Origin: a phage
Length of the DNA: 64,000 nucleotides
Reading direction: 5' to 3' (one strand)
Sequence record: PZ386966.1
How positions within the stretch are numbered: the stretch's first letter is position 1; every line of letters starts with the position of its first letter. The notes under the pieces were generated by a model. That model was not told where the DNA came from. It searched no databases and saw only the letters and a list, made by a program, of their open reading frames with translations. The translations under genes and the position numbers were made by a program. Positions 1 to 64,000 of the stretch are shown piece by piece.

Positions 1-13
1 TAGTGTTATTGGG

Positions 14-313
14 ATGTATACCACCATGCAAGTTTCGGATGGTAAACAAGAAGTGTCTATCACAACAAAGTTACAACAGCTAGATAATTATTCCAAAAGC
101 AATTATTCAGCTATTCGTGATTTACAGTCTGATATGAGGCTGCTTCAGCTAGGGATGGAGAACCAGAAAGTCCAGTTAGAGAATGTTAAGGGAGAGAACG
201 CAAAACTTACTAAGACTCTTGATAAATTCTCTGATAGTGTGAACAATCTGGCTCAATCAGTATCAGCCCTCCAAGCTATTACTGAAAAGAACACAAAGAA
301 TACTGAAAAATAA
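14..313 (+). CDS. hypothetical coiled-coil protein; may be the 3' part of a gene starting upstream of the window
   Basis: ORF track; heptad-like Q/L/K-rich sequence; followed by hairpin terminator. Confidence 0.35.
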   Translation: MYTTMQVSDGKQEVSITTKLQQLDNYSKSNYSAIRDLQSDMRLLQLGMENQKVQLENVKGENAKLTKTLDKFSDSVNNLAQSVSALQAITEKNTKNTEK

Positions 314-321
314 AATTTTAA

Positions 322-347
322 GGCTCCTTTTTACGGGAGCCTTTTTG
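322..347. terminator. bidirectional intrinsic terminator between convergent genes
   Basis: GGCTCC-loop-GGAGCC stem followed by TTTTTG; T-rich on the opposite strand as well. Confidence 0.6.
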
Positions 348-350
348 TTT

Positions 351-1250
351 CTACTTGCCTACTGACAAAGGTGCTTCAATCTTTCCTGCATGTTGGTAGT
401 TACTAATTCCACCGATAAAGTCACTTGCGGTAAGATGTTTCAGGTCACTTAAAGTATTAAGTTGTAGACCAATCTCAAAAGTTGGTGCATGGAACTCTTC
501 ATTGTTCATCAGTTCATAAACCTGCTTCATATGATTCTGATAAATCTGAGTATCCCCAAAGACACCTATCAAGTACCGTGGAGTGTATCCAGTCATCTTA
601 CAAAGAACTTCCAGAATAAAACCATAAGATGCAATATTAAACGGAAGTCCTAAAAAGGTGTCTACTGAACGCTGATACCACTGTAAGTCAACTTCACCCT
701 CGTTAGTAATATAAATCTGAAACAGAACATGGCAAGGTGCTAGAGCCATTGAGTTTGCTGCAATATCTGCTGCATTCCAAGCATTCACAAGCATGTAACG
801 GTCTGTGATATCACCCTTCATCTTCGTTACTAAGGTCTCTAGCTGGTCTACAACACAACCGTTATGACCTTCAAAGTTTCTCCACTGAACTCCGTAGATT
901 CTTCCACCTGCATCTTCTAACCAATCTTGTTCAGAAGAATAGTTAGAGCTTAACCAACGTTTAAAATCATCTGACCAGATAGTCCAGCGTTCCCCATCAT
1001 TTTCATCCCAAGTGCGATAACGGAGTTCGCCAAGTTTATTCTCACCATTCAGGAACCATAAAGCTTCCCCAATAACTTGCCGTGTAAACACCTGTTTAGA
1101 TGTTAAGAGTGGGAAACCAGTACGCATATCAAAACGAAACTTAGGTGGAGCAAATGCAGAGATAACATCTCCAGTTCGTGTAGTACGCAGTTCACCGACT
1201 GATAAAACATGGTTCAGGATATTTTTGTAACTTGTATCTGCTTGTGACAT
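351..1250 (-). CDS. thyA: thymidylate synthase
   Basis: 299 aa; conserved active-site region ...ALAPCHVLFQ... and overall ThyA-like sequence. Confidence 0.9.
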   Translation of the reverse strand: MSQADTSYKNILNHVLSVGELRTTRTGDVISAFAPPKFRFDMRTGFPLLTSKQVFTRQVIGEALWFLNGENKLGELRYRTWDENDGERWTIWSDDFKRWLSSNYSSEQDWLEDAGGRIYGVQWRNFEGHNGCVVDQLETLVTKMKGDITDRYMLVNAWNAADIAANSMALAPCHVLFQIYITNEGEVDLQWYQRSVDTFLGLPFNIASYGFILEVLCKMTGYTPRYLIGVFGDTQIYQNHMKQVYELMNNEEFHAPTFEIGLQLNTLSDLKHLTASDFIGGISNYQHAGKIEAPLSVGK

Positions 1251-1251
1251 A

Positions 1252-1797
1252 TCAAAAGTGTCCTTTTACTTGTGGAACATAAATTTCAAAAGTTGCTTTA
1301 CCATCCTCTGATGGTTTTGACTGTACCTTTGTAAATACACGGTTATCATACAGCTTCTCAAAGAAGTTTTCAAAAGGTAAATGCACAGTGACCTCTTCAG
1401 TAACTTTATGGAAAACAGTATGGAACACTACATCAGCATACGGTAAAGCATCGACAAGGACACCTGCACCACCAATTACAAAGACATCTTCATCAATAGA
1501 GTTATCAAGATACTTCAAAAATGCTCCAAATGACTCTTTACTGGCTTTAGCATACATTACATCATCTTTGCCAAAGTCTATGCCTAAGTATGGTACAGAA
1601 TTTGTTAAGATGAGGTTTGCACGTTCTGGTAAAGGCTTACACCCCAGAGTCTTGAAAGTCTCATTACCCATCACTACTAAGTTATTTTTAGTGAGTTTCT
1701 TAAACTCTTGCATGTCCTGTTTATGTCGAGGCCACGGCATACCAGTTGGAGTACCAAACTCCCCATTTTCACCACTTGCAAAGATTAATTTAATCAT
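1252..1797 (-). CDS. frd: dihydrofolate reductase
   Basis: 181 aa; DHFR-like N-terminus (IFASGENGEFG...MPWPRHKQD) and GxxxxLP motifs; adjacent to thyA. Confidence 0.85.
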   Translation of the reverse strand: MIKLIFASGENGEFGTPTGMPWPRHKQDMQEFKKLTKNNLVVMGNETFKTLGCKPLPERANLILTNSVPYLGIDFGKDDVMYAKASKESFGAFLKYLDNSIDEDVFVIGGAGVLVDALPYADVVFHTVFHKVTEEVTVHLPFENFFEKLYDNRVFTKVQSKPSEDGKATFEIYVPQVKGHF

Positions 1798-2054
1798 TTT
1801 GTAAATCCTTTCTTAATGAACCAGTTGACGACACTCTTCACAACTTTACTACGATGGTAGATAAAATGTGGAGATGGTTGGTATGAACCATAAGCCCAGA
1901 AAGCGATAATTTCATTACACCCTGTGCATCGGGTACTTTCTTCAGCAATATGACCGTTGACTATTTCACTTACCTCACCTTGTAAGTCTGTACACCCACA
2001 ATGTGGACATCGGATAGGTGTTCCATCAGACTCATAGCAGTGTTCAATTTTCAT
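1794..2054 (-). CDS. small zinc-ribbon protein
   Basis: 86 aa with CPHCGC...CTGC cysteine pairs. Confidence 0.4.
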   Translation of the reverse strand: MKIEHCYESDGTPIRCPHCGCTDLQGEVSEIVNGHIAEESTRCTGCNEIIAFWAYGSYQPSPHFIYHRSKVVKSVVNWFIKKGFTK

Positions 2055-2570
2055 TTATTTAACCTCAAAAACTGGCTCAAGAGCCAATATAAAGTCTACA
2101 CAGTCATCTTCTTCATCCAGAATACCATCAAAGTTCTTAGGAACGAAGTCGAAGAGGCTCATAACAAAACAGTCAGAAGTGACCCTGATAGTCCCTCCAA
2201 TGTTCTCTACAGTCAACACTGTACGACTTTCTTTTACCTCCCTCAGAAGATTACTCACAAAGTCATCTAAGAAGTACTTCATCAGTGACTTAAAACCTTT
2301 AGGGTAATCTGTACCAGAGTATGTTTCAATCTGAGGTACAAGCTTAACATTTATACTAGTCTTTGTTAAGAATGCACTAGAGAACATACTATCAGGTAGC
2401 TTACAAACAGTCTTTCCAGTACCTTCATGTTCAATCTCAACAAAACCAGCTTCGTCGCCACATGTGACTATTTTAAAAGATGCTTCATTCTCATGCTGCG
2501 AAGCCATAAACTTTTTGAGCATCACTTTAAGGAAATCTGCATGAGCATCTTGTAAGAAGATATCAATCAT
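2055..2570 (-). CDS. hypothetical protein
   Basis: 171 aa ORF in operon context, abuts neighbours. Confidence 0.4.
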   Translation of the reverse strand: MIDIFLQDAHADFLKVMLKKFMASQHENEASFKIVTCGDEAGFVEIEHEGTGKTVCKLPDSMFSSAFLTKTSINVKLVPQIETYSGTDYPKGFKSLMKYFLDDFVSNLLREVKESRTVLTVENIGGTIRVTSDCFVMSLFDFVPKNFDGILDEEDDCVDFILALEPVFEVK

Positions 2571-2583
2571 AGTTAATCACCTA

Positions 2584-2943
2584 TTATGGGAACAGACACT
2601 TAATGTCATCGTTTTTGAAAACGAAACTTGTGTAGTTATGACCATCAACATCCAGCCAAACAGCCTGAACATCTACACCATCAAGATTTTGGTAAAGCTC
2701 TTTGATGAAGTGGTCTTTTACAATCTGACTGCTAGTTGTTTCCAACTTAATGTTAGAGATTGCTGAACCTACAGCCATATAGCCCATGACACGTTTCTTC
2801 TCAGTATGCTTAATCTTACCATCTTTGTAAGCCATAATGAGATTGGAAAGAATCTTTACACCATAATACTTCTCAAGGTGAGTAGGTACACCATAAAAGC
2901 CTAATGCAAAGTTTTCAGAGTGGATAATGTTTTCACGTTTCAT
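2584..2943 (-). CDS. hypothetical protein
   Basis: 119 aa ORF, co-oriented. Confidence 0.4.
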   Translation of the reverse strand: MKRENIIHSENFALGFYGVPTHLEKYYGVKILSNLIMAYKDGKIKHTEKKRVMGYMAVGSAISNIKLETTSSQIVKDHFIKELYQNLDGVDVQAVWLDVDGHNYTSFVFKNDDIKCLFP

Positions 2944-2944
2944 A

Positions 2945-3274
2945 TTAATCTGCCAACCTTAAATTGAAATTAACACCAAATTTTTCACATACTTCCAACA
3001 TATACTCAAGGGAGACGTTACCAGTGAGGTGGATTATGTTGGATACACGAGCCTGAGAGATACCACAAATTTTAGCAACTTGCTCTTGAGAAAGACCTCT
3101 GGATTTAATCTCTCTCTTAAAACGATGTGCAACGAAGTCTCTCATTTCGTCTACATCCATTGGACAAATATAACTCTCCATTTCAGCCTCTCTATCAGCC
3201 TCCCAATCATCTTGTGGGGCATAAGGGTCAAAGACCTCATTCATCTTTCTTCTTCCGTTTGCGTGAAGTGTCAA
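2945..3274 (-). CDS. helix-turn-helix (XRE-like) DNA-binding protein
   Basis: C-terminal LSQEQVAKICGISQARVSNI HTH-like segment. Confidence 0.5.
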   Translation of the reverse strand: MTLHANGRRKMNEVFDPYAPQDDWEADREAEMESYICPMDVDEMRDFVAHRFKREIKSRGLSQEQVAKICGISQARVSNIIHLTGNVSLEYMLEVCEKFGVNFNLRLAD

Positions 3275-3449
3275 TCAATGAATCTATGTTTGTAGCCCTA
3301 ACCTTTTCACGTTCATCGTTAAGATAATCATCAAGAGCCTTTTCAATCTGTGAATCATCTTGACAGATAACTGTAAAGATTGTAAAGCCGTCTGTATCAT
3401 CAATTATCTTACCATAACCGCTTCTGGGATGTAACTTTTTAAGAGCCAT
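3237..3449 (-). CDS. hypothetical protein
   Basis: 70 aa ORF, basic C-terminus. Confidence 0.3.
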   Translation of the reverse strand: MALKKLHPRSGYGKIIDDTDGFTIFTVICQDDSQIEKALDDYLNDEREKVRATNIDSLIDTSRKRKKKDE

Positions 3450-3450
3450 A

Positions 3451-3834
3451 TCAAATACCTGTGCAACTTCTGTTTTCTAAGAAATACTCAACACCATACA
3501 TAGCTTTTTGCATCAAATCTTCTTTAAACTGGATACGGTGGTTGAGCATAGCCTGTACATCAATATCATCACGGTGTTTCTCTTTAATATTTGCAGATTG
3601 CAGGAAATACTCTGCAAGAACGTGATACTGATAGTCAGTTACCTTATCAGTCATCTCTGTCAAAGATTCTTCAGAGATTGGTTTAAGTAGCTCACCATTA
3701 GCTAGAGCAACACCTTTTACAATCTGGCAAGTGTCTTCTGGAACACCTGATAAGTCCACATTTGGGAGTTCTGTTGCATTGACTGGTAAATTCATTGCCA
3801 TAACCATTGCAGCAGCTAATAAAATCTTTTTCAT
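3451..3834 (-). CDS. secreted protein with signal peptide
   Basis: N-terminal MKKILLAAAMVMAMNLPVNA signal-like sequence. Confidence 0.5.
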   Translation of the reverse strand: MKKILLAAAMVMAMNLPVNATELPNVDLSGVPEDTCQIVKGVALANGELLKPISEESLTEMTDKVTDYQYHVLAEYFLQSANIKEKHRDDIDVQAMLNHRIQFKEDLMQKAMYGVEYFLENRSCTGI

Positions 3835-4265
3835 AATGACCTCAAAGTTATATTGAATTTTGTATCACATTGAGTATAAAAATAAGCTATAACACCTGAC
3901 TTGTCAACAGACTTTATAGCTTATTTGGCAGATTTTTTATAAGGCTACTACCATCCTTCCATACCAGACTACACCATGCCAGACCAGACTTCACATCACC
4001 TTACCGTGCAATACATCACTTGAAAACCCTCTTAGAAGACTCTTAAGTGATGTTGGTGAGTACCCGTTGGTTTATGCTGCTCAGTATACTCACCAAATTT
4101 TCTATGTCAACAACTTTATATAAAAGTCCTGATAACTATATGCGTTACAAAACAGAAGATTGTGAACAAGACACCCATTGCAAAGGATGTGTTCAAAAGC
4201 TTACTTGCAACGTATGACAATACAAAGACAACCAGTATAAATAGAATGACTGTACTGAACATAGT

Positions 4266-5366
4266 TTACTCATAATCCCTAATAACTAGCCCTACAGGAA
4301 ACTGTAAAGAACCTTTACGAGTCATCTTCTGGAACTGAACAGTTAAAGGTTTCCCGATAAACTCTTCAGGATGTTCAGCAAGATACTGTTTCTTCTCGTG
4401 TGTAGTTTTCCATGAAACATCTACAAAGACGTTAGGAAGAGTCTCTACAACGAACTTACCATGACCACGCTTATCGGTCTTTACACCAGTCACTTTAAAC
4501 TCTTCAGTGTGCATCTTCTTGTGCTTAATCAAGAAGTATGAACGGTGACAACACTCATAGAAGGAGTCTTCAGAGATTGAACGGTACATTGCACCTTCAA
4601 ACTTAACTTCAACCCACTTATCATGAGCTTCATCAAACTCTTCCCAAGAATTTACACGACGAGACTTAACAGGGACAACTTTACAGCCGTCTCTAAAGTC
4701 ATTCAATGGTGAAGTCTCAATAATATCTCTACGCTCAGGCCACGGCTTAGTGCTGTCACAGATATCGTACCAGTAGAACTGGAGTAGATGTCGGTCTGGA
4801 TTGTCTTCATTTTTAATCATGGAGACAATATCTTCTAAGTCCCACCCATGAGCATAAATCTCTCCATCAAATTCATCAACGTCTTTATGGAGCCTCAACA
4901 TAGTCATAATGTCAGGTGTTAGCTCAGTAGGTATTTTATAAACAGTATTCTCACGAGAATAAGCCGTGAAACTAACTGAATCATCACCTCTTGAAATTCT
5001 ACAACGTACACCATCAAGTTTTGGTTGAGCATCAGCAGGGAACTTCAGATACTTTGCATGACTAACCTTTGCAGCATCATGAGCAAGCTGTACACCTACC
5101 TTCTCAGTACTCTGTGCAGACTCTTTTGTGTAAGCATAACCTTTACGGTCAACTTGCTTTTTATACTTAGCAGCAACTTCAAAGAGAGCTTGCTGTTCAG
5201 CGTTACGCTCATTCTTTTTACCGATGTTTTTAGGTTCTGCTGTGTACTCTTCAAACATCATCTTGCCATTTTCTTTACCGTAGGTTGTAATAACTTTGTC
5301 ACCTACAGCCACACATGACCAGACATTGAAAGAGCCATCTTTATTTTGTTTGTATAGAATTGTCAT
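4266..5366 (-). CDS. ATP-dependent DNA ligase
   Basis: Adenylation motif I KLDGVRC; likely start at MTILYKQ (ATG 5364-5366) with GAGGA RBS upstream. Confidence 0.75.
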   Translation of the reverse strand: MTILYKQNKDGSFNVWSCVAVGDKVITTYGKENGKMMFEEYTAEPKNIGKKNERNAEQQALFEVAAKYKKQVDRKGYAYTKESAQSTEKVGVQLAHDAAKVSHAKYLKFPADAQPKLDGVRCRISRGDDSVSFTAYSRENTVYKIPTELTPDIMTMLRLHKDVDEFDGEIYAHGWDLEDIVSMIKNEDNPDRHLLQFYWYDICDSTKPWPERRDIIETSPLNDFRDGCKVVPVKSRRVNSWEEFDEAHDKWVEVKFEGAMYRSISEDSFYECCHRSYFLIKHKKMHTEEFKVTGVKTDKRGHGKFVVETLPNVFVDVSWKTTHEKKQYLAEHPEEFIGKPLTVQFQKMTRKGSLQFPVGLVIRDYE

Positions 5367-5367
5367 T

Positions 5368-5559
5368 TTATTCCTCTGAGTGATACCAAGTATTGCAAGC
5401 ATTACATGCGTAAAGCTCTAAGTCATTTTTATCAGGTTTATGAAAGCAGTTTGCTCCGCAGTGGCAACGAAACGGCTTTCCACCAACTGTCAGGGTGAAG
5501 GATTGAACCTTTCCATCAGGAGTTCGTACAGCATTTTTATGCTTATCTTCTTTGTTCAT
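5368..5559 (-). CDS. small zinc-finger protein
   Basis: CHCG...CNAC cysteine motifs, 63 aa. Confidence 0.4.
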   Translation of the reverse strand: MNKEDKHKNAVRTPDGKVQSFTLTVGGKPFRCHCGANCFHKPDKNDLELYACNACNTWYHSEE

Positions 5560-5762
5560 TTTCTCTTACCACCAATCTCTACGTCAACCACTTGAACATC
5601 ACCAGCAACATCAAACTTATGAATGATGCTTTCCACAGTGTAAGTCCAACCATCAATGCGAACTAACTCACCTTCTCGTGGGACGATTGGATTACGTTGA
5701 GCTACAGTTGTAGTGGAGTGAACAACATCATAACAATAGATATAGTTTACTAATACTTCCAT
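5556..5762 (-). CDS. hypothetical protein (start trimmed to internal Met to avoid overlap)
   Basis: ORF track 5556-5861; internal Met at 5762 gives non-overlapping gene. Confidence 0.3.
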   Translation of the reverse strand: MEVLVNYIYCYDVVHSTTTVAQRNPIVPREGELVRIDGWTYTVESIIHKFDVAGDVQVVDVEIGGKRK

Positions 5763-5772
5763 CGTGAAAACC

Positions 5773-6030
5773 TCACTCAATAACCGTGGTATGTGATTGA
5801 CCATTTTTGCCATAGCTATAAGATGTTGTTGTTTGAGAGTTTGGACATCTGACAACAACAATATCCCTGCTTATAGCGTCACCATTGAGTTTGTAGATTT
5901 TGCAGTCTTGCATCTCTGGAGGTAGGCTGTAAGAAGCATCTTTGTTTTCATAAGAAGGGTTGCAGCCAGCCAGAAAAATTACTCCAAGTGCAACCATTAC
6001 TTTCACATGGCTCTTAATCTTATTGTTCAC
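5773..6030 (-). CDS. lipoprotein
   Basis: Signal peptide with lipobox ...FLAGC. Confidence 0.45.
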   Translation of the reverse strand: MNNKIKSHVKVMVALGVIFLAGCNPSYENKDASYSLPPEMQDCKIYKLNGDAISRDIVVVRCPNSQTTTSYSYGKNGQSHTTVIE

Positions 6031-6162
6031 GATAGTCTACCTCTCTGTATGTTTTTAAATAGTGAGTGATGAGTTCTGGTAATTCACTACGTTTAACGTT
6101 TGAACGAAGAAGTGTCCAGTCAAAACCTTTACCAACCCTTCCCCAGAGACTGTACAGTTTCT

Positions 6163-6396
6163 TCATATCAACTCCAGAATATTAATACGTTCGCCCTTAA
6201 GAACTCCAGTACGGTCTCTTGCAATCTTGCCGTCAACAATAAGGATATGTGCAGCCCTTAAAGAGTCACCATTAAAACCTTTTACGAACTTGCTAGGCAT
6301 CACTACAATGGACATCTCCTGAATCAACTCTGGAGTATAGCAATTATCGTGAAGTTGCTGAATAACGTCTGCAAGTGTCATTTTTGATGTCTCCAA
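6163..6396 (-). CDS. hypothetical protein
   Basis: 77 aa ORF. Confidence 0.3.
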   Translation of the reverse strand: METSKMTLADVIQQLHDNCYTPELIQEMSIVVMPSKFVKGFNGDSLRAAHILIVDGKIARDRTGVLKGERINILELI

Positions 6397-6587
6397 TACT
6401 CAATGTCAATAAGTTCTTGTGCAATGCTTTTCAGATTACCTTTCAAGAAAACCTTCTCAGAACCTGAAAGAGATGAATTGTCAATTAACCTGTTCATTCT
6501 CTCAAACAACTTCTGCTTACGGTTCTTAATAGTTTCCTTTGAAGCACCTTTCATCATCGCTGCATGGGTTCTTCCACGGTGGCTCAT
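6378..6587 (-). CDS. hypothetical protein
   Basis: 69 aa basic ORF. Confidence 0.3.
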   Translation of the reverse strand: MSHRGRTHAAMMKGASKETIKNRKQKLFERMNRLIDNSSLSGSEKVFLKGNLKSIAQELIDIEYWRHQK

Positions 6588-6648
6588 AAGTCCTCCTATA
6601 TAAGATATAGTATAAGGTACTCTTCCATGAGCACCTTGTCAATACTAA

Positions 6649-7212
6649 TCAGTGTACCTCAAGCCAATTCTTACCAACTTTACCAGTACCAGTTACAAGC
6701 GTTTCCTCCTTAAGTCCTAAGTTTCTTGATGCCTGACCATACATCCAGTCAATCACTGCTTTAACATCTTGTGTCATCTCTTCTGGGCACTCCCAACTAT
6801 TCTCATCGTGGTATGCTAGAAGCAATCTAGCACCAATGGCTGGTTTTCGACCATTCAGCTTTGTAAGACCCTCTTCACAAGTTCTTCTACAAGCGAGGTT
6901 GATAGCTTCATTCTGAACCTGACTTTCCGAACCCATGAGCAAGTAATTTAAAAGTTTGTGCGGAGATTTACACCACAACCATGCACCTGCTACCTTTACA
7001 AAACCACCCTTAGATATTGCAGCAGTCTTACCAAACACCTCTTCAAGAGCCTTCTTAGTGGCTTTGAAGTCTGCTTCCAAATTATCTATCAACTTTTTAA
7101 TCTTAGGAAGGCGTACAAAGTAAGTTTGCTTAGTTAAAGCACCTTCTTCGGTTGTTGATGCTTTAATCGTCTTGGCAAACTTCTCATCACCTGCCCCAAA
7201 CAATACATCTGG
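6649..7212 (-). CDS. DNA polymerase, family A (T7-like), C-terminal segment (exon 2 or separate polypeptide)
   Basis: Begins ..VLFGAGDEKFAK matching T7 pol motif B (FLYGAGDEK); RLLLAYHDE resembles motif C; in-frame stop at 7213-7215 upstream. Confidence 0.75.
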   Translation of the reverse strand, partial: PDVLFGAGDEKFAKTIKASTTEEGALTKQTYFVRLPKIKKLIDNLEADFKATKKALEEVFGKTAAISKGGFVKVAGAWLWCKSPHKLLNYLLMGSESQVQNEAINLACRRTCEEGLTKLNGRKPAIGARLLLAYHDENSWECPEEMTQDVKAVIDWMYGQASRNLGLKEETLVTGTGKVGKNWLEVH

Positions 7213-8008
7213 TCAATACACTCGCAAGGTGTACCAGTTCTCTTATGAACTTCTCCGCATTTCTACGGAGTGTCGGACTATATCACGTAGTAGTAATACT
7301 ACCGTTGCACTTGGGAATGGTCATTAGCTTACCAACCTACTCTACTCAGTTCATACATTAAGTATGCTTTTCGATAGTCTCTGAACGTTTCTCTGTTAGG
7401 AATCTCTATAATCATGTTATTTACTCAGGTAGTCAATTGCCCTTTGCATATTATCAACGCTATCTGCAAGTAACCCTAAAGCCCTATTGCAATTGTGGCA
7501 CAACATACCTCTTACTTTTCCGGTTTTGTGGTCATGGTCAACGACAAGTTTAGCTTTATGCCGTGAACTATTCATGATAAAACCTTCACCGCCACAAATT
7601 TGACATTTGTAATCACAGTTGCGAAGTAGGTTTTCAACCTCTTCTCTTTCTAAACCATATGTTCTCAGGTAGTAATTCTTAACTCTACCTTTCTCTCCGC
7701 AATGTGAAGAACAATAAACTTGCCTTGCTGTTCTAGGCATGAACACCTTCTCACAGCTAGGACATTTCTTAGTAAGAACCCTATGTTCTGCTCTTCTGTC
7801 AAATTTTAATACGCAACTTCTGCACCGTTTTTGATTGTATTGGTATGGTTTAAACTCTGCACCACACTCAGTACACAATCTTTCTTTGTAACCTGCCATT
7901 GTCTCTCTCCTTTGCTTTAGGAGTCCTAACAGAGACTTCGCTGCTGATTACCATATCTTTACAGACTTAGGCTTCCAGCAATTCACAACGTTTTACATGC
8001 GCCACTGA
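7207..8008 (-). mobile_element. intervening sequence in DNA polymerase gene (putative group I intron) carrying an HNH endonuclease ORF
   Basis: Polymerase motif B is split across the flanks (..KNGIYA / LFGAGDEK); endonuclease ORF with its own strong RBS lies between; boundaries approximate. Confidence 0.5.
7417..7899 (-). CDS. HNH homing endonuclease
   Basis: HNH core ..VVDHDHKTGKVRGMLCHNCNRALG; AAGGAGAG RBS upstream; not in frame with polymerase N-terminal segment. Confidence 0.8.
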   Translation of the reverse strand: MAGYKERLCTECGAEFKPYQYNQKRCRSCVLKFDRRAEHRVLTKKCPSCEKVFMPRTARQVYCSSHCGEKGRVKNYYLRTYGLEREEVENLLRNCDYKCQICGGEGFIMNSSRHKAKLVVDHDHKTGKVRGMLCHNCNRALGLLADSVDNMQRAIDYLSK

Positions 8009-10150
8009 CGCATAAATGCCATTTTTGGCTTTCTTACGACCTTTGCTAATTTCTTGAAGAAGATTTGTATCCTGAGTGGCTCGACAGGTCAAGATGTCTT
8101 CCTCTTTATTAAGGCTGAAGTAAATACTATTTAAAGTATGCGCATCAGTTCCTGAGTACACCACGTACAAGTCATTTTCCGAATCATAATGCAAATACTT
8201 GTCAATCTCTGGGTTTAGATACTGGTCAAAATGTTTGCAATAGTATCTGCCATCATCTTGTTTGACAAACTCAACCTCTTCTTTACCCTCTGTTACTGCT
8301 TTAGTGAACTCTTTATCACCCATAAAGTTACACAGCAGTACAAGTTGCGCGCTATTCATATCTGCTGAAACAATATTAGTTCCCTCTTCACAAGTCCACA
8401 CCTCCCTCATAGGTGCTCCATAGACAGCAGCACCAGACGGTACGTTTACAATACCATATTGTGTCATACGTCCAGTTGAAGTACCAAACACCATTGCACC
8501 AGCACTAAGGCGACCATCAGGACGAATCTGGTTCAACCATCCTTTTTCATCATCCTTTGAGTTCTCAATAGTTCTGCGTCGGTGCATCAAAGTGTAGTAC
8601 TTAGCAATCTTCTGTCCAAGCTCACCTTCAATCGTATCATAAGATGATTCAGTAAGTTTTGGTGAAGTACGAATTAAGCAAGGTTCAAGTAAGTCTGTGT
8701 ACTTCTTAACAGACCAGTTATGCTCAATGTACTGGACACCTTCATGTTCAACATAGCTCAAGCCACAACGCTCAACCATCTCATCCCATTTAGGATGCTT
8801 GGTAATCATCTTTTTGTTGTCTTTGAAACGACAAACCTTAACAGGACGACCATCAGAGTCTTTCTTATAGTTCCAGTCATCAGGAATCCAACCAACTGAT
8901 TTCAAGTAGTCCTTCACAACAGCCACCTGAGTCATTCGAGAAACTTCAAACTCAATTGGTGTATATGGTGCATCAATCAAACCTGTGTAGCGACTTGACT
9001 CAAGTCCAAAGTGGTTAACAACATGACTGTTATAGTACTTCACAGTTTTAACTGTTTTTACTGGCTTCCAGTCTTTGCATTTCTTACCAATCTTTGCATT
9101 CAACTCGTTGCAAATTGCACGAGCATCCTTCATTGCTACAAAACCTTCCTTGTACTCTTCGCCAGTTACAGTGTTGGTTGGTGTATAGCAATTCCGCTTT
9201 TCAATGTTAAAAATCTTTGTAGTTGGCTTACCAAATGGCTTGATTTCATATGTCTGCATCTCACCGTTACGTACCTGCTGACGATACTTTGTCTTAGGGT
9301 ACTTGGTAATTCTTTTCAGTCCATCTGCATGACCAAACGCTTCAACATACTCATTCCAAGCTTTTGCAAACTCTTCTCCAGTGACTTTACCTTTGGTCTT
9401 AATAGTTGGTGGAAGGTGTGGTTCAACTTCTGAAGCAAGCTCATTAGTCAACTTGTCAAGTTCCTTTACATGGAACTCCATAAGCTCTTTATCAGCTTTC
9501 CAACCATTGATAGCCTGTTGACTCATCCAGAAAGATGTCTCTTTAGCTCGCATATAGGTTTCATAAGTGTCTATGCCACACTTCTTTAACTTGAGATATT
9601 CATTATCCAGTGCGCGTTTAGTTTTGGCGTTAATACGGATATCTTCTACAACACGAGTGAAGATTTCTGCATTCCACACACCCCAATGTTCAATCTCTGG
9701 TTTACGGACACCAACACGAGCACCCCATGCTGCCAAGCCATGAGCACCTTTATAGCCTTTTGGAGTTGGTCTATCCATCCACTGAACACGAGACTGGATA
9801 AGAGAGTCCTGAAAGAAATTACTCCACGGCTTACATTTTGGATTATCGAAGTTCCACAAATCAGGTGCAATATGATTGAAAACCCACCAGTCATACCCCA
9901 GACCATTATGGATACAAAGCCGTTTTGCCTTTAACGCAAACTCAATACCTTCACGTAAACCACCCTTAATGTACTTGGTATACTTGTGACCGAGGATAGG
10001 CTCATCTGTAAAGACCCATACAGGTGGCTCCTCATCGTCAGATTTATAGTCTGCGAAAGCCATGACGTGGACTTTAGTGAACTCAAGGAGTAAACCATCA
10101 GTTTCTGTATCACCAACTAAGTGTAAGTTTTTAAAATCTACGTTTTCCAT
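7970..10150 (-). CDS. DNA polymerase, family A (T7-like), N-terminal segment with 3'-5' exonuclease domain
   Basis: VGDTETDG exo motif; ends ..RKKAKNGIYA (T7 RDNAKTFIYG) then reads into the insertion to stop at 7967-7969; start at ATG 10148-10150 with GGGAG RBS. Confidence 0.8.
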
Positions 10151-10208
10151 TTGTACTCCCTCTAATTCGTTAACCCCATACATTACTGCAAAAAATTATA
10201 AAAAGCAA

Positions 10209-10232
10209 GTTGACAATGTACTTGACAAGGTG
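10209..10232 (+). promoter_or_regulatory. conserved promoter-like motif GTTGACAATGTACTTGACAAGGTG at divergent junction
   Basis: Two TTGACA hexamers 8 bp apart; near-identical copy at 56082-56105. Confidence 0.45.
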
Positions 10233-10406
10233 TTAATCTTTGCGAAGTGGGTTTTTACTTAAAAGGTTACTTAACAGTTTAACTATACAGACACTTTAAA
10301 ACTCTTAAAAGATTATTTAATAGCTTTTAAAAAGCTTTAAAGTATAACGTATAGAATACGTTAAGATAAAAGATTAAAACTTAATAGTTACTTAAAAGAG
10401 GCTTAC

Positions 10407-10829
10407 ATGCAGAAAATGTTTGTTCACCCAGACATAGCTGACTTTGTTAGGGCTTTGCAGAAGTTGGAAGAACTTGACATTGCTGCTCAACGGGAATATG
10501 CTCACCATCACAGGAGAATGGTTGATATACAACATGAAATAGAGTTGTCTGAAAACTACGAAGATGACTTAAAATGCTCTGTATTTGAGCATATGAAAGA
10601 TGTTGCTACAGCTAGACGTAAAGCTAAAGATACGGTTGCTTTACTAGATTCTCTTAAAAAGAGGTTGCAAAGTGGTACAGACCTGTGTAGTCTAGCGTCA
10701 CTGATTAACGATGTTGAAACTTCTTGGGATAGACATTACTATCCACGTTCTGAAAAGACGCTTGACTTTTCTTCATCTGAAAACTTAAAATGTTCTAGAA
10801 AGAAACTTAACCAACTGAGAGAGAAATAA
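10407..10829 (+). CDS. hypothetical protein
   Basis: 140 aa ORF, first gene of + block. Confidence 0.45.
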   Translation: MQKMFVHPDIADFVRALQKLEELDIAAQREYAHHHRRMVDIQHEIELSENYEDDLKCSVFEHMKDVATARRKAKDTVALLDSLKKRLQSGTDLCSLASLINDVETSWDRHYYPRSEKTLDFSSSENLKCSRKKLNQLREK

Positions 10830-10830
10830 T

Positions 10831-11643
10831 ATGAATACTACTGTAGACCAAATGCTTAAAGAAAAAGGTATTGACGAAGCATTCTTAATCAATGCCGTAG
10901 AAAGCATGGCTATGATTCTTCGTGGAAACAACTATACAGAACAGTTTATTCCTGAGAGTTACAACTTACCTAAAGATAAGTCTGATAACGGTGCTTTTGC
11001 AGAACAGGTTAACATGATGTTGACAGACCATGCACTAGCTCTTGCATCTATCGCTGTTGGTGTTGATGCACTTGCTGAGTTCATTTTTTATGAAATGCAG
11101 AAGAATGACTATATCAGGATGTCAGACGAAAATAAGGAACTGTTGCTGACTCAGGATACTGATTCCCTTATTGATACAATCATTGCATCAACAAGTGCTG
11201 TTATGGCTGCTCTTGAGAAGCGCATGGAAGAGAAGCTGTCACGATATGAAAAGCTTGATTGGGGTGTAGAAGAGTTAACCCCACGAATCAAAGAGATTAT
11301 CCAGCAAACTAAAGAGTCTTTAGAAGAAGCTGTGAAAGATGATTCTGTAGCTAATGTAGAACCACTACAGGTGAAAGTTGCTCTGATGATTCCAGCTATT
11401 TCTACAATGATGAATATCGTTGCACTAATCCAACTTTCTCAGATGTTGGGGGCAAGCATTGAGTTCATTGAGGAGATGACTGGTGGTGTCAGTATGCAAG
11501 CAATCAATGATGTTTTGGTAAACATTGGCGCTTCAATCATTGAAGAGAAGCTACGTATTAATTTTGGTGATGATTTTGTGAAGCAAGTCTCAGCTATGGC
11601 TGAAAAAGAGCAATCACAGATTACTAGTGAACAACTGCACTAA
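10831..11643 (+). CDS. hypothetical protein
   Basis: 270 aa ORF, acidic. Confidence 0.45.
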   Translation: MNTTVDQMLKEKGIDEAFLINAVESMAMILRGNNYTEQFIPESYNLPKDKSDNGAFAEQVNMMLTDHALALASIAVGVDALAEFIFYEMQKNDYIRMSDENKELLLTQDTDSLIDTIIASTSAVMAALEKRMEEKLSRYEKLDWGVEELTPRIKEIIQQTKESLEEAVKDDSVANVEPLQVKVALMIPAISTMMNIVALIQLSQMLGASIEFIEEMTGGVSMQAINDVLVNIGASIIEEKLRINFGDDFVKQVSAMAEKEQSQITSEQLH

Positions 11644-11704
11644 GTCTTTATAAATCTTACAAGCCTCCTTAGTTGGGGGCTTTTTAGTAATTAAGGTAGA
11701 AAGA

Positions 11705-12448
11705 ATGAGTAAAATTATCGCATTTACTGGAAAGGCACGTTCTGGAAAAGACACCTCATGCTCTATTGTGAAGGATATCTTAGAAGATGAGTACGGTTAC
11801 AACGTTGCGGTGATGGCTTTTGCAGACAATCTTAAACTCTCTGCATCAAAGATATTTGACCTGACTTGGAATGACCTGTACGGTGAAACTAAAGAGACAC
11901 CACAAGTCTTTGACTTATCATACTATAAACTCATGCCTAAAGTTACGGAAGCTATGGAGTTCACCTTCAAAGATGAACGTTATCATATGGACTTTAAACT
12001 CTTGTCAGAGTTGACTGGGCGATTAATCATGGAACTTAAGAAGGTCGCTAAACCGACTCTATTAACGCGTCTAGGACTCAGTGAGAAGTATAAATTCTCT
12101 TCAAGACAAATCCAACAGATTTGGGGAACTGAAGTTGTCCGTAAAGTCATGGGTGACAGGTTCTGGTCTAAAGACCTTGAGAAACGAATGGTTAGATTCT
12201 TTGATGTTTGCTCACTTAGAAATGAAGAAGGTGTTGTTTTAATCAGTGACTTAAGGTTTGATTCTGAAGCTGAGTGGCTGAGCAGATTTGCACACCAAAC
12301 TATTGAAGTAAAAAGAGACAATGCGGATAAGATTTCATCACACGTTTCAGAAAACGGTATTTCCACCAAATATGAGCGTGACATTATTCATAATAATGGT
12401 ACTCTTGCAGACCTTGAAAGCAAGCTAAGAGCTATCCTGAAAATTTAA
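11705..12448 (+). CDS. deoxynucleoside monophosphate kinase
   Basis: N-terminal P-loop IAFTGKARSGKDT typical of phage dNMP kinases. Confidence 0.6.
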   Translation: MSKIIAFTGKARSGKDTSCSIVKDILEDEYGYNVAVMAFADNLKLSASKIFDLTWNDLYGETKETPQVFDLSYYKLMPKVTEAMEFTFKDERYHMDFKLLSELTGRLIMELKKVAKPTLLTRLGLSEKYKFSSRQIQQIWGTEVVRKVMGDRFWSKDLEKRMVRFFDVCSLRNEEGVVLISDLRFDSEAEWLSRFAHQTIEVKRDNADKISSHVSENGISTKYERDIIHNNGTLADLESKLRAILKI

Positions 12449-12456
12449 AAGAGAGA

Positions 12457-12657
12457 ATGAAGATGAGAGTAAAAGATAATTTCAAAGTTATTGACCATCG
12501 TTTAGTGGAACTCTCATCTCTTTCCAATGAGGTAATGATTGAACGCCTTAAGAGAGTTGAATCACGAAGGAAAGAGATTGCAGATGAAATTCATGAACTG
12601 GACAAGATTGAAAATGGATTGAAGGCAGAACTACAACGAAGAGGTGCTAATGTCTAA
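12457..12657 (+). CDS. hypothetical protein
   Basis: 66 aa ORF with RBS. Confidence 0.35.
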   Translation: MKMRVKDNFKVIDHRLVELSSLSNEVMIERLKRVESRRKEIADEIHELDKIENGLKAELQRRGANV

Positions 12658-14635
12658 AGGTCGTAAATTGAAAGAGGCTGGTCAGTTTATTGGTCATTGT
12701 GCATGTCCACGTTGTGGCTCATCAGATGCTGGTTCAATCTACCATCATGATGATGATTCTTATTCGATGACTTGCTTTAGTTGTAATAAAGGTTTCCCAG
12801 AGTGGGATTTTGATAAAGGACAAATCGTGAGCACTTATTCTACTGGTTCAGATAATAAAAACCGTACTTTCCGTGGAATGGATTTAGATGACGTAAAAGA
12901 AAACCTAGAAGCAATGGACTTGAAAGACAGGAAGATTCCTGCAAAAGTCCTTGAACGTTTAGGCATCAAGGTTGACATTGATAGTGACGGTGAAATTGAC
13001 GCACATTTCTACCCAACTTACAAACGCAATGAAGATGGCAAACTAGAACATGTTGGCTACCGTGTTCGTCACCGTTACCCAGAAGACCATCCAAAAGAAC
13101 ACCTACGTGGTAAGTTAAAAGACTTTTCAGGTGGTGTTGGAGATATCAAAGGTGAACTGGCAATGTTCGGTTCATGGATTGCTCCAGAAGGTGGCAACCG
13201 TCTATTCATCTGGGAAGGTGAGATGGAATGTGCTACAGCAATCTACATGACTTCTCTGGCAATTAAAGATAAGTCTCGTCGTAAGAATTACTGTCACGTA
13301 TCTGTTCCATCAGGTGCAAACATTAAGTCTATCAAAGACAACTATCAGTACATCACATCATTTGATGAGATTTACTTGTGCTTTGATAACGATGAAGCAG
13401 GTGCTAAAGCTACCAAAGAGGCTGCTGGTATCCTACCTATTGAGAAGGTTCGTTTATTCCAGTATCCAGAGGGTGTAAAAGACCTTAATGAATGGTGGAC
13501 AAAGTTCTATAAAGAGAAAGATACAGTTCTGGAAGGATTTAAGCAGCGTATCTACAATGCACCTCGTTACTGTCCTGCTGGTATCAAGAACTTCGCAGAT
13601 GGTTTTGAGGCAATGAAGAATCGTGGTCAGATTCCATTGATTCCTTTCCCAGAATCTTTCGGAGATTTGAACAGACTGACTTATGGTGGTTATGGTCTAG
13701 GTGAGATTACAACTCTGGCAGCACCATCTTCAGTGGGTAAATCAGCATACACTCGTGAAATGATTTACACAGCTTGGAAAGATACCGATTACAATATTGG
13801 TGTAATTCCTGTAGAAGATACCTATGAAGAGTTGATGGAGATGCTCTGTGCAATCCACCTGAGCAAGCAGATTTCTGAGATTCCTTATGACGAACGTGAT
13901 TGGGATGAATTGAAGGAAGCACATGCAGAACTGTCTAAAGGTCGTCGTATCCACATCGTTGACCATCAAGGTGCAATTGACCAAGATAACCTGCTGGAAT
14001 TTGTTGACTATCTTGTTAATAGTTTAGACTGTAAGATTATTATTCTTGACCCTATTACGTTGGCTCTGTCACGTTCAGATACGGATGAAGAGGAAGTTTT
14101 GTCTGAACTATTGCGTCGTTGCAAACGCTACCAGTATGCACAGGTAAACGTCTGCCACGTTCGTAAGAGCGCAGGTGGTCAGAAGGCTAACTCTGAAGGT
14201 GGGGATATCTCTGAAGAGGATATTAAAGGCTCTGGTGCGTATTTCCAGATTTCTATGAACAACATTCTGTTAATGCGTAACAAGGTTGACCCAGACCCTG
14301 TTAAGAAAAACTTGACAAAAATCAAGTTAACTAAATGCCGTCGTCATGGCAAGTCAACGGGTATTGCTGGTCATACTTGGTACAATCCAGATACAGGACG
14401 TCTCATTAAAGCATCTGGTTGTGGAGTTGATATTGATGGTGCAGCAGAGAATATTCGCCAACAGTTTGGCATTGGTGAAGCTGAAGACCATTACGATGAC
14501 TCTTTGCCACATTATGAGGATGAAGTGTTTGACCGTGAGACTGGTGAAGTCTATACTGAAGAGCAGCGTCAAAGCTCAACGATTCCACCTGTATTAAGTG
14601 AGGATGCAGATGACTGCCCATTCGAAACTGAGTGA
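12644..14635 (+). CDS. DNA primase-helicase (T7 gp4-like)
   Basis: N-terminal Cys4 zinc finger (CACPRCGSSD...CFSCNKG), central primase region, DnaB-like Walker A APSSVGKSAY. Confidence 0.85.
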   Translation: MLMSKGRKLKEAGQFIGHCACPRCGSSDAGSIYHHDDDSYSMTCFSCNKGFPEWDFDKGQIVSTYSTGSDNKNRTFRGMDLDDVKENLEAMDLKDRKIPAKVLERLGIKVDIDSDGEIDAHFYPTYKRNEDGKLEHVGYRVRHRYPEDHPKEHLRGKLKDFSGGVGDIKGELAMFGSWIAPEGGNRLFIWEGEMECATAIYMTSLAIKDKSRRKNYCHVSVPSGANIKSIKDNYQYITSFDEIYLCFDNDEAGAKATKEAAGILPIEKVRLFQYPEGVKDLNEWWTKFYKEKDTVLEGFKQRIYNAPRYCPAGIKNFADGFEAMKNRGQIPLIPFPESFGDLNRLTYGGYGLGEITTLAAPSSVGKSAYTREMIYTAWKDTDYNIGVIPVEDTYEELMEMLCAIHLSKQISEIPYDERDWDELKEAHAELSKGRRIHIVDHQGAIDQDNLLEFVDYLVNSLDCKIIILDPITLALSRSDTDEEEVLSELLRRCKRYQYAQVNVCHVRKSAGGQKANSEGGDISEEDIKGSGAYFQISMNNILLMRNKVDPDPVKKNLTKIKLTKCRRHGKSTGIAGHTWYNPDTGRLIKASGCGVDIDGAAENIRQQFGIGEAEDHYDDSLPHYEDEVFDRETGEVYTEEQRQSSTIPPVLSEDADDCPFETE

Positions 14636-15109
14636 TAGTTATAAAAGAGAGGGGTTCACACCCTTCTTTGAAGAAAAAAGTTTAAATAAATTTCAGGAAG
14701 AGTGTTTGACAAAGATTGATAGGTTCTATAGAATGCTCTACATGAAATGTGATGGAGGCATTGAGGTAGAAGAAAAGTTCCATCACAGTATTATCACAGT
14801 CACTATTACTATACCTCAGCATAATATTGGTTGGCTGTTTATAATGAAAGAAAATGTGTTTGAATATCAAGTATATCGGAGAATATCATGAAACACTCTA
14901 AAGCATTTGAAAAAGTTTTTGGGGATTCCTTAAAAGCCACTGCTGGAAAACCAGCAAAATACTATGAAGAAAAACGTGTAAGAACTGGAAAAACTGCACG
15001 TAAAGCAGCCTCTAAAGATAAGCACAACTTCCAGTAATTAGCATTTGACAATAGAGTATCAACAAATTAGAATTGGTACTCTTCATAAATTGAGATAGAG
15101 GTTTAAATA

Positions 15110-15967
15110 ATGTCTAAAGTTGTTAAAATGAAAGCTCCGGTAGAGAAGTACAACGGTACTGAACGTCAAACTCTGCGTTACCTGCTGAAAGATGTCTGGT
15201 TTTATTACCTGAACACTTCACCACGTCCGGGCAAAGGTAAATCTATTGACAAGAAATTCCCAGGAAAAGATTGTAACTACAGCGTGTCAATTCTGGCAGA
15301 AGACGGTAACAAGCTCTTTAAAGAGTTTACTAAGTCTAAGAAGAACCCAGAAGGTTGGGATAAAGTTACTACTGAAGCAGTTGATGCAGATGACTTCGAA
15401 GAGAAGTTTGGTTGCAAACCACCTTTTGAAGCAGACACTTACTACATCTTGAAAGTAAGTCGTGCAGCAGCTTATAAAGATGGTGCTGTATGGACAGCTA
15501 AACAGTCATTCCCTGTTATGCTTATTGAAGAAGTAAATGGTAAGCGTGTAGCTGTTAAACAGCCGATGAAGAAAATTAAAGCTCAAGCATCTGATAAACA
15601 TGAAGATGACAAGAACTATGATGTAATTCATCCAGATATTGCAGTTGGTAACGGTTCTTTTGGTAGTGTGATTCTTTCTACTCACTTCTACACTTTTGAG
15701 AACAATGTTCTGACAAAACCTATTCAGGAACAGTTTATCATTGATACTCTTGTACCTTACACTGGTGGTAACGGTGCTAACGGCGAACCTGAACTGGATG
15801 AAGACGAACTGGCTATGCTTGGTCTTGATGGTGTCGAAGATAACGGTGAAATCACTGAAGAAGACGCAACAGACCATAAATCTTCGAATGAGTCTGATGA
15901 TGGTGATGATGAAGATTTGCCAGACCCAGATGACGAAGAAGATGAAGACTTCGATACAGAAGACTAA
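15110..15967 (+). CDS. putative single-stranded DNA-binding protein
   Basis: Strongly acidic C-terminal tail ending DEDFDTED, like T7 gp2.5-type SSBs; position in replication module. Confidence 0.45.
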   Translation: MSKVVKMKAPVEKYNGTERQTLRYLLKDVWFYYLNTSPRPGKGKSIDKKFPGKDCNYSVSILAEDGNKLFKEFTKSKKNPEGWDKVTTEAVDADDFEEKFGCKPPFEADTYYILKVSRAAAYKDGAVWTAKQSFPVMLIEEVNGKRVAVKQPMKKIKAQASDKHEDDKNYDVIHPDIAVGNGSFGSVILSTHFYTFENNVLTKPIQEQFIIDTLVPYTGGNGANGEPELDEDELAMLGLDGVEDNGEITEEDATDHKSSNESDDGDDEDLPDPDDEEDEDFDTED

Positions 15968-16029
15968 TCTCTAAAAGTTACTTTAAAGCCCTGTACTTAG
16001 TATGGGGCTTTTTCATATGGAGAGCCATA

Positions 16030-17076
16030 ATGGAGAAGTACACATTAACAAAACTTCCCGATTCAGTTACACATGTTTTTATTGACTCTGACAGTATTGC
16101 CTATAAAGGTGCTTGTGTAGTTGAGAAAGCAAAATATAAATATGTCAATAAACTCACAGCAGAAGAATCTGAACCATTTGATAATGCGAAAGATGCTGCA
16201 AGATGGTTAGCAGACCAGAGAATCCTTGTGGAAGAACTTGGCCTGACATTTGATGAAGATGAATGGGAAAGACAAACTTGGAAAGAAGCTAAGAGTGAAA
16301 AAGAAGCTATCATGGCTACTCAACAGGTGCTTCAGGAATGGCTTAAGGTGGTTGGTAAAGAGAGAACTTGGGTAGGTTATTTAACAGAGAAAGGTGTGCA
16401 TAAACATAAAGACATTAAAGGTCTTGAGCACCAATATCAAGGGAACCGTAAAGATGCTGTCACACCAACACACTTAGTCGCTTGTCGTGAATATCTTCTG
16501 TCAAGACCAGAGTTCAAATTGATTCTTGATGGATTTGAAGCTGACTCTATCGTTATCGCTAAAGCTGAAAAGATGGGAAAAAAGGCTGCCTTAATGAGTA
16601 TTGATAAAGACCTTCGCCAAGCTGAAGGTACTTACTGCATTGATATGACCTATGAAAAATCACCTTTAATTTTCATTGCTGATAACAACGTTGGTGAAAT
16701 TTGGGATTGTCCAATAAAATCGACACCAAAAACTAAGAAGACAGTTGGTGTAGGTTTTAAATTTCTTTGTTATCAAGCTGTGGCTGGTGATAATGCGGAT
16801 AATTACTTTGGTTTAAAGGGTGTTGGCAAAGCTGCTGTGATGAAGGCTCTTGAAGGGAAAACAACTTACAAAGAGTGCCTTGATGCAATTTACGAGCTAT
16901 ATGCTAAGAAAGACTCCTACACTTATGTATCATGGGATGGTCAAACAATTACCAGAACACCTTTAGAATTAATGCAGCAACACTTTTTCTTAGCTTATCA
17001 GGAAAGAAATAAGAAAGACGATTTTACTTTTGATAAGTATGGGTGGACACCAAATGTTAACTCAACAAACTCTTAA
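16030..17076 (+). CDS. 5'-3' exonuclease / flap endonuclease
   Basis: VFIDSDSIAYKG, GFEADSIVIA...SIDKD and AGDNADNYFGLKGVG motifs parallel T5/T7 FEN family. Confidence 0.7.
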   Translation: MEKYTLTKLPDSVTHVFIDSDSIAYKGACVVEKAKYKYVNKLTAEESEPFDNAKDAARWLADQRILVEELGLTFDEDEWERQTWKEAKSEKEAIMATQQVLQEWLKVVGKERTWVGYLTEKGVHKHKDIKGLEHQYQGNRKDAVTPTHLVACREYLLSRPEFKLILDGFEADSIVIAKAEKMGKKAALMSIDKDLRQAEGTYCIDMTYEKSPLIFIADNNVGEIWDCPIKSTPKTKKTVGVGFKFLCYQAVAGDNADNYFGLKGVGKAAVMKALEGKTTYKECLDAIYELYAKKDSYTYVSWDGQTITRTPLELMQQHFFLAYQERNKKDDFTFDKYGWTPNVNSTNS

Positions 17077-17554
17077 AGAGTACCTGCGCTATGACCCCGA
17101 AACAGGGGTCTTTACTTGGTTAGTTGATAGAAAAGGTAAGGCCAAAGCTGGCTCAGTAGCAGGTTTGAAACACCATAGCGGTTATATCTATATAAAACTC
17201 TTCGGGAAAAGATACGCAGCACACAGACTGGCATTCTTGTATATGAAAGGATACCTCCCAAAATTTGTTGACCATAAGAATGGTATCAGGCACGACAACT
17301 GGTTCGACAATTTGAGAGAGTGTAGCAGGTCAGACAATAACTGTAATGCAGTCAAAAGAAGAGATAATAAATCTGGTGTGAAGGGTGTATATTACCACAA
17401 GCAAAGGGGTAGATGGGCTGCACAAGTCAAGCATAATAAAGTTTGCTATCATCTAGGTTTATTTGACTCTATCGCTGAGGCTGAATCAGTTGTCAAAAAG
17501 AAAAGAGAAGAACTCCATAGAGAGTTTACAAATCACGGAGAAGCTTATGAATGA
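17030..17554 (+). CDS. HNH homing endonuclease with AP2-like DNA-binding domain
   Basis: VDHKNGIRHDN HNH motif and GVKGVYYHKQRGRWAAQV AP2-like segment; start uncertain. Confidence 0.6.
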   Translation: MISMGGHQMLTQQTLKEYLRYDPETGVFTWLVDRKGKAKAGSVAGLKHHSGYIYIKLFGKRYAAHRLAFLYMKGYLPKFVDHKNGIRHDNWFDNLRECSRSDNNCNAVKRRDNKSGVKGVYYHKQRGRWAAQVKHNKVCYHLGLFDSIAEAESVVKKKREELHREFTNHGEAYE

Positions 17555-18051
17555 TTAAAGTTAAAGGTTTTGGGAGTTGTCCAACTTATGGACATTGGGT
17601 TTCACTATGTGGTGAAGTTGACCCAGCAAAGCACTTTGGTTTTGTCTACCTAGTGTACTGCAAAAAGACTGGACAGTACTATTTGGGTAAGAAACAGCTT
17701 AATAGCGTAACCAAAAGAAAAGTTGCTGGCAAGACTCGGAAGAAGATAGTCACTAAGGAAAGTGATTGGATGACTTACGAGACTTCTTCTGAGTATATTA
17801 AAAAAGATATTGAGAGCTTTGGAAAAGAATTTTTTGACTTTTACATTATCCAAACCTACTACACAAAAGGTGGTCTAGTTTATGGTGAAGCAAACCTTCA
17901 ACATAAGTTCGATGTGATGACAAAAAGGATTGACTCGAAGCTCAGACTCTTCTACAATGCCAATATTGCAGCAATTAAGTTTATTACTAAAGAAACTTAT
18001 GAAGATGCTGAAAAAAGAATCCATAAGGTAATGAAAGCAAATCGTGCTTGA
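17551..18051 (+). CDS. GIY-YIG-like endonuclease domain protein
   Basis: FVYLVYCKKTGQYYLGKK resembles the GIY-(x10)-YIG motif. Confidence 0.4.
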   Translation: MIKVKGFGSCPTYGHWVSLCGEVDPAKHFGFVYLVYCKKTGQYYLGKKQLNSVTKRKVAGKTRKKIVTKESDWMTYETSSEYIKKDIESFGKEFFDFYIIQTYYTKGGLVYGEANLQHKFDVMTKRIDSKLRLFYNANIAAIKFITKETYEDAEKRIHKVMKANRA

Positions 18052-18057
18052 TAACTA

Positions 18058-18321
18058 TTGAGAGAGAATAAAATGTTTAACAAAAGTAAAGCTGTGAGTC
18101 ATGTAGCAAAAGTTGACAGCAAGATTGAAGAACTTGAGCGCATCCTTGCAAATGCTAGAGAGTCAATAATTAAAGAAGTTGAAGCTGTTGAGTCTCAAAT
18201 GCAGCACCTAATGCTTAAGCGTCAAGAGCTACGTGAGCATCTAGAATATATTGAAACACGAGAGCTAAAGGTTAACAAATATTTTAAGGAGTCCGAATGT
18301 TTAACTCAAGAGAATCAGTAA
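18058..18321 (+). CDS. hypothetical coiled-coil protein
   Basis: 87 aa ORF. Confidence 0.35.
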   Translation: MRENKMFNKSKAVSHVAKVDSKIEELERILANARESIIKEVEAVESQMQHLMLKRQELREHLEYIETRELKVNKYFKESECLTQENQ

Positions 18322-19052
18322 AAAACTGGAACCTTCGTTGTGGAAACACTCAAAAGCAACCTTACAGTAATGAGTATTGGGAATCTTTAAAATCTCAATC
18401 TCTGTGTATGCTTGAAGAAGCAAAAGAGCTTGTAAAAGCAATTGAAGAGAAAGACCCCATTGAGACACTGGATGCTCAGGCAGATTTGCAATATGTTCTT
18501 GACGGCTTGATTTATCTGTCACAACATGACCATAACGGTGCTATGAAAGCTGTTTGCCATAATAATGACCTGAAGTACACAGATGACTATGAAGAAGCTT
18601 TAAAACGTCTTGCAGACATTGAAAAGCGTACTGGTCAAGAGTGTATTATCAGAATGTCAGTAGTTGATGGTAAAGAGTGGTATGCTATTGTTCGTGCAGC
18701 CGATGGGAAGATTATGAAGCAATCAAATCTCCCTAAAGTACAGCTTGGTGAATACATTGTAGAACTTGAAAGCCAAGAACTTTTTGTGGTAGTATCTGAG
18801 ACATGCGTTATCTGCAAAGGTATTGTAGGTAGCTTAAAGGATTTGGGTGTAGATGGTTTTGTAGAAGTTAATCCAATTACCTCTAAAGCAGATAAAGACT
18901 TCTGTAAAGAGAATGGACTATGGATTGCAGATATTGTCTACTATGATGGTGAGCAGTTCCATGTAACCTCATACCCGAAACTGAATTATGATGCTAATAA
19001 CCTGAAGTGCTGGTTAAAAGGGGTTGGTTATAATGGATTCACAGAACATTAA
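18297..19052 (+). CDS. hypothetical protein, possibly MazG-like NTP pyrophosphohydrolase
   Basis: LEEAKELVKAIEEKD...DAQADL acidic helices resembling MazG EExxE/D motifs; weak. Confidence 0.35.
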   Translation: MFNSRESVKNWNLRCGNTQKQPYSNEYWESLKSQSLCMLEEAKELVKAIEEKDPIETLDAQADLQYVLDGLIYLSQHDHNGAMKAVCHNNDLKYTDDYEEALKRLADIEKRTGQECIIRMSVVDGKEWYAIVRAADGKIMKQSNLPKVQLGEYIVELESQELFVVVSETCVICKGIVGSLKDLGVDGFVEVNPITSKADKDFCKENGLWIADIVYYDGEQFHVTSYPKLNYDANNLKCWLKGVGYNGFTEH

Positions 19053-19356
19053 TAAAGAGGGTGTGGCTCAGAAGAGCCACTTCTCAAACTACAATATTTC
19101 TATGACGGTGTTTATGAATGACCCGTTACTTGAAAAGTATGGTGAGACTCCAGATACACTTCTGGATAATGAACAAGTTTTAAAAGCAGTCCTGTACAAA
19201 TACGGGATTGACATTGAGAAAGAGTATTCTTTTGAAATATGCCAACACAGGAATACTTTTGGTAAAGTTGTGATGGCTCCACTTTTTATGGGTGTAGAAA
19301 GGACTGACTACGGTTGGTTATATCTAAAAAGAAACTTGGAGAAATACCGTGTCTAA
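19024..19356 (+). CDS. hypothetical protein
   Basis: 110 aa ORF. Confidence 0.35.
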   Translation: MVIMDSQNINKEGVAQKSHFSNYNISMTVFMNDPLLEKYGETPDTLLDNEQVLKAVLYKYGIDIEKEYSFEICQHRNTFGKVVMAPLFMGVERTDYGWLYLKRNLEKYRV

Positions 19357-19687
19357 AGCAAAAAAGCTATCTTATGATGACATTATCTCAGGTGTTAAGT
19401 TAGGTGTTGACAGCATCGGACAAGACGTTAAGCACGGAGACACAGTTATGTACTGTGATGACCGAAGAGGGAGAAGTGCAATCTTGTTTGGAAGAATTGT
19501 TTGCAAGATGCGAGGTAATTACGTTGTTGCAGACATGGATGTGAACGTTACACAAAAACTTGAAACAATTACGGATAATAATACATCATCATGGTTCTCC
19601 CTGAACTGTATGCACACTTCTTCAGTCACAAAAGTAAGTGATAAGTTTTACGATATGTGGCAGAATGAGCAAATTTTCAAGATTTAA
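19349..19687 (+). CDS. hypothetical protein
   Basis: 112 aa ORF. Confidence 0.35.
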   Translation: MSKAKKLSYDDIISGVKLGVDSIGQDVKHGDTVMYCDDRRGRSAILFGRIVCKMRGNYVVADMDVNVTQKLETITDNNTSSWFSLNCMHTSSVTKVSDKFYDMWQNEQIFKI

Positions 19688-19692
19688 ACTAG

Positions 19693-19716
19693 GGAGCCTC
19701 TTCGGAGGCTCTTTTC
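19693..19716 (+). terminator. intrinsic terminator
   Basis: GAGCCTC-TTCG-GAGGCTC hairpin then TTTTC. Confidence 0.6.
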
Positions 19717-19733
19717 ATCTGTAGGATTCGAAA

Positions 19734-21968
19734 ATGATTAAGACAATTAAAAAATCAAATGGTACAGTAGTAAGCTTTGACCCAGAAAGACCGAATAAGT
19801 GGGCGTCATGGGCAGATAAACATGGAATTATCTGGTCAGAAGTCACTATGGAAGCTGTGAAACGTGTTTATGAAGGATGCACCACAAAAGAGATGCACCA
19901 AGCCATGATTGATGTTTGTGTTGATAAACAAACTCAAGAGTACTCAGAGATGGCTGGACGGCTACTTTTGGGTATCATCTACAAAGAAGCCTTTGGAGGC
20001 TTTACTAAGGTTCCTACGCTGGTTACCTTTGTTAAAAATATGGAGAGAGCAGGACTTTGGGAGAAGATGGATTATTCACAGGAAGAGCTTGAATACCTGC
20101 AAGGTTACATCGTACACTCAAAAGATATCTCTTACGGTTATGCAGTCTTGAAACAGTTCAGAGACAAGTATGGTATCCGTGATATTAAAACTGGAAGACT
20201 TTTTGAGTCACCACAGTTTATGTTTATGGGTATGGCTATGAAAGCCTTTGAGAAGCAACCAAAGCACCGTAGACTGCAAGATGTTATCAAGCTGTACACT
20301 TACCTGTCTGACCTGAAGATTAATGCTCCTACACCTTATTTAAACGGTTTAAGAGCCACCAAGTCAGGCTATGCGTCATGCTGTTTGATTAAGGCAAATG
20401 ATACTGCTGAGTCCCTCGGTATTGCTGCAAAGGTTGCTTATGATATGACCACAAAGCAAGCTGGTATTGGTATGCTGATGGAGACACGTACCATTGGTGA
20501 TGGTATCCGTCAAAATACGATTGAGCACATGGGTAAACTACCTTATTACAAGCTTGTACGCTCATCTGTAGAGGCAAACAAACAGAAGAGTCGTGGTGGT
20601 TCAGCTAATAACTTCTACACTGCTCTAGACCCGCAGATTGAAGATTTACTGCGTTTGAAGCACCCTACAACGGTTCCTTCTAAACGTATTAATGAGATGG
20701 ACTACTCATTCGGCACAAACGATTATTTCTGGCAGTGTGTTCAGTATGATACAGATTGGTTGCTATTCTCTTACAAAGATGCACCAAAACTCTATGACAT
20801 GTTCTACACAGCATCTGCTGATGAGTTTGCTATGGCAGTTGGTCACGCAGTACATTCAGGAGTTAAGCACAGACGAGTCAAGGCTCGTGAAATTGCTAAG
20901 CTGTTTATTCAGCAGCGTTATGCTACAGGTCGTGTGTATCCATTCTTCACTAACAATGCAAACACACATACACCATTTAAAGAGCCTTTGAAGATGTCAA
21001 ATCTTTGTATGGAAATTGTGTTGCCAGTGTATGGTTTTGAGAAAGAGACAGACCTTTACAGAGATGATGCTGTGAAAGAGGATGGTGAGGTGGCTCTTTG
21101 CTTCCTAGCTAGTTTGGTTGCAGGGAGAATTTCAGAAGATGAATACGCTGACGTTGCTTATTATGCTCTTGCAATGGTTGACTCCGTTATTGACCTTATG
21201 GATTATCCGTATCCGTCGATGCGTAACCATGTTCAGAAGCGTCGTTCTGTTGGGATTGGCCTTACAAATGTGGCTCATTACCTTGCGAAGAACTATGTGA
21301 ACTACTCTTCACGAGCAGGTAAGACGAAGCTTCATGAACTTGCAGAGATGCACTCTTACTATCTGCATGAAGCCTCTCTGAGACTGGCTAAAGAGCGTGG
21401 TGTTCCAGAATACATGAAGTTCACTAAGTATCCTGAAGGCTGGGTTCCTCCAAAGACAGCTAACAAGAAAATTGATGAAAAGCATGATGCAAAACTACGA
21501 TATGATTGGGATGACTTAGCACAACGTATCAAAGAAAATGGTGGAATCCGAAACTCTGTATTAGAAGCTTACATGCCTAATGAGAGTTCTTCACTAGCAA
21601 CTAATACGACAAATGGCTTGTATCCAATTCGTGACTTTATTTTAACTAAAAAGTCTGCAACTGGTAACGTACTGTTTATTGTTCCAGATTATGAAGAGTT
21701 GAAGTATGTCTATGAAATTGCTTGGGATATTGACACCTTTGATATGATTGATTGTTATGCAATTGTTCAAAAGTTCACTGGTCAAGCTATCTCTTCAGAC
21801 TTCTATGTTGACTATGCAAAGTCTAAGAAGGTATCATTGTCTCAAGCTTTGAAGTACATGATTTATGCCAACTCGGTAGGTATGAAAACCATGTACTACC
21901 TTAACAGTCGCATTGGTGTAGGTAAATCTGCACTGCAAGATGCTTATTGCGAGGGTTGTGGTGTTTAG
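19734..21968 (+). CDS. nrdA: ribonucleoside-diphosphate reductase large subunit (class I)
   Basis: 744 aa; catalytic-site NLCMEIVLP motif. Confidence 0.85.
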   Translation: MIKTIKKSNGTVVSFDPERPNKWASWADKHGIIWSEVTMEAVKRVYEGCTTKEMHQAMIDVCVDKQTQEYSEMAGRLLLGIIYKEAFGGFTKVPTLVTFVKNMERAGLWEKMDYSQEELEYLQGYIVHSKDISYGYAVLKQFRDKYGIRDIKTGRLFESPQFMFMGMAMKAFEKQPKHRRLQDVIKLYTYLSDLKINAPTPYLNGLRATKSGYASCCLIKANDTAESLGIAAKVAYDMTTKQAGIGMLMETRTIGDGIRQNTIEHMGKLPYYKLVRSSVEANKQKSRGGSANNFYTALDPQIEDLLRLKHPTTVPSKRINEMDYSFGTNDYFWQCVQYDTDWLLFSYKDAPKLYDMFYTASADEFAMAVGHAVHSGVKHRRVKAREIAKLFIQQRYATGRVYPFFTNNANTHTPFKEPLKMSNLCMEIVLPVYGFEKETDLYRDDAVKEDGEVALCFLASLVAGRISEDEYADVAYYALAMVDSVIDLMDYPYPSMRNHVQKRRSVGIGLTNVAHYLAKNYVNYSSRAGKTKLHELAEMHSYYLHEASLRLAKERGVPEYMKFTKYPEGWVPPKTANKKIDEKHDAKLRYDWDDLAQRIKENGGIRNSVLEAYMPNESSSLATNTTNGLYPIRDFILTKKSATGNVLFIVPDYEELKYVYEIAWDIDTFDMIDCYAIVQKFTGQAISSDFYVDYAKSKKVSLSQALKYMIYANSVGMKTMYYLNSRIGVGKSALQDAYCEGCGV

Positions 21969-22023
21969 TTTTAACAACTATGAGGGTCGTAAAAGACCCT
22001 CTAAAAATAACTTTGGAGAGACC

Positions 22024-22281
22024 ATGAAAGATTTAATAGAAAAACATGAGCGACCTATATACTTGCTCCACAAGCCTCGGAAAACGATGTACTATGTGAG
22101 TAGCACAGACATGATGATAAAACAAAATGATGACTCATGGGTTGCTGGTATCTCTTACATCTCTACAGCAGATGGTAAAATCTACGCAAGACCTTATGAG
22201 ATGTTTAACAAAGAAAATTGGGAAGTTTTAGACAGAAAACAAGCCTTAGAAATGATAAAGAAAGGAGAAATCACGCTATGA
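22024..22281 (+). CDS. hypothetical protein between nrdA and nrdB
   Basis: ORF 21940-22281 trimmed to Met with GGAGAG RBS. Confidence 0.35.
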   Translation: MKDLIEKHERPIYLLHKPRKTMYYVSSTDMMIKQNDDSWVAGISYISTADGKIYARPYEMFNKENWEVLDRKQALEMIKKGEITL

Positions 22282-23351
22282 TTAACCAGCACCCAATCTT
22301 TTTAGGTGGTGAGAGAAAAACTTTTGACTCACTTAATAAGCACTACCCAAAAATCTTTGAACTTTATAAACAACAAAAAGCACAAGATTGGTCAGAAGAT
22401 GAGTTCCCTTTTGAACAATCACGTCTTGATTTTGAGAGTGTCCCAGCATCAATGTCAGGTGTAATGCTTGAGATTCTTAAGTGGCAATGGGAAGCAGATA
22501 CTCAAGTTGCTAAGAGCTTGGCATTTGCCTTTGCACCCTTTATCTCTGATGACATTTATGCAACTGCAATTATGAAGCAGTCTGAGATTGAAAACCTACA
22601 TGCTCTTACTTACTCGGAGATTGTAAGACAATGTATTAAAAACCCTGAAACAATCTTAGATGAGATTAACCAGAATGTTGCTGTGCAAGACCGATTAAAA
22701 ACTGTGAATCGTGTTCTTGAAGAATTACTGGATGAAGGGATAAACTACCGACTGAGTTATGTCCGTGATTCACTTCTGGACAAAGACCCTTTACACTTCC
22801 ATAAAGTGATTCTGAAAGGTCTATTTGCAGTGACTGCACTGGAGGGTATATCTTTTATGGCATCCTTTGCATGTACTTTTGCACTTGATGCTCAAGATAA
22901 ATTTCAGGGTATTGCTCAAGCTGTCCAGAAGATTATGCTTGATGAAATCCTTCACACTAAAATTGATATTGAAGTTTTAAAAGAAACTTTAAGAGATGAT
23001 GCGTGGCAGAAAGCTTTTCAACAAATTCTTCCAGAGATTAAAGTAATCTTAGATGAAGTAGTTGAAAGTGAAGAGAAATGGTCGTATTATATCTTCTCCG
23101 AAGGACGTGCTGTAGTTGGCTTAAATACAAAGCTTCTTCATGAGTGGGTTTACTATAATGCTGCCCCACTGTATGATATGTTTGGCATTCCCAGAGATTT
23201 TGTAGCTCCTAAAGAACCACCTTTGAAGTACATGATTAAGAAGATGGAAATTGATAAAGAGCAGAATGCTAATCAGGAGCAACAGAACGGTGCGTACCTA
23301 TTGAATACTGTTGTAGATGATTTGAATAGTGGATTTTTAGAGGTTCCTTAA
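22278..23351 (+). CDS. nrdB: ribonucleoside-diphosphate reductase small subunit
   Basis: Ferritin-like di-iron protein; likely start MINQHPIF at 22278 with AGGAG RBS. Confidence 0.8.
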   Translation: MINQHPIFLGGERKTFDSLNKHYPKIFELYKQQKAQDWSEDEFPFEQSRLDFESVPASMSGVMLEILKWQWEADTQVAKSLAFAFAPFISDDIYATAIMKQSEIENLHALTYSEIVRQCIKNPETILDEINQNVAVQDRLKTVNRVLEELLDEGINYRLSYVRDSLLDKDPLHFHKVILKGLFAVTALEGISFMASFACTFALDAQDKFQGIAQAVQKIMLDEILHTKIDIEVLKETLRDDAWQKAFQQILPEIKVILDEVVESEEKWSYYIFSEGRAVVGLNTKLLHEWVYYNAAPLYDMFGIPRDFVAPKEPPLKYMIKKMEIDKEQNANQEQQNGAYLLNTVVDDLNSGFLEVP

Positions 23352-23593
23352 TGACTTATGTAATTTACTCCAAAACTGGATGCCCTCAGTGTGAGACTGC
23401 AAAGAATTTCGCAAAAGTTCGTGGTATTGACCATGTTGTGAGAATGTTAGGGCAGGACTATGAACTATCAGACCTGATGGATATTGCACAGATGCCAGTT
23501 CGTCAGATGCCATTCATCATGAAAACCGATGGACAAAACCTAAAACCTGTTGGGACGCTACAGAATTTTATGGCAGAGGTGAATAATGCTTAA
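23351..23593 (+). CDS. glutaredoxin/NrdH-like redoxin
   Basis: 80 aa, CPQC active site near N-terminus, adjacent to nrdAB. Confidence 0.65.
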   Translation: MTYVIYSKTGCPQCETAKNFAKVRGIDHVVRMLGQDYELSDLMDIAQMPVRQMPFIMKTDGQNLKPVGTLQNFMAEVNNA

Positions 23594-23792
23594 ACGCATT
23601 TGGGAAGGTTTGGTTGTTGATGCACCAGCTATTGTGATTGGTATGCTTATTGTTAACCTATTTACTGACTTTGAACAAGGTTCATTGTTTGGAGCCATGT
23701 TACTATGGGTTATCTTCGAAATATTAGAGATACAGTTAGGTATCACTGAAAAACTAAGAGAACTCTTTGCGAAGTTTTCTAAAAAGATTTAA
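23586..23792 (+). CDS. small membrane protein
   Basis: 68 aa with two hydrophobic segments. Confidence 0.35.
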   Translation: MLKRIWEGLVVDAPAIVIGMLIVNLFTDFEQGSLFGAMLLWVIFEILEIQLGITEKLRELFAKFSKKI

Positions 23793-23800
23793 AATGAAAG

Positions 23801-23821
23801 GGTCTCTTCGGAGACCTTTTT
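23801..23821 (+). terminator. intrinsic terminator
   Basis: GGTCTC-TTCG-GAGACC then TTTTT. Confidence 0.6.
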
Positions 23822-23840
23822 AGCATGTAAAGGGGAAATA

Positions 23841-25985
23841 ATGAACAAAGTACAGATTATTAAAAAGAATGGCTCACTCGAAGAACCTGATATCAAAAAA
23901 GTTTTAGCAGCAGTCACAAAGTCAGCTAATAGGATTGGGTATAAAGAACTCCCACCAGATGTTACTCAAGCTCTTGAGTCAGCATTTATGAGGATTCTGG
24001 TAAAGTCCACTAAGCAGAATAATTTGCTAATTTCTGTAAACGATATTCACAGTATTGTTGAGGGTGCTTTGGCAGAAGTCAATCACGAAATTTATGAGTC
24101 TTACTCAACATACAGAAATTACCGTAAAGAAGTTGCTCAAAATTGGGATGAACTCTACCAGAAGACCAGAGATACACTCTTCTTAGGTGACAGAGAGAAT
24201 GCTAACTTTGACAGCAGTTTAATTTCTACAAAAGGTTCAATTATTCGTGGTTACCTGACTAAAGAAATCTTTAAACAGTACCATTTAACACCAGAGGAAC
24301 TTGAAGCCATTGAAAAAGGGTTTATCTATATCCATGATTTAAGAGACCTAATTTTTGGTGGTATCAACTGTTGCCTGTTTGACATTGGTAAAGTACTGAA
24401 AGGTGGCTTTGAAATGTCTGGCATTGAATATTGTGAACCAAAGTCTGTGCTATCAGCCTTACAGGTTATTGGTGATGTAGTTCTTTCAGCAACTGCACAG
24501 CAATTTGGTGGCTTTACTTTAGCAGAGATTGATAAGGTACTTGTACCGTATGCTAAGAAGTCTCTACGCTATCATGCTGAGAAAGCAGCATCTTATGGTA
24601 TTCCTAAAGAACATTACCACAATTATGTCATGGAGCAGCTACAGATTGAACTGACTCAAGGTTTCCAGTCACTTGAAATGAAACTAAACACTGTACCTTG
24701 TAGCCGTGGGGATTTTGCATTCACAACTTTGACATTCGGGTTACTTGACTCAGATATGTCCAATGAAGATAACCGACTACAATACATGATTGCAAGTACT
24801 CTCCTAGATGTTCGTATGAATGGACAAGGTAAGAGTAAGAAACCTGTTGTATTCCCTAAACTGGTTTATATTTATGACCAGAAGAGACATAATGAGAATA
24901 TCTGTCAAGGACACCTGTACAGTAAAGCCATTGAGTGTTGCTCTAAAGCAATGTATCCAGATTTCTTAAGTGTATCTGGTCATGGTGCTGTAGCAGAGGC
25001 TTTTGAGCGTTCTGGTAAGGTTATTTCACCGATGGGTTGTAGAGCCTTCTTATCTCCATATTTTAACGAGAGTGGAGAAGAGTTCTATGTTGGTCGTGCT
25101 AATATTGGTGCTGTATCTTTGAACTTACCAATGATTTATCAGCACGCCAAAGAGAATGGATTAGATTTCTGGAAAGAGCTTGATAAGTACCTAGAAATGA
25201 TTCGCAGCTTCCACAAGAAACGTTACGAAATGATTGCTAATATACCAGCAAGTTCTAACCCTCTTGCATTCACACAAGGTGGTCTGTACAAAGGGAATAA
25301 GAAACCTACTGACAGGGTTGGTTGGGATATCGTGAAGTCCTTCACAGCTTCTTTTGGGGTTACTGCGCTTGATGAGCTATCTGTTCTTGCTGAAGGTAAA
25401 CGACTTCATGAAGTTGGAAGCTGTAGTTTTGCATACGATGTTCTGGAATACATCAACATGAAAACTGAAGAGTTTAAAAATGAAGACGGCTTCTTATATG
25501 CAGTCTATGGTACTCCAGCAGAATCACTTTGTGGAACTCAGCTAAAACAGTTCAGAGATATGTTTGGCGTTATCAAAGGTGTTTCTGATAAGGAATACTT
25601 TACAAACAGCTTCCATATGAATGTTGCAGCAGACATCTCACCATTTGAGAAGCAAGACTTAGAAGAACCATTCTTCCATATCTGTAGAGGTGGTAGAATC
25701 CAGTATGTAAGAGTAGCTAACCCAGAAAACTTATCAGCACTTAAAAGTTGTATTACGAGAGGTATGTTGAAAGGTTTCTATCAGGGACTTAACTTTGACT
25801 TAGCAATCTGTGAACATTGTGGTAACAGACCAAAGGCTGATGTTGAAGAATGTGAGGTTTGCCATTCACACGACATCTCTGTGATTAACAGGGTGTGCGG
25901 ATATCTTGGGTGGACTAAGATTAAAGGTGAATCCCGAATGAATGATGCAAAAATCGCTGAGATTCGTGACAGAGTTTCTATGTAA
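23841..25985 (+). CDS. nrdD: anaerobic ribonucleoside-triphosphate reductase
   Basis: 714 aa; C-terminal glycyl-radical motif RVCGYLG and Cys-rich zinc site. Confidence 0.85.
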   Translation: MNKVQIIKKNGSLEEPDIKKVLAAVTKSANRIGYKELPPDVTQALESAFMRILVKSTKQNNLLISVNDIHSIVEGALAEVNHEIYESYSTYRNYRKEVAQNWDELYQKTRDTLFLGDRENANFDSSLISTKGSIIRGYLTKEIFKQYHLTPEELEAIEKGFIYIHDLRDLIFGGINCCLFDIGKVLKGGFEMSGIEYCEPKSVLSALQVIGDVVLSATAQQFGGFTLAEIDKVLVPYAKKSLRYHAEKAASYGIPKEHYHNYVMEQLQIELTQGFQSLEMKLNTVPCSRGDFAFTTLTFGLLDSDMSNEDNRLQYMIASTLLDVRMNGQGKSKKPVVFPKLVYIYDQKRHNENICQGHLYSKAIECCSKAMYPDFLSVSGHGAVAEAFERSGKVISPMGCRAFLSPYFNESGEEFYVGRANIGAVSLNLPMIYQHAKENGLDFWKELDKYLEMIRSFHKKRYEMIANIPASSNPLAFTQGGLYKGNKKPTDRVGWDIVKSFTASFGVTALDELSVLAEGKRLHEVGSCSFAYDVLEYINMKTEEFKNEDGFLYAVYGTPAESLCGTQLKQFRDMFGVIKGVSDKEYFTNSFHMNVAADISPFEKQDLEEPFFHICRGGRIQYVRVANPENLSALKSCITRGMLKGFYQGLNFDLAICEHCGNRPKADVEECEVCHSHDISVINRVCGYLGWTKIKGESRMNDAKIAEIRDRVSM

Positions 25986-25996
25986 AACTTGACATG

Positions 25997-26034
25997 GTGG
26001 TGTGAGTCTTGATAGGCTTACACCACCTTTTTTA
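25997..26034 (+). terminator. intrinsic terminator
   Basis: GGTGGTG...CACCACC stem then TTTTTT. Confidence 0.55.
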
Positions 26035-26139
26035 TTGGATGTTAGATATGGCAGAGAACATCATTGGCCTATTCATAGGCTCTGTCTTACTAGGGTTCTT
26101 TTTAGGACTCTCTTATTGTGAATTAAGAGGCAAGCTAAA

Positions 26140-26340
26140 ATGTTTAAAATATCAAAAACGTTGATATACATACTACACATAGTAATCTTCTTCTTTGGTG
26201 TTAGTGTTATGGTGTGGGGTTTCTCAGACCCACAATGGAGTTTCTCATATCATGGTCAGATGGATTTATGGTCATGCTTCAAACCATTTTTAGGGTTAGC
26301 TATAGCATTCAGTGCATTACCAACTAAGGTGAAATTATGA
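26140..26340 (+). CDS. small membrane protein
   Basis: 66 aa hydrophobic ORF. Confidence 0.35.
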   Translation: MFKISKTLIYILHIVIFFFGVSVMVWGFSDPQWSFSYHGQMDLWSCFKPFLGLAIAFSALPTKVKL

Positions 26341-26732
26341 TTAAGTTGAGCCAAAAACAGTTAGAGTGGATTAAAGATTATGCCTCAGAGTGTGGCTCTT
26401 GCAAAAAGAATCACGTAAGATACTCAACATTCCACACGGTCTTCACATTGTATATTGGTGACAATGTTCTAAGTGATTCTGTAGAAGATAGTGTAGCATT
26501 ACCTAATGAATTACTTGATAAACTAGCTGTAGTCACTGGAACTTGGTCTGAAGAAGACGGTCATGAATTATCTGACGATGTTGTCTTCTACACCCTTGAA
26601 AACATCATGAATCCAGAGTACATTATGCTAATGACTTGCGCACAAGATTGTGTACCATTACAAAACTTTATTAAAGAGCACTGTGAAGAGTTTATTACTA
26701 AACAGGTTCCTTGTCAGGTGGTGTTTGAATGA
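26337..26732 (+). CDS. hypothetical protein
   Basis: 131 aa ORF, overlapping stop/start with neighbours. Confidence 0.4.
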   Translation: MIKLSQKQLEWIKDYASECGSCKKNHVRYSTFHTVFTLYIGDNVLSDSVEDSVALPNELLDKLAVVTGTWSEEDGHELSDDVVFYTLENIMNPEYIMLMTCAQDCVPLQNFIKEHCEEFITKQVPCQVVFE

Positions 26733-27028
26733 GTAAAACAATTCGAAGAAAAGGTTTAAAGAACGTTCATGGACTTTATGAGTGGAGAAATGAGGTACGG
26801 AACAGAGAAAACGCTTCAGATGTCTACTTCCATTCTGATATGATGTCCAGAAAAGGTGGCTCTTATGACTTTACAAGTCAGCCTTGTAGAGAGATTAAGC
26901 AGGCTACTAAACGTCTTACAAGAACACAAATCAGTCAGCTTTCTAAGACATCCTTCTTAGATGAAGATTTTGACATTGACAGCAAGTCTCCAAAGAAAGC
27001 TGCTCAGAGCACTTATATGTATTGGTGA
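26729..27028 (+). CDS. hypothetical protein
   Basis: 99 aa ORF. Confidence 0.4.
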   Translation: MSKTIRRKGLKNVHGLYEWRNEVRNRENASDVYFHSDMMSRKGGSYDFTSQPCREIKQATKRLTRTQISQLSKTSFLDEDFDIDSKSPKKAAQSTYMYW

Positions 27029-27037
27029 GGTAACTAG

Positions 27038-27523
27038 ATGAATTACATGGAGATTCGACCTTTTGATACAGCTAATGGTGAAGGGGTTCGTGTAAGCCTC
27101 TTCGTAGCTGGCTGTAAACATCACTGTGAAGGCTGCTTTAACAGGGAGTCTTGGAAGTTTAATGCTGGTAAAGTGTTCACTTACGCAAACCTCTACGGCA
27201 TCATTAGGTTAATGGATGATGAGGCCATCAGTGGGTTGTCAATACTTGGTGGGGAGCCTCTGGATGATAGAAATATTCAAGAGGTGACCGACATATGCAA
27301 ACGTATTAAAACCATTTACCCAGAAAAATCTATCTGGCTCTGGACAGGTTTTCAGTTACACGAAAAAATTCACCTAGATGTGATGAAATATGTTGACGTG
27401 GTGATTGATGGTAAGTATGATTCATCTAAACCAACAGTTAAACCATATCGTGGTTCTGATAACCAAAACCTCTGGAGAAAAGAGTATGGGTGGCAAGGCG
27501 ATTGTCAATGGCGAGCAGAATGA
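27038..27523 (+). CDS. nrdG: anaerobic ribonucleotide reductase activating protein (radical SAM)
   Basis: CKHHCEGC radical-SAM cysteine triad near N-terminus; follows nrdD. Confidence 0.8.
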   Translation: MNYMEIRPFDTANGEGVRVSLFVAGCKHHCEGCFNRESWKFNAGKVFTYANLYGIIRLMDDEAISGLSILGGEPLDDRNIQEVTDICKRIKTIYPEKSIWLWTGFQLHEKIHLDVMKYVDVVIDGKYDSSKPTVKPYRGSDNQNLWRKEYGWQGDCQWRAE

Positions 27524-27761
27524 TTATTCTGGTAAGTGGACTTACGACATCAACAAGTTAGATGCTTGGATGATTTATACGAGAGAAAAATTTGGTTCAC
27601 GTTCATTATGTGCTCTTGCAACGATTGTAAAGAATGTCACGTTTGTCATTCATGAATCAGATAAGTTTGGAGACTTCTACAGGGTTCAAAATATCAGAGA
27701 AGGTATCACCCCAATAGGTATCACTGAAGAAGAACTTCATAAGTTCTGTATTAAACTTTAA
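27486..27761 (+). CDS. hypothetical protein
   Basis: ORF 27405-27761 trimmed to Met 27486 with RBS. Confidence 0.3.
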   Translation: MGGKAIVNGEQNDYSGKWTYDINKLDAWMIYTREKFGSRSLCALATIVKNVTFVIHESDKFGDFYRVQNIREGITPIGITEEELHKFCIKL

Positions 27762-27776
27762 TGAGAGAGGCTAAAA

Positions 27777-28043
27777 ATGGGAATTTTAGGTAATATGAAA
27801 GCTGGCTTCTTGAAGGCACTGACAAAAGCAGTAGCAATTGTTTCTATGACTGGAAAGCAAGTTGGTGTAGATGCTTCAGCAGTTGCACAGGTTCTTGCAA
27901 GCCAAATAGAACAGCAGCCTTACATCCACGTTGGACGTGGTAAAGGTGGTAAGAAGCAGGCTCATCGTAAATCTGGTGCAGCAGCAATTAAACGTGCAGC
28001 TAAGAAAGCTCGTAACCGTAAACGTAACAAGAAGGCTAAATAA
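27777..28043 (+). CDS. small basic protein
   Basis: 88 aa, K/R-rich C-terminal tail. Confidence 0.4.
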   Translation: MGILGNMKAGFLKALTKAVAIVSMTGKQVGVDASAVAQVLASQIEQQPYIHVGRGKGGKKQAHRKSGAAAIKRAAKKARNRKRNKKAK

Positions 28044-28045
28044 TC

Positions 28046-28366
28046 ATGAGCAAAGTTTATAACACTCGTAAATTGCAGATTTTCGTACTGTGCCAGTTTA
28101 TGGCTAAAGAGTATAACTACTACTACTGTGGTACAGGGTTCATTAGTGACGATGATGGCTCATATCTACCATTCAAAGAAGCTGTAAAACTCTTCAATGA
28201 AGAGGAAAGCTCTAAGAAAGATATCGAAAAGGTCAAGCTAACCTATAGCAAGAAAGATAAGAAGATTATCTGCCTAGATAACTTTGTAAAAGTTACTGGA
28301 GAAGCAAAAGAGTTTATGGATGAGAGTGAGATTTCATTCACAAGCATCTTGAAAGTAGCTCAGTAA
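28046..28366 (+). CDS. hypothetical protein
   Basis: 106 aa ORF followed by hairpin terminator ~28380-28405. Confidence 0.4.
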   Translation: MSKVYNTRKLQIFVLCQFMAKEYNYYYCGTGFISDDDGSYLPFKEAVKLFNEEESSKKDIEKVKLTYSKKDKKIICLDNFVKVTGEAKEFMDESEISFTSILKVAQ

Positions 28367-28417
28367 ACAGATACTATAAGGGAACTGTAAAGGTTCCCTT
28401 TTTATTTTGGAGATGAT

Positions 28418-28933
28418 ATGTATCTGTCAAATCTAAAACGTTCTGCTGCAATGACAGTATTAAGACTCAGCTTTGAGGAACGTCAAGAGTTCATTGACTC
28501 CCACCAATACGACCCTTCTAACTCCAATCACATGATTCTATGGAATCGTGACAGCACTCGTGAGAGAGCACTATTCCGCTACTACCCACATTACACCATA
28601 GATAACCTGTATGAATGTTTTGTTGTGAAGAACACCATTACAGTACTCAATAAACTTTGCAGATACACAGGTAGTCAATCCTTCACATTAGGACACCACA
28701 AACCTGTTACAAAGGGTGGTGAGCATCACTGTGCAAACTGGTTTATCCAGACTAAACTTGATAACCAGAAGCAAGGAGATAACCTTCTAAGCACACCTAA
28801 GATGACCTATGAAGAGCAAGAGAAATATATCAAAAATAATATGCCAGATGTGCTTGACAACAACTATACAGATTTGGCAATATCTCTCCTGTTGAAGTTC
28901 GAGACAGTTTATAGGGCAACTTATAATGGCTAA
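28418..28933 (+). CDS. putative HNH-family nuclease
   Basis: HHKPVTKGGEHHCANWFIQTKLDNQKQGDN resembles HNH (His-Asn-His) core. Confidence 0.4.
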   Translation: MYLSNLKRSAAMTVLRLSFEERQEFIDSHQYDPSNSNHMILWNRDSTRERALFRYYPHYTIDNLYECFVVKNTITVLNKLCRYTGSQSFTLGHHKPVTKGGEHHCANWFIQTKLDNQKQGDNLLSTPKMTYEEQEKYIKNNMPDVLDNNYTDLAISLLLKFETVYRATYNG

Positions 28934-29204
28934 AGAAAAGTGGGAAATTTTACCATTAGTCAGTGAAGGTGGTAATGGTTGTGAAATGTATATGATACGG
29001 GGTCATGTTCCAGAACCAATTGCACTTGAGATGGTAAACAACTTTACAGATGGTTCATACAAAGATTTAGGGGAACCAACTGTCAAGCAACAATGGGTTA
29101 AACCTGTACCAGACAGCACAGGTAACTGTAGTGTACTTTACCACGTTGTAGACCCTGTAAAATGCAAATCTGCAATGGCAGTAACAAACGTAACTTTTGA
29201 TTGA
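28926..29204 (+). CDS. hypothetical protein
   Basis: 92 aa ORF. Confidence 0.35.
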   Translation: MAKEKWEILPLVSEGGNGCEMYMIRGHVPEPIALEMVNNFTDGSYKDLGEPTVKQQWVKPVPDSTGNCSVLYHVVDPVKCKSAMAVTNVTFD

Positions 29205-29215
29205 GAGAGAAAACT

Positions 29216-30097
29216 ATGAAAACTGTTATTGAAGCCGTCGTCACAGCACAAGAGAAATTCTTCCACACAGAAAAATTTAATATCATTCAATTCCCATCTG
29301 GAGAAATTGGTGGAAACTTCTCTGAAGATTTTGTTAAGTTTACTGAACGTAATGCTGGTAAGATTGACAATGTTATACTCACTGTGCAGGGGTATGACAA
29401 AGATACACTGTTTGCATTAGCTTTGGCTAAGGATGCCGTTGACAGTCTTGTTCCCCAGAAATCAGCGATGAAAACCGTTGTTTTCGGATACTTACCAAAT
29501 GCTCGATATGACCGTCATATGTTCAAAGGTGATTCAGCAGCACTGAAAGTTTTTGCCAACCTCGTTAATGCAATGGGTTTTGATGCAGTATGTGCTCTTG
29601 ACCCTCACAGTAATGTTGCAGAAAACTTATTTAAGTGCTTTCAGAGCATGAAGCAAAAAGATGTTGCAGCACACTTTGCAAGTGACCCACGCATTGATTT
29701 CTTGGTAGCACCAGATGCAGGTGCAGCTAAGAAGACTGAAGATGCCGCTAAAGAGGTAGATAAACCCTATATCACAATGTCTAAGGTTCGCAATCTTAAG
29801 ACTGGAGAAATCACTGGTATGCGAGTCCTTGACGATGTTGATTTGACCGATAAAACTGTCATGATTCTTGATGATATCTGTGATGGTGGTCGAACCTTCG
29901 TGGAGGCAGCTAAACACCTACGTGAAGCAGGTGCAAAACGTGTGGAACTCTATGTAACTCATGGTATTTTCTCTAAAGGTGTTGAAAGCTTACTTGACAA
30001 CGGTATTGACCATATCTACACTACAAACTCTTTAGGTGAAGCTAAAGACCGTGGCTTAACACATTATGGCCAAGTTACTGTAGCAACCATTGATTAA
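29216..30097 (+). CDS. ribose-phosphate pyrophosphokinase (Prs)-like enzyme; candidate ADP-ribose pyrophosphokinase of an NAD+ reconstitution pathway
   Basis: PRPP-binding-loop-like VMILDDICDGGRTF; size and layout of Prs family. Confidence 0.7.
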   Translation: MKTVIEAVVTAQEKFFHTEKFNIIQFPSGEIGGNFSEDFVKFTERNAGKIDNVILTVQGYDKDTLFALALAKDAVDSLVPQKSAMKTVVFGYLPNARYDRHMFKGDSAALKVFANLVNAMGFDAVCALDPHSNVAENLFKCFQSMKQKDVAAHFASDPRIDFLVAPDAGAAKKTEDAAKEVDKPYITMSKVRNLKTGEITGMRVLDDVDLTDKTVMILDDICDGGRTFVEAAKHLREAGAKRVELYVTHGIFSKGVESLLDNGIDHIYTTNSLGEAKDRGLTHYGQVTVATID

Positions 30098-30141
30098 AAC
30101 TTATAGGGGCTTAAAAGCCCCATTTTGAGAGAGATTAAAAG

Positions 30142-31923
30142 ATGACTAAATCACTTTATGCAGTACCAGCAGGTCTTAATGCAGATGCTTACAAGGCATC
30201 ACATATATATCAGTATCCAGATGCTACGCAATATCTTATGTTGAACCTGACACCACGTAGTGACAAATGGTTTAACAGCCCCTTAGCAATTGATGGTGTG
30301 GTGGCTTTTGGTATTCAACGTTTTGTTAAAGATTACTTGATAGACCACTGGAACGCAACTTTCTTTGAGCGTGATAAAAAAGAAGCAGTTGACGAAATCT
30401 TAGAAGTCATGAATGGTGTTCTGGGTAAAGATGCTATCGGTCGAGAGCATTGGGAAGCACTTCACGACTTAGGTTATCTACCAGTTGAAGTATACGCTGT
30501 AGAAGAAGGCACAGTTGTCCCTATGCGTGTTCCGATGATTGTTTTCCAGAACACTGTTTCAGGTTTCCATTGGGTAGCAGGTTATCTGGAAGATGCTTTC
30601 TCTGCTGAGATTTGGAAGGCTTGTACCATTGCAACTATTGCATTGCACTACAAACGTATCTGTAAGAAGTGGGCTGACCTTACTTGTGACAACGACTTGC
30701 ATTTACCTTATCAGTGCCATGACTTTGCTATGCGTGGTATGTCCGGCTTTACTGATGACGCATTTAACGCTGTAGGCCACTTAACCAGCTTTAAAGGAAC
30801 TGATAGCTTTCCTGCTGTGTATACGGCTAAACGAATCTATGGACAGTCCTACCCAATCTCTGATATTGGTAGTTCTGTACCAGCCACTGAGCACTCTGTA
30901 ATGTGTGCAAACATTGCTTGGGAAGGTGGTAATGAATTGATTGAAGAAGAAAGACGCTTCAAAGGTGAGTTGCAAACCTTCCGTCGCTTCTTAACAGAGA
31001 CTTACCCGACTGGTATTGCAAGTATTGTTTCAGATACTTATAACTTCTGGAGAACTGTGTCAGAAATCTTACCAGCACTTCGTAAAGAAATTATGGAACG
31101 TGATGGTAAACTGGTAATTCGTCCTGACTCTGGAGACCCTGTACACATTGTCACAGGTTATAAAGCAATCCACTTAGAGTGTGCTAAAAAGGCTTATTAT
31201 GAGCACCTAAGCAAGCTGGAAGCCAGCGACACAATGTTGAATGCTGTTCTGAACATGAAGCTTGAAAACATCAACTATGGTATTGCTGGATGGCTACTGT
31301 CAGAAGGCTACGAAATGGTTGTTGACAGAGAAGACTTTGAAGCTGCTGATACGGTGATGTTGAAAGATGCTTATATGGTTGGTTCTGCAAACGTTGTAAC
31401 ACGCCCTGTAGCGGAGATTGATGGAGCTATTAAGACACTGTACAACATCTTTGGGGGAACTATTAACTCTAAAGGGTTTAAGGTACTGGATGAGCATATC
31501 GGTCTTATCTATGGCGACTCTATCACGCTGGAACGTGCAAACGAAATCCTGAAGCGTCTGTATGAAATGGGTTTTGCAAGCTCTAACGTAGTGTTTGGTG
31601 TAGGCTCTTACACTTACCAGTACATGACTCGTGACACCTTTGCATTTGCTGTCAAAGCAACTCTTGCAAGCATTGGTGGTAAAGAGATTATGCTTGCAAA
31701 AGACCCTAAAACAGATAGTGGTGTTAAGAAATCTGCTTTTGGTGGTGTAGCACCTATGTGGGACGGTGATAAGCTGAAAGCTGTAGATGGCTATGGGTTC
31801 CAGAGTTTTGCAGATGTACTTGACCACCCAGCTTGTGCCTTACGTTTAGTCTTTAGTGACTCTGAGCAGTTCGGTTACACAACTCTTGGTGATATTCGAA
31901 ATAATATTGACAAGCAGCTTTAA
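30142..31923 (+). CDS. nicotinamide phosphoribosyltransferase (NAMPT/NadV)-like enzyme
   Basis: 593 aa; N-terminal DAYKASHIYQYPD resembling NAMPT DSYKVTHYKQYP; immediately downstream of Prs-like gene. Confidence 0.75.
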   Translation: MTKSLYAVPAGLNADAYKASHIYQYPDATQYLMLNLTPRSDKWFNSPLAIDGVVAFGIQRFVKDYLIDHWNATFFERDKKEAVDEILEVMNGVLGKDAIGREHWEALHDLGYLPVEVYAVEEGTVVPMRVPMIVFQNTVSGFHWVAGYLEDAFSAEIWKACTIATIALHYKRICKKWADLTCDNDLHLPYQCHDFAMRGMSGFTDDAFNAVGHLTSFKGTDSFPAVYTAKRIYGQSYPISDIGSSVPATEHSVMCANIAWEGGNELIEEERRFKGELQTFRRFLTETYPTGIASIVSDTYNFWRTVSEILPALRKEIMERDGKLVIRPDSGDPVHIVTGYKAIHLECAKKAYYEHLSKLEASDTMLNAVLNMKLENINYGIAGWLLSEGYEMVVDREDFEAADTVMLKDAYMVGSANVVTRPVAEIDGAIKTLYNIFGGTINSKGFKVLDEHIGLIYGDSITLERANEILKRLYEMGFASSNVVFGVGSYTYQYMTRDTFAFAVKATLASIGGKEIMLAKDPKTDSGVKKSAFGGVAPMWDGDKLKAVDGYGFQSFADVLDHPACALRLVFSDSEQFGYTTLGDIRNNIDKQL

Positions 31924-31976
31924 AAGTATATGATAAGAGGCTCCTACGGGAGCCTTTTTAATTTCTGGAGAATGCT

Positions 31977-32321
31977 ATGGACAACCTTTCCATATGGTTT
32001 AACAATAAACCTGTACAACCGAAATACTTACAAGTTGCCTATACAGACATCCTTAAAGTTCTCGGTAAAGAAAAGTTTGAAAAGTTTTGTGAAGGTATCT
32101 ACAATCACCACTGCCAATTTGCTACAAAAGAAGGTATGTTTGTCATAGAACAGTTCTTTGGCAGAGACCCAGATGACTCCGAAGAGATTAGCTTTGTAAT
32201 GAAATACATGATAGAGTATATTGAAAATCGTGGATTCGAAGTTAATCCTGAATTTTATGAGCATGAGGGTGTACCTTTAGCAAAAGGTTTCGATGGCATA
32301 CTCATTAACTGGACTTGGTGA
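31977..32321 (+). CDS. hypothetical protein
   Basis: 114 aa ORF. Confidence 0.4.
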   Translation: MDNLSIWFNNKPVQPKYLQVAYTDILKVLGKEKFEKFCEGIYNHHCQFATKEGMFVIEQFFGRDPDDSEEISFVMKYMIEYIENRGFEVNPEFYEHEGVPLAKGFDGILINWTW

Positions 32322-32326
32322 AAACT

Positions 32327-32662
32327 ATGAAAATCAAAGAGATGAACATCAACATTATCTTAGAAGAACGTTGGGAAAACATTAAGAAGCCTGAAGGTGG
32401 TAAAAAGTTCCTTAACAAAATTTTAGTAGCAGCTAAAGAAGAACTGACTGGCAAGATTGCAGCAGCAATCACAATAAAAGTCTGTGTAAAAGGTCTTCCA
32501 CAACATCACCAATTTGCACTTGACGAGTTTAAAGAAAGCTTCTACAATCCAAACAAACAGATGCTTGAAAGTAACTTTGCAGTATCTACAAGTATCGTCC
32601 ATGACAGAAGCTTTATCCTTTACAAGAATATGAGAGGTGAGTCATGCAAGCATATTGGATAG
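32327..32662 (+). CDS. hypothetical protein
   Basis: ORF 32315-32662, start uncertain. Confidence 0.3.
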   Translation: MKIKEMNINIILEERWENIKKPEGGKKFLNKILVAAKEELTGKIAAAITIKVCVKGLPQHHQFALDEFKESFYNPNKQMLESNFAVSTSIVHDRSFILYKNMRGESCKHIG

Positions 32663-32820
32663 AAATTTTACTATCACTTGGTAGTGTAGCAGTGTTTGTT
32701 TACCTTCTTTGCAAGTACTATGCAGAGTACAAGAAGTGTGACTACTGCAATGGGGAAGGGTATACAAGGGCAGGTTGTTGCCCTATGTGTGGTGGTTCTG
32801 GTAAAATGTTTAATAAGTGA
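32644..32820 (+). CDS. small membrane-anchored DnaJ-type zinc-finger protein (58 aa, below ORF-track cutoff)
   Basis: Manual translation: hydrophobic N-terminus then CDYCNGEG...CPMCGGSG (CxxCxGxG x2); GAGG RBS. Confidence 0.4.
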   Translation: MQAYWIEILLSLGSVAVFVYLLCKYYAEYKKCDYCNGEGYTRAGCCPMCGGSGKMFNK

Positions 32821-32848
32821 TTTAACAGTAAACTAAGAGGAAAGTATT

Positions 32849-35215
32849 ATGCGCATGGTAAACGACCACGCAGAAGTGATTAAGAGTTCAACTTCTTTGG
32901 AGACATCTCAAGCACAGATTACAATGACACCTGAAATGTTCAGCCTTTTGAGTTCAGGTGTATACACATTCAAAGAAAGGGCAGTGATTCGTGAACTGTC
33001 ATGTAACGCAGTAGATGCTCAAAAAGAAGCTGGAAAAGAGAACATCCCATTCCATGTGCATTTACCTACTCGATTTGAGCCTTACTTTGAAGTCCGTGAC
33101 TTTGGAACTGGTTTAACCCATGACAAAGTAATGAGTTTGTATCTGAACTATGGGGCTTCTACGAAGAATGACTCCAATGATTACATTGGTGCAATGGGTA
33201 TCGGCTCAAAATCCCCATTTGCAATTGCTCAGTCATTCACAGTATCTAGCTATGTTGATGGTGTTGTTAATAAGTACTCTGTTTACCTTGAGAATGGTAT
33301 CCCTCAAGTAACTAAGCTTACTACCAACCCAACAAATGAACCCAATGGTTTAGCTGTACGTGTAGCAGTTGCTGACCATCGTATTTCAAAGTTCTTTGAA
33401 GAGGCTGGTCATGTATACTCATACTTTGCTGTAAAACCAGAAAGTAACATTGTATATGATGATGTATTAGCAGATATGAATGTCATTGCCCGTGAAGAGG
33501 GTGTTTATGATGCTATGATTCATAAGCAAAGCTGGCGTTCTAGTGGCAACAGGACAGAGTTTAATGTGGTGATGGGTAATATTTCCTACCCAGTGAACAT
33601 GGAAGCATTACTTGGTGATGATTTCTTCAAAGTCTTGCCAGAGTTTTTCCGTAGGAGCGTAGACCTTGTAAACATCTACATGCCTATTGGTTCAGTGGCT
33701 ATTGCAGCTTCTCGTGAAGCATTGCAGATGAATGACACGACAAAAAATGTTATCATCGAGGCTACTAAAAAGATAACTGAAGCCATTACAAAGGATGTTA
33801 TCAAGAAAGTTAACAGTCAACCTACACTCATGGATGCTGCACAGGCTTATGCTGAGTTACGTTTAAACTCACGAGAGATGTTTAATGCTGTGTGTCCAAA
33901 GCTAGAGTGGGGTGGTGTTAAGCTTGATTCTCTGGAAGAAGAATTACTAAACATTCGTCGTGGGATTATCTACGCAGAAGACGGCTCAGTCATTTATGAA
34001 CGTGACGGTAAAGGTAATATTAAGGTTGATAGGAACGGGAATAATATCCCCAAAGTAGATTACCTATACAATCCAGTTGCTTATGTCAAGTTCAACTCTT
34101 TGGAGAGTAAGATTCGTGCAACATCGCTTTCCTACACTCAAGAGGCGAGTATGTTCAATATCTTTGGCGCAATGCGTAAAAGTCAAATTGAACAGTTTTT
34201 GTTTGTTATAAACGACCGTCGCAATAAAAATGGTACTGAGAAGACTGTAGGCCGCAATCAGATTCTGCGTGGTGCATGTCGAGACTACGCTAACGAGTCA
34301 AGCCTGTTCCACAGATACAATGGTATTGTGTTTGTATTCTCGACTGAAAAAGAGTTAGATGATTTAATCAACCTACATAAACTTGATAAAAGTTTGTTAA
34401 AGATTGTGAAGATGTCTGATAAGGAGCACCATTATCAGCGTAAAGAAGCTGTGAGGGGTGTTGTAAAACTCTGGAAAGCTGTTCCATCAGAAACTAAAGC
34501 TTCATACACAGAGGTGTCAGAAGACCTAGATACAATTGAAGAACCCCAGCTTTATATCAAGGCAGTAGGCGACACAGTTGATGGTGAATGTTTTTGCTCA
34601 TCCCCAGAAGATGTAGCTAAAACAATTGCTAATGTTATAGGAAAAACAGTCTATGTTTTCCGAAAAGCAAATTGGAAAAAGATACCAGAAGACTGGATTG
34701 GAGTAGATGAGAAGCTATTGAATGACAGCTTAACTGATGTTCACTGGATTAATCATAACAGGTATATGACACGTATCTATATGAATGGTGTCCTTGACCT
34801 TACAAGTAGTTGGATTATTGCCAGAAACTTTACGTTTAATAACAAGAAGATTTCTCGCGGGTATTGCTATTCACGAGATACAAACAAAACCATCTTCTTA
34901 GAAGGTAATGAGAATGCTGTTGAGGCAATGTTTGGTAAGATTCAGTATGTGGCTGCACCGTTTGCATACACTTACACTACCAGTGTTCTTCAGGATTTGA
35001 AGTCATGCCTTGACAATGATACAAAACTGTACAAAAAGATTAAGAAAGCGGGTGACCGCATGGTTATTAAACTGACAAACTACCTTTCAAAAAGAAAACA
35101 AGAAAACTTCTTGCTTTCCCATTTAGATTGGAATAAAGTGTCACCCATCGAAGTGAGTAAGTTCTTAGGCTTTGATGTGAAGTGTGTTCCAGAAGGAACT
35201 ACAGTTTACGATTAA
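32849..35215 (+). CDS. rIIA: rIIA-like protein
   Basis: 788 aa; N-terminal Bergerat-fold ATPase-like motif VIRELSCNAVDAQ; followed by rIIB-like gene. Confidence 0.6.
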   Translation: MRMVNDHAEVIKSSTSLETSQAQITMTPEMFSLLSSGVYTFKERAVIRELSCNAVDAQKEAGKENIPFHVHLPTRFEPYFEVRDFGTGLTHDKVMSLYLNYGASTKNDSNDYIGAMGIGSKSPFAIAQSFTVSSYVDGVVNKYSVYLENGIPQVTKLTTNPTNEPNGLAVRVAVADHRISKFFEEAGHVYSYFAVKPESNIVYDDVLADMNVIAREEGVYDAMIHKQSWRSSGNRTEFNVVMGNISYPVNMEALLGDDFFKVLPEFFRRSVDLVNIYMPIGSVAIAASREALQMNDTTKNVIIEATKKITEAITKDVIKKVNSQPTLMDAAQAYAELRLNSREMFNAVCPKLEWGGVKLDSLEEELLNIRRGIIYAEDGSVIYERDGKGNIKVDRNGNNIPKVDYLYNPVAYVKFNSLESKIRATSLSYTQEASMFNIFGAMRKSQIEQFLFVINDRRNKNGTEKTVGRNQILRGACRDYANESSLFHRYNGIVFVFSTEKELDDLINLHKLDKSLLKIVKMSDKEHHYQRKEAVRGVVKLWKAVPSETKASYTEVSEDLDTIEEPQLYIKAVGDTVDGECFCSSPEDVAKTIANVIGKTVYVFRKANWKKIPEDWIGVDEKLLNDSLTDVHWINHNRYMTRIYMNGVLDLTSSWIIARNFTFNNKKISRGYCYSRDTNKTIFLEGNENAVEAMFGKIQYVAAPFAYTYTTSVLQDLKSCLDNDTKLYKKIKKAGDRMVIKLTNYLSKRKQENFLLSHLDWNKVSPIEVSKFLGFDVKCVPEGTTVYD

Positions 35216-35294
35216 AGTGTTTGACAAGGGGCTTTGAAGCCCCTTAGAATAGCCTCACAAAATGATTTATTAACTAACAAGAGAGAGTAATAAG

Positions 35295-36404
35295 ATGACT
35301 ACTAAAACTAAAGCACAGATTGACGCAGAAATTTACAAACTGGTTAAAGAGGGTAAGCTGACTAAAACAGCTATTGCACAGAAATTTAACACCTCAACCC
35401 GTTCAGTCGGTCGTGCTGTAGAGCGTCATGAAGCAACCTTAAAAGGTAAGAAAAAGGTAGCTTCTAAACCAGCTACGAAGACTTTGAAGCAAGTTGCTAA
35501 ATCAGTTAAAAAGAAAGCTGGAAAACCAGTTGAAAATGTTGTTAAAGAGACTGTACAAAAGGCTCCGGTAAATAAACTACACGAAGCTATGCAGAATGGT
35601 AACCAGATTGAGTATATGATTACTGGCGATTCTGTTATCATGACTTTCGGTGCAGATTCTGAAATCATTGAATCTACCCATCCGAACTATAAAGAAATCG
35701 TAATGGCTGTTGTATCCGGTGAGTATAAGAAAGCTTTCGAACTGATGAACATTCGTAAGTCTATCGAAAACTTCACTCAGGGTGCTATCACAATCAAAGG
35801 TGACAAGCTATTCTACGGTGCTGTTGAGATGCGTTCTACTCTGGTTGACCGTATTCTTCACATGATGAAGACTGGAGATAAAGGTTTTGAACGCCTTGTG
35901 ATGTTCTTCGAAAAACTGATGGAAAACCCATCTAAAGACTCTGTAGAACAACTTTGGGGCTTCGTATCTCACCTTGATGTTGAAATTGATGAAGAAGGTT
36001 ACATCATTGGTTGGAAGAAAGTATCTACTCGTGAAGGCAAGCTGGTTGACTCCCACACCTACAGAGTACCTAATGATTTGGGTAACATTGTAGAAATGCC
36101 ACGTTGGATGGTTGATAATAACCGTAACGTGACTTGCTCTCAAGGTCTTCATGTTGGTGCTTGGGATTATGTTCGTTGCTTCTCAGGTGATACAATCCTG
36201 AAGGTTCGTGTCCATCCACGAGACGTTGTATCCGTACCAACTGATTACAATGATATGAAGATGCGCTCGTCTCGTTATGAAGTTGCAGCAATCGTTGATA
36301 ATCAACGTAAAGTGCTGAAAGCATGGGATGGCAAGACTGAAGCTTTGCATGTCATCGTTGGCACTGCTGGTGAACTCATCTCTCAACGTAAACGTGAAAT
36401 CTAA
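35295..36404 (+). CDS. rIIB: rIIB-like protein
   Basis: 369 aa, N-terminal HTH-like region, position downstream of rIIA-like gene. Confidence 0.5.
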   Translation: MTTKTKAQIDAEIYKLVKEGKLTKTAIAQKFNTSTRSVGRAVERHEATLKGKKKVASKPATKTLKQVAKSVKKKAGKPVENVVKETVQKAPVNKLHEAMQNGNQIEYMITGDSVIMTFGADSEIIESTHPNYKEIVMAVVSGEYKKAFELMNIRKSIENFTQGAITIKGDKLFYGAVEMRSTLVDRILHMMKTGDKGFERLVMFFEKLMENPSKDSVEQLWGFVSHLDVEIDEEGYIIGWKKVSTREGKLVDSHTYRVPNDLGNIVEMPRWMVDNNRNVTCSQGLHVGAWDYVRCFSGDTILKVRVHPRDVVSVPTDYNDMKMRSSRYEVAAIVDNQRKVLKAWDGKTEALHVIVGTAGELISQRKREI

Positions 36405-36420
36405 TAAGTAATTTCTTAAA

Positions 36421-36445
36421 AGGCTGCTTCGGCGGCCTTTTTTAT
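36421..36445 (+). terminator. intrinsic terminator
   Basis: GGCTGC-TTCG-GCGGCC then TTTTTT. Confidence 0.6.
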
Positions 36446-36504
36446 TTGTATTTTGTGCAGAGTGCTGTATAATTGTTGTCACGATAAACTAAACAGGAGA
36501 ACCA

Positions 36505-37053
36505 ATGAAGAAATTGATTCTAGGTTTGTGCTTAATGTTTACAGCACACTTATCTTATGCAGTTGACTGCCCAGAGCTATCAATTAGCCAAAAAGTAAAC
36601 ATGTTAAAAGCTTACCAGTATGGTGAGAATAACATGGGTAAAGGTTGGGGTATCACTCTAGCTGCTATAGCCTTACAAGAGTCAGAGTTAGGTCTGAAGG
36701 TAGAGAATAAAAAGACACATGATTATGGTATTTTCCAGAATCACTTGAAGACTGTTGTAAAGCGTAACAAAATTAGTCCTAATGTGGCTAAAAAGAAACT
36801 CTTAAGAGACTTTGACTATGCTGCAAAGGAAACGCACAAAGAACTTGAATTTTGGACAAAGGTGCATGGTCAGCCAAAGTCAAAGAAAACTTTACAAAAA
36901 GTTTTAGCATCATATAATGCTGGGTATTCGTACAGAATCCCTAAAGCTAAAAAATATTCTCAAGATGTCTATAACAACATGAAAGTTATCGCTCAATGTG
37001 AATTTGCAACAAACATTTCTAAGGTAAATCATGAAAAAATTAAGAAAGTCTGA
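36505..37053 (+). CDS. secreted lytic transglycosylase-like protein
   Basis: Signal peptide; AIALQESELG...GIFQ resembles SLT-domain ES/GLMQ motifs. Confidence 0.45.
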   Translation: MKKLILGLCLMFTAHLSYAVDCPELSISQKVNMLKAYQYGENNMGKGWGITLAAIALQESELGLKVENKKTHDYGIFQNHLKTVVKRNKISPNVAKKKLLRDFDYAAKETHKELEFWTKVHGQPKSKKTLQKVLASYNAGYSYRIPKAKKYSQDVYNNMKVIAQCEFATNISKVNHEKIKKV

Positions 37054-37726
37054 TGAAGTACTGTGTCATGCTTATGACTTACATCCTCATGAGTTAGGTC
37101 TTGATTCCTGTGTATGGACTCCAGAACAGTGTAGGGATTTTGAAGACACTGCAAGAGAAGTTGTATGTTCACTTGAAGAGTTTCACACATCAGAGCCAAT
37201 TGTGAATGTTGTAGATAAAGAGACTGGACAAACTATAGGGGTAAGTCGTGATAGTTTAGTCATAGTCAATAAAGACCTTGTAGAAAAAGGTAACCTCATC
37301 TTAGCAGATATTGATGGTGTTCTTACAAATTTTAATCACGAAGATTGCTCAACGGAATTGACTGATGGGTCATTCTCACAGTACACTAATCTTCTTGACT
37401 CTGTAAGAGCAAAACCAACGTATGTTTTTAGTATTATTGATGCAATTGCTAATCATGCTGCCATTGGACTCTTGACAGCGAGAGGTGAATCTCAGAGAAT
37501 ACCTACTGAGATGTTTTTAAGGCATAACATAGAGCATGACTACATGCTTTTTATGCGTGGTTTTGGAACTAACTCTATAAGTGCAGAAAGTTTGAAAGTG
37601 AGGATGATTCAATCTTGCATTCTGCCTTACTTTAATATAGTATGTTTTATAGAAGATACAGAGAAGAATGTGCAGAAGGTGAACAGAATCCTTCCACACA
37701 TTAAAACCATGTTAGTTAAACATTGA
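37031..37726 (+). CDS. HAD-superfamily hydrolase-like protein
   Basis: LADIDGVLTNF resembles HAD motif I (DxDGV). Confidence 0.35.
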   Translation: MKKLRKSDEVLCHAYDLHPHELGLDSCVWTPEQCRDFEDTAREVVCSLEEFHTSEPIVNVVDKETGQTIGVSRDSLVIVNKDLVEKGNLILADIDGVLTNFNHEDCSTELTDGSFSQYTNLLDSVRAKPTYVFSIIDAIANHAAIGLLTARGESQRIPTEMFLRHNIEHDYMLFMRGFGTNSISAESLKVRMIQSCILPYFNIVCFIEDTEKNVQKVNRILPHIKTMLVKH

Positions 37727-37736
37727 GAGAAAACTT

Positions 37737-38201
37737 ATGAACAATATCATTACGGTAGCACTGGACGATACGGTAAACAAATCGGCAGTAGTTCGTAAAA
37801 TGATTCAAGGTAACTTTGAAGGTAAAATTTTTCGTGCTGTTAATGTAAAAGCTGATGGCAGCATTCGTGAATATCGTGCATTGTTGAATGTTAAAAAACA
37901 CGTAAAAGGTGCTGGTTCAACGACTGCACACAAAGAAAACCTGATGACTATCTATGATATGGGTAAGGCTTCAGAGTTAGGTGCTGAAGGTATCGTTAAA
38001 GAAGGTGCTCCGTATCGCTCTTTCAATCTGGAAACTACTCTTATGCTTTCCTTTACAAGTGGTTCTAAAACAATCACTTACCTCTTTACTGATGCTGCAA
38101 CGGTATCTGCTATTAAGGATAGCACTGTCAAAGCTGGCGTAGTTGCTGCTGCAAAAGCTTCTTCGATGGCTGCGAATATCCTTGCTAAAGTCCTCGGTTA
38201 A
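37737..38201 (+). CDS. hypothetical protein
   Basis: 154 aa ORF followed by terminator at 38214-38236. Confidence 0.45.
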   Translation: MNNIITVALDDTVNKSAVVRKMIQGNFEGKIFRAVNVKADGSIREYRALLNVKKHVKGAGSTTAHKENLMTIYDMGKASELGAEGIVKEGAPYRSFNLETTLMLSFTSGSKTITYLFTDAATVSAIKDSTVKAGVVAAAKASSMAANILAKVLG

Positions 38202-38213
38202 GGTTAAGATACA

Positions 38214-38236
38214 GGCTCCTTCGGGAGCCTTTTTCA
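38214..38236 (+). terminator. intrinsic terminator
   Basis: AGGCTCC-TTCG-GGAGCCT then TTTTT. Confidence 0.6.
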
Positions 38237-38253
38237 TTTCAGGAGATTGTTAA

Positions 38254-38601
38254 ATGACATTTAAAGAGTTCTGTCAAGCTACTTTCATAATTGTTTTCTT
38301 AGTTGGGGCAGGTGTCTGGGGGGGATACTCTTACAGAGACTACCAAGTTGCTGAAACTGAGCTAAACAATCAAAAGCTCATAAGTGTTGCTAAAGATGCT
38401 TATCAGGAAGGTTTAGTCACACTCAGCACCAATTACAAAAATGATTTGAAAGATGTGCTTGCTAAGAATAAGCATACAAAAGAGGTACTAACATATGAAA
38501 AAACTAAGCCAGAGTTTTATAATGTTTGTGTTACTGATAACTATGTCAGGGTGTTCAACGAACAAAGTGAGCAGTACATTCAAAAACTCCCAAGTAAGTG
38601 A
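38254..38601 (+). CDS. membrane protein
   Basis: N-terminal TM segment FIIVFLVGAGVWGG; overlaps next ORF. Confidence 0.35.
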   Translation: MTFKEFCQATFIIVFLVGAGVWGGYSYRDYQVAETELNNQKLISVAKDAYQEGLVTLSTNYKNDLKDVLAKNKHTKEVLTYEKTKPEFYNVCVTDNYVRVFNEQSEQYIQKLPSK

Positions 38602-38764
38602 GAGTGATAAGTACACTCAAGAGGAATCACGGTATATCATCAAAGGCAACACAGGCAGTGATGTAGCAGCAGCCCTTGAGTTCTATCGTGACGGCTTTTA
38701 CCAGTGCACAATCAAAGCTAACAACCTTATTGACATGATTTTATTAGGGAATAAGCAGCAATGA
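38495..38764 (+). CDS. lipoprotein
   Basis: Signal peptide with lipobox ITMSGC; AAAGAGG RBS. Confidence 0.45.
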   Translation: MKKLSQSFIMFVLLITMSGCSTNKVSSTFKNSQVSESDKYTQEESRYIIKGNTGSDVAAALEFYRDGFYQCTIKANNLIDMILLGNKQQ

Positions 38765-39030
38765 CAGAGAATGAAGATACTTTTTACGTAGAAGGGTACT
38801 TACTGTTACCGCGACCAAAAGAAACTTATATGCGAATTGACTTCATACCAACCATTATGGATAATGTGATGTGTCATATCTTTATGCATGGTGTCACAGC
38901 ACAGCTTAAGCATGTTGGTAAAGACTGCAAAATAAAGGTTGACACTCATCCAGAAATCAAAGAGAATCACTACACATGGTTCTTACCAGATTCTAAAGAA
39001 ATCTTAGCAGTTCTTAAAACGAGGAAGTAA
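38761..39030 (+). CDS. hypothetical protein
   Basis: 89 aa ORF. Confidence 0.4.
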   Translation: MTENEDTFYVEGYLLLPRPKETYMRIDFIPTIMDNVMCHIFMHGVTAQLKHVGKDCKIKVDTHPEIKENHYTWFLPDSKEILAVLKTRK

Positions 39031-39032
39031 CT

Positions 39033-39359
39033 ATGCAGATTAATGGAAGAGACTTTGTAGCCGTTTACTACGAGAAAGATAAAGAAGTTGGCGTAGCTCA
39101 AGTATCTTATGGTAATGGTAAGTTGTTGTATGGGACAATCGCAGTAGTCGGAACAAGAAGTGATACAAAAACTTTTAAAGACTGTGTTGACCTTCTTGAA
39201 GAATCCATCCATAATCATTGGTGTCTGATATGGATGACTGACAACGAAGTGATAGAACGCTTCAAAAAGATTGGTATCAACATTGATAGTATTGAGCATG
39301 TTGACTTATATGAGCTAACTGAGAAGGTAAACTATGAAAGTAATACTAGCCAGAGATAA
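39033..39359 (+). CDS. hypothetical protein
   Basis: 108 aa ORF. Confidence 0.4.
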   Translation: MQINGRDFVAVYYEKDKEVGVAQVSYGNGKLLYGTIAVVGTRSDTKTFKDCVDLLEESIHNHWCLIWMTDNEVIERFKKIGINIDSIEHVDLYELTEKVNYESNTSQR

Positions 39360-39561
39360 AAAGACACGGAAAATTATCCGGTCAGCAGTATTCATTGGAA
39401 GAAATGAAGTGATTCCTTTTACAGCAAATGATGTGATAGTCTACAGGAAAAAATTAGCATTCAGTTATTGCTTACGTGGCTTCATCTCCCAACCGTTGGA
39501 AGACTTTAAAAGCCGTTGTGGTAAAGGTATCATCATTCAAGAGGCAATTATTCATGGCTGA
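39334..39561 (+). CDS. hypothetical protein
   Basis: 75 aa ORF. Confidence 0.35.
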   Translation: MKVILARDKKTRKIIRSAVFIGRNEVIPFTANDVIVYRKKLAFSYCLRGFISQPLEDFKSRCGKGIIIQEAIIHG

Positions 39562-39754
39562 TTTCTGCAAGAAGTGTGCAATAGAACATTTTGGTGTTGA
39601 TACAGGGGACTTGAAAGGTCTCTTCACCAAAGAAGAGTTTGAAGCTGGTTCAGCTATGCCAGTTATCTGTGAAGGTTGTGGTGCAGGTTATGTAGACCAT
39701 GAAGGTAACCGTGTAAAACCATCCGAAGATATGCAACGTTGGGAGCATTATTAG
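39554..39754 (+). CDS. small Cys-rich protein
   Basis: ORF 39476-39754 trimmed to MADFCKKC...; CxxC...CEGC motifs. Confidence 0.35.
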   Translation: MADFCKKCAIEHFGVDTGDLKGLFTKEEFEAGSAMPVICEGCGAGYVDHEGNRVKPSEDMQRWEHY

Positions 39755-39755
39755 T

Positions 39756-40541
39756 ATGGGTATTGTAAAAATCATCAATGGTGATATCTTTGCAGCATTT
39801 GATAAAGGTAAGTTTGACGTCATCGGTCACGGTTGCAACTGTATGAACCTAATGGGTGCAGGTATCGCTGATAAGATTTCTAAACTTTACCCAAAAGCAT
39901 ATGAGACCGATACAGAAGTTTATCTATATGCAGGCGGTATAGGTCACAAACCCTGTGAAAATTTACTGGGTAATTTCTCCGTAGCACGTTTAAAACAAGG
40001 CCGTATAGCTAACCTTTACACTCAGCTTAAGACTGGTAAAGATGCTCGATATAGTGCTTTAGAGTCATCTTTGAAACAGCTTAACAGATACTGTGAAGTC
40101 AATCAGTTGAAGAAAGTCGGGTTACCTATGATTGGTGCAGGTATCGGTGGGCTAGACCCCCAAGCCGTCACAGTTATCATCAATCAGGTGATGAAGAGTG
40201 TAGATGTGTATCTGTATGTCTATGAAGGAGAGATGTACCACAAGTTACACTCAGGTTGGGAGAACTACTGTGAACCAGAATACTTTGCAGGTGTAGCAGT
40301 GTTCACGGATAATGCAGTTACCCTCTTCAGACGAAGAAAAGGTAAGATACATCAAAGTAACCCTCCGGTTGAAAAGATGTCTCTAAGTAACGCTCTAGTT
40401 ACCCACCTGTCGAAGAGCAATCACAGAATTGCAGTAACATTTGGCAGTGATGCAGATACTTACATCTATGCAAGAACTGATGAGGATATCGAGACAGTTT
40501 TCTCTTCGCCGGAAGTTACCTTCTTAGACGCAAAGAACTAA
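39756..40541 (+). CDS. macro-domain protein (ADP-ribose binding/processing)
   Basis: IINGDIFAAFDKGKFDVIGHGCNCMNLMGAGIADKI and VGLPMIGAGIGGLDP match the two glycine-rich macro-domain motifs. Confidence 0.6.
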   Translation: MGIVKIINGDIFAAFDKGKFDVIGHGCNCMNLMGAGIADKISKLYPKAYETDTEVYLYAGGIGHKPCENLLGNFSVARLKQGRIANLYTQLKTGKDARYSALESSLKQLNRYCEVNQLKKVGLPMIGAGIGGLDPQAVTVIINQVMKSVDVYLYVYEGEMYHKLHSGWENYCEPEYFAGVAVFTDNAVTLFRRRKGKIHQSNPPVEKMSLSNALVTHLSKSNHRIAVTFGSDADTYIYARTDEDIETVFSSPEVTFLDAKN

Positions 40542-40619
40542 GAAACTCTGTAGAATATTCACAAGAGACTAAGCCTTTCTTATCTGGTAAATTTTTCAGG
40601 TAAGGAGGGCTTTTTTATT

Positions 40620-40800
40620 TCAGGATTGTGCAGGTAGAGTTCTGTAGAGAAATCTGTAGAGAAAATTTTGAACTCCAAAGAGAAAATTCATTTTCAAACT
40701 GTGCAGGTAATCTCCAAAGAGCTTTTTCATTTTCAAAACGTGCAGACCCCACTCAGGTCGGGCAAGAAAAATCATTTGAGAATTGTGCAGGTAGGTTTTT
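40620..40800. repeat. direct repeats CTCCAAAGAG..TTCATTTTCAAA..TGTGCAGG (two ~36-bp units, extra TGTGCAGGTA copies)
   Basis: Units at 40672-40707 and 40713-40746; TGTGCAGGTA at 40627, 40700, 40787. Confidence 0.55.
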
Positions 40801-40968
40801 ATAGACAGCCAGACCAACCCCTCTCCCCCTCTTACTCCCCCTCTCCCAAAGAGTCAAGAGAAAAATTTGTAGCGGATTGAAAAATAATTCTTGATTATTG
40901 TTCTGTTTTGTGGTAGCCGTGTGCGCCCGTTTCATTACAGTTTTTTGCAAAAATATTTTTAAAATTTT

Positions 40969-40997
40969 CTTGACTCTCTGGATTTTGTTGCCTAGTA
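40969..40997 (+). promoter_or_regulatory. sigma70-like promoter for small-gene array
   Basis: TTGACT-17 bp-TAGTAT upstream of first small gene. Confidence 0.5.
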
Positions 40998-41050
40998 TTT
41001 GCAGCAGACAGGGTGACAAGCCCACTAACCTAAACTGGAGAATCTAAGAA

Positions 41051-41434
41051 ATGGCATACCGTGCAACTAAGTTCATCAACAAAGATAACTTCCGCAATGT
41101 ACTGGAGAAGTCACTTGATGAAAATTTCAAAGGTAATACTATTGTTGTTCACGCATTTAATTTTAAATATGACGTAAATGGTAACAGGATTAACCATTAC
41201 ACGGCAACCATGTTAGACGGTACTCTGTCAAGTGAAAAAGCAATTTTACATGCACTTGCAGGACGTGGTAAAAACCTGATAAGATGCGATAAGAGACGTT
41301 ATCAAGGTGGTGCATATGGTTACGATGATGCTATCTATCATCTTGAGAATATGGGCTATCTAGTAGAAAAAGCGGGAGTACCCCAAATTATTGGTAGTGA
41401 TGGCTATGTAACAATTTTCAAAATTAACCGATAA
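41051..41434 (+). CDS. hypothetical protein (small-gene array 1)
   Basis: Preceded by conserved TAAACTGGAGA..ATG initiation region. Confidence 0.5.
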   Translation: MAYRATKFINKDNFRNVLEKSLDENFKGNTIVVHAFNFKYDVNGNRINHYTATMLDGTLSSEKAILHALAGRGKNLIRCDKRRYQGGAYGYDDAIYHLENMGYLVEKAGVPQIIGSDGYVTIFKINR

Positions 41435-41519
41435 AGTACTTTACAAGGGGCTTAGTAGTTGATACCTTAAGCCCCAGATAAAGAGCTTTACCACTAAATC
41501 CTAAATTGGAGATTCAAAA
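41431..41519 (+). repeat. intergenic element A copy 1 (TAAAGTACTTTA palindrome + GGGGCTTA/TAAGCCCC hairpin + conserved RBS)
   Basis: Near-identical to copy at 43111-43199. Confidence 0.7.
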
Positions 41520-41810
41520 ATGGCTATTATCAAAAACGTTGTAGTTCCTGCAAAAACTCGTGATGACGCTCGCATCATGGCGAAAAAGTTAGGCGGGAAA
41601 GTGGTTGACAACGGAAAACAATCTGCTGTAAGGTGGGGCGTAAAGGCTGATAAGCAGTTGAAGTTAAAAAATTCACCAATAAACCTTTTTACATGTGTAA
41701 ACACTATCGGGAAGACAAATGTATACACGAAAAAGGCATATATTAGACGCGTAGCCTTAACATCCCCCATTCGTACAATGAGAGGTTATGCAAAACTGAA
41801 AATTAACTGA
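41520..41810 (+). CDS. hypothetical protein (array 2)
   Basis: ORF after element A. Confidence 0.5.
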   Translation: MAIIKNVVVPAKTRDDARIMAKKLGGKVVDNGKQSAVRWGVKADKQLKLKNSPINLFTCVNTIGKTNVYTKKAYIRRVALTSPIRTMRGYAKLKIN

Positions 41811-41899
41811 TAAAGTACTTTACAGGGGGCTTAAAAGTTGGTATCTTAAGCCCCAGATAAAGAGCTTTACCACTCAATCCTTAAACTAGGAGAGTCAAA
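41811..41899 (+). repeat. intergenic element A copy 2
   Basis: Same palindrome and stem, different loop. Confidence 0.65.
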
Positions 41900-42112
41900 A
41901 TGAACATTAATCAAAAACTGAAAGCCGCCTCACAAGTCCTATTCACAGATGATGACTATTTCAATAAAGACCTTACAGGTTTGAAATCTCTCAAAGAGAT
42001 TAAAGAGCGCATGAAAATTTATGGAAAACCTCGGTTAGTTGGCGTATTCTCTAACTGTTATGTTTATCAGCTTAATGGTCATTACAATTTTACAATTACT
42101 ATTTTATCCTAA
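41900..42112 (+). CDS. hypothetical protein (array 3)
   Basis: ORF after element A. Confidence 0.45.
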   Translation: MNINQKLKAASQVLFTDDDYFNKDLTGLKSLKEIKERMKIYGKPRLVGVFSNCYVYQLNGHYNFTITILS

Positions 42113-42128
42113 ACTGGAGATTCAAAAA

Positions 42129-42425
42129 ATGAAATTATCAAATAAAGTTCGTGAAAATCTGAGCAAGTTACTCAACAAAATTGATTTCATTGAAACATCA
42201 AGAAATAGTCATGATGTTATGGAATGGTTACACGGCAAAATAAAAGGTCGTCGTGTAGTAATTTGCTTATGGAATAGTTGCAGGGAGTATAAAAAACCTG
42301 TATTACAAATCAATGTTTATGATGATACTTTTAAAAGTCCTGTAAAGTCTAAAAGCGATTTATTAGAATCCTATGAGATATCTGTAAATGGTAAAGTGTC
42401 ACGTAAAGAGGAAACACCATGCTGA
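42129..42425 (+). CDS. hypothetical protein (array 4)
   Basis: ORF 42039-42425 trimmed to Met following conserved CTAAACTGGAGATTCAAAAAATG. Confidence 0.45.
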   Translation: MKLSNKVRENLSKLLNKIDFIETSRNSHDVMEWLHGKIKGRRVVICLWNSCREYKKPVLQINVYDDTFKSPVKSKSDLLESYEISVNGKVSRKEETPC

Positions 42426-42751
42426 TGACTGGTATCACTGCAATCATTGCCATTTTCGCACTCTATAAGGCATATAAAGCCTATAATCTAGCAAATAAAG
42501 CAATCACGCAGCAGGTTAGCAATAGCCTTGTAGAGAGCTTTCTAGAGCGCCTCAGTGATGAGCAAATAAAACGGCTAGAGATGAGCTTCAGATATAAAGC
42601 GAAAACCTATCAGATAAGTGACATCTTCAAAGATGATTTTCAGTTAGTCGATGATTATAATTCACTGATAAATGCTTTAAATATCAGTGACTTAAAAGAC
42701 TACTACGCTGTAATTGTTCAAGAATTGAGCAAACGAAAACAAAGTGTTTGA
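42419..42751 (+). CDS. hypothetical membrane protein (array 5)
   Basis: N-terminal hydrophobic segment MLMTGITAIIAIFALY. Confidence 0.45.
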   Translation: MLMTGITAIIAIFALYKAYKAYNLANKAITQQVSNSLVESFLERLSDEQIKRLEMSFRYKAKTYQISDIFKDDFQLVDDYNSLINALNISDLKDYYAVIVQELSKRKQSV

Positions 42752-42841
42752 CACTGGTTTTTAGATAGATTAAATTACACATCAACGGGGAGGGAATGAC
42801 CTTCCCCACTAAGTAAAGTCCTTAAACTAGGAGATTCTAAA
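42748..42841 (+). promoter_or_regulatory. element B copy 1: promoter (TTGACA-17-TAAATT) + GGGGAGG..CCTTCCCC hairpin + RBS
   Basis: TTGACA 42748-53, TAAATT 42771-76, hairpin 42787-42807. Confidence 0.6.
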
Positions 42842-43114
42842 ATGTATACTACTAACAACGGTCGTACTTTAAATGTCACTCTACGTCACTATGTAGATGG
42901 TGTAATGTGCTTTGAGGATTTACAAGCTGAGCAACACATCTTAGATTGGCAACTTGCAGGACTCCAAAAAACTACTACTGGATACGGTAAAAAGATTCCA
43001 ACTAGCTGGAAAGTATACTACGAAGGACGTTTGCGCAGAATTTATCAAGATGTGTATAGTAATAGTGCATCAAGTTACATCATGGTAAAAGGTAAAAAAC
43101 TGCATTTAGTATAA
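42842..43114 (+). CDS. hypothetical protein (array 6)
   Basis: ORF after element B. Confidence 0.5.
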   Translation: MYTTNNGRTLNVTLRHYVDGVMCFEDLQAEQHILDWQLAGLQKTTTGYGKKIPTSWKVYYEGRLRRIYQDVYSNSASSYIMVKGKKLHLV

Positions 43115-43199
43115 AGTACTTTACAAGGGGCTTAGTAGTTGATACCTTAAGCCCCAGATAAAGAGCTTTACCACTAAATCCTAAATTGGAGATTCAAAA
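43111..43199 (+). repeat. intergenic element A copy 3
   Basis: Identical by eye to copy 1. Confidence 0.7.
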
Positions 43200-43604
43200 A
43201 TGGCTATTAATGACCGTGAGTTATCAATACTGAAAGCACGTTTGACCGTTAACCGGATTAATGTTATTACATCATCAGCACCTGATGAGACATTGCACAA
43301 CATTATTGGAAAGATTCAAAGTGTTATCTTAGACGTTGAAAATGTAAAAAACTCATTGGCTGACGTTGCAGCAGGTATCACGCTAGACGGCGCACAATAT
43401 GAAATGGCTGACATGTTAGGCAAATCAAAGGTAATGAATAAAGAATTAGACTTGAAAATGTTCAGATTTGCTGTTAAAGTGTGGCTATCCGTCGAGTATG
43501 ACGCCAATTTTGCAATCGCTGATTTCTTTGCCACTTGGTTACAACGTAACTTAACAAGCTATGATTTTCGTGATATCTGTGATGCAATTTATGCAGAACT
43601 CTAA
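43200..43604 (+). CDS. hypothetical protein (array 7)
   Basis: 134 aa ORF. Confidence 0.5.
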   Translation: MAINDRELSILKARLTVNRINVITSSAPDETLHNIIGKIQSVILDVENVKNSLADVAAGITLDGAQYEMADMLGKSKVMNKELDLKMFRFAVKVWLSVEYDANFAIADFFATWLQRNLTSYDFRDICDAIYAEL

Positions 43605-43610
43605 AAACTG

Positions 43611-43704
43611 TTGACACTGGTTTTTAGATAGATTAAATTACACATCAACGGGGAGGGAATGAACTTCCCCACTAAACAAAGTCCTTAAACTAGGAGACTC
43701 AAAA
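43611..43704 (+). promoter_or_regulatory. element B copy 2
   Basis: TTGACA 43611-16, TAAATT 43634-39, hairpin 43650-43670. Confidence 0.6.
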
Positions 43705-43908
43705 ATGGCTATTATTAACGGCTTAAACATCGAAACAACACACATCAAAGACATTAAAGTTGGTGATGTAGTCCTTTCCCACGGCGTAGAGAAAACTGTT
43801 ACTGCAAAGGATATCAAAGAGGATTCTTTCATGGGTAGGACTCTCTTCGGTGATTCTTATTGCTTAGGGTATCTTGCAGTTTTAAAAGTTGTCAAAAATA
43901 ACAAATAA
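43705..43908 (+). CDS. hypothetical protein (array 8)
   Basis: 67 aa ORF. Confidence 0.45.
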   Translation: MAIINGLNIETTHIKDIKVGDVVLSHGVEKTVTAKDIKEDSFMGRTLFGDSYCLGYLAVLKVVKNNK

Positions 43909-43994
43909 AGTACTTTACAAGGGGCTTATAGTTAGATAAAGTAAGCCCCAGATAAAGAGCTTTACCACTAAATCCTTAAACTAGGAGAGTCAAA
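43906..43994 (+). repeat. intergenic element A copy 4
   Basis: Same palindrome; stem GGGGCTTA/TAAGCCCC with different loop. Confidence 0.65.
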
Positions 43995-44537
43995 ATGAAA
44001 TGCTTTCACGGCACTACTCAAGAAAATTTTATCAATCTGATTAATAACGGCGATAAGCCATCAGGTGCATGGAATTGTTCGGATATGGACGGCAATTTTT
44101 ACGTGTATCCAGAAAATAAAATCTATGGCGACGATGAGGAAGAGATAACATCCGAAGGTATTCAACAAGCATTAGGAAATGCCACTATTACCGCAGCTTT
44201 TCAGATGAAGACTCAAAATATTGTTATCTTAGAACTTGACATTCCAGAGGATGAGTTAAATGATGATTACTCTTGTGATAATATGTCAAGCGTGGCAAGT
44301 TTTACAGAGTACTTTGATTTAAATTGGATTAAAAAGGTTTACATCACTGAGTTTAATGCTATGTTTTCGCCTTTTTGTCTTCCTTCACTGGATAACCCCA
44401 ATTTAAACTATCTTGATGAGTCTCTGGAGCTTCTTGCTAAAAGTGTTCAACAGTCCGACAGTATTCAGGTTTTTTGTGATATCATGGATACACTGACAGG
44501 AAACATCACAGAAAGAGATTTGAAGAGTTTTTTCTAA
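43995..44537 (+). CDS. hypothetical protein (array 9)
   Basis: 180 aa ORF, hairpin terminator after it. Confidence 0.5.
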   Translation: MKCFHGTTQENFINLINNGDKPSGAWNCSDMDGNFYVYPENKIYGDDEEEITSEGIQQALGNATITAAFQMKTQNIVILELDIPEDELNDDYSCDNMSSVASFTEYFDLNWIKKVYITEFNAMFSPFCLPSLDNPNLNYLDESLELLAKSVQQSDSIQVFCDIMDTLTGNITERDLKSFF

Positions 44538-44603
44538 AAACCTATGCAATCACCTTATAAACACTGATTAGCCCCTTGTAGGGGCTTTTAGAGGGCTTAA
44601 ATC

Positions 44604-44837
44604 ATGCTTACAACTGTTTACCTCATCCTTTCCATCTGTAATGGTCATTCATGTGATTTTAAAGGGCTTGAGGAGTTTACAGGGAGTAAAGAAAATGCTA
44701 TTCAAGTTTGCCAGATAGCAAGACAAGACTATCCCGCCAGTGATGATATTCAATGCTACTTTAAGACAGAAGATGAAGACGGCGTCTATTTTGACAGTGT
44801 CGATGGTCAATATGAAATTATCATTGAAAAAGACTAG
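44604..44837 (+). CDS. hypothetical protein (array 10)
   Basis: 77 aa ORF. Confidence 0.4.
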   Translation: MLTTVYLILSICNGHSCDFKGLEEFTGSKENAIQVCQIARQDYPASDDIQCYFKTEDEDGVYFDSVDGQYEIIIEKD

Positions 44838-44927
44838 ACAAGCCTGATAAAAATCTGTAAATTGTCAATCAACGGGGAGGGAATGACCTTCCCCACTAAA
44901 TAAAGTCCTAAACTGGAGAATCTAAAA
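44835..44927 (+). promoter_or_regulatory. element B copy 3 (variant -35 TAGACA)
   Basis: TAGACA-17-TAAATT, hairpin 44873-44893. Confidence 0.5.
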
Positions 44928-45269
44928 ATGGCTTATGTAACCGTAATTACCGATAAAGCTGGCGCATCTTGGTCAACTCAGGTCAGTGATAAGATGTCAC
45001 CTATGCAGTGCCTAAAATACTTTGAACAGTGGAATAAAGGCGAGGACACAAGCCCCTTTCAAGTGATGCAGATTATCCATGTAGACAACGAAGGGAATAA
45101 AACGACGCTGAATAGTGAGTACTATGCAAGCCGTTTTGAAACGAGAAGTAAAACAATGAAACTTTTACGTGAATCCGGTTATACCCATATCGCCGCGTTA
45201 ATCTGGGATGACCTGCTAAAAAGTCAGCGTATCAGCTATGTAAAACCTGAAAAAATATTCATCAGTTAA
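44928..45269 (+). CDS. hypothetical protein (array 11)
   Basis: 113 aa ORF. Confidence 0.5.
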   Translation: MAYVTVITDKAGASWSTQVSDKMSPMQCLKYFEQWNKGEDTSPFQVMQIIHVDNEGNKTTLNSEYYASRFETRSKTMKLLRESGYTHIAALIWDDLLKSQRISYVKPEKIFIS

Positions 45270-45300
45270 TCAATGACTTACAAAAAACTTTTAAAAAGAT

Positions 45301-45325
45301 GTTGACAATCCCTCTTGACATTGGT
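45301..45325 (+). promoter_or_regulatory. double-TTGACA promoter-like motif GTTGACAATCCCTCTTGACATTGGT
   Basis: Same architecture as motifs at 10209 and 56082. Confidence 0.4.
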
Positions 45326-45398
45326 AACTTTGTTCGAGGGGGTTTATCTAAAAGGGATTAACTTAAAAGATTCTTTATAGATAGACTTAAAAAATTGC

Positions 45399-45491
45399 TT
45401 GCAATCAGATATCAAAACAAGTAAATTACTCATCAACGGGGAGGCAATAACCTCCCTACTAAGTAAAGTCCTTAAACTAGGAGATTCTAAA
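45399..45491 (+). promoter_or_regulatory. element B copy 4 (compensated stem GGGAGG..CCTCCC)
   Basis: TAAATT box 45423-28, hairpin, conserved RBS. Confidence 0.5.
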
Positions 45492-46022
45492 ATGAACAAG
45501 TTCAAAGCTATCAACTATATTCGTTCAAATAATGTAATGTCTAAGCCTGTTAAAGATACCTATGAATTTCGTTGCAATGGTGAGCACTTTGCTACTATCA
45601 CTAAATCAGAAAACGGGGCTTATTATATCCATCGTCGTAATGTTTCTACGGTTGTAGTTTCTAACTTTATGCAAGCTGTAGCGGAACTCCTCCCGCTCTT
45701 CTTAGAAAAGTATACCGTACAGTGTGAAAGTGTTCGTGAATGCACTAAAACAGTGTTAAACGGTTATCGTATGGCTTACGAGCGCTCTTTAAAGAATCTC
45801 AACAAGTACTACAAAGCACCGGAAGGTACTACCTCGACAGCCTACGGGGTAGGGGGCTTCAATGTTAGCCTTTACGAAGTGGAAGAAATCGAGCTTTATG
45901 ACCATCGCCCAAATGGTTACGCTAAAACACTGGGGGAAGGGTTAATGATGAATATCAAGAACTTAGAAAAAACTTTAAGAGAAATTGAAAAAGACATTGA
46001 CGAGACAATCACGAATCTGTAA
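45492..46022 (+). CDS. hypothetical protein (array 12)
   Basis: ORF 45399-46022 trimmed to MNKFKAINY after conserved RBS. Confidence 0.5.
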   Translation: MNKFKAINYIRSNNVMSKPVKDTYEFRCNGEHFATITKSENGAYYIHRRNVSTVVVSNFMQAVAELLPLFLEKYTVQCESVRECTKTVLNGYRMAYERSLKNLNKYYKAPEGTTSTAYGVGGFNVSLYEVEEIELYDHRPNGYAKTLGEGLMMNIKNLEKTLREIEKDIDETITNL

Positions 46023-46024
46023 AG

Positions 46025-46083
46025 TGTCTTTTAACGGGGGATGACCTCCCCCACTAAACAAAATCCTAAACTGGAGATTCAAA
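46025..46083 (+). promoter_or_regulatory. element B copy 5 (hairpin + RBS)
   Basis: GGGGGATGACCTCCCCC hairpin and conserved initiation region. Confidence 0.45.
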
Positions 46084-46347
46084 ATGGAACACGTAGAATT
46101 GACCACACTGTTACAGATTGCAACCGACAAAGAGGATGTAGCATTATTCCATCGTATCGAGAGTGATTTGTTCAATGGTGAAATCATTAAAGAGTCTTAC
46201 GAAGTTGTCGGATTCAAAGACGGTAAAGCGTTCGGATTCTTTGACCTCGACAAAGGCAAAGCGGTTACAAAATATGATGTTTTATCTTGTGAGATTCTGA
46301 CAAAATACAACGAAAAAAGGCTTGCAACATACGCCAACATGCAGTAA
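46084..46347 (+). CDS. hypothetical protein (array 13)
   Basis: 87 aa ORF. Confidence 0.5.
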   Translation: MEHVELTTLLQIATDKEDVALFHRIESDLFNGEIIKESYEVVGFKDGKAFGFFDLDKGKAVTKYDVLSCEILTKYNEKRLATYANMQ

Positions 46348-46415
46348 ATTACTAATCAACGGGGAGGTTATTGCCTCCCTACTAAGTAAAGTCCTTAAAC
46401 TAGGAGATTCAAAAA
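46347..46415 (+). promoter_or_regulatory. element B copy 6 (hairpin loop is the reverse complement of copy 4)
   Basis: GGGAGGTTATTGCCTCCC versus GGGAGGCAATAACCTCCC. Confidence 0.5.
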
Positions 46416-46664
46416 ATGGCAACTATCCGCGCAACTGTCAATGCTTATGGCTGTTATACCCTGGACGTTAAATTTGATATTGGTGGAACTGATGAGTGTT
46501 TTTCATTAGTGAAGACAGTTATCAAGCAAGTTATCCCAGATTATAACCCTACTGATGACTTCTGGAAAGACGCTGTAAAAGAGGCATTAAACGACGAGCA
46601 TCACTATCATTACTGGGGTGACTTGATTATCTCACTGTACTACAATAAACAAGGTTACAACTAA
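46416..46664 (+). CDS. hypothetical protein (array 14)
   Basis: 82 aa ORF. Confidence 0.5.
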   Translation: MATIRATVNAYGCYTLDVKFDIGGTDECFSLVKTVIKQVIPDYNPTDDFWKDAVKEALNDEHHYHYWGDLIISLYYNKQGYN

Positions 46665-46702
46665 TCGACGCAACGGGGCTAAATAGCCCCAGATACCTTT
46701 AC

Positions 46703-46726
46703 AGCCCCATTTAAGGGGCTTTTTTA
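46703..46726 (+). terminator. intrinsic terminator ending the + strand block
   Basis: AGCCCC-ATTTA-AGGGGCT then TTTTTT. Confidence 0.65.
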
Positions 46727-46900
46727 CGTCTATGTAATAGCCTCTATACAATCCTTTCCCTTTCCTTTCCAGAGTCTATCCCACTAATTTGATAGAATCT
46801 ATCTCGTACCTTAAAAGCAATAACTCTATAGTCTACTCTATAATCTCTTATCAAATCAACTTAAATATAAGCCCATAACCCGAAAGGGAAGGGCAACCGT

Positions 46901-46927
46901 TTAATTGGTATTGTTACCAATCCCTAA
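46901..46927. repeat. 27-bp exact repeat TTAATTGGTATTGTTACCAATCCCTAA (copy 1), contains TTGGTA..TACCAA palindrome
   Basis: Second copy at 47596-47622. Confidence 0.7.
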
Positions 46928-47595
46928 ACGCTCTATAAAGCTCTATAACAGCCTTATCAACCTAACTTAAGGGATTGCATTAACTCACCTTAAAAAGCTC
47001 TTTACAGGGCTTTATAGAGGCTTAAAAGAATCTTATAAGGTTATAAGCTTTATTATCTCGTTAGCTATCTTGTGAACTACTAAAAAGGGGCTTGTTAGTA
47101 TCTTAAAAGTATGTTATAGGGGCTATAAAGTTACTCCAAAGTTACGTAAATGTTAGCCCCCTTAACATTTTCTTAACAATTTCTTAACAAACCCTACATA
47201 GTTATGCTTGTTAGCCCCTTGTTAAATCTCTGTTACAACCATGTAAAAGCCTTGTAAGAACCTTTGACATAGCCTTTAAAGCCTCTGTAAAGCCCTATAA
47301 AGAGCTATCTGTACAGTTGGGCTGTAGTTACTAGGGAGAGACTTAAAAGGGGCTATGCAGAGCTATACAGAGCTTTTAAGAGGTATGTTTAAAGAATCAC
47401 TAAGAGGGAAAGGGAACGATAAGAAAAGAAAGTTGTGTTTGTAAACAACCACTGTGACCATGTTAACAGCTTGTTAAAAAGATTAAACACTTGTTAGGAA
47501 CTTGTTAATTATCTTAACAAAATAACTCTTTAAAATTAACTTGTTAGCTCTTGTTAATCATCTGTTAAGACTCTGTAAAGACTATGTATCAACTG

Positions 47596-47622
47596 TTAAT
47601 TGGTATTGTTACCAATCCCTAA
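47596..47622. repeat. 27-bp exact repeat (copy 2)
   Basis: Identical to 46901-46927. Confidence 0.7.
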
Positions 47623-48355
47623 GAAACTGTTACGCTCTTGTTAGTTCTGTTAAGGAACTGTTAAGACCTTTGAAGGGTTGTTAAGAAGATGTGAGAACTG
47701 TTAAGAGATTGTTAAGGATATTTTAAAATTTTGCAAAGGGGGTGTTAAGGAGCTGTTAAGGGCTACCAAGCAGATATACATCTTCTACAGATATTTTTCA
47801 GTTCCTTCAAAGACCCTGAAAAATGACTTGACAGTCTTATTTTATAAAAATTTTAAAATTCTGAATAATTACCTATACAGTCTTTTAAAAATACAGGCAT
47901 AAACAGGCTTATAAGATACCTTGTTAGTACCGTGTTAGACCTTGTGAGATAAGGTCTGTGAAGATATTCCTGTTAAGTTTGTTAAAACAGTCTATATAGA
48001 GGTTTAGTAGTACCTAGTGAACACCTATAGAGAGTATCATAGCTGACATAGAGATTAAGAGGTGTATAGGGGCTTCTAAGAGGCTATAGAGAGATGGTTA
48101 AGGTGATTGTATAGGTTGTTAAGAAGGCTTGTTAGAAGAGTGTTTAGAAGGGCTATACAGAGGGGCTATTAAGACCACTAGATAGATACTAAGATACTAT
48201 ATAGTACTATATAACTATATAGAGAGTAAGATTAAGAAGGTTGTTAAGAAGGGTAGATATTTTATTCACATATGATGGTGACCCAGAGGTTGGGACAACC
48301 GATGAAATTTTATAAAAATTAAAAAGCCCCCAATTAAGGAGGCTCTTAAGATATT

Positions 48356-48949
48356 TTAAATCAGTGTTTCCAGAACTGTTTTTAGTGACGACTTGGTTGT
48401 CTGATAAAAATGAGTAAATCCATTGTTATTATCGAATACCTGCATCATGATATCATCACCCTTGATTGGGTAAACTCGGATATCGTAGTGAAATCCATTA
48501 AAGACACAAGAACCACTACAGAATGCTCTAAAGTCATCTACTGAGATATACTCTTCATGACCTGTGGTTTTTATACAAACACCTTTACTCGGTCTCTTAG
48601 GGTTGATATCTTCCATCACAGACATACTCTGTCCACCAAGAGATACCATAGTAACCACTTTACGGTTCTTCTGTTTAAAGTACATCTTAACTTTCTGTAA
48701 GGTGTCTTCATAGAACGGATAAGACCTTTCTACAAAGATTCCTTCAAGTGGCTCTTTACCATTTTCAACTTCTCGGTTGTGCCGTACTGCAAAGATAATT
48801 TGTTGGAACCAGTCAAAATTTTCTTCAGATAGTGCTTCCCGAACATCAGACCAATCAAGGACTAGGTAGTTACCTTCAACTTCTTTTAAGTTATCTTTTT
48901 CCATATCTATCACACCATTATCGTAAAACTTGGTAATCTGGGACTGCAA
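48356..48949 (-). CDS. hypothetical protein
   Basis: 197 aa ORF; hairpin + T-run downstream on minus strand (~48318-48345). Confidence 0.45.
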   Translation of the reverse strand: MQSQITKFYDNGVIDMEKDNLKEVEGNYLVLDWSDVREALSEENFDWFQQIIFAVRHNREVENGKEPLEGIFVERSYPFYEDTLQKVKMYFKQKNRKVVTMVSLGGQSMSVMEDINPKRPSKGVCIKTTGHEEYISVDDFRAFCSGSCVFNGFHYDIRVYPIKGDDIMMQVFDNNNGFTHFYQTTKSSLKTVLETLI

Positions 48950-49382
48950 ACTTGTTGTCTTTGTTTTTAATGAGGTCTTCTTTTGTTACAAAGAATGTAA
49001 GCCCACATAAGTGTGTATGGTGGCTATCATACTCAAATACTTTAAGTAAGTATTCACCGTCATCATAAACATGCTCTACTACACCTTTTGCAACAACCTT
49101 TCCAGTCTTGAAATCTTTAAGTGGGTATACATTTCCAACTTTAGGGACTGTTTTCATCTCAGGTTCTTTTAGTTTCTCACCAGCTTCTACATCACCTAGA
49201 AGATGAGAACTTTCAAAAGCTACATATTGCATATAAGCCTCTGAGCAATCCCAGATAAAACAATGTACAAGAGCCTTAGCAGCATGTCTTGAACAATTCA
49301 ACTTATCGCAAATCTCTTTGTACATTTCATCTTTAGTTGAGTTGTCGAGCATTGCTTTTCGAACTGTTTCTTTAACTTTCAT
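48918..49382 (-). CDS. hypothetical protein
   Basis: 154 aa ORF. Confidence 0.45.
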   Translation of the reverse strand: MKVKETVRKAMLDNSTKDEMYKEICDKLNCSRHAAKALVHCFIWDCSEAYMQYVAFESSHLLGDVEAGEKLKEPEMKTVPKVGNVYPLKDFKTGKVVAKGVVEHVYDDGEYLLKVFEYDSHHTHLCGLTFFVTKEDLIKNKDNKFAVPDYQVLR

Positions 49383-49800
49383 AAGCTCTCCGAATAACCC
49401 TATTAAGCATCTCTAAAGTCAGCTTTCCAGATTCTAAATGTGGCATAATAAGTTTTAAAGCTTTTTCAACATCATGCACAACATCTATTATACCTTCTTC
49501 ATAGGCTTCTACAAGGATATCTTTTACATTTTGTGATTTACCTTTTTGTGGTATCACTAGACGCATATCAAACTCATTTGCTTGAGGATGGTTCTTACCT
49601 TGCCAATAACCGTCTTTGTTAAAGCTGATGTAGTCACCATGATAAAAGTGTACACCATTAGCTTTAAACTTTTCCAGCACAAGGCATTGAATGGGGTATT
49701 CAGTATTCCAATCCCTAACTCCTATAGCCTTCACTGTTGCGATATACTTCTGTGTTTTTGCATCTATGATGTCAAGTTCTTGACCAGCTATGATTTGCAT
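49372..49800 (-). CDS. hypothetical protein
   Basis: 142 aa ORF. Confidence 0.45.
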   Translation of the reverse strand: MQIIAGQELDIIDAKTQKYIATVKAIGVRDWNTEYPIQCLVLEKFKANGVHFYHGDYISFNKDGYWQGKNHPQANEFDMRLVIPQKGKSQNVKDILVEAYEEGIIDVVHDVEKALKLIMPHLESGKLTLEMLNRVIRRAYES

Positions 49801-49854
49801 ATTCGCTACCTTCTAAGTTCCTACAAAGGGGCTATCAAGTAACCCCTAAAGCTA

Positions 49855-50079
49855 CTACTCAGACTTTTCAGTCTTCTTATCGGATTTCTTACTAGTCTTC
49901 TTCTCAGCTTTCTGTTCAGGTTCCTTCTCAGAAGTTGCCTTGATAACCATATCAAGAAGCTCTGATAAGTCACTCTTCAGCAAAGTAACAGGCTGCTCAT
50001 TGTAGAAGTTTTTGTCAAGATAAACTTTGAGCTCTTCTATAGAAGGAAATCCAAAAATTGGTACAGGTGTCTTAATCAT
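49855..50079 (-). CDS. hypothetical protein with lysine-rich C-terminus
   Basis: 74 aa ORF. Confidence 0.35.
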   Translation of the reverse strand: MIKTPVPIFGFPSIEELKVYLDKNFYNEQPVTLLKSDLSELLDMVIKATSEKEPEQKAEKKTSKKSDKKTEKSE

Positions 50080-50155
50080 TACTTAGTTTCTCCATAGGCA
50101 TCTTTCAAGATTGCCTTGTTAATCATTTCAGCGATTGCAAAACGAACACATACAG

Positions 50156-50659
50156 CTATAATTGTAGGTTGCATTCTTTACTTACCTCTTCAAGTTTAAC
50201 CTCAGAATCCTTAAGTCGTTTCTTATGAACTCTGAATCTCATTAGTGAGATGATGATACCAACTAAAGGAACAGCATACAAGTACCAAACATCATATACC
50301 TTTGCAGTAATCTGTGTAATGGTTAAATCTTGAGCTACGGAACTAATTACTGATACTGCCAGCAACGTTGCTAAGAAAAATGCCAGTACCATTACCGTAC
50401 TTAAACAACCTCTGGCATGGTGTTCATGCTTAATGCACTTATTCTTCTCGTCAACAACCCTGTTGTAGTCATTTGTAAAGTCTCTGTAGAAAGCTTTCAA
50501 GTATTCTTTATTGTAGCCTTCAAAGCAACCTGTACCGTACCAATAATCACCACCAAAATGTGCTATGATACCGGTATCCCCATTTGGTTTGGTTACTCTC
50601 AAAGAGGTGTGATGACGAGTATCTTGATAGTCTATTTTGTATCTTTCTTCGTAAATCAT
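50156..50659 (-). CDS. membrane protein (two predicted TM helices)
   Basis: Hydrophobic segments VMVLAFFLATLLAVSVI and AVPLVGIIISLM. Confidence 0.4.
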   Translation of the reverse strand: MIYEERYKIDYQDTRHHTSLRVTKPNGDTGIIAHFGGDYWYGTGCFEGYNKEYLKAFYRDFTNDYNRVVDEKNKCIKHEHHARGCLSTVMVLAFFLATLLAVSVISSVAQDLTITQITAKVYDVWYLYAVPLVGIIISLMRFRVHKKRLKDSEVKLEEVSKECNLQL

Positions 50660-50874
50660 TTCCCAACCCCTCTCAATCGTTTATTCCACTCAAGGTCAAC
50701 AAGTCTTTGCAGGACTTTCCCTCTAGGTGTTACACCTTTTAAATCTGCATCGTAGCAACGGTAAAAGTCACCTTCAGCGTGTTTACCATAGCACTTTCTT
50801 ATATTCTGACTTCTACGATATTGCTCTAACAGGGACAGTTTGTAGTAATCTTCAACTGTAGTTAGCTTTTTCAT
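50656..50874 (-). CDS. hypothetical protein
   Basis: 72 aa ORF. Confidence 0.35.
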   Translation of the reverse strand: MKKLTTVEDYYKLSLLEQYRRSQNIRKCYGKHAEGDFYRCYDADLKGVTPRGKVLQRLVDLEWNKRLRGVGK

Positions 50875-50957
50875 TCTTTCACCATGAATCCTCTTAAGAA
50901 ACTAAAAAGGGAACTACCTCTCGATAGCTCCCATCATAGTTAATGTTGTATATTCGG

Positions 50958-51539
50958 TCAAGAGTATTTTTTAGGCAGTAATGCACTGCGCTTGTTACTC
51001 TCTTCACTCAATAGTGCGATAAACTCATCACCTTTCCCTTTCCACGGGCTGAATGTAGGGATGTGCTCTCTGATAGCATCAATCACTGTTTTCAGGGCGT
51101 TGTTCTTTAACCACCAATCAGATACCGCTGAAGCTACAATGTAGTAAGCGCCGTCATCTGTGAAGATTGGCTCAGAGATACATGGTGAAATCATGGTAGT
51201 AATGATAGAACCATTATTCATGTAGTATGTTCTTTTTTCAACCTTGTCAAGAAGCTTGTGAAGGTCTGCAAAGAGACTTACCACCTCTTTATGGTCAATA
51301 TCTTTTTCAAGATTTGCTCTGTACTTTAATAGTGCAGCATCAACCTCTTTATCATTGAATTTGAAGTACTGGACTTCTTCATTCACACATACACTGATAT
51401 TGTTAGTGTTTATCGTCAATTTGCACAGTTTGACTGGAGAGTTGATGTTGGTCTGAAAAAGTGCTACACAGCCTTCTACATTTCCGAAATGTTTTACTAA
51501 TGTAACTTCTGGTTGGATGTGTTCATGCTCTTCTGACAT
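50958..51539 (-). CDS. hypothetical protein
   Basis: 193 aa ORF. Confidence 0.45.
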   Translation of the reverse strand: MSEEHEHIQPEVTLVKHFGNVEGCVALFQTNINSPVKLCKLTINTNNISVCVNEEVQYFKFNDKEVDAALLKYRANLEKDIDHKEVVSLFADLHKLLDKVEKRTYYMNNGSIITTMISPCISEPIFTDDGAYYIVASAVSDWWLKNNALKTVIDAIREHIPTFSPWKGKGDEFIALLSEESNKRSALLPKKYS

Positions 51540-51883
51540 TATAGTTTCCTCATTAAATACTTTTTAAGTTGTGTGTTAGGTTTCTCAAAAACTTCTATAG
51601 AAGATATCTTGACAGACTCACCACGCATACCTGTATGTTTAAATATGTAATATTCTAACATTCCTATGTACTTTGCTGGTAAGTCATGTTTGACATACAC
51701 TGTTACAGAATCTTCAAATTCAACAACCTTTGTACCATCCTTGTAGTTAAACTCTCTAGGGTGGTTGTAGTTATCAATGTCATACATTAAAAAGAGTCTT
51801 TTCCGTTGCATGTCAAGCTTATTGGTTAAAGACTCTTTGATGTCTGAGAAGTTTTTGTATACTGTGACATGGAGCTTACTCAT
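51539..51883 (-). CDS. hypothetical protein
   Basis: 114 aa ORF. Confidence 0.45.
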   Translation of the reverse strand: MSKLHVTVYKNFSDIKESLTNKLDMQRKRLFLMYDIDNYNHPREFNYKDGTKVVEFEDSVTVYVKHDLPAKYIGMLEYYIFKHTGMRGESVKISSIEVFEKPNTQLKKYLMRKL

Positions 51884-52169
51884 CGTTAAACTCTCTGACG
51901 AAGAAATAGTTGACTTTATTATTACCTACCATAAGGTCAAAGCAGGTATTCTCAAAAGGTTTGTTGTAGGCATCGTATGAAGTGTACGTATCAGCTACTT
52001 GTTTAGTATTGAGCTTTTTACTTGATGGGTTTAAGAGGCCACCATACAGTTTCTTGATAGCCTCTTCTACAACAGACCAGATAATTTCGTCAGTAATTTC
52101 TTCGTACAGGTCAAGTTCACGCTCTAGTGAGAAGTCACAAATAGGGAAGATAACCTGTACTTTGCTCAT
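51876..52169 (-). CDS. hypothetical protein
   Basis: 97 aa ORF. Confidence 0.4.
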   Translation of the reverse strand: MSKVQVIFPICDFSLERELDLYEEITDEIIWSVVEEAIKKLYGGLLNPSSKKLNTKQVADTYTSYDAYNKPFENTCFDLMVGNNKVNYFFVREFNDE

Positions 52170-52567
52170 TAACGAATAACCTGTGAAACTTGAATTGCTT
52201 CAGTTACAGACAAATCACCAACTTTCTCTTCTTTGATGAAAGTAAAGGTGAGTTCAACAGGTTCTTGCTCTTCTTGCTCAACTGGAATACCATTAAGCTC
52301 ATCAAAGATTGATTGGGTAGTCCAGTCTTCTCCACCATCTGGGTAGTGGATTGCGTAAAGAGGGAACTCCCTGTCAAACCAACCAAATACAGGACAACCA
52401 TCTTCATCATCTCGTACTCGATGAAGTGTGCTTCCAGACCCTGTAAACTGAAGGAATAAATCTCCGTTGCACTTGTATATTACTGCATCGGCAAAACCTA
52501 TATCTTCTCGACCATCATAGCCAAACGTGTCAACTTTTACTTGGATATCTCTAACATCTTTATTCAT
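52169..52567 (-). CDS. hypothetical protein
   Basis: 132 aa ORF. Confidence 0.45.
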   Translation of the reverse strand: MNKDVRDIQVKVDTFGYDGREDIGFADAVIYKCNGDLFLQFTGSGSTLHRVRDDEDGCPVFGWFDREFPLYAIHYPDGGEDWTTQSIFDELNGIPVEQEEQEPVELTFTFIKEEKVGDLSVTEAIQVSQVIR

Positions 52568-52958
52568 AAAAACCTCTCTCTGCTTGTTCGATTTTTGCTC
52601 TTAAAGTTTCGCAATGATGTAGGTGGTAGTTAGCTTCTTGTTCATGTGTTGCTAACTGCCTTTCCAGAACAGTTTTATAGTAACCTGCAAGTTGCTCTTT
52701 TGTCAACGGGTGTTCTGAAATAATATCAAGTCCACTTTCGCCAAGAGGGTTGAATTGTCCATGCTCATTGACATTGTAAGTCTCAAACTTGAACAGACCA
52801 TTGTTCACAGACTCAATAGGCGACAGCTCAACAAGCTCTACAGTAAACCGTGTATATACCTTGTCACCTCTTGAAACCACATTGTTTCCGACAATGCGTA
52901 CAAGCGAGCCATTACGAGTGTACTTAAAAGTTCCAAAGTCACTAGCCCAAAGTTTCAT
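52560..52958 (-). CDS. hypothetical protein
   Basis: 132 aa ORF. Confidence 0.45.
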   Translation of the reverse strand: MKLWASDFGTFKYTRNGSLVRIVGNNVVSRGDKVYTRFTVELVELSPIESVNNGLFKFETYNVNEHGQFNPLGESGLDIISEHPLTKEQLAGYYKTVLERQLATHEQEANYHLHHCETLRAKIEQAERGFYE

Positions 52959-52969
52959 AGTTTTCTCCT

Positions 52970-52999
52970 TAGAAAATAAAAAAGGCTCCCGAAGGAGCC
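52970..52999 (-). terminator. intrinsic terminator downstream of lysozyme gene
   Basis: GGCTCC-TTCG-GGAGCC hairpin with T-run on minus strand. Confidence 0.6.
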
Positions 53000-53009
53000 T
53001 ATGAAGATA

Positions 53010-53474
53010 TTACTTTGGATATACACTGTCAAGATAAATGTCAGCTTCCATTCTACGTCTGTTTTTCAGGCCGTTTGAAGTGACCTTCTTACCTTTTACT
53101 GTAACCTTGTTCCACCACTGCATAGCTTCTGCACAACCGACCTTATTACCAGCATTGTGGCGCTTGATAAATGTAGAGTCCTGCATAGCTGTGATACCAA
53201 TGTTGTATGTTTCACTTACAAGTGCATCAAACTCATTCTGAGAAGTTGGAACCTTGATGGCTTTGTTCACTGCTGCAACGAACTTTTCAACATCTGCAAG
53301 AAGATACTGTTCAGCTTGTTCAGCGGTAATCTTCATACCCATCTTAACAGGTTTTCCGTCAATACGGATTGTCCCATACCCGATTGTTGGGATTCCGGCA
53401 GAGTCTTCGTAAGCCTCTAACTTCAGACCTTCAAAGAACTTAATAGCCTCTAAACCTTTTCTTGAGAGTTGCAT
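53010..53474 (-). CDS. lysozyme (T4 e-type, GH24 family) endolysin
   Basis: LEAIKFFEGLKLEAYEDSAGIPTIGYGT catalytic-region signature. Confidence 0.85.
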   Translation of the reverse strand: MQLSRKGLEAIKFFEGLKLEAYEDSAGIPTIGYGTIRIDGKPVKMGMKITAEQAEQYLLADVEKFVAAVNKAIKVPTSQNEFDALVSETYNIGITAMQDSTFIKRHNAGNKVGCAEAMQWWNKVTVKGKKVTSNGLKNRRRMEADIYLDSVYPK

Positions 53475-54607
53475 TATGCCTCCCCTGCTGGACTAACTGT
53501 AACTGTCGCTGCATTAGATGTTACAGAACCACCTGCACCAGTAACTACACAGGTGTAGCTTCCTGAATCAGCAGCGGTTGCACCTTCTTTGGTGTAAGTT
53601 GCAGTAGTTGCATCGAGGATATCTTCCTCACCTTTCTTCCACTGGTAACCTGTTGCACCTGTTGCCACAACATTCAGTGTTAAGGTCTCACCTTCATTGA
53701 TTTCTTGATTGGTTGGCTGTTGAGTGATTACTGGAAGTGCATTCACAGTAACTGTTGCAGCGTTAGACGTTACAGAGCCACCTGCACCTGTTACAATGCA
53801 AGTGTATGAACCTGCATCTGCTGGCAGAGCACCAGACTTGCTATAGGTAGCATTTGTAGCTGAAGGAATGTCAGAGCCATCTTTCTTCCATTGGTAACCT
53901 GTTGCACCTGTTGCAGTAACTGCTAAGTTGATGTTTCCACCTTCATTAATAGTCTGGTTAGAAGGTTGCTTGGTAATCACAGGTAGTGCGTTAACAGTAA
54001 CTGTTGCCGCATCTGAGGTAACGCTTGTTCCAGCCTCTCCAGATACAACACAAGTGTATGAACCAGCATCAGAAGGTACTACAGACTGTTTTGTGTAGGT
54101 TGCAGATGTGGCGCTAGTGATATCCTCACCATCTTTTTTCCATTGATATCCAGTGGCATTAGTTGCAATAACGCTTAGGTTAAGTGTACCACCTTCATTT
54201 ACTGTTTGATTGGTTGGTTGCTGAGTGATTGATGGTGGCTTGATAGCATCCTTCAACTTAGCATTCAACATTGAGAATGGTTTAACTCTTGCCAGCCATT
54301 CACAATAAACTGTATCAACATCTTTACCATTGATAATTGCATATTGCAAGTCCATGAAGAAGTCAGACGTTCTCATTTGAGCACCAACGCTGTAAAGCAA
54401 CTCATCACTAAATGGAACTTTGTAGTCTGGTTTGTAGTCAAACTTCTCAACTTCTGCAATATCAGCTTCAGGCCAATACGAACTATAGGTAAGTGGTAAA
54501 ATAGCCTCTTGATATGTTCTAAAATCATATCTCTTACCAGCCTTTACGTTCGCAACGAAGCCCTTCACAAACTCTTTGAAGTCTGGGTAAGTCTTTGCTT
54601 TAATCAT
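53474..54607 (-). CDS. protein with three tandem Ig-like repeats
   Basis: Three ~85-aa near-identical repeats (..QPTNQTINEGG..ATGYQWKKDG..SYTC(V/I)VTGAGGSVTS..ATVTVNA); N-terminal domain paralogous to 54604-54975. Confidence 0.6.
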   Translation of the reverse strand: MIKAKTYPDFKEFVKGFVANVKAGKRYDFRTYQEAILPLTYSSYWPEADIAEVEKFDYKPDYKVPFSDELLYSVGAQMRTSDFFMDLQYAIINGKDVDTVYCEWLARVKPFSMLNAKLKDAIKPPSITQQPTNQTVNEGGTLNLSVIATNATGYQWKKDGEDITSATSATYTKQSVVPSDAGSYTCVVSGEAGTSVTSDAATVTVNALPVITKQPSNQTINEGGNINLAVTATGATGYQWKKDGSDIPSATNATYSKSGALPADAGSYTCIVTGAGGSVTSNAATVTVNALPVITQQPTNQEINEGETLTLNVVATGATGYQWKKGEEDILDATTATYTKEGATAADSGSYTCVVTGAGGSVTSNAATVTVSPAGEA

Positions 54608-54975
54608 TTCTTTTTAGCCTCTAAATGTGCGTTTAGTCTAAAATAACCTTTGTGATGCGGAGATACATCACCAACAACAATACCTTTAACCTTATAGCCT
54701 TTACCAATTACATACTGGATATCCATAAGGAATCTTCCAAGTCCAACAATATGGAACATTGGGTATAATAGGTTCTCAGAATCTGGAATATTGATTTCAG
54801 GTTTGTAGGTACGCTGTTCGCTTGTTGGTGTAATATCTTCTTCAGGCCATTTACTGAGTCTCCATGTCAAAGGTGTTGGGATAACATCATTAAGGCTGTA
54901 CCTTTCACCATTTTGCACGGAATTGATATAGGATTGTAGGAAGCAATAAAAGTCTTTTGCACTCTTAGCTTTCAT
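54604..54975 (-). CDS. paralog of N-terminal domain of the Ig-repeat protein
   Basis: MKAKSAKDFYCFLQSYINSVQNGERY vs MIKAKTYPDFKEFVKGFVANVKAGKRY; FLMDIQYVI vs FFMDLQYAI. Confidence 0.5.
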   Translation of the reverse strand: MKAKSAKDFYCFLQSYINSVQNGERYSLNDVIPTPLTWRLSKWPEEDITPTSEQRTYKPEINIPDSENLLYPMFHIVGLGRFLMDIQYVIGKGYKVKGIVVGDVSPHHKGYFRLNAHLEAKKK

Positions 54976-55022
54976 TAAGTATCCTTATAAATAGTTAAAG
55001 GGGCATCAGCCCCTATTCACAC

Positions 55023-55613
55023 TTAAGCTTTGGTCTTAAGTAGGTTCTTAAGTTTTTTAAGATTCATACTCTCATCAAACTTAAAACCAAATCCATTGAC
55101 ATAATCAATGAACTCGGATTTCTTACTGAGTGACAATGCGTAACTCATATCAAAGTTCTTACTTGTTTCTGCGTCTGGACTAGAGTTCACATCAAATGAA
55201 ATTTCCGTAGGCTCTTGCTTACTTTTTCTCATATTATCAACCAACAAACATGTATAGTTTGCTGGATAGAAATTTACACTACCATCAACGTAGCTGTACT
55301 TATTATTATGGATAAGGTTGGAAAATACCTTAAGGAATGTTTCTGAGTCGTGGCAAACAAGTTTGAATTGGCTGCTCTCTCCAAGCGCAACTAATGAGTA
55401 CGGACTTTCACTATCAAAGTCATAATTTTGATTCGATGCCGTTACTGTTACACGCATCAAGTTATTAGCAATAGTCTTCTGTTTAAAAGAATTTTGAACA
55501 TAGTGAAGACCTCTATCACACTGATTGACTAGCTCTTTAAGCAGGTCATTTGCATATGGTGAATTAATTGATACAGAGCCATCACTATTGTAATTAAAAC
55601 TTACTGTTAACAT
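55023..55613 (-). CDS. hypothetical protein
   Basis: 196 aa ORF. Confidence 0.45.
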   Translation of the reverse strand: MLTVSFNYNSDGSVSINSPYANDLLKELVNQCDRGLHYVQNSFKQKTIANNLMRVTVTASNQNYDFDSESPYSLVALGESSQFKLVCHDSETFLKVFSNLIHNNKYSYVDGSVNFYPANYTCLLVDNMRKSKQEPTEISFDVNSSPDAETSKNFDMSYALSLSKKSEFIDYVNGFGFKFDESMNLKKLKNLLKTKA

Positions 55614-55840
55614 TTTTCAGTTCTCCTGCGGTTTATAATTTTGCTGCAATAGAGAAACGAAGTAAACTCACTGGAAGAAACCATTAAGTGTTGTTCACTA
55701 GATTGAGCCATTGCCCTGAAATACATTCCAGTCAAAGCATCATAGTGACTATTCTTTCCAATTGAGGTTATATAGCCATGACTCTTTGCAGTTTGATATA
55801 AATCTATAATATCTGCGATTTCTAATTGGGAACTACACAT
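55607..55840 (-). CDS. hypothetical protein
   Basis: 77 aa ORF. Confidence 0.35.
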   Translation of the reverse strand: MCSSQLEIADIIDLYQTAKSHGYITSIGKNSHYDALTGMYFRAMAQSSEQHLMVSSSEFTSFLYCSKIINRRRTEKC

Positions 55841-56081
55841 AGATAATCCTCTTGTCTTCTGTAATTTTGAAAGAACAGGTACAGACCAATTTCAGAGGAC
55901 GAATAGTAGATTAATTCTACCCTTTTTGATTCCTTACAGTGATTGGTATTCTTACCTTTCTTCGGTTTATTTGATTTTCTCATTAAGTCTCCTTTGTAGA
56001 ACAAGGCAGACCTACAGCTTTAAGTAAGATGGTACAGTAATCCATACAACAAGTCAAGAACTATTGCAAGTTAAAAAAGTT

Positions 56082-56105
56082 GTTGACAAAGTACTTGACA
56101 AGGTG
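56082..56105 (+). promoter_or_regulatory. conserved promoter-like motif GTTGACAAAGTACTTGACAAGGTG at divergent junction
   Basis: 23/24 identical to motif at 10209-10232. Confidence 0.45.
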
Positions 56106-56232
56106 TAGGCTTATAAATACTTAGAAGATAACTTAAAAGGTTCCTCTAAAAAGGCTATTTAAACAGATATCTTTCTGGATATCTATCTTTTATCTTAAAA
56201 GCCTTTTAAGAGGTCTTATAAGAGGCATACCA

Positions 56233-56604
56233 ATGAAAAACAGAACAAACAAAGGCCAGTTTAAAAAAGGCCAATCTGGAAACCCATCTGGAAGACCAAA
56301 AGGCTCTCGTAACAAAAGCTCACTTGTAAAAGCTCAACTGACCATTGATAATTCTGCTGAGTTTGCTGCAAAGTTGTTTGAGGCGGTTGTTACAAGGGAT
56401 GCTGCTAAGCTTGCAGAGTTCGGTTTGACGACTGACGATGTAAACCTGAAGTCGATGATGGAGGCTGGTAAAACCATCATGACTCACTCAGCAGGTGAGA
56501 TGAAAGCGATTGCAGCAGACACTAAGAAGACCCCTGATAATGGTGGTCAGTCTCAGACAGATAACAAACCAACGTTCTCTGCTGTAGCGACTCTCAAAAA
56601 ATAA
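56233..56604 (+). CDS. hypothetical protein with basic GNPSGRPKG N-terminal motif
   Basis: 123 aa; FKKGQSGNPSGRPKGSRNK N-terminus. Confidence 0.45.
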   Translation: MKNRTNKGQFKKGQSGNPSGRPKGSRNKSSLVKAQLTIDNSAEFAAKLFEAVVTRDAAKLAEFGLTTDDVNLKSMMEAGKTIMTHSAGEMKAIAADTKKTPDNGGQSQTDNKPTFSAVATLKK

Positions 56605-56685
56605 TTTTAAAAGGTGTTGACAGACTCTACAAAGTTGCTCTAAAGTCTGTCACATCAACAAACAAATGAGAGAAGAGAGTAAAAT

Positions 56686-63556: not shown

Positions 63557-63593
63557 AGTTATTTTACTCTCTCTCAATTAAAATAATAATAAT

Positions 63594-63653
63594 GCCCTGC
63601 TATAAGTATTCTTCCTTTCGCTACCGAAGAGTATTTTTAGACAGGGCTTTTTT
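63594..63653 (+). terminator. intrinsic terminator ending tRNA operon
   Basis: GCCCTG...CAGGGC stem followed by TTTTTT. Confidence 0.6.
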
Positions 63654-63778
63654 ACAGAGTTATACTTTATAGGAAGACTTATACAGTATGTCTCTGACGT
63701 ACATTGTGGTTTCTCCTTGACGGTCTCTGTGCCGTCTTTTTTAAGGGGAAACAAGATTTATTATTTGGAGAAAACATA

Positions 63779-63979
63779 ATGAGCGAGAACGTTTATAAAG
63801 AACTTTATGAAGCTAACAAGAAGTTAGAGTTTATGCAGAATACTATCATGGCAATTGCAGATAGATTATCTGTAGCAACAGGTATTGATATTAAAGAAGC
63901 ATCTATGGATGCACTTCTTGATGCTGTTGATGCAAAGTTCGAAGTTAAGAAAGAAGAGACCGCTACAGACTCTGAATAA
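63779..63979 (+). CDS. hypothetical protein
   Basis: ORF 63704-63979 trimmed to Met 63779 with GGAG RBS. Confidence 0.4.
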   Translation: MSENVYKELYEANKKLEFMQNTIMAIADRLSVATGIDIKEASMDALLDAVDAKFEVKKEETATDSE

Positions 63980-64000
63980 TTCTATTTGCGGAGGCGCTTA

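Follow-up and report, generated by a model that had tools for sequence, protein, structure and literature searches.

Within a 64,000-nt stretch of DNA from a Felix O1-like phage (Felixounavirus; PZ386966.1), here called the window, the DNA polymerase gene on the minus strand is interrupted by an endonuclease gene. This raises the question of whether the phage makes its polymerase as two polypeptides or removes the intervening sequence from the RNA. A preliminary description of the locus favoured a group I intron over a two-polypeptide polymerase, a preference now supported by Rfam matches of ORF-less copies, the junction, and the core elements. Judged from its sequence, the insertion at 8007..7206 (minus strand) is very probably a mobile, IA2-like group I intron with a homing endonuclease gene, residing in a Felix O1-like polymerase. 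Its anatomy, exact junction, group I homology, conservation of RNA structure, and the purifying selection on its ORF were all computed here. The intron is a real but ordinary selfish element of phages, already flagged in sister phages, and it introduces no new principle.

The interrupted polymerase gene

A profile search assigned the polymerase to family A (Pfam DNA_pol_A, 59.1 bits). The alignment of T7 DNA polymerase to the window polymerase begins at residue 517 and continues onward, placing the break between the equivalents of T7 G527 and F528 in motif B, the O helix; the earlier description of a T7-type polymerase split in motif B was accurate. The upstream ORF (10183..7967, minus strand) reads ...GRKKAKNGIYA, then 13 codons (SVAHVKRCELLEA), then TAA, so the reported N-terminal end at RKKAKNGIYA followed by a stop is confirmed. 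Its start had been placed at 10183, which is indeed an alternative in-frame ATG, but homologues are instead annotated from ATG 10150, which has a GAGGGAG Shine-Dalgarno and opens a 2184-nt ORF. The downstream ORF (7203..6649, minus strand) begins at a TTG and reads (L)FGAGDEKFAK.... As also noted before, this TTG has no Shine-Dalgarno, and none was found within the 15 nt upstream of it. There is no in-frame ATG before exon 2, the sole nearby ATG (7209) being out of frame. A promoter and terminator scan of positions 6400-10400 returned nothing above chance, and so no sign that either the endonuclease gene or exon 2 has a promoter of its own.

Comparison with intron-less homologues had been proposed as a check, and such alleles exist and fix the junction. 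In approximately 200 related phages, Felix O1 and Henu11 among them, the polymerase gene is uninterrupted and colinear with the joined exons (800/800 nt). At the junction, the insertion-less alleles read TAT/TAC GCC CTG TTG (Y-A-L-L), and the window exons joined at U8008|U7205 read TAT GCG TTA TTG, again Y-A-L-L. Both encode ...NGIYA|LLFGAGDEK. Exon 1 ends with U8008, which opens a Leu codon; the second and third bases of this codon are the UA of exon 2. The insertion inside motif B is therefore 802 nt long, in agreement with the earlier estimate of about 800 bp, though the bounds given then (7207-8008) have to be replaced. The junction had been read as ...IYA-V-LFGAG because intron bases were taken as coding, which produced the valine; the correct reading is ...IYA-L-LFGAG, with breaks after U8008 and after G7206. 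Joined in this way, the exons form a 910-aa ORF with zero internal stops. The ligated mRNA, ...UAU GCG U|UA UUG UUU..., would encode an uninterrupted polymerase, 899 to 910 aa long, in which the O helix is intact (...RKKAKNGIYALLFGAGDEK...). Based on colinearity with the approximately 200 uninterrupted genes, this split-gene pattern is far beyond chance.

Ribozyme features of a probable group I intron

Table 1 Features of the interrupted polymerase locus, in window coordinates.
Feature	Position	Strand	Sequence, context or basis
DNA polymerase exon 1	8008..10150	-	ORF list, homologue annotation, junction from insertion-less alleles
DNA polymerase exon 2	6649..7205	-	Begins UA UUG UUU GGG...; stop TGA at 6651-6649
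Group I intron, IA2-like, 802 nt	7206..8007	-	Starts CAGUGGCGCAUG..., ends ...CCAGAUG; exon colinearity, Rfam, helix map
Homing endonuclease gene (predicted), 160 aa	7417..7899	-	In P6a loop; different frame from upstream polymerase ORF
P1	7997..8013	-	Exon AUGCGU (8013-8008) with internal guide GCGCAU (8002-7997)
P3, 5' strand	7990-7984	-	Within block 7942..7990
P4	7980-7975 with 7947-7942	-	Within block 7942..7990
P5	7972-7970 with 7952-7950	-	Within block 7942..7990
P5a	7966-7963 with 7958-7955	-	GUAA tetraloop cap
P6	7941-7939 with 7387-7385	-	Helix map, MFE fold
P6a, 12 bp	7935-7924 with 7401-7390	-	Endonuclease gene in its loop (element 7385..7941)
P7	7379-7374 with 7281-7276	-	Encloses P7.1, P7.2, P3 3' strand and P8 (7276..7379)
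P7.1	7366-7362 with 7356-7352	-	MFE fold of ORF-less copies, pair counts
P7.2	7334-7331 with 7321-7318, plus G/C extension	-	Preceded by GUA; MFE fold
P3, 3' strand	7309-7303	-	Inside P7
P8	7302-7297 with 7292-7287	-	Inside P7
P9	7270-7264 with 7259-7253	-	GAAA loop (block 7206..7270)
P9.1	7250-7247 with 7240-7237	-	AGUUCAUAAGAGAAC, common to Kpp-61 intron
P9.2	7236-7229 with 7221-7210	-	Followed by GAUG up to terminal G 7206

The approximately 320 nt of the insertion outside the ORF are group I ribozyme sequence (Table 1). Searched against Rfam RF00028 (gathering cut-off 50 bits), the window gives a partial match of 28.1 bits across P3-P6 (model positions 56-151, E=8e-5) and a second piece of 15.9 bits; it stays below a full-model score because the ORF-bearing P6a loop of approximately 520 nt breaks the model. 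In ORF-less variants P6a is closed by a short loop, and two such orthologues, REP7 and NJ12, score 59.2 and 60.3 bits (E about 1e-13), with ribozyme parts 95-100% identical to those of the window. The "P1/P2" that Rfam placed in exon sequence of the ORF-less orthologues was rejected as spurious, and P1 was re-derived by hand.

The preliminary description had named P3-P7 and a terminal G as the core elements to look for. All are present, the terminal G being 7206, and a U·G wobble (U8008·G7997) lies at the 5' splice site in P1, whose 6/6 pairs are kept in 12/12 variants. By inspection, a 5-bp P10 is possible between the P1 loop (CAGUG, 8007-8003) and exon 2 (UAUUG, 7205-7201). The block holding the P3 5' strand, P4, P5, and P5a has high posterior probability in the Rfam alignment and also appears in the unconstrained MFE fold of ORF-less copies; P3-P9.1 were recovered by unconstrained MFE folds. 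The intron has no P2, as is the case for the Pf-WMP3 intron (PMC3428280). Subgroup IA2 is marked by the extra helices P7.1/P7.2 between P7 and the P3 3' strand (PMC3428280); both are recovered in the MFE fold of ORF-less copies, and by inspection the intron is IA2-like. Applied to LUZ24, the splice-site rules used here (a U preceding the 5' splice site, and G as the last intron base) recover the experimentally determined boundaries, 19143-19811.

We then compared the helix map across 12 variants. Over its 81 pairs (P1, P3-P9.2), 99.8% of 947 cells are paired, vs 25-43% in a control with the partners slid by 1-3 columns. Compensatory U-A to C-G changes occur in P6a (3 variants) and in P8 (5 variants), and one-sided changes preserve the pair in every case. 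Double changes are found in only 2/81 pairs of a structure derived from the same sequences, and with a ribozyme that hardly varies, the support from covariation is thin. The sole ribozyme base unique to the window is U7335, which weakens P7.2, a peripheral helix. An IMG/VR scan for the J6/7-P7 and P7' consensus strings (GUUCAGAGACUA ... GAUAUAGUCC) found them in at least 120 other viral contigs, which provided no added diversity for covariation. Among the matches listed are generic IA2-type introns, the sole Felixounavirus being Si3 (L075), and the polymerase genes on the listed contigs have introns at sites other than that of the window. The non-coding parts of the intron are 95-100% conserved, vs 77-81% identity for the flanking exons. 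This conservation, exceeding that of both the coding exons and the endonuclease gene, indicates that they are under functional constraint.

Endonuclease, alleles and alternative readings

The ORF in the P6a loop has its own Shine-Dalgarno, GGAG at 7910-7907, 7 nt ahead of the ATG. A CUCC at 7923-7920 could pair with this GGAG and might sequester the ribosome-binding site, although the predicted hairpin is 4-5 bp, competes with P6a, and is not relied on here. The position, frame, and ribosome-binding site of the gene are as first described, but its assignment as HNH holds only in the broad His-Me-finger sense: the family is Endonuclease_7 (PF02945, 70.9 bits vs a cut-off of 23.6, residues 79-159), and the ORF also matches phrog_307, "endonuclease VII" (E=3e-42). 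The C-terminal half (...CQICGGEGF...VVDHDHKTGKVRGMLCHNCNRALG...) aligns with LUZ24 gp35 and Kpp-61 ORF16 and contains the motifs CQIC...DHDH...R...CHNCN, with all DHHRN and zinc-ligand residues in place. The Endo VII-motif signature, CX2-4C...D-H-D-H...R...CX2C-N, is C-terminal in the "endonuclease clade" (PMC6083498). The product is thus predicted to be an Endo VII-motif (DHHRN) His-Me endonuclease. With a dN/dS of about 0.03 and a dS of about 0.5 up to saturated, the ORF is under strong purifying selection. No paralogues of it were found elsewhere in the window.

Orthologous introns are present in JH2, EC6, FSL SP-010/012/107, Si3, VpaE1, LinBro, and others, with 88-96% DNA identity over the whole region and an identical splice-site context in 12/12 variants. 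The genus holds four allele states: intron-less, ORF-less intron, intact homing endonuclease gene, and broken homing endonuclease gene (VpaE1). Free-standing HNH genes are seen at the polymerase gene's 3' end. In Fang et al. 2018, the ORFs that JH2, EC6, and FSL SP-010 have at this locus already carry the label intron-encoded (PMC6083498). GenBank records of the orthologues list two polymerase CDSs and "endonuclease VII" with no intron annotated, and one genome announcement describes "two genes encoding DNA polymerases" with the endonuclease VII gene between them (PMC5968733). No introns are reported in the genome paper of Felix O1, and rightly so, since Felix O1 is without this one. We found no experimental account of splicing and no RNA data in the literature for any Felix O1-like phage or Felixounavirus.

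From these features we infer splicing catalysis, an endonuclease activity and its target, and mobility. The polymerase exons and intron would be transcribed together as a single pre-mRNA, in which the intron RNA folds into P1 and P3-P9 with P7.1/P7.2 and no P2. Free guanosine would attack after U8008, within the U·G wobble of P1; exon 2 would be aligned by P10, and the 3'-OH of exon 1 would then attack after the terminal G7206. Ligation of the exons would yield a single uninterrupted polymerase reading frame, and the 160-aa ORF would be translated from its own ribosome-binding site. In a mixed infection, the endonuclease most likely cuts or nicks intron-less polymerase alleles near the insertion site. 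Recombinational repair would then copy the intron and endonuclease gene into the cut allele (homing).

The locus could instead be a gene in pieces that is not spliced. Its two products, an exonuclease/palm fragment on the N-terminal side, ending ...IYASVAHVKRCELLEA, and a C-terminal one from TTG 7203, would assemble after translation. The model for such an arrangement is NrdA of phage Aeh1, split by mobE. Both polymerase pieces are open reading frames, and the GenBank records and the genome announcement (PMC5968733) take them for two genes flanking endonuclease VII. However, the break falls within the O helix, exon 2 is without a Shine-Dalgarno and its TTG is merely an in-frame Leu codon, and the spacer can be recognised as a group I ribozyme, better conserved than the coding exons. 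Excising exactly 802 nt also restores the insertion-less protein sequence, and in vivo splicing is documented for the related intron of LUZ24 (PMC10914365). Unspliced expression is therefore very unlikely. An intein, a group II intron, or a free-standing homing-endonuclease cassette with no ribozyme is less likely still, with a practically negligible probability. An endonuclease gene within a conserved motif of an essential gene, such as this polymerase gene, is typical of inteins and of free-standing endonuclease gene insertions too. But an intein is excluded by the stops that the insertion has in the polymerase frame, starting with the TAA 13 codons in, and by the different frame of its ORF; the preliminary description had likewise decided against an intein, and Pfam finds no Hint domain. 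Rfam and Pfam gave no group II or reverse-transcriptase signal in the insertion, and the ribozyme outside the ORF speaks against a bare cassette. These three readings were rejected on sequence alone.

A less remote alternative, though still improbable, is an intron that still splices but has lost its mobility, its ORF having been domesticated as a maturase-like helper or a resolvase/repair nuclease, with vertical inheritance and occasional loss. The low dN/dS of the ORF extends across deep synonymous divergence, and in the classical homing-cycle model purifying selection is not expected after fixation of an element. Holliday-junction resolvases, too, are found among the Endo VII-motif proteins (PMC6083498). 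On the other hand, intron-less, ORF-less-intron, and broken-ORF alleles coexist in closely related phages, so homing targets exist and selection for mobility is plausible. The existence of ORF-less copies further indicates that splicing does not require the ORF. The Endo VII motif sits in the C-terminal half, matching the "endonuclease clade" of Fang et al., and the closest relatives of the ORF are the ORFs of other polymerase introns (LUZ24, Kpp-61). A mobile group I intron remains the preferred reading.

For approximately 100 Felixounavirus GenBank records, many of them therapy or biocontrol candidates, this means that two polymerases and an "endonuclease VII" are one intron-containing gene. 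Annotating a joined CDS would put right the gene counts as well as core-genome analyses and polymerase phylogenies. The four allele states in one genus offer a natural system for studying the homing cycle. Few members of the Endo VII-motif (DHHRN) homing endonuclease family have been studied, and the genus could be useful for this as well.

Relation to other phage introns

By sequence comparison, the closest relatives are the polymerase introns of LUZ24 and of a Klebsiella T7-like phage (Kpp-61). In LUZ24, in vivo splicing of bases 19143-19811 was confirmed (PMC10914365). Like the window intron, it lies in motif B of a T7-type family A polymerase, has a U directly ahead of the 5' splice site and a G as its last base, and encodes an Endo VII-motif endonuclease, gp35, with 51% identity to the window ORF (E=4e-42). 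The LUZ24 site is 6 nt (two codons) upstream, at T|AT of Tyr vs T|TA of Leu in the window, and its intron is 669 nt rather than 802 nt. The two ribozymes are not alignable by BLAST, and LUZ24, unlike the window phage, is a podovirus (Bruynoghevirus). The Felix O1 polymerase is most similar to PaP3/LUZ24-type polymerases (PMC3185647).

The Kpp-61 intron occupies the exactly homologous site and codon phase (...TAT GCG T|intron|TT TTA..., FIYA|FLYGSG), with the same TATGCGT / GGCGCATG arrangement as in the window. It shares the P1/guide sequence (GGCGCAUGUAAAAC), P9.1, and part of P9.2, and its endonuclease (ORF16) is 49% identical to the window ORF. At 671 nt, it has a more compact core and an ORF that extends to P7, and the remaining ribozyme is only about 73-79% alignable to that of the window. 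Its host belongs to the Autographiviridae, unlike the window phage. For this group of Klebsiella and Yersinia T7-like phages, Fang et al. 2018 (PMC6083498) also count the ORFs of Berlin and YpP-G among the intron-encoded ones. The window intron may be part of one lineage of motif-B polymerase introns, equipped with Endo VII-type endonucleases, that passes between unrelated phage families. The codon-phase site common to the Felix O1-like myoviruses and the T7-like podoviruses of Klebsiella/Yersinia would then stem from cross-family homing into the conserved O-helix sequence. Inside Felixounavirus, ribozymes with 95-100% identity enclose an ORF that is only 76% identical and saturated at synonymous sites, and the ribozyme may have been exchanged or homogenised independently of the endonuclease gene. 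The ORF-less copies may be mobilised in trans by free-standing HNH genes ("collaborative homing"). That all three hold jointly, as a cross-family motif-B/Endo VII intron lineage with within-genus ribozyme exchange and trans mobilisation, is a tentative and rather doubtful proposal.

The classical phage polymerase introns are those of SPO1, SP82, and Bastille (I-HmuI, I-HmuII, I-BasI), Pf-WMP3 (I-PfoP3I), phiL7, and PhiI/W31 (I-TslI). They are group I (IA2), self-splicing, and homing, with His-Me/HNH-type endonucleases. Like the window intron, they are IA2 elements in conserved motifs of family A polymerase genes. Their sites are 674, 676, and 881 in E. coli Pol I numbering (PMC3428280), whereas our own mapping from the motif B alignment puts the window site at about 763/764, adding an O-helix site to the three usually listed. 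Their endonucleases are classical HNH enzymes, unlike the Endo VII/DHHRN type found here. The founding DHHRN homing endonuclease is F-CphI, associated with the psbA intron of cyanophage S-PM2. Like the window ORF, F-CphI has a C-terminal Endo VII motif, CX2C...DHDH...R...CX2C-N (PMC6083498). F-CphI, however, is free-standing beside an ORF-less intron ("collaborative homing"), while the window gene is inside its intron, in the P6a loop.

An interrupted polymerase gene and its junction

Over positions 6500-10300, the window shares 88-96% identity with more than 90 Felix O1-like myovirus genomes (Felixounavirus), with LNA6, LinBro, SBA-1781, Si3, and BPS15Q2 as the best matches at ~95.8%. Matching records annotate two "DNA polymerase" CDSs with an "endonuclease VII" or "endonuclease" CDS between them, and a genome announcement mentions "two genes encoding DNA polymerases" (PMC5968733); no intron is annotated among the Felixounavirus records inspected. 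The product of the joined exons matches Pfam DNA_pol_A, and T7 DNA polymerase can be aligned, from its residue 517 onward, with the last 190 residues of this product. RKKAKNGIYALLF is therefore the counterpart of T7 R518-Y530, the stretch that forms motif B (O helix), and the break falls between G527 and F528 in T7 numbering. The ORF list and sequence, together with these two comparisons, bear out the preliminary description, which had placed a split polymerase gene in motif B.

Reading frames at the polymerase locus of the window and endonuclease genes at the polymerase 3' flank of other phages
Feature	Record	Coordinates	Strand	Remarks
Upstream polymerase ORF	window	10183..7967	minus	ends ...GRKKAKNGIYA-SVAHVKRCELLEA (stop); from ORF list and sequence
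Endonuclease ORF, 160 codons	window	7899..7417	minus	other frame; ATG preceded by GGAG, 7 nt upstream
Downstream polymerase ORF	window	7203..6649	minus	TTG start, reads (L)FGAGDEKFAK...
HNH/homing-endonuclease gene	REP7 (L002)	1529-		
HNH/homing-endonuclease gene	NJ12 (L005)	1568-		
HNH/homing-endonuclease gene	Felix O1 (L004)	1239-		ORF218
HNH/homing-endonuclease gene	Henu11 (L001)	1257-		
HNH/homing-endonuclease gene	Si3 (L007)	4011-4364		

As a junction query, the last 400 nt of exon 1 (through U8008) were fused to the first 400 nt of exon 2 (from U7205) and searched against the phage collection. At least 80% of the query was covered in 301 of the 303 matching records. Most of the matches listed align as a single colinear block, 800 nt against 800 nt. 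Felix O1 is among them, and no introns are reported in the paper on its genome (PMC3185647). In many sister phages, a shorter insertion occupies this position. In a multiple alignment, the insertion-free alleles read ...TAT/TAC GCC CTG TTG/TTA TT..., and the window reads ...TAT GCG T[802 nt]TA TTG TTT.... Both encode Y-A-L-L-F, which sets the length of the insertion at exactly 802 nt (8007..7206). Joined at this junction, the window exons give AUUUAUGCGU followed by UAUUGUUUGGG, and the intron-less Felix O1 and Henu11 alleles have AATGGCATCTACGCC followed by CTGTTATTTGG. No other in-frame excision combines a U as the last base of exon 1, an intron-final G, and the Leu of uninterrupted alleles. 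The intron-less homologs proposed earlier as a comparison thus exist, are colinear with the joined exons, and fix the junction: the split site stands as first described, but the Val (GUA) residue read there arose because the final base of the intron was translated, and the true residue is Leu. Applied blind to the podovirus LUZ24, the same boundary rules returned 19143-19811, the boundaries observed in cDNA (PMC10914365).

Two observations concern the records more broadly. A cluster of 23 tRNA genes lies at 58267-63553 (+) in the window, as is typical for phages of the Felix O1 type; for Felix O1 itself, 22 are reported (PMC3185647). MG065668 and MG065664 (UNVERIFIED, "Campylobacter phage A126/A132") and GU169904 ("Staphylococcus phage SA1") all carry Felix O1-like polymerase sequence, two of the three with the intron, and are probably contaminated or mislabeled assemblies.

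Structure of the predicted ribozyme

The window matches the Rfam group I model RF00028 only in part (7984..7848, model positions 56-151, 28.1 bits, E=8e-5, plus a weak second piece), and both pieces score below the gathering score of 50 bits. The ORF-less insertions of REP7 (268 nt) and NJ12 (311 nt), to which the window insertion is 95-100% identical outside its ORF, align to the whole model at 59.2 and 60.3 bits (E about 1e-13). The window falls short only because a loop of ~520 nt carrying the ORF splits the model; on the suggested Rfam check it is a partial match, and the cut-off is exceeded by its ORF-less orthologs.

Helices were drawn from Rfam alignments, unconstrained MFE folds of ORF-less copies, and inspection, and were then mapped to window coordinates. 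P1 is formed by the exon end AUGCGU and the guide GCGCAU, and a U·G wobble lies at the splice site. P2 is absent from the derived structure, which continues with P3, P4, P5/P5a (GUAA loop), P6/P6a, and P7 (GACUAU with AUAGUC). P7.1 and P7.2, an IA2 signature (PMC3428280), are both present, followed by P8, P9 (GAAA loop), P9.1, P9.2, and the terminal G. A P10 of 5 bp joins the P1 loop CAGUG to the first five bases of exon 2, UAUUG. The core elements by which a group I intron was to be recognized, P3-P7 and the terminal G, are thus found.

Across 12 Felixounavirus variants, the 81 pairs are standard in 99.8% of cells, a share that falls to 25-43% if the 3' partners are shifted by 1-3 columns. 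Pairing is retained at every one-sided change, and two-sided changes from U-A to C-G occur at one pair in P6a (three sequences) and one in P8 (five sequences). Covariation provides limited evidence here, since the ribozyme is nearly invariant and the same 12 sequences were used to draw the structure. The sole phage-unique ribozyme base of the window is 7335 (-), U where 11 relatives have G; it is part of the 5' strand of P7.2, a peripheral helix that it slightly weakens. The P8 region consists of a short TAC repeat in which alternative registers are possible, and in the intron of FSL SP-107 (L130), 6 nt (TACTAC) are duplicated in the loop of the P8 hairpin.

The endonuclease ORF and its alleles

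The P6a loop holds the entire ORF, whose product matches Pfam Endonuclease_7 (70.9 bits) and PHROG 307. Its C-terminal half carries the CX2C...DHDH...R...CX2C-N signature of "DHHRN" homing endonucleases, a family whose founding member is F-CphI (PMC6083498), and its N-terminal half has two extra CxxC pairs; no paralog was found elsewhere in the window. Upstream of the ORF, a CUCC (7923-7920) within 7907-7923 (-) is able to pair with the Shine-Dalgarno GGAG (7910-7907). This weakly predicted local fold is a possible translational brake on the endonuclease, as described for T4 intron ORFs.

The alleles form a series. REP7, A126, and SUT_S820 have a minimal intron of 267-268 nt, and in REP7-type copies P6a is closed by a 4-nt loop. 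The 311-nt introns of NJ12 and EC106 lack precisely the ORF and its ribosome-binding site and keep the flanking loop sequence. In VpaE1 (L135, 209-669), a 22-nt deletion breaks the ORF into two. With the many intron-free alleles added, all stages of the predicted homing cycle are represented in the genus. In the five phages listed in the table, a free-standing HNH or homing-endonuclease gene also abuts the polymerase 3' end; such genes could represent a second homing system aimed at the polymerase region, or could act in trans as partners of ORF-less introns. No such gene is present at this flank in the window (6400-6648), which has a 69-aa ORF instead.

We compared window 7206-8007 with L002 (REP7), L003, L005 (NJ12), L006, and L007 (Si3). 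Against REP7, SP-012, or NJ12, the 400-nt flanking exon segments are only 77-81% identical, in contrast to the non-coding intron parts at 95-100%. The ORF is about 76% identical in nucleotides between its two clades, a distance at which synonymous sites are saturated; comparisons inside a clade give a dS of about 0.5, a dN of about 0.017, and a dN/dS of about 0.03. The contrast indicates that the non-coding flanks are constrained as RNA rather than being neutral spacer, and the low dN/dS that the ORF encodes a protein still under selection. That ribozyme identity exceeds both exon and ORF identity suggests either extreme RNA constraint or exchange and homogenization of the ribozyme independent of the ORF.

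Interpretation and relatives outside the genus

From sequence, we infer a genuine, mobile group I intron of IA2-like type at 8007..7206, set in polymerase motif B, carrying an Endo VII-type homing endonuclease and predicted to splice and home. The earlier preference for a spliced group I intron is supported by the Rfam scores of ORF-less copies, the helices, and the intron-less alleles. Its then rival, an unspliced insertion with the polymerase made as two polypeptides, is very unlikely: the break falls inside the O helix, exon 2 is without translation signals, and what separates the two pieces is a conserved ribozyme. The sequence also excludes an intein, a group II intron, and a bare endonuclease cassette. 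An intron that splices but whose ORF has been domesticated is less likely than a mobile one, given the allele polymorphism in the genus and the relatives of the ORF.

This kind of element is well known. Fang et al., who give the accession numbers of their ORFs in a supplement (PMC6083498), list the JH2, EC6, and FSL SP-010 orthologs of the window ORF as intron-encoded, and the intron was therefore already noted in passing in sister phages; our reading of the literature turned up no account of how it is structured, where it inserts, or how it splices.

The T7-like Klebsiella phage Kpp-61 (Autographiviridae) has a 671-nt group I intron (L129, 3322-3992) at exactly the same motif-B codon position, with the junction ...TTT ATA TAT GCG T/...G/TT TTA TAT GGC... 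giving FIYA/FLYGSG (slashes mark intron boundaries). Joining its exons gives a polymerase of 848 aa uninterrupted by stop codons; the record annotates two polymerase CDSs. This intron scores only 25.3 bits on Rfam because its ORF overlaps the core. It shares with the window intron the exon-end and guide sequence, P9.1, and a related endonuclease, the Endo VII-type ORF16, which is 49% identical to the window ORF. LUZ24 gp35, likewise inside a polymerase intron, is 51% identical, and that intron lies in the same motif, 6 nt upstream of the window site. By our motif-B mapping, the window intron sits at about 763/764 in E. coli numbering, compared to listed polymerase intron sites of 674, 676, and 881 (PMC3428280).

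Follow-up and report, generated by a model that had tools for sequence, protein, structure and literature searches.

The window analysed here, a stretch of 64,000 nucleotides (record PZ386966.1), is DNA from a Felixounavirus, a Felix O1-like phage, and it contains three sites at which one perfect TTGACA hexamer is closely followed by another. These sites are probably promoters for the host RNA polymerase carrying sigma-70, and we put the probability at roughly 0.6 that this is so and that the second -35 hexamer acts as an extra docking site for sigma region 4. Host-type promoters of this kind are ordinary; the unexplained part is the conserved extra -35 box. It is a recurrent element, a "tandem -35", and its most likely role is that of a second docking site for region 4.

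An earlier note had drawn attention to two 24-mers, GTTGACAATGTACTTGACAAGGTG at 10209-10232 and GTTGACAAAGTACTTGACAAGGTG at 56082-56105, said to be 23/24 identical and to lie in divergent intergenic regions where transcription switches from the minus to the plus strand, and to a related copy, GTTGACAATCCCTCTTGACATTGGT, at 45301. All of this was verified. Written as TTGACA-N6/7-TTGACA, the three doubles begin at 10210 (site 1), 56083 (site 2), and 45302 (site 3). Pairs of the form TTGACA-N4..12-TTGACA are found three times in the window against 0.24 expected, and three were reached in 0/100 shuffles; the 24-mer with up to three mismatches gives two matches against 0.00 expected (100 shuffles). 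The note had also suggested searching the full genome for the motif. The complete genome of Felix O1 contains exactly three doubles, which are the orthologues of those in the window, and the window set is thus complete. An identical 23-mer followed by TATGAT in an IMG/VR contig (L034) lies inside a 233-aa ORF, where it encodes VDKALDKV, and was discarded as a chance coding match.

Site 1 is located between the DNA polymerase gene (minus strand, start at about 10150) and a plus-strand block that begins at 10407, and site 2 between a minus-strand block ending at about 55983 and a plus-strand block from 56233. Site 3 lies between two plus-strand genes, away from any strand switch. All three are co-directional with the next gene and are found 120-190 bp upstream of its start. 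They belong to a larger class: AAAAAG-NNN-TTGACA occurs 17 times in the window (1.5 expected) and, extended to AAAAAG-NNN-TTGACA-N17/18-TAnnnT, precedes genes and tRNAs; the tract upstream of site 1 is of this type. Table 1 displays the features of the three sites.

Table 1. Features predicted at the three tandem TTGACA sites and the candidate regulator; coordinates are those of the window.
Site	Feature	Coordinates	Strand	Remarks
1	A/T-rich UP-element-like tract gcaaaaaattataaaaagcaag	10188..10209	+	77% A+T in the 22 nt before the first hexamer
1	First TTGACA, predicted -35	10210..10215	+	18 bp to TAATCT; invariant in four genomes from three genera
1	Second TTGACA, within the spacer (about -24 to -19)	10222..10227	+	Invariant across genera
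1	Predicted -10 TAATCT, preceded by TGt (extended -10-like)	10234..10239	+	T-12/A-11/T-7 invariant
1	Predicted 160-nt leader	10246..10406	+	Nearly invariant across three genera
1	Candidate divergent DNA polymerase promoter, TTGCTT (10208-10203)-N17-TAATGT (10185-10180)	10180..10208	-	Inferred from sequence
2	A/T-rich UP-like tract	56061..56082	+	73% A+T; shared, back to back, with the leftward promoter
2	First TTGACA, predicted -35	56083..56088	+	17 bp to TAGGCT
2	Second TTGACA, within the spacer	56095..56100	+	Invariant across genera
2	Predicted -10 TAGGCT	56106..56111	+	TAGCCT in other genera
2	Predicted leader with hairpin	56118..56232	+	Nearly invariant in five genomes; RNA fold z = -3.45
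2	Divergent leftward promoter for genes 40 to 24, TTGACT-N17-TACCAT	56029..56057	-	Fully conserved in alignments
3	A/T-rich UP-like tract	45280..45301	+	82% A+T
3	First TTGACA, predicted -35	45302..45307	+	17 bp to TAACTT
3	Second TTGACA, within the spacer, 7-bp gap after the first	45315..45320	+	Invariant across genera
3	Predicted -10 TAACTT	45325..45330	+	TAGATT in Moogle- and Suspvirus
3	Ordinary second promoter in the same intergenic region, TTGCAA-N17-TAAATT	45399..45427	+	Repeat families D2-D4
	HTH_3/XRE-type regulator (Felix O1 ORF85)	2945..3274	-	Pfam HTH_3 E = 6e-10; phrog_1373 E = 1e-26

The anatomy of the promoters, their orthology to promoters with a single hexamer, and the conservation of both hexamers are all established by sequence comparison. 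At the three sites and in all orthologues the first hexamer matches the -35 consensus at 6/6 positions. In the window it is preceded by AAAAAG and a sequence of 73-82% A+T; UP elements have A-tracts at about -40 to -60 to which the alpha C-terminal domains bind, and the likeness to their consensus was judged by eye. Each of the -10 hexamers in the window matches at only 3/6 positions, and a standard consensus scan therefore rejects the sites; the earlier remark that the -10 candidates are weak was thus correct. The spacing to the -10 was surveyed in 13 sequences, comprising the three sites in up to five genomes each. TAnnnT is found 17 or 18 bp past the first hexamer in 13/13 sequences and 15-19 bp past the second in 0/13, the three sites of the window included; the best -10 candidates for the second hexamer match at 1-4 of 6 positions, with A-11 or T-7 missing. 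Since the second hexamer has no -10 partner, it does not constitute a second canonical promoter.

Alignments covering Felixouna-, Moogle-, and Suspvirus show no change in either hexamer or in T-12, A-11, and T-7, but do show variation in the gap between the hexamers and in the interior of the -10. The gap at site 2, for instance, changes from AAGTAC to TTCCTC or AATGAC with the second hexamer unchanged, and the -10 of site 1 is TAGTCT in Mooglevirus. The first hexamer of site 3 is conserved in Felix O1, Mijalis, and mistaenkt. Among 21 felixounavirus contigs, all base substitutions across 88 bp at site 1 are found in the 6-bp gap between the hexamers, the sole other difference being a 1-nt change in the length of a T-run in one contig. 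The Kolesnikvirus phages, which infect Erwinia, have a single cTTGACA-N17-TACATT at the position of site 1. Measured from either the first hexamer or the -10, the second hexamer shifts by about 1 bp, while the first hexamer and the -10 stay 17-18 bp apart. Judged from these alignments, the second hexamer is under selection, and its shifting position is more in keeping with an additional site of loose placement than with the rigid operator of a dimer.

The leader of site 1 contains CTTAAAAG-type words and two perfect palindromes (10322-10336 and 10346-10362), and its RNA fold has a z of -1.65; that of site 2 contains a 17-bp perfect palindrome, CTTAAAAGCCTTTTAAG, at 56194-56210. At site 3 the ordinary second promoter is followed by a 5' hairpin and a Shine-Dalgarno site (module B). 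A search of Rfam gave only tRNAs in the window, with no match in the leaders, and nothing meaningful in the T4-like loci described below. The -35 of the candidate DNA polymerase promoter is 1 bp from the first hexamer of site 1, and its TAnnnT is kept as TAGGGT in Mooglevirus. Several other signals were considered and dropped. The T4 late-promoter word TATAAATA directly past the -10 of site 2 is not conserved, being AATAAAAC in Mooglevirus, and the leader word CTCTTAAAAG resembles the boxA of lambda nutL but has a CTC part that differs from genus to genus. TTGTCA, which is the hexamer read on the other strand, might act as a leftward -35, and at site 2 there is one candidate with TG, TTGTCA-N18-AATAGT; sites 1 and 3 have none, and this is thus not a general explanation.

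One of the sites has been noticed before. P41 was predicted as a host-type promoter in Felix O1 by Whichard et al. (2010; PMC3185647) and is the same site as that at 56083 in the window, the Felix O1 coordinate 21515 agreeing with the published P41. The authors paired the hexamer with TATAGG at N15, whereas we pair it with TAGGCT at 17 bp, and the second hexamer was not remarked upon (PMC3185647). Nothing comparable was found by them in the 96/97 region, which contains site 1, and site 3, in the 21/22 region, is absent from their list of promoters (PMC3185647). Neither a phage RNA polymerase nor a modifier of polymerase specificity was reported, the divergent transcription at the gene 40/41 junction was called odd, and temporal control was described as unknown (PMC3185647). 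For Felix O1-like phages, a literature search located neither start-site nor RNA-seq data, and a search for descriptions of a tandem -35 gave noisy results with nothing useful. The supplement on UAB_Phi87 gives promoters as hexamers with coordinates only, and no entry could be matched to the three sites.

The tandem -35 layout is not confined to the Felix O1 group. Aquatic T4-like phages were sampled using the gp55 protein, and the unique regions upstream of the late sigma gene were compared. TTGACA-N5/6-hexamer-N5/6-TAnnnT was found in 65/67 of these regions; the first hexamer is perfect in 65/65 and the second in 59/65, TTG being kept in 5/6 of the variants. The second hexamer carries 1.89 bits compared to 0.64 bits for the adjacent gap. 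In this clade the bases between the two hexamers are also well conserved (1.6 bits), and given this a larger protein site is conceivable there. Related cyanophages have a single hexamer at the equivalent position. The spacing between the hexamers is 5 to 7 bp overall, and the repeat period in the T4-like clade is 11-13 bp. By these comparisons the layout recurs independently in T4-like phages unrelated to the Felix O1 group, and the primary sigma factor is the only reader of TTGACA common to both host ranges.

In the proposed mechanism the A/T-rich UP-like tract would serve the alpha subunits and the upstream TTGACA would be the -35, separated by a 17-18 bp spacer from a minimal TAnnnT -10. 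Because this -10 is weak, the promoters would depend on the -35 and UP contacts. Transcription would start about 7 nt past the -10, at about 10246, 56118, and 45337 (predicted ranges 10246-10247, 56118-56119, and 45337-45338). All three would fire rightward. Site 1 would drive the block of replication and nucleotide-metabolism genes, site 2 would drive genes 41 and 42 together with the tRNA cluster, and site 3 would drive gene 22. The downstream TTGACA would be a second docking site for sigma region 4, which might raise polymerase capture or occupancy and may slow escape too. What we infer here is where transcription starts, what reads the second hexamer, and how this hexamer affects the kinetics. 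Region 4 could read the second hexamer in an alternative closed complex, or after a forward movement of about 12 bp, and the outcome would be very high promoter occupancy or limited escape (a "sitting duck"). The phage might use this at sites 1 and 2 to outcompete the abutting divergent promoter, and in the T4-like clade to block head-on read-through into the late sigma gene. A more general formulation, that a -35 embedded in the spacer about 12 bp past the true -35 is a distinct selectable element read by sigma region 4 and with at least two independent origins, is put forward only tentatively, and we consider it rather doubtful. To our knowledge, no mechanism has been described through which a promoter would benefit from a -35 hexamer at -24 to -17. 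Furthermore, end-point RT-PCR of Felix O1 gave maximal signals for genes 41, 42, and 97 at 25 min and not at 5 min, which does not fit a simple picture of these as the strongest immediate-early promoters.

The strong sigma-70 early promoters of the lytic coliphages T5, T7 (A1-A3), and T4 have a consensus or near-consensus -35, a 17-18 bp spacer, and an A-rich tract upstream; they head early or replication units and depend on unmodified host polymerase. The sites of the Felix O1 group match them in -35, spacer, and upstream tract, and probably in heading such units and in their reliance on unmodified host polymerase, but differ in having a minimal -10 (TAnnnT, 3/6) and a second perfect TTGACA in the spacer, of which we know no description for the T5, T7, and T4 promoters. 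At the late promoter PR' of lambda, according to work from 2002 by Nickels and colleagues, a second -35-like hexamer, TTGACT, is reportedly used by sigma region 4 in the paused complex engaged by Q. The likeness lies in a -35-like hexamer downstream of the true -35 which is read by region 4 outside the initial complex. However, the extra hexamer of PR' depends on Q and adjoins a -10-like pause element within the initially transcribed region, while the one described here is at -24 to -17, has no -10-like partner, and no Q-like factor is known. Another likeness is to tandem direct-repeat activator boxes that take the place of the -35 or overlap it, such as the Pho boxes bound by PhoB and the MotA box of T4; these too have conserved words (about 7 bp) which recur roughly once per helical turn just before a -10 of the TAnnnT type. 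A tandem box of the OmpR/PhoB type was nevertheless rejected, as the period is 12 or 13 bp in the Felix O1 group (11-13 bp overall) rather than a fixed 10-11 or 11, and as the repeated word is the sigma-70 -35 itself, its first copy at the canonical -35 distance. A T4-type middle promoter (MotA/AsiA) was also rejected, since there is no MotA-box word, TGCTTtA centered at -30, and a canonical -35 is present at the canonical distance; nor are such modifiers reported in the Felix O1 paper (PMC3185647). The sigma residue R451 senses the spacer at -18 (PMC3130263); a contact of this sort has one set position, whereas that of the second hexamer ranges from -24 to -17, and the two do not agree.

The main competitor to a host sigma-70 promoter with an extra docking site is that a phage regulator uses the second hexamer, or the pair, as an operator which overlaps the promoter, and switches the promoter off or on during the infection. 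The phage does encode an HTH regulator, and this HTH_3/XRE protein at 2945-3274 (Felix O1 ORF85) is the only candidate trans-acting factor found. Direct repeats with a period of 12-13 bp resemble the tandem boxes of proteins that bind head to tail; the weak -10s and the long ultra-conserved leaders with their words and palindromes, common to the three promoters, suggest co-regulation; and the RT-PCR maxima of genes 41 and 97 at 25 min point the same way. Yet the hexamer repeated here is identical to the sigma-70 -35 consensus, the spacing between the two copies varies, and dimers of the XRE type normally bind inverted and not direct repeats. TTGACA is doubled in this way also in T4-like phages that have other hosts and no relation to the Felix O1 group; as the only common reader there is the host primary sigma factor, a regulator site becomes less likely, and we regard it as unlikely overall. 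It is still less probable that the -35 module was duplicated in tandem over 12 bp and that the second hexamer survives as a neutral relic. Taken with the bases before it (ACAAAGTAC-TTGACA), this hexamer does mimic the general AAAAAG-NNN-TTGACA module, and the two 12-bp units of site 2 agree by eye at 10/12 positions, but a hexamer without function would hardly be perfect at three sites in three genera despite changing neighbors, or stand out from the adjacent gap in diverse T4-like sequences as described above.

Two further readings can be given very little weight. Promoter-like signals commonly overlap in bacteria, and the two hexamers might accordingly belong to overlapping promoters with starts 12 bp apart; this is contradicted by the sequence, as the second hexamer lacks a -10 of its own (TAnnnT or better) in 13/13 cases. 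The earlier note had suggested that the motif might be a phage-specific promoter class or a regulator binding site; a class of this kind would be served by a phage polymerase or sigma. In its favor, conservation extends beyond a -35 box, and two copies sit at strand switches. The promoter part of this suggestion is supported by the anatomy and the comparative evidence; the phage-specific part is not, since the orthologue in the Erwinia phages is a plain single-hexamer sigma-70 promoter. In addition, site 3 is off the strand switch, every copy is oriented like the genes downstream of it, a phage-polymerase promoter of the T7 or N4 type would be a long specific word repeated before the genes, of which there are only 3 copies per genome, and no phage polymerase or sigma modifier is reported by the Felix O1 authors (PMC3185647). 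A non-transcriptional signal such as an origin or a packaging site is equally improbable, the genome ends and the repeat-rich non-coding region being found elsewhere, at 46665-48355.

A second -35 selected for within the spacer in two unrelated phage lineages would be a simple architecture which current promoter models do not score. It could reveal how promoters with a weak -10 tune the capture or escape of polymerase, and it could serve as a compact element in the design of synthetic promoters. For the Felix O1 group, if the interpretation as host sigma-70 promoters with a second docking site is true, the three sites would be rightward promoters that fill gaps in the genome paper, at polymerase/gene 97 and at the 40/41 junction, and site 2 would feed the tRNA cluster and not late genes only.

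The double-TTGACA motif is real and non-random. Its three sequences occur where the earlier note had placed them, and the 24-mers at 10209 and 56082 are one base apart, against a chance expectation of 0.00 matches at three or fewer mismatches. TTGACA-N4..12-TTGACA is found three times in the window, compared with 0.24 expected. The complete Felix O1 genome (86,155 bp) contains exactly three sites, at 63532, 21515, and 11269, which are orthologues of those at 10210 (site 1), 56083 (site 2), and 45302 (site 3), and the window thus contains the whole family. As proposed, sites 1 and 2 lie in divergent intergenic regions; site 3 is found between two plus-strand genes.

Over 3 kb around site 1 the sequence shares 95-98% identity with many Felix O1-like myoviruses (Felixounavirus, Ounavirinae), and the gene order is that of Felix O1, with 23 tRNA genes at 58267-63553. 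The non-coding region after the first plus block is dense in CTTGTTA, CTGTTAAG, and TGTTAAG words. It probably contains the physical genome end, since the direct terminal repeat of a related phage, UAB_Phi87, has a published start that aligns with the window from ~47166 onward.

The three sites are most likely (probability about 0.85) sigma-70-type promoters using the first, upstream hexamer as -35. TAnnnT is found 17 or 18 bp past this hexamer in 13 of 13 sequences from five phages. The -10s were rightly described as weak; they match TATAAT at only three of six positions, which is why a consensus scan does not call the sites. All three nevertheless retain T-12, A-11, and T-7, the positions that matter most to sigma-70. 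Each first hexamer is preceded by an A/T tract (73-82% A+T) terminating in AAAAAG, and the layout AAAAAG-NNN-TTGACA-N17/18-TAnnnT is also found ahead of other genes and tRNAs (17 matches, 1.5 expected). On the plus strand TTGACA itself is in excess, with 54 copies against ~21 expected. Because other promoters in the window have this layout, the doubles appear to be three members of a general host-type class; what sets them apart is that their -10s are the weakest and that their spacers contain one more -35 hexamer. Sigma-70 anatomy and the comparative evidence thus bear out the earlier suggestion of promoters, while the suggestion that they are phage-specific is wrong, or at least unsupported.

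Features and their positions
Feature	Position	Strand	Remark
Minus block ending with DNA polymerase gene (Felix gene 96)		-	gene order
Plus block, genes 97-131 and 1-23	10407 to ~46664	+	gene order
Non-coding region, 1.7 kb	46665-48355		after first plus block
Minus block, genes 40-24	up to ~55983	-	after non-coding region
Plus block, gene 41, gene 42, then tRNA genes	from 56233	+	
Site 1 -10, TAATCT	10234-10239	+	17 or 18 bp past first hexamer
Site 2 -10, TAGGCT	56106-56111	+	17 or 18 bp past first hexamer
Site 3 -10, TAACTT	45325-45330	+	17 or 18 bp past first hexamer
Other AAAAAG-NNN-TTGACA-N17/18-TAnnnT sites	56617, 58120, 58211, 60069, 40970, 42748, 43611		
AAAAAG-NNN-TTGACA-N17/18-TAnnnT site	4110	-	
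Predicted leaders after the doubles	10246-10406, 45337-45398, 56118-56232	+	
Perfect leader palindrome AGCTTTTAAAAAGCT	10322-10336		
Perfect leader palindrome AACGTATAGAATACGTT	10346-10362		
Perfect leader palindrome CTTAAAAGCCTTTTAAG	56194-56210		
Module A, AAAGTACTTTACA-N17-TAnnnT	41431, 41810, 43111, 43905		inverted repeat GGGGCTTA...TAAGCCCC spans -10
Module B, TTGACA-N17-TAAATT	42748, 43611, 44835, 45398, 46343		then 5' hairpin GGGGAGG...CCTCCCC and Shine-Dalgarno site
Candidate polymerase-gene promoter, TTGCTT-N17-TAATGT	1 bp from site 1 first hexamer	-	back-to-back
Conserved TTGACT-N17-TACCAT	25 bp from site 2	-	A/T tract common to both
Tandem -35 promoter, aquatic T4-like myoviruses	L049 3964-4050; loci L155-L234 (IMG/VR), L153, L154		

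The small-gene region 41000-46700 is made of repeated intergenic cassettes (modules A and B), similar to the PeSL (promoter-early stem-loop) cassettes known from T4-type phages. In module A, GTACTTTACAAGG echoes the GTACTTGACAAGG surrounding the second hexamer at sites 1 and 2. Terminator-like hairpins overlap some promoters (58115-58146, 35221-35250, and 25989-26030). The 58120 promoter has its -35 within the loop of a GGGTATT...AATACCC hairpin, listed as terminator t42 in the Felix O1 genome paper (Whichard et al., 2010; PMC3185647); the spacer of the 35221 promoter is the hairpin AGGGGCTTTGAAGCCCCT, and at 25989 TAGGCT is followed by a hairpin and a T-run.

The double is retained at all three sites in Mooglevirus (Mijalis, Sf14) and Suspvirus (mistaenkt, EcSzw_1), wherever sequence was obtained. 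Both hexamers are invariant in the Ounavirinae alignments, the bases between them being the most variable part (AAGTAC, AAGCA, TTCCTC, and AATGAC at site 2), and variation in the -10 is confined to its interior (TA[A/G]TCT, TAG[G/C]CT, TA[AC/GA]TT). Across 88 bp at site 1 in 21 IMG/VR felixounavirus contigs, every base substitution falls in the inter-hexamer gap; apart from these, one contig differs by 1 nt in the length of a T-run. This is the pattern that a sigma-70 promoter should leave, together with selection acting on the second hexamer. Kolesnikvirus (Erwinia phages Coenus and vEam_W_25) has a single cTTGACA-N17-TACATT at the site 1 position and ordinary single promoters in the gene 40/41-equivalent region, and no double was found in its first 42 kb. 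The ancestral -35 is therefore the first hexamer, and doubling is derived, in the enterobacterial genera.

A second case was found by scanning IMG/VR for GTTGACAA-N3..8-CTTGACA, a pattern that leaves TAnnnT free. Most matches were contigs unrelated to Felix O1, and 50 of the 112 non-Felix matches have TAnnnT 17-18 bp past the first hexamer, where base composition predicts ~6 by chance. About 43 of these 50 share one type of locus: on fragments of aquatic T4-like myoviruses, they lie in a short intergenic region directly upstream of g55, the late sigma factor gene (phrog_234, E = 3e-63), with an SbcD/gp47 gene among the neighbours. As the scan had imposed perfect hexamers, the clade was re-sampled by gp55 protein similarity. 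In 65 of the 67 unique upstream regions so obtained the first hexamer is perfect and TAnnnT follows at 17 bp; the second hexamer is perfect in 59, with one mismatch in four and two in two. Five of the six variants (TTGCCA twice, TTGACT, TTGCCG, TTGCCT) keep TTG, the part of the -35 most strongly read by sigma-70. Measured as information content, the first hexamer scores 2.00 bits, the second 1.89, and the gap behind it 0.64. An inter-hexamer gap of 5 instead of 6 bp is offset by an extra base in the next gap, which keeps the distance from first hexamer to -10 at 17; the Felix sites obey the same compensation (6+6+6, 6+6+5, 7+6+4). Two relatives, S-8S56 (a cultured cyanophage) and the marine virus AG-345-E02, show only one hexamer at this place, in CTTGACA-N17-TACAAT. 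Doubling of the -35 has therefore arisen at least twice, and each time it was kept. In S-8S56 (L153 1090-1190) one near-palindromic hexamer, CTTGACAAG, seemingly serves as -35 for both directions: one strand reads TTGACA-N17-TACAAT, and the strand directed toward g55 reads TTGTCA-N17-TATAAT.

As to the role of the second hexamer, a second canonical promoter is ruled out, as TAnnnT was found 15-19 bp past it in none of the 13 sequences from the five phages. Conservation in both Ounavirinae and the g55 clade rules out a neutral relic. It could possibly be a phage-specific operator, and the phage does encode an HTH_3 regulator (Felix O1 ORF85, 2945-3274, minus strand). However, the word is identical to the sigma-70 -35 consensus, its tolerated variants are those expected from the -35 hierarchy, and unrelated phages have it as well, which makes sigma region 4 the most economical reader, at about even odds. 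The register of the second hexamer shifts by ~1 bp, which disfavours rigid dimer binding and equally a contact at one set spacer position, like that of R451 at -18 (PMC3130263).

Read by sigma region 4, the second hexamer would be an extra docking site, which would raise polymerase capture or occupancy and possibly slow escape; we propose this effect only tentatively. Roughly 12 bp is the distance polymerase travels before sigma region 4 is displaced. A pure decoy role is disfavoured, since a large E. coli mutagenesis study reports that promoters were not repressed by extra -10 and -35 boxes.

The predicted leaders hardly vary between three genera, less even than the promoters, and are rich in (A/T)CTTAAAAG(G/A)(T/A)T words. 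CTTAAAAG is the commonest 8-mer in the non-coding DNA of the window (14 copies where an intergenic Markov background predicts 1.5; over the whole window, 21 where 5.5 are expected). RNA folding of the site 2 leader is more stable than that of its shuffles (z = -3.45). The leader palindromes resemble operator sites of a dimeric DNA-binding protein, and the HTH_3 regulator is a candidate for that protein.

A use of the tandem -35 in promoter competition or interference is plausible. Sites 1 and 2 have leftward neighbours, the candidate promoter of the polymerase gene reading TAGGGT instead of TAATGT in Mooglevirus. The g55-clade promoter is directed away from g55 and opposes transcription that must read through into it. 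This highly conserved promoter lies ~22 nt from the g55 start codon, precedes a conserved cGGTGT, and is antisense to the 3' end of the gene upstream; an antisense RNA may arise from it, or it may hinder the read-through.

Whichard et al. (2010) predicted "P41 (TTGACA(N15)TATAGG 21515-21541)", which is site 2, and stated that the intergenic regions 40-41 and 96-97 gave nothing further; neither the second hexamer nor sites 1 and 3 are mentioned. Felix O1 was reported to encode no RNA polymerase and no apparent host polymerase modifiers, its temporal control being unknown. The promoter class is already known, with one member predicted before; the conserved tandem -35 is, as far as could be found, undescribed. 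No start-site or RNA-seq study was found in the literature on Felix O1-like phages. In the published end-point RT-PCR table (Whichard et al., 2010) gene 22 peaks at 5 min, and genes 41, 42, 96, and 97 peak at 25 min; this evidence is weak, but it does not sit well with calling sites 1 and 2 simply immediate-early. Gene 42 and the tRNA cluster have UP-like TTGACA-N17/18-TAnnnT promoters of their own (56617, 58120, 58211, and 60069), and the unit behind site 2 would therefore be a tRNA and early-type unit, not a purely late one. This may explain the divergent transcription at 40/41, which was called odd in the genome paper.

Follow-up and report, generated by a model that had tools for sequence, protein, structure and literature searches.

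A predicted NARP1-type NAD+ reconstitution operon in a Felixounavirus, orthologous to genes 79-80 of phage Bas63

Two adjacent genes in a 64,000-nucleotide stretch of phage DNA (record PZ386966.1, referred to throughout as the window; its source is a Felixounavirus) encode one protein resembling ribose-phosphate pyrophosphokinase (Prs) and another resembling nicotinamide phosphoribosyltransferase (Nampt). The question that they raise is whether they make up a classical salvage pair that leads from PRPP to NMN, or a pathway that rebuilds NAD+ after a host defence has destroyed it. The original prediction inclined to the second reading, and we conclude that the locus is almost certainly a complete and bona fide two-gene NARP1 (NAD+ reconstitution pathway 1) operon, orthologous to gp79-gp80 of phage Bas63.

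The open reading frames lie exactly as predicted, with a Prs-family and a Nampt-family gene side by side and co-oriented in a phage genome. The first, adps (29216..30097, + strand; 293 aa), begins with an ATG at 29216, with an in-frame TTG also present at 29201, and the second, namat (30142..31923, + strand; 593 aa), follows on the same strand after 44 nt; GAGAGAG precedes each of them. They are named here for the functions that orthology suggests, ADP-ribose pyrophosphate synthetase and nicotinamide ADP-ribose transferase. Both motifs quoted in the original prediction are present, VMILDDICDGGRTF at residues 214–227 of the Prs-like protein and DAYKASHIYQYPD at residues 15–27 of the NAMPT-like protein. 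In published work the two genes are regarded as a single operon, and bacterial Prs and Nampt genes are reported to adjoin each other only rarely (bioRxiv 10.1101/2024.02.11.579819).

A terminator had been proposed after each gene, and only the second of these stands. The intrinsic terminator that closes the operon (31935..31958, + strand) is convincing, with a 10-bp stem followed by the U-run UUUUUAAUUU, a folding energy of -16.6 kcal/mol (z -4.2; 0 of 200 shuffles equally good) and an identical counterpart in Bas63. The GC hairpin between the two genes, GGGGCTTAAAAGCCCC (30106..30121, + strand; -12.2 kcal/mol, z -2.5), is also conserved in Bas63, but it is followed only by AUUUUG and was not called in a scan of the + strand for terminators; it is better described as a weak attenuator or RNA-stability element than as a clear terminator. 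In phage ekra the adps-namat spacer is occupied by an HNH homing endonuclease gene.

Upstream, two genes encoding a 171 aa HNH-like protein and a 92 aa protein sit between a terminator-like hairpin (28378-28400) and adps, and their junctions overlap or are close. We considered them as parts of the module and rejected them: Kolesnikvirus has the 171-aa gene in synteny (52% identity) but not the 92-aa gene, a pattern that fits conserved Ounavirinae gene order and not a functional link. A PADLOC scan returned only trivial PRTase-domain matches for Adps (PsyrT, ShosT) and none for the other proteins.

The identity of the operon follows most directly from comparison with Bas63 (Escherichia phage JohannRWettstein), in whose genes 79-80 NARP1 was discovered (bioRxiv 10.1101/2024.02.11.579819). 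The window Adps is 97% identical to Bas63 gp79 (284/293, gapless) and the window Namat 98% identical to gp80 (580/593, gapless), and the 9 and 13 substitutions, respectively, leave every catalytic and clamp residue unchanged. The two phages belong to the same genus and share gene order, protein lengths, hairpin and terminator, with nrdG upstream and rIIA downstream in both; at about 95% nucleotide identity, the window represents a different isolate or species. The Bas63 operon has a demonstrated counter-defence phenotype: deletion of 79-80 reduces plaque numbers about 20-fold on SIR2-HerA and deepens NAD+ depletion, the rescue is independent of host pncC and nadR and works in the double mutant, and ADPR-PP (m/z 720.010) is seen only when the intact operon and the defence system are both present (bioRxiv 10.1101/2024.02.11.579819). 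The Bas63 Adps could not be purified (same source), and the enzymology and crystal structures come from homologues in the Bacillus phage SPbetaL1 (PDB 9w5w, 9w5x), while the genetics and the ADPR-PP metabolite come from Bas63. From this orthology, together with residue conservation, we infer the activities of the window enzymes.

The pathway would run in three steps. A host defence of the SIR2, TIR or SEFIR type would first split NAD+ into ADP-ribose and nicotinamide; with ATP, Adps would then pyrophosphorylate ADP-ribose on its free ribose and so form ADPR-PP; and Namat would exchange the pyrophosphate for nicotinamide, yielding NAD+ directly. The choice of ADPR-PP over PRPP by Namat would depend on an adenine-binding clamp, formed here by W43 in the beta1-beta2 loop and by Y490 and Y494 in the GSYTYQYMTRD helix.

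Profile searches place both proteins in the Prs and Nampt families far above chance, as the original prediction expected. Adps matches TIGR01251 ribP_PPkin (2e-40, over cut-off), phrog_619 (8.7e-100) and Pfam PF00156 and PF14572, but the broad subfamily model is the only Prs model that it passes, and its scores against all equivalog Prs models are far under their cut-offs. The protein carries RYDR 97-100, DPH 129-131, DDICDGGRT 219-227 and the catalytic-loop K190/R192, and K190, within KVR, aligns with the catalytic flexible-loop lysine of SPbetaL1 Adps (K162, within KQR; K197 in B. subtilis Prs). In the SPbetaL1 enzyme, which converts ADPR and ATP to ADPR-PP in vitro, K162A is inactive (bioRxiv 10.1101/2024.02.11.579819). 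Pairwise, the window protein is closer to SPbetaL1 Adps (34% identity, 97 bits) than to E. coli Prs (27%, 63.5 bits), and overall identity to the biochemically characterised SPbetaL1 enzyme is 30-34%; no Adps structure was found in the PDB. The published homologue tables, the pairwise scores and the Prs equivalog cut-offs together assign the protein to the phage Adps clade, apart from cellular Prs, as judged from sequence.

Namat is the more informative of the two proteins. It matches NF006629 (3.1e-141, over cut-off), phrog_448 (7e-202) and Pfam PF04095 and PF18127, and both sequence and fold comparison with the PDB give the crystal structures of Namat, 9w5w and 9w5x, as the best matches (TM 0.95, on the target; pLDDT 92 for the AF2 model). 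The catalytic core, mapped onto the SPbetaL1 Namat crystal structure, is complete (D15, Y17, F195, R198, D221, H251, R327 and D329), and all of these residues except R198 are invariant across 23 homologues. All but H251 map to contacts named in the published work; H251 (SPbetaL1 H245) is our own assignment of the catalytic histidine. R327 corresponds to SPbetaL1 R306, the R306G mutant of which is dead (bioRxiv 10.1101/2024.02.11.579819).

Two features of Namat bear on its substrate. First, the helix motif GSYTYQYMTRD (G488-D498) fits the published signature GSX-Phi-X-Phi-X-Phi-TRD, whereas the same site reads GAQTYQRNTRD in H. ducreyi NadV (HdNadV, 9ke8) and GGALLQKVDRD in Xanthomonas Nampt (Xcc Nampt, 7yqo), both of which lack the clamp aromatics. 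Second, the clamp loop S40-D41-K42-W43 is identical to that of Bas63, which is the cited example of the rule that the third residue is Arg, or else Lys or Tyr with a stacking residue next to it (PMC12774641); the window protein has Lys at this position followed by a stacking residue.

The two-gene order, the catalytic lysine of Adps and the SCH motif of Namat are common to SPbetaL1 and the window, and all the nicotinamide, ribose and phosphate contacts of SPbetaL1 Namat are kept in the window or conservatively replaced (S190 to A196, A362 to S460), in a protein that is 44-48% identical. The differences are that K42-W43 in the window stands where SPbetaL1 has R40, in a loop four residues longer, and that the window Namat carries an inserted alpha/beta subdomain of ~85 aa (31159..31422, + strand; namat codons ~340-427) and a further insertion of ~15 aa, neither of which is present in SPbetaL1 Namat. 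The larger subdomain, a feature of Ounavirinae Namats that is also missing from Nampts, matches no solved fold and is not mentioned in bioRxiv 10.1101/2024.02.11.579819 or PMC12774641. It could serve in regulation or in binding a partner.

The alternative that survives best adds to the NARP1 reading and concerns a candidate accessory Macro-domain gene outside the operon (39756..40541, + strand; 261 aa, Adpp/T4 Tk.4/TARG1-Poa1p-like, with an extra C-terminal ~105 aa), 7.8 kb downstream of adps-namat. It would have this Macro protein convert ADPR-1''-phosphate to ADPR for use by the operon and so confer resistance to aRES-type NAD+ cleavage as well, an arrangement that we regard as possible but doubtful. 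The protein has a Macro domain over the Pfam cut-off (1e-7), belongs to phrog_335, gives profile hits to TARG1 (1.5e-16) and Poa1p (7.5e-9), and is a homologue of Adpp, the ADPR-1''-phosphate phosphatase associated with NARP1. With the Macro protein encoded between adps and namat in River4, which is listed as NARP1-associated in the aRES preprint and begins, two residues excepted, as the assayed Adpp of Gary is quoted to begin, it shares 30% identity (E 6e-16); it is also 34% identical to the PN09 Macro protein, encoded two genes after namat. The protein keeps the common motifs H-x-CNC...MG-x-G-(I/V)-A and P-x-IG-x-G, and the long form of the protein occurs in about 258 Felixounavirus-type records, roughly equal to the number of NARP1 carriers.

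The window thus resembles the NARP1-AP systems (Adps-Adpp-Namat) of the Vibrio phages Gary and River4 in having Adps, Namat and a homologous Macro protein in one genome, but differs in that its Macro gene is unlinked, encodes the additional C-terminal region and specifies an ADPR-1''-P phosphatase that is only putative. NARP1-AP is recognised by a Macro Adpp gene in the operon, within two genes on either side, and a search of the seven flanking genes, four upstream and three downstream, with Pfam (E up to 1) and PHROGs shows neither Macro/Adpp nor RyR/RyDEP. Besides the distance, several observations speak against cooperation. The phrog_335/T4 Tk.4 family is common in T-even phages without known NARP1 (none was seen near tk.4), and the window protein is nearer to Tk.4 (35%, 82 bits) than to River4 Adpp. 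Among solved structures the best relative is TARG1/OARD1, which acts as a deacylase and de-ADP-ribosylase and makes other substrates just as possible, and the published NARP1-Macro table holds no Escherichia or Salmonella phages. The broader proposal, that Felixounaviruses in general run a 'split' NARP1-AP in which the unlinked Macro protein feeds Adps-Namat with ADPR drawn from ADPR-1''-phosphate, O-acyl-ADPR or ADP-ribosylated targets, seems to us unlikely.

Classical salvage, in which a true PRPP synthetase would supply PRPP to a true Nampt and the resulting NMN would pass to NAD+ through host NadR or PncC, is very improbable and can be considered largely refuted already. The Pfam, NCBIfam and PHROG names of the two proteins are those of Prs and Nampt/NAPRTase, and the folds and catalytic cores are shared with E. 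coli Prs, H. ducreyi NadV and Xanthomonas Nampt. However, the Prs-like protein falls short of the Prs equivalog models and neither of the two bacterial Nampts with PDB entries has the clamp signature. Moreover, Bas63 counter-defence does not need the host enzymes, and SPbetaL1 Adps gives no measurable product when supplied with ATP and PRPP (so the text; the figure legend has ribose-5-phosphate), which its authors take as showing that it is not a Prs (bioRxiv 10.1101/2024.02.11.579819). SPbetaL1 Namat converts ADPR-PP to NAD+ in preference to using PRPP and keeps some PRPP-to-NMN activity in vitro (same source), so a minor salvage role is conceivable. The caveat of the original prediction, that sequence alone could not tell this pair from one for salvage, no longer holds: the Namat clamp signature (PMC12774641), the listing of near-identical relatives (the tootiki and Bas63 proteins) as Namat-associated or 'Adps-associated' in the homologue tables published for Adps and Namat, and the independence of Bas63 from host pncC and nadR lift the ambiguity. 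A NARP2-type pathway, in which Nampt and Nmnat would turn PRPP, nicotinamide and ATP into surplus NAD+, is weaker still and can be set aside, for although the second gene is in the same Nampt superfamily as KVP40 Nampt, NARP2 is recognised by Nampt and Nmnat in one phage without Adps, and here an Adps adjoins (the defining mark of the NARP1 clade; bioRxiv 10.1101/2024.02.11.579819), the published tables enter the Namats of the related phages as 'Adps-associated', and no Nmnat is among the annotated genes of the whole near-identical Bas63 genome.

The NARP1 reading is thus supported both by orthology to Bas63 79-80 and by the clamp signature. NARP1 itself is already known and the locus adds nothing new mechanistically; its forward-looking value is limited to the distal Adpp-like Macro gene and the insertion subdomain of Ounavirinae Namats. 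If the Macro protein does cooperate with NARP1, these phages would survive a wider range of NAD+-attacking defences, with resistance to aRES predicted; accessory genes of NARP1 would need no operon linkage, and surveys limited to two genes around NARP1 would undercount extended pathways. The NARP1 assignment helps in annotation and in the prediction of host range where hosts carry NAD+-depleting defences, and the phage of the window is expected, by analogy with Bas63, to rebuild its NAD+ after depletion of the SIR2, TIR or SEFIR type.

The two adjacent genes at 29216–30097 and 30142–31923 are NARP1 (phage NAD+ reconstitution pathway 1), a known system, and are effectively its type example in a sister phage. 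Both are on the plus strand: adps encodes 293 aa from an ATG, with an in-frame TTG at 29201, namat encodes 593 aa in the same orientation, and a GAGAGAG Shine-Dalgarno-like run lies 5′ of each. In profile searches, the Prs-family product Adps matches TIGR01251 (ribP_PPkin, 2e-40), phrog_619 (8.7e-100) and Pfam PF00156 and PF14572, and the NAMPT-family product Namat matches NF006629 (3.1e-141), phrog_448 (7e-202) and Pfam PF04095 and PF18127; both homologies far exceed the curated thresholds. The co-oriented Prs-like and NAMPT-like genes of the original prediction, and the motifs that it quoted, are thus confirmed, and its NARP1-type interpretation is supported by orthology with Bas63, by the Namat selectivity clamp and by the catalytic lysine of Adps.

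The window was assigned by megablast to the genus Felixounavirus, and is about 93% identical over a 25-kb stretch to several members. The 3-kb region of the pair is matched in 260 phage records, the best 95–96% identical and the top match being tootiki. (In GU169904.1, a 147-kb record named Staphylococcus phage SA1, the NARP1 region is that of a Felixounavirus and shares about 95% identity with the window; the odd host label of this record suggests a mixed or mislabelled assembly.) Escherichia phage JohannRWettstein (Bas63) has the same gene order (nrdG, the pair, rIIA), and its gp79 and gp80 align without gaps to window Adps (284 of 293 residues identical, 97%) and Namat (580 of 593, 98%), with substitutions that spare all noted functional residues and motifs of both. 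It was in the operon of Bas63 genes 79–80 that NARP1 was discovered: deletion gives ~20-fold fewer plaques on SIR2-HerA cells and deeper NAD+ depletion, host pncC and nadR are dispensable for rescue by the operon, and ADPR-pyrophosphate (ADPR-PP) is seen only when operon and defence system are both present; the supplementary tables give tootiki and Bas63 Adps as Namat-associated and their Namats as 'Adps-associated' (bioRxiv 10.1101/2024.02.11.579819). NARP2, the route to NAD+ through Nampt and Nmnat, is unlikely, since the window namat is Adps-associated and Nmnat is absent from the annotation of the near-identical Bas63 genome.

The enzymology behind NARP1 used homologues from Bacillus phage SPbetaL1, because Bas63 Adps purified poorly. 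SPbetaL1 Adps converts ADPR and ATP to ADPR-PP, yields no measurable product from PRPP (so named in the text; ribose-5-phosphate in the figure legend) and ATP, and is inactive as the K162 alanine mutant, and SPbetaL1 Namat forms NAD+ from ADPR-PP and nicotinamide, preferring ADPR-PP over PRPP (bioRxiv 10.1101/2024.02.11.579819). In window Adps, K190 is aligned to K162 and the Prs-fold motifs RYDR, DPH and DDICDGGRT are retained; the protein scores 97 bits against SPbetaL1 Adps and 63.5 bits against E. coli Prs, and in the profile search it stays below the cut-offs of all Prs equivalog models.

Namat is distinguished from Nampt by an adenine-binding selectivity clamp of two parts, a variable beta1-beta2 loop and a conserved helix whose signature, GS-X-Phi-X-Phi-X-Phi-TRD, is aromatic at positions 3 and 7 (2026 structural study, PMC12774641). 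The SPbetaL1 Namat sequence was retrieved, its published numbering confirmed, and every contact residue mapped onto window Namat. First, the catalytic core is intact (D15, Y17, F195, R198, D221, H251, R327, D329 and G458-D459-S460). Second, the clamp helix reads G488-SYTYQYMTRD-498, whereas at these positions the bona fide NadV of H. ducreyi has GAQTYQRNTRD and Xanthomonas Nampt has GGALLQKVDRD. Third, the clamp loop, S40-D41-K42-W43, follows the 'Lys then stacking residue' pattern, for which Bas63 serves as the example (PMC12774641). Finally, the structure prediction proposed as a check (AlphaFold2, mean pLDDT 92) also favors Namat: its crystal structures 9w5w and 9w5x are closest by sequence and fold (TM 0.95 on target), outranking NadV and human NAMPT. 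Residues ~340–427 form an inserted alpha/beta subdomain that neither SPbetaL1 Namat nor any Nampt in PDB has; it is common to Ounavirinae-type Namats down to 45–46% identity, and other lineages have unrelated insertions at the same site. Klebsiella, Cronobacter, Kosakonia and Phytobacter chromosomes encode 496-aa 'nicotinate phosphoribosyltransferase' proteins (P0069, P0072, P0088, P0104 and others), 47–49% identical to window Namat, whose Namat motif GS(F/Y)TYQYNTRD suggests bacterial NARP1 copies in Enterobacteriaceae, in line with reports of NARP1 in bacteria (PMC12774641).

Three findings contradict a canonical salvage pair that makes NMN from PRPP: the pncC and nadR result in Bas63, the substrate assays of SPbetaL1 Adps, and the Namat clamp. 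In NARP1, ADPR and nicotinamide are freed by a host NADase, as established for SIR2-HerA and others. Window Adps would then use ATP to convert ADPR to ADPR-PP, as SPbetaL1 Adps does in vitro and as the metabolite in Bas63 infection indicates; Namat would exchange the pyrophosphate for nicotinamide to give NAD+, as in vitro and structural work describes for SPbetaL1; and NAD+ would be partly restored and abortive infection escaped, as genetics showed for Bas63.

Hairpin terminators were predicted after both genes, and only the second stands. The hairpin and U-run at 31935–31958 (plus strand; −16.6 kcal/mol, z −4.2) are a convincing intrinsic terminator after namat. The conserved hairpin after adps, GGGGCTTAAAAGCCCC (30106–30121, plus strand), is real, is followed only by AUUUUG and was not called as a terminator in the plus-strand scan; our reading is that it is intercistronic and does not close a transcription unit. 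It is the sole occupant of the window spacer (30098–30141), whereas the spacer of phage ekra houses an HNH homing endonuclease gene (L005, 1606–2097); LinBro, TH10 and ECML-1 give comparable two-piece matches with HNH annotated beneath. Between a terminator-like hairpin at 28378–28400 and adps are two plus-strand genes, of 171 aa (28418–28933, with an HNH-like motif) and 92 aa (28926–29204), which may be co-transcribed with NARP1 because the junctions are overlapping or close. Erwinia phage FIfi106 has a syntenic counterpart of the 171-aa protein (52% identity) upstream of its NARP1, but no conserved counterpart of the 92-aa protein. No accessory gene of the Macro (Adpp) or RyR (RyDEP) type lies among the seven genes flanking the pair, so the operon is the plain two-gene form. 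Just upstream of rIIA is a 58-aa plus-strand ORF (32644–32820), conserved as phrog_3931, with a hydrophobic N-terminal segment, a CxxCxGxG-type zinc-finger motif and a weak DnaJ central-domain match.

A 261-aa Macro-domain protein is encoded at 39756–40541 on the plus strand, 7.8 kb downstream of the pair. Orthologous to bas63_0095 ('putative phosphatase'), it matches Pfam PF01661 (1e-7, above cut-off) and phrog_335, keeps the Macro family motifs, and has an additional C-terminal ~105 aa with no Pfam match. Over its N-terminal 155 aa it shares 30% identity (E 6e-16) with a Macro protein of Vibrio phage River4. That River4 protein is tabulated as NARP1-associated, and its start agrees, at all but two positions, with the one quoted for Gary Adpp, an enzyme converting ADPR-1''-phosphate to ADPR (aRES preprint). 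The River4 gene sits between adps and namat, and in Pseudomonas phage PN09 the Macro gene (product 34% identical) is two genes after namat. However, T4 Tk.4 is slightly closer (35%), and NARP1 is not known from T4; among solved structures, the family profile matches TARG1/OARD1 best (1.5e-16), with Poa1p behind (7.5e-9). On this evidence a split NARP1-AP, in which the distal Macro gene would work with NARP1, is a candidate, unproven and in our estimate rather unlikely. The published table of NARP1-Macro operons, from a scan of two genes either side, includes zero Escherichia or Salmonella phages (aRES preprint); at its distance from NARP1, this gene would therefore be missed by such surveys. 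The remaining interest of the system lies in this distal Adpp-like Macro gene and in the Namat insertion.

Follow-up and report, generated by a model that had tools for sequence, protein, structure and literature searches.

In Felix O1-like phages, the stretch just upstream of rIIA holds a small open reading frame (ORF) whose predicted 58-aa product joins a hydrophobic N-terminus to a pair of cysteine motifs of the kind found in DnaJ zinc fingers. This raises the questions of whether the ORF is a genuine gene, what kind of protein it would encode, and whether its place beside rIIA reflects a shared function. The ORF was analysed within a window of 64,000 nucleotides (sequence record PZ386966.1) from a Felix O1-like phage (Felixounavirus), within which segment 31900-33300 shares 96.4% identity with E. 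coli O157 typing phages 1 and 15 and ~94-95% with many further Felixounavirus genomes. The reading frame starts with ATG at 32644 and ends with TGA at 32818-32820, and its 58-aa translation, taken from the ORF list, is MQAYWIEILLSLGSVAVFVYLLCKYYAEYKKCDYCNGEGYTRAGCCPMCGGSGKMFNK. The original prediction, made from the letters of the window, had credited it with a GAGG ribosome-binding site, a hydrophobic N-terminal helix, two CxxCxGxG motifs and a position next to rIIA, and each of these elements was recovered: GAGGTGA lies at 32634-32640, the Kyte-Doolittle hydropathy (19-residue window) peaks at 2.11 over residues 5-23 within an AF2-predicted helix, the motifs CDYCNGEG and CPMCGGSG start at nucleotides 32737 and 32779, and rIIA starts at 32849, 28 nt 3' of the peptide stop. 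The features of the locus are the following:

31907..31934, plus strand: sigma-70-like promoter TTGACA-N16-TATGAT heading the operon (agrees with the consensus at 11 of 12 positions)
31935..31958, plus strand: terminator-like hairpin closing the NAMPT transcript (10-bp stem, then a T-run)
31977..32321, plus strand: variable first gene of the operon, 114 aa, phrog_20372 (profile match, E 1e-55)
32327..32662, plus strand: upstream gene, 111 aa, phrog_4262, overlapping the start of the peptide gene by its last 19 nt
32634..32640, plus strand: Shine-Dalgarno sequence GAGGTGA (read from the sequence; GAGG core 6 nt from the ATG)
32644..32820, plus strand: 58-aa coding sequence, stop codon included (ORF list; end-to-end match to phrog_3931)
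32653..32721, plus strand: predicted transmembrane helix, residues 4-26, with the invariant Glu7 (AF2 helix; hydropathy)
32737..32760, plus strand: first CxxCxGxG motif, CDYCNGEG (C32, C35, G37, G39), which aligns to the motifs of DnaJ cysteine-rich (CR) domains
32779..32802, plus strand: second CxxCxGxG motif, CPMCGGSG (C46, C49, G51, G53), invariant in a 15-sequence alignment
32849..35215, plus strand: rIIA (phrog_612 RIIA, E 5e-189), in the same orientation as the peptide gene

The gene order in the operon is therefore the variable gene where present, the phrog_4262 gene, the 58-aa ORF and rIIA. Nearly all Felixounavirus loci have this promoter, either 737 or 387 nt ahead of the peptide ATG, and the two distances correspond to the presence or absence, respectively, of the phrog_20372 gene, which some Felixounavirus carry and most of the fetched loci lack (a 350-nt promoter shift and matches of 76% coverage). 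A similar promoter-like site is present in the Mooglevirus Sf17. Since the promoter directly adjoins the hairpin that closes the NAMPT transcript, the predicted transcription start falls inside the hairpin sequence; the Tribble record has a terminator annotated at the matching position. Further downstream, rIIB is preceded by a second promoter-like site and followed by a terminator at 36418-36441. The host-type promoter and the company of the rII genes suggest that the 58-aa gene is expressed early; a search of the literature on Felix O1 transcriptomics and on phage CXXCXGXG proteins returned no expression data for it. The translation signals are constant features of the locus: a Shine-Dalgarno-like purine tract stands ahead of the peptide ATG in every locus examined, and the Shine-Dalgarno sequence together with the exact 19-nt overlap with the upstream gene is kept in Felixounavirus, Suspvirus and Mooglevirus.

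An ORF of 58 codons is short enough to arise by chance or to mark an untranslated RNA element, and its length is what would favour such a reading. The substitution pattern points the other way. Among 23 distinct Felixounavirus alleles, the variable sites at codon positions 1, 2 and 3 number 7, 6 and 31, and pN/pS is 0.089 in this frame only, the two shifted frames giving 1.84 and 0.96. Comparisons between genera give a dN/dS of 0.2-0.34, with dS at or near saturation, and both cysteine motifs are kept at 27-57% identity across genera (15 sequences). Six-frame translation of the window contains three CxxCxGxG motifs, compared with a mean of 0.14 in 200 shuffles, and none of the 200 shuffled windows had a neighbouring pair. 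No Rfam family came near threshold in a structured RNA search, which argues against an RNA element. The substitution pattern and the family alignment thus effectively refute a chance or non-coding origin, which is judged exceedingly improbable. The third CxxCxGxG of the window (CQICGGEG) belongs to a separate 160-aa cysteine-rich ORF at 7417..7899 on the minus strand, which looks like an endonuclease VII- or HNH-type nuclease.

Conservation in related phages had been proposed as a check on the original prediction, and it proved strong. Megablast placed the region in 215 phage records and tblastn recovered at least 90% peptide identity in 215 records, with the gene intact in essentially all of them; on this basis it is effectively universal across the genus, and orthologs are also present in other genera. 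Four database proteins of 63 aa (P0003, P0005, P0006 and P0007) are frameshifted versions of the peptide that enter the +1 frame (32696..32836). They form single-member clusters, and the records phiWec174, GE_vB_B3 and NJ12 show a one-base length difference in the region that matches them; these versions could be either sequencing errors or losses tolerated in the laboratory. On these comparative grounds, the 58-aa ORF of Felix O1-like phages is a real gene and a strongly conserved one, and the case illustrates that an ORF of fewer than 60 codons can be firmly validated from comparative data alone.

The gene had been predicted to be unannotated, and this part of the prediction has to be withdrawn, since orthologous coding sequences are annotated across many public records, though patchily. 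It corresponds to FDI04_gp080 in NC_041979, to Tribble_112 (labelled 'hypothetical membrane protein' and cross-referenced to Felix O1 NP_945023.1), to bas63_0083 (Bas63 g83, labelled 'putative membrane protein') and to ORF 64 of UAB_Phi87, which equals Felix01p243 (PMC4837284). The SUSP1 ortholog AVU07_agp080 is assigned to phrog_3931 and cross-referenced to Felix01p243, and the window peptide itself matches phrog_3931 with an E-value of 5.1e-33 (residues 1-58 on profile positions 1-59 of 59). Two records carry the label 'heat shock protein', and some records omit the gene. In CHB7 (MK562504) the conserved ORF at locus positions 2501..2677 was missed and 'gp2' was called in another frame (2613..2753), and in EP1 (OR892555) the ORF at locus positions 2501..2674 was left without annotation. 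What was already known is thus the ORF itself, which has entries in GenBank and PHROGs and was included in two functional screens, with its domain type loosely noted ('heat shock protein'). The present analysis adds a firm test of coding selection, a family spanning Ounavirinae and Krischvirus-like phages, an anti-TRAP-like reading with one zinc, a predicted topology, the invariant Glu7 and evidence against a functional link with rII.

Relatives of the peptide fall into two genomic settings. Orthologs in Suspvirus (CHB7, EP1) and Mooglevirus (Sf17) share ~50% identity and occupy the same slot, in the order NAMPT, hypothetical genes, ORF and rIIA; a more divergent member on a short metagenomic contig also lies directly ahead of an rIIA gene. 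In RB49, JSE, Phi1 and related metagenomic T-even contigs, a relative of 52-59 aa follows the nrdH glutaredoxin gene and precedes 55.2. These T-even relatives always start 11 nt before the nrdH stop (JSE 2495..2653; contigs 520..699 and 5001..5177, in locus coordinates), an overlap that implies translational coupling to the redoxin. RB49 Q7Y3T0 and Sf18 A0A291AZ75 are direct family members. The window has a glutaredoxin gene of its own (23351..23593), whose stop is overlapped by a 68-aa hydrophobic ORF (23586..23792, plus strand). The latter was considered as a paralog and rejected, as it has no cysteine motif and is unrelated; it therefore offers no explanation for the nrdH linkage in Krischvirus. 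T4 rIIA.1 was likewise rejected as a positional homolog, being a 67-aa, cysteine-free, soluble protein of a different PHROG. Dozens of other small phage proteins, many of them BFVD entries, share the knuckle fold, and small DnaJ-like knuckle proteins are common in phages; most of these differ from the present family in that they have no membrane helix at the N-terminus or contain several pairs of motifs. The literature on phage CXXCXGXG proteins yielded nothing beyond a Q-like protein and DnaJ-like inserts in DNA polymerases of the HMO-2011 type.

The reading of the C-terminal half as a DnaJ-type zinc finger attached to a membrane anchor was borne out at the level of family profiles. Single-sequence searches remained below the cut-offs: Pfam PF00684 (DnaJ_CXXCXGXG) scored 15.8 bits (cut-off 32.7) and covered only profile positions 42-65 of 65, DUF5351 scored 18.6 bits (cut-off 27), NCBIfam NF058604 RtpA scored 11.4 bits (cut-off 65), and the NCBIfam DnaJ models scored far below theirs. 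The family profile, in turn, matched the E. coli DnaJ cysteine-rich domain 1exk with an E-value of 8.8e-12 (the whole finger aligned separately with either half of it), the human DNAJA3 finger 2ctt with an E-value of 1.7e-6, and B. licheniformis anti-TRAP (3lcz_A) with an E-value of 0.0019 (query 30-53 on chain positions 10-33, equal length). The AF2 model, built on an 11-sequence alignment (mean pLDDT 75.6), places residues 4-26 in a helix, with a small beta knuckle after it; the N-terminal transmembrane helix is the sole helix, with none after the knuckle. Foldseek ranked anti-TRAP first (probability 0.97), followed by DnaJ CR domains, Q-lambda and BSD2, all at E-values of at least 0.25, which for so tiny a domain carry no significance by themselves. 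Among solved folds, anti-TRAP and the DnaJ CR domains come nearest. An exhaustive HMMER scan of 1.84 billion representatives gave 1259 matches at E <=1e-3, comprising a handful of full-length small relatives and, for the remainder, multi-repeat CxxCxGxG proteins and true DnaJ proteins.

Ten residues are invariant in the 15-member alignment, which extends down to 27% identity: Met1, Glu7, Cys32, Cys35, Gly37, Gly39, Cys46, Cys49, Gly51 and Gly53. An extra cysteine, Cys45, occurs in most members and is replaced by Pro in P0012, P0058 and P0110; since it is not universal, the two CxxC pairs are taken as the zinc ligands. With only two motifs, the knuckle could hold one Zn(Cys)4 centre at most, as in anti-TRAP, whereas DnaJ has two interleaved ones. 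That the knuckle binds zinc is inferred from these conserved ligands. Neither Pfam nor NCBIfam gave a match to a J domain with its HPD motif, for which 58 aa leave no room.

The orientation of the N-terminal helix was predicted from charge. Among 15 sequences, the N-terminal tails contain Lys or Arg in none and Glu in all, and the part on the C-terminal side of the helix is net positive. According to the positive-inside rule, the acidic tail and net basic C-terminal part predict an N-out/C-in topology with a cytoplasmic knuckle, and a reducing cytoplasm would make the zinc site chemically plausible. The linker that follows the helix is not basic in the Suspvirus and Mooglevirus orthologs, so the prediction leans on the acidic tail and the basic C-terminus. 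The acidic tail can be regarded as a trait of the family, because many of the unrelated CxxCxGxG repeat proteins retrieved by HMMER have instead a basic N-terminus that resembles a signal. Moreover, Glu7 sits at the outer end of the helix and is accompanied by Ser or Thr at +4 in 13-14 of the 15 sequences. The invariance of Glu7 and the frequent Ser/Thr suggest that the helix makes a specific contact and is more than a mere anchor.

Two published screens bear on the requirement for the gene. In PhageMaP, which used barcoded knockouts of Bas63, the 58-aa ORF is gene 83 (g83) and a fitness below 0 was the criterion of essentiality (bioRxiv 10.1101/2024.10.10.617714). The three replicates for g83 were +0.25, +0.11 and +0.48 in S17-1; +1.27, -0.07 and -0.17 in the second laboratory-strain sheet (MG1655 by its position); +0.10, +0.51 and +1.16 in the defence sheet that by position is TerY-P; +0.39, +0.66 and +0.88 in the one that by position is AVAST type 4; +0.04, +0.12 and -0.68 in a sheet with strong depletion of g79 and g80; and +0.77, +0.66 and +0.81 with qatABCD (bioRxiv 10.1101/2024.10.10.617714). 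The six Bas63 sheets thus contain no convincing conditional phenotype for g83, with fitness at or above 0 in most replicates, and the PhageMaP paper mentions g83 nowhere (bioRxiv 10.1101/2024.10.10.617714). In the CRISPRi-ART screen, SUSP1 agp080 was targeted by 7 guides and scored 1.05, 'Not Fit', and SUSP1 rIIA scored 1.83, 'Semi-Fit' (PMC11879866). Since the Bas63 knockouts are fit and the SUSP1 gene is classed as 'Not Fit', the gene is dispensable in laboratory E. coli.

The same data address the link with rIIA that the adjacency implied. With qatABCD, the replicates were -1.26, -1.30 and -1.61 for rIIA (g84) and -1.05, -2.46 and -2.45 for rIIB (g85), and both genes were confirmed as counters of QatABCD, with plating efficiency down by 10^4-10^5 (bioRxiv 10.1101/2024.10.10.617714). 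Unlike rIIA and rIIB, the 58-aa gene is not required for QatABCD resistance, the one rII-dependent phenotype measured, and a functional link with rII is therefore unsupported. Of the original suggestion, a host-interaction or exclusion factor is still a candidate role, the adjacency stands, and the idea of a shared function is weakened both by the fitness of g83 knockouts under QatABCD and by the position of the T-even relatives beside nrdH. A position beside rIIA does not imply a common function.

Taken together, the overall picture, held somewhat more firmly than even chances would allow, is that of an accessory, probably early gene for a membrane-tethered knuckle of the one-zinc DnaJ/anti-TRAP type that binds protein. 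Confidence is much higher for a real gene with this architecture and lower for a protein-binding effector. The product would cross the inner membrane once, its short acidic N-tail lying outside and its C-terminus inside, and its cytoplasmic part of ~30 residues would fold round one zinc through Cys32, Cys35, Cys46 and Cys49. The knuckle would most likely form a membrane-held surface, on the cytoplasmic side, at which a host or phage protein is captured, blocked or retained; anti-TRAP and the plant protein FIP are the precedents for considering it a protein-binding module. The helix, with Glu7 and Ser/Thr at +4, would probably make contacts within the membrane, either by self-association or with a membrane partner. 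Strict conservation of a gene that is dispensable in the laboratory usually marks an accessory function of use under certain conditions. A more specific version, in which the peptide acts as a decoy or inhibitor tethered to the membrane, grabs a host machine associated with the inner membrane and matters only in natural hosts or unscreened conditions, is improbable as it stands; its candidate targets are the FtsH protease, the only one with a precedent (plant FIP-FtsH5), and a membrane-acting defence system beyond those screened. PADLOC gave no match at E-values up to 1 for the 58-aa peptide or its Krischvirus relative.

Other functions can be envisaged for a small membrane protein with these motifs. 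It may be a redox-active thiol-disulfide protein whose CxxC pairs exchange disulfides, with the domain perhaps in the periplasm or working with a phage redoxin. The DnaJ finger and two plant membrane proteins, CYO1 and LQY1, have been reported to exchange disulfides, the paper on FIP cites other activities for DnaJ-like fingers (PMC5915565), the T-even relatives invariably follow the nrdH glutaredoxin gene with the 11-nt overlap, and most members possess the fifth cysteine, Cys45. Nevertheless, Cys45 gives way to Pro in three members, the invariant glycines are those of the zinc-knuckle motif, the charge distribution predicts a location in the reducing cytoplasm, and the Ounavirinae gene does not stand beside a glutaredoxin gene, where the small ORF present is unrelated; a redox role is considered rather unlikely. 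The peptide might instead assist the RIIA/RIIB membrane-protection module in counter-defence, as a helper or third subunit required for it. Such a role would agree with the location directly 5' of rIIA, as part of one operon, in Felixounavirus, Suspvirus, Mooglevirus and the divergent metagenomic contig, and with a CRISPRi-ART score that tops those of the non-rII neighbours. It is made quite unlikely by the QatABCD scores, which are positive for g83 and negative for rIIA and rIIB, by the Krischvirus-like relatives, which are unlinked from rII, and by T4 rIIA.1, which is unrelated.

A further alternative is a membrane protein of lysis or superinfection exclusion (a holin, an antiholin or an injection blocker), in which the cysteine-rich tail would be merely a regulatory cytoplasmic domain. 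The small size, the single transmembrane helix and the charged C-terminus fit this description, and older papers had left the Felix O1 holin without an assignment. However, the gene belongs to an operon with a host-type promoter and the rII genes, away from the lysis genes, the holin annotation in Bas63 rests on other genes, and both knockout and knock-down are free of cost, all of which renders this role very unlikely.

Should a partner be found, the peptide would be among the smallest membrane-tethered effectors known in virulent enterobacterial phages, and a function would be assigned to a gene that all Felix O1-like phages retain, including several in use for Salmonella and E. coli biocontrol. 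If the decoy reading were true, it would define a phage-specific class of minimal effectors, each consisting of a transmembrane helix plus one knuckle, common to Ounavirinae and RB49-like T-even phages.

Three known systems resemble the peptide in different ways. The DnaJ (Hsp40) cysteine-rich domain PF00684 shares the CxxCxGxG motif and a similarity at the profile level, but DnaJ has four motifs, two interleaved zinc centres, a J domain and C-terminal domains, whereas the phage peptide has two motifs. Anti-TRAP (RtpA, Bacillus) is a protein of 53 aa with two CXXCXGXG motifs and one zinc, its function is zinc-dependent, and it binds and blocks TRAP (PMC2896485). Both are tiny proteins with one CxxCxGxG pair, and anti-TRAP is the top fold match and aligns at equal length in the profile comparison; anti-TRAP, however, is soluble and trimerises through a C-terminal helix, while the phage peptide has an N-terminal membrane helix and no C-terminal one. 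Enterobacteria are not known to possess TRAP. The layout of the whole peptide resembles that of mature Arabidopsis FIP, which consists of a short lumenal tail, one transmembrane domain and a stromal C4 finger with two CXXCXGXG motifs, and which binds the membrane protease FtsH5 (PMC5915565). By its published description, FIP has the same layout and the same sidedness as predicted from charge for the phage peptide; OR, CYO1 and LQY1 are likewise DnaJ-like zinc-finger membrane proteins without a J domain. FIP differs in being a plant thylakoid protein, reported only from land plants, and the comparison is one of description rather than of sequence. Within these bounds, the analogy with FIP provides a lead to FtsH as a possible partner of the phage peptide.

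Follow-up and report, generated by a model that had tools for sequence, protein, structure and literature searches.

A conserved, non-coding array of four direct-repeat units ahead of the early small-gene array in Felixounavirus and related Ounavirinae phages

The repeat locus and its neighbourhood

We examined a stretch of 64,000 nucleotides (hereafter the window; record PZ386966.1) that belongs to a Felixounavirus genome (Felix O1-like, subfamily Ounavirinae). Positions 40400–41200 of the window matched 223 phage records at 80–96% identity, nearly all of them Felixounavirus. The repeats lie within an intergenic region of ~510 bp (40542–41050), at the junction of the replication and nucleotide-metabolism operon and the early small-gene array. 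The gene upstream (39756–40541) encodes a protein of 261 aa with a macro domain, annotated as 'phosphatase', and is the final gene of a long plus-strand block that holds replication and nucleotide-metabolism genes and rIIA/B. PDB sequence matches to the macro-domain protein were limited to residues ~5–168, no family was recognisable in its C-terminal part of ~95 residues by Pfam and PDB sequence searches, and a single-sequence AlphaFold model was unusable (pLDDT 32). The wV8 record has a terminator annotated at the place equivalent to the one that closes this block in the window; in Mooglevirus its left arm carries a compensatory change, and its right arm is invariant.

The genes downstream of the repeats gave no Pfam match. 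In the small-gene array (41000–46000, also in L001), a sigma-70 promoter and a 5' stem-loop cassette stand ahead of most genes, and in wV8 most small genes are preceded by annotated repeat cassettes (DR_1-9), which we read as promoters. The small-gene array is hyperplastic and its gene content varies among close relatives (SapYZU01, for example, has two additional small genes); with its promoter/stem-loop cassettes it resembles the PeSL shuffling cassettes of T4. The following features were identified between the macro-domain gene and the first early promoter:

40571..40612, plus strand: rho-independent terminator, 17-pair stem and T-run, which closes the long plus-strand operon including the macro-domain gene
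40607..40636, plus strand: unit 0, GGGCTTTTTTATTTCAGGATTGTGCAGGTA; overlaps the terminator T-run; mean column conservation 0.95 (23 relatives)
40641..40664, plus strand: 12-bp tandem TCTGTAGAGAAA, two copies; extra ~34 bp between units 0 and 1; absent in Kolesnikvirus
40673..40709, plus strand: unit 1, CTCCAAAGAGAAAATTCATTTTCAAACTGTGCAGGTA; conservation 0.96–0.98
40712..40747, plus strand: unit 2, CTCCAAAGAGCTTTTTCATTTTCAAAACGTGCAGAC; 3' box degenerate
40760..40793, plus strand: unit 3, GGGCAAGAAAAATCATTTGAGAATTGTGCAGGTA; diverged copy in the window
40796..40848, no strand: variable 53-bp cassette; allele a in the window, allele b in 11 of 27 relatives
40846..40862, minus strand: inverted copy of the early promoter −35 segment (TTCTCTTGACTCTTTGG), 88% complementary to 40965–40981
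40849..40905, no strand: highly conserved non-coding block, AAAGAGTCAAGAGAAAAATTTGTAGCGGATTGAAAAATAATTCTTGATT; conservation 0.93; includes a half-unit without GTGCA box
40949..40998, plus strand: AT-rich UP-like element and first strong sigma-70 early promoter (TTGACT-17-TAGTAT), 185 bp from the last GTGCA box

The units were extracted with GTGCA as the anchor and compared in an alignment of 27 distinct relatives. We found four head-to-tail units of ~40 bp, whose GTGCA cores start at 40628, 40701, 40740 and 40785 and which are spaced 73/39/45 bp apart in the window. The common core was W5-TCATTT-N7-GTGCA(G/T)(G/A), with GGT usually next after GTGCA; it covers ~26 bp (an A5 or T5 tract, TCATTT, seven A/T-rich bases and GTGCAGGT) and has no dyad symmetry. 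The 3' arm and T-run of the terminator double as the left part of unit 0, and unit 3 is represented in Mooglevirus by a canonical CTCCAAAGGG unit.

The composite pattern TYATTT-N7-GTGCAG had five matches in the window, four of them within the array, against 0.06 expected by chance. This count excludes chance and establishes as real the direct repeats that an earlier, sequence-only reading of the window had pointed out. That reading had listed two units and three boxes, which was correct as far as it went but incomplete, as there are four units in total, and its coordinates for the two units were off by one (actual positions 40673–40706 and 40712–40745). The three exact TGTGCAGGTA boxes were recovered at 40627, 40700 and 40784 on the plus strand, with no other exact copy in the 64-kb window; the invariant core, however, is TCATTT-N7-GTGCA with the preceding A5/T5 tract and not TGTGCAGGTA alone. 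Similarly, both CTCCAAAGAG...GTGCAG units were present, but CTCCAAAGAG itself is lineage-specific. The promoter that had been placed at 40969 was found as TTGACT-17-TAGTAT at 40970–40998. Tandem Repeats Finder reported for the region only the 12-bp double repeat at 40641–40664, as divergence among the ~40-bp units puts them beyond its reach.

The 12-bp tandem repeat fits a degenerate box of CTNTWNAG type. Boxes of this type (CTTGTTAAG, CTGTAAAG and CTATAAAG, 10–11 bp apart) are packed into the non-coding stretch 46800–48300, which holds the ~600-bp terminal repeat, and are also enriched at 10.2–10.5 kb, between the divergent DNA-polymerase and replication-gene blocks and among the most AT-rich stretches of the window. 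We also found a perfect 27-nt direct repeat, TTAATTGGTATTGTTACCAATCCCTAA, with an internal inverted repeat, at 46901–46927 and 47596–47622 (695 bp apart); one copy lies to the left of the inferred terminal repeat and the other inside it.

Conservation of the units and variation of the adjoining cassette

The array was detected in all four Ounavirinae genera (Felixounavirus, Suspvirus, Mooglevirus and Kolesnikvirus), in each case past the terminator of the macro gene and ahead of the first early promoter. Lack of conservation in relatives had been named in advance as the result that would speak against the sequence-only reading, and we found the opposite. The spacing of the units in each genus was:

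Felixounavirus: 73 / 39 / 45 bp
Suspvirus: 73 / 39 / 45 bp
Mooglevirus: 75–77 / 39–41 / 45 bp
Kolesnikvirus (Erwinia phages): 37 / 37 / 39 bp; box GTGCATAG

Unit number, order and position were retained from Escherichia/Salmonella phages to Erwinia phages; Si3-type phages have three units instead of four, and the array was also present in a more distant metagenomic relative of ~81 kb. It is single-copy, occurring once in the 64-kb window and once in the complete 88.5-kb genome of wV8, where the box and the composite unit were both confined to the equivalent locus. The 30-nt cores shared 83–97% identity with Suspvirus and Mooglevirus relatives (73% for one Mooglevirus unit), whereas the adjacent macro gene reached only 68–72% DNA identity in those same relatives. 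Across 23 sequences, column conservation averaged 0.94–0.98 for the cores and fell to 0.74 for the spacer that separates units 2 and 3 and to 0.66 for the cassette that follows unit 3. Purifying selection on the units themselves has thus left a clear footprint, and the array is among the best-conserved non-coding stretches in the Ounavirinae.

A two-unit pattern searched against IMG/VR and JGI metagenomes recovered only Ounavirinae-type contigs, plus unrelated contigs with coding tandem repeats, and an 18-nt single-unit pattern gave only scattered chance matches in other phage groups. No analogous array was found downstream of a distant homologue of the macro gene (40% identity). The array motif had no match in 5,426 E. 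coli genomes, which argues against a site borrowed from the host, and we rejected that possibility.

In L162 and L174, both of the Si3 type, the macro gene, the terminator and the first units were replaced by another allele (equivalent window 39546–40727). The replacement has only 41% amino-acid identity between flanks that are ~95% identical. This mosaic exchange is sharply bounded, and one of its breakpoints falls within the repeat array. Two further records, GU169904.1 (Staphylococcus phage SA1, 147 kb) and one 'Campylobacter' phage, contain this Felix O1-like region at ~92% identity, which suggests that they are mixed or contaminated assemblies.

The cassette that follows unit 3 was found as two alleles. 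Allele a, the one in the window, includes a perfect homopyrimidine mirror repeat, CCCTCTCCCCCTC-TTA-CTCCCCCTCTCCC (40819–40847), 25 bases past unit 3 and inside the most C-rich 40-nt stretch of the window. Read on the minus strand, the repeat is the sole canonical G-quadruplex motif in the window, and wV8 has its sole G-quadruplex motif at the equivalent position. Allele b has exactly the same length, an unrelated sequence and is G-rich on the plus strand (GGTAGGTGGGTGCAGGTGGGG); a cassette of the b type was also found in the distant metagenomic lineage. Since both alleles are G- or C-rich, a G/C-skewed, structure-prone tract is kept beside the array, but its strand is not.

The inverted copy of the early −35 segment was present in all genera and is a candidate leftward promoter (P-left), whose −10 element would lie in the cassette. 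With allele a the −10 is TAAGAG, a poor match without the critical final T, and the promoter scan makes no call in the window; with allele b the combination TTGACT-17-TGgTAGCCT is plausible. Kolesnikvirus has a conserved, strong leftward TTGAC(G/C)-18-TATACT at the equivalent place, back-to-back with the early promoter, which agrees with 10 of 12 consensus positions and in which the hexamers are kept and the spacer has diverged. Counted from the last box, the early −35 is 185–186 bp away in Felixounavirus with either cassette allele (one exception, 176 bp); the interval is 179–181 bp in Suspvirus as well as Mooglevirus and reaches 210 bp in Kolesnikvirus.

Coding, RNA, promoter and terminus readings

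Existing records have either no annotation at the array or small ORFs. In particular, wV8 has an annotated CDS of 165 nt from box 0 to box 3 (gp13; EU877232.1, 7726–7890), an ORF that starts at the GTG of box 0 and ends at a TAG in box 3, and in the first Felix O1 record four 'unknown' CDSs overlie the repeats (AF320576.1, 7987–8174). These annotations, together with several assemblies that stop in the array region, would be what favours a small protein-coding gene or a packaging/terminal-repeat site, and we regard the chance of either as negligible. In Mooglevirus and Kolesnikvirus the ORF equivalent to gp13 is cut to 3–28 aa. Frames on the minus strand are interrupted from genus to genus and change between close relatives because of 2-nt indels, and indels in the array are not multiples of three. 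Substitutions in the array were distributed 17/17/17 by codon phase, against 33/16/131 in the neighbouring macro gene, and no 3-base periodicity was detected. Based on the broken frames and the missing codon periodicity we rejected coding on either strand, and the hypothetical CDSs in both records are almost certainly spurious.

As regards the ends of the genome, some IMG/VR contigs and the Andreotti record end at 40815–40838, and for this reason we had suspected a physical genome end at the array. This was rejected, as the terminal repeat annotated in Pr103Blw (581 bp) maps to ~47156–47760 of the window, ~6.5 kb downstream of the array. Packaging and terminal-repeat sites stand at genome ends or are duplicated, and the Pr103Blw repeat contains no array units. 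In UAB_Phi87 a terminal repeat of 608 bp was experimentally determined (PMC4837284). The assembly ends at 40815–40838 fall where conserved sequence gives way to strain-variable sequence and where the C-rich tract lies; these two features account for the contig breaks. Among these assemblies, the IMG/VR contigs L005 and L007 end within 100 bp of the mirror repeat, L007 with Nextera adaptor read-through; MN850610 (Andreotti) starts at the mirror-repeat region with a snap-back inverted repeat; and L017 is joined near the mirror repeat to non-phage, GC-rich sequence that looks bacterial.

A structured RNA was rejected on three grounds: the fold z-scores over the array were −0.79 on the plus strand and +2.02 on the minus strand relative to shuffled sequence, the consensus fold of nine sequences from four genera reached −3.6 kcal/mol with no useful covariation, and Rfam gave no credible match (a single one far below the family threshold, 24 vs 211 bits, E 0.11). 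The units were also rejected as sigma-70 promoters, with no match to the promoter pattern on either strand in three genera. Finally, a scan for DnaA-type boxes found none in 40.5–41.1 kb and no cluster in the window. The Kolesnikvirus boxes TGTGCATAG agree by eye with 8 of 9 positions of the relaxed reverse consensus TGTGNAWAA, which we treated as coincidence; the boxes of the E. coli/Salmonella phages, TGTGCAGGT, agree with only 6 of 9.

Candidate functions and comparison with known systems

The exclusion of the main alternatives, taken with the conservation of the units, makes a DNA-level protein-binding array the best reading of this locus, and we consider it probable. Each unit would be a site for a sequence-specific DNA-binding protein, bound as monomers or as head-to-tail oligomers. 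As no such sequence occurs in the host genome, this putative protein is probably encoded by the phage; Pfam searches of the neighbouring genes returned the macro domain or nothing, and we recognised no initiator or other binding protein among them. The C-terminal extension of the macro-domain protein was considered as the binder and set aside, as its PDB sequence matches are confined to the macro domain. The sequence-only reading had offered regulator binding sites or origin iterons, and with coding, structured RNA, terminal repeat and chance excluded and the array conserved, that proposal is supported in part. Several iteron features, however, are absent or atypical, and the boxes lie 185–345 bp upstream of the promoter, too far for a classical operator.

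Within this reading, we favour a nucleoprotein assembly site of iteron type, as the leading candidate though not a probable one; the specific function that ranks first for it is a replication origin or initiation zone. We put forward more tentatively that the array is specifically an origin-type element, and favour this over a regulator or insulator of the early promoter. A protein on the repeats, acting together with the structure-prone tract and with transcription started at the adjacent promoters, might open the neighbouring AT-rich DNA. The uniqueness of the array in the genome and the direct repeats, as in iterons, support an origin, and so does a degree of conservation that is unusual for an otherwise hyperplastic region. 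An initiation zone would also fit the location here of the only G4/mirror-repeat tract of the genome, with a G-rich tract on the other strand in the alternative cassette, and the divergent promoter elements with an AT-rich spacer that adjoin the array.

Other observations weigh against an origin. A different cassette can take the place of the G4 tract, and Si3-type phages do without one unit. Units follow one another at 37–45 bp (units 0 and 1 at 73–77 bp) without helical phasing, no periodicity of AA/TT dinucleotides was detected in the array, GC skew has no inflection there, and DnaA boxes form no cluster. The local AT-rich stretch ranks only in the top 0.3–4% of the window; AT content is 71–78% at 40876–40990 (top 0.3–2%), where the sequence doubles as promoter UP elements; the most AT-rich, skew-switching site of the window lies at 10.3 kb, beside replication genes, and is the better origin candidate by composition. 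The replication genes of this phage (Pol A, primase-helicase) resemble those of T7, and T7 needs no iteron-binding initiator. Finally, a promoter-linked role would account for the fixed distance from the last unit to the promoter no less well than an origin would.

Such a role, in which a protein on the four units would control the early promoter (40970) and/or P-left, or shield them from upstream read-through, strikes us as rather unlikely. It could work by looping, or as a roadblock just past the terminator, and it would agree with an array that starts in the terminator T-run, is directly downstream of the candidate leftward promoter and ends at a constant 185–186 bp from the −35 in Felixounavirus, whichever of the two unrelated, equally long cassettes is present. 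The sites are nevertheless 185–345 bp from the promoter and do not overlap promoter-like sequence, the units lack dyad symmetry, and the only Cro/C1-type HTH protein found is encoded far off (2945–3274, minus strand). The remaining early promoters of the small-gene array (about ten, by our estimate) have no boxes of this kind, since the motif occurs nowhere else in the genome. We give a lower probability to a function at the RNA level, in which P-left would produce an unstructured leftward non-coding RNA with four copies of ACCUGCAC-N7-AAAUGA that serves as a sponge or decoy for an RNA-binding protein or nuclease. The strong conserved leftward promoter of Kolesnikvirus, the promoter-like sequence of allele b and the inverted −35 segment in every genus speak for it, as does a minus-strand RNA less structured than shuffled sequence (z = +2.0), as for a single-stranded binding platform. 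Against this, the −10 of the window allele, with its final T missing, is not called by the promoter scan, no terminator was found for a leftward transcript, no known RNA family or motif matches, and conservation, which is strand-neutral, cannot tell an RNA function from a DNA function.

An array without any function of its own, formed by decayed tandem duplications of terminator-proximal sequence and acting as a homologous 'linker' at a mosaic junction, appears improbable to a similar degree. Unit 0 is indeed the 3' half of the terminator, mosaic breakpoints fall at unit edges (the Si3-type replacement, the cassette alleles and the ACCCCGCTC/AGAAAAATC variants), and the small genes downstream are hyperplastic. 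This is hard to reconcile with cores that are more conserved than the neighbouring coding gene and far more than the spacers, and with unit number, order and position kept from Escherichia/Salmonella to Erwinia phages, as neutral DNA would not survive such divergence. By analogy with T5, the array could also be an injection-stop boundary, the inner edge of a first-entering 'pre-early' segment of ~7 kb made of the terminal repeat and host-takeover small genes. It would then pause transfer or demarcate the segment, with the structure-prone G/C tract as part of the boundary and without DnaA boxes; we give this only a slim chance. The array does lie directly upstream of the promoters of terminal small genes with strong host-type promoters, and ~7.0 kb from the right physical end deduced from the terminal repeat of Pr103Blw, which is 7.9% of the genome, as for the T5 injection-stop signal (iss), an agreement that may be coincidence. 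It has no DnaA boxes, however, and is outside any long terminal repeat. In T5 the pre-early genes point toward the end, so the two layouts would be mirror images, and we know of no report of two-step transfer for a contractile-tailed Felix O1-like phage.

We compared the proposed binding array with known systems; it would work most like an iteron array. We assign it to none of the kinds compared (iterons, R-loop origins, T5 iss and PeSL), since it fails at least one defining feature of each. Origin iterons (lambda ori ITN1-4 and those bound by the Rep proteins of P1, F, pSC101 and R6K) likewise consist of three to four direct repeats unique in the replicon, with A/T tracts in each repeat, in a conserved non-coding region adjoined by AT-rich DNA and active promoters. 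At least three direct repeats unique in the replicon, with no need for dyad symmetry, define an iteron array, and the four units are found at one locus of wV8. Iterons, however, are repeats of 17–22 bp with a helically phased spacing of ~22 bp, against a core of ~26 bp and a spacing of 37–45 bp here; they have a cognate initiator gene, for which no counterpart is recognisable, and known iterons share no sequence similarity with the array. In addition, T7-like replication genes, as this phage appears to have, are usually paired with transcription-primed origins that lack iterons.

R-loop origins (ColE1 RNA II, the T7 primary origin, T4 oriF/oriG and mitochondrial CSB II) resemble the locus in that a promoter is followed by a G/C-skewed tract (G-quadruplex or stable hybrid) next to AT-rich DNA, and the leftward RNA of allele a and of Kolesnikvirus would be G-rich over the tract. 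In allele b the opposite strand is G-rich, the leftward promoter is weak in the window, and R-loop origins do not have a four-unit repeat array. The T5 iss is also a conserved untranslated repeat region beside terminal small genes with host-type promoters, but it extends over ~1.2 kb, is dense with paired DnaA boxes and inverted repeats and is itself part of a terminal repeat of 10 kb. The present array consists of four simple direct repeats and lacks DnaA boxes, and the terminal repeat, of ~600 bp, is 6.5 kb distant. T4-type PeSL cassettes and wV8 DR_1-9 are, like the array, repeated non-coding modules in a hyperplastic early region with mosaic junctions at their edges; they comprise a promoter and a 5' stem-loop and are scattered before many genes, whereas the array units contain neither and occupy a single locus. 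Finally, the sites of operator arrays abut the promoter and recur at co-regulated promoters, whereas these units are 185–345 bp upstream of the −35 and the motif is absent elsewhere.

The Felix O1 genome paper stated that the replication origin and the temporal control were unknown (PMC3185647), and our literature search found no paper on the Ounavirinae origin, on an Ounavirinae transcription map or on this repeat. On comparative evidence, we regard the array as a real non-coding element, deeply conserved and not described before, of a general kind that is already known. Felix O1-like phages are a classic tool of Salmonella typing and common candidates for biocontrol and therapy. If the array were the origin or a master control site, it would be a target for engineering (origin-based interference plasmids, safe insertion sites) and would offer a route to the binding protein and to a corrected genome annotation. 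If instead the array marked a transfer boundary, two-step DNA entry would extend past T5-like phages, to a contractile-tailed phage with a terminal repeat of ~600 bp.
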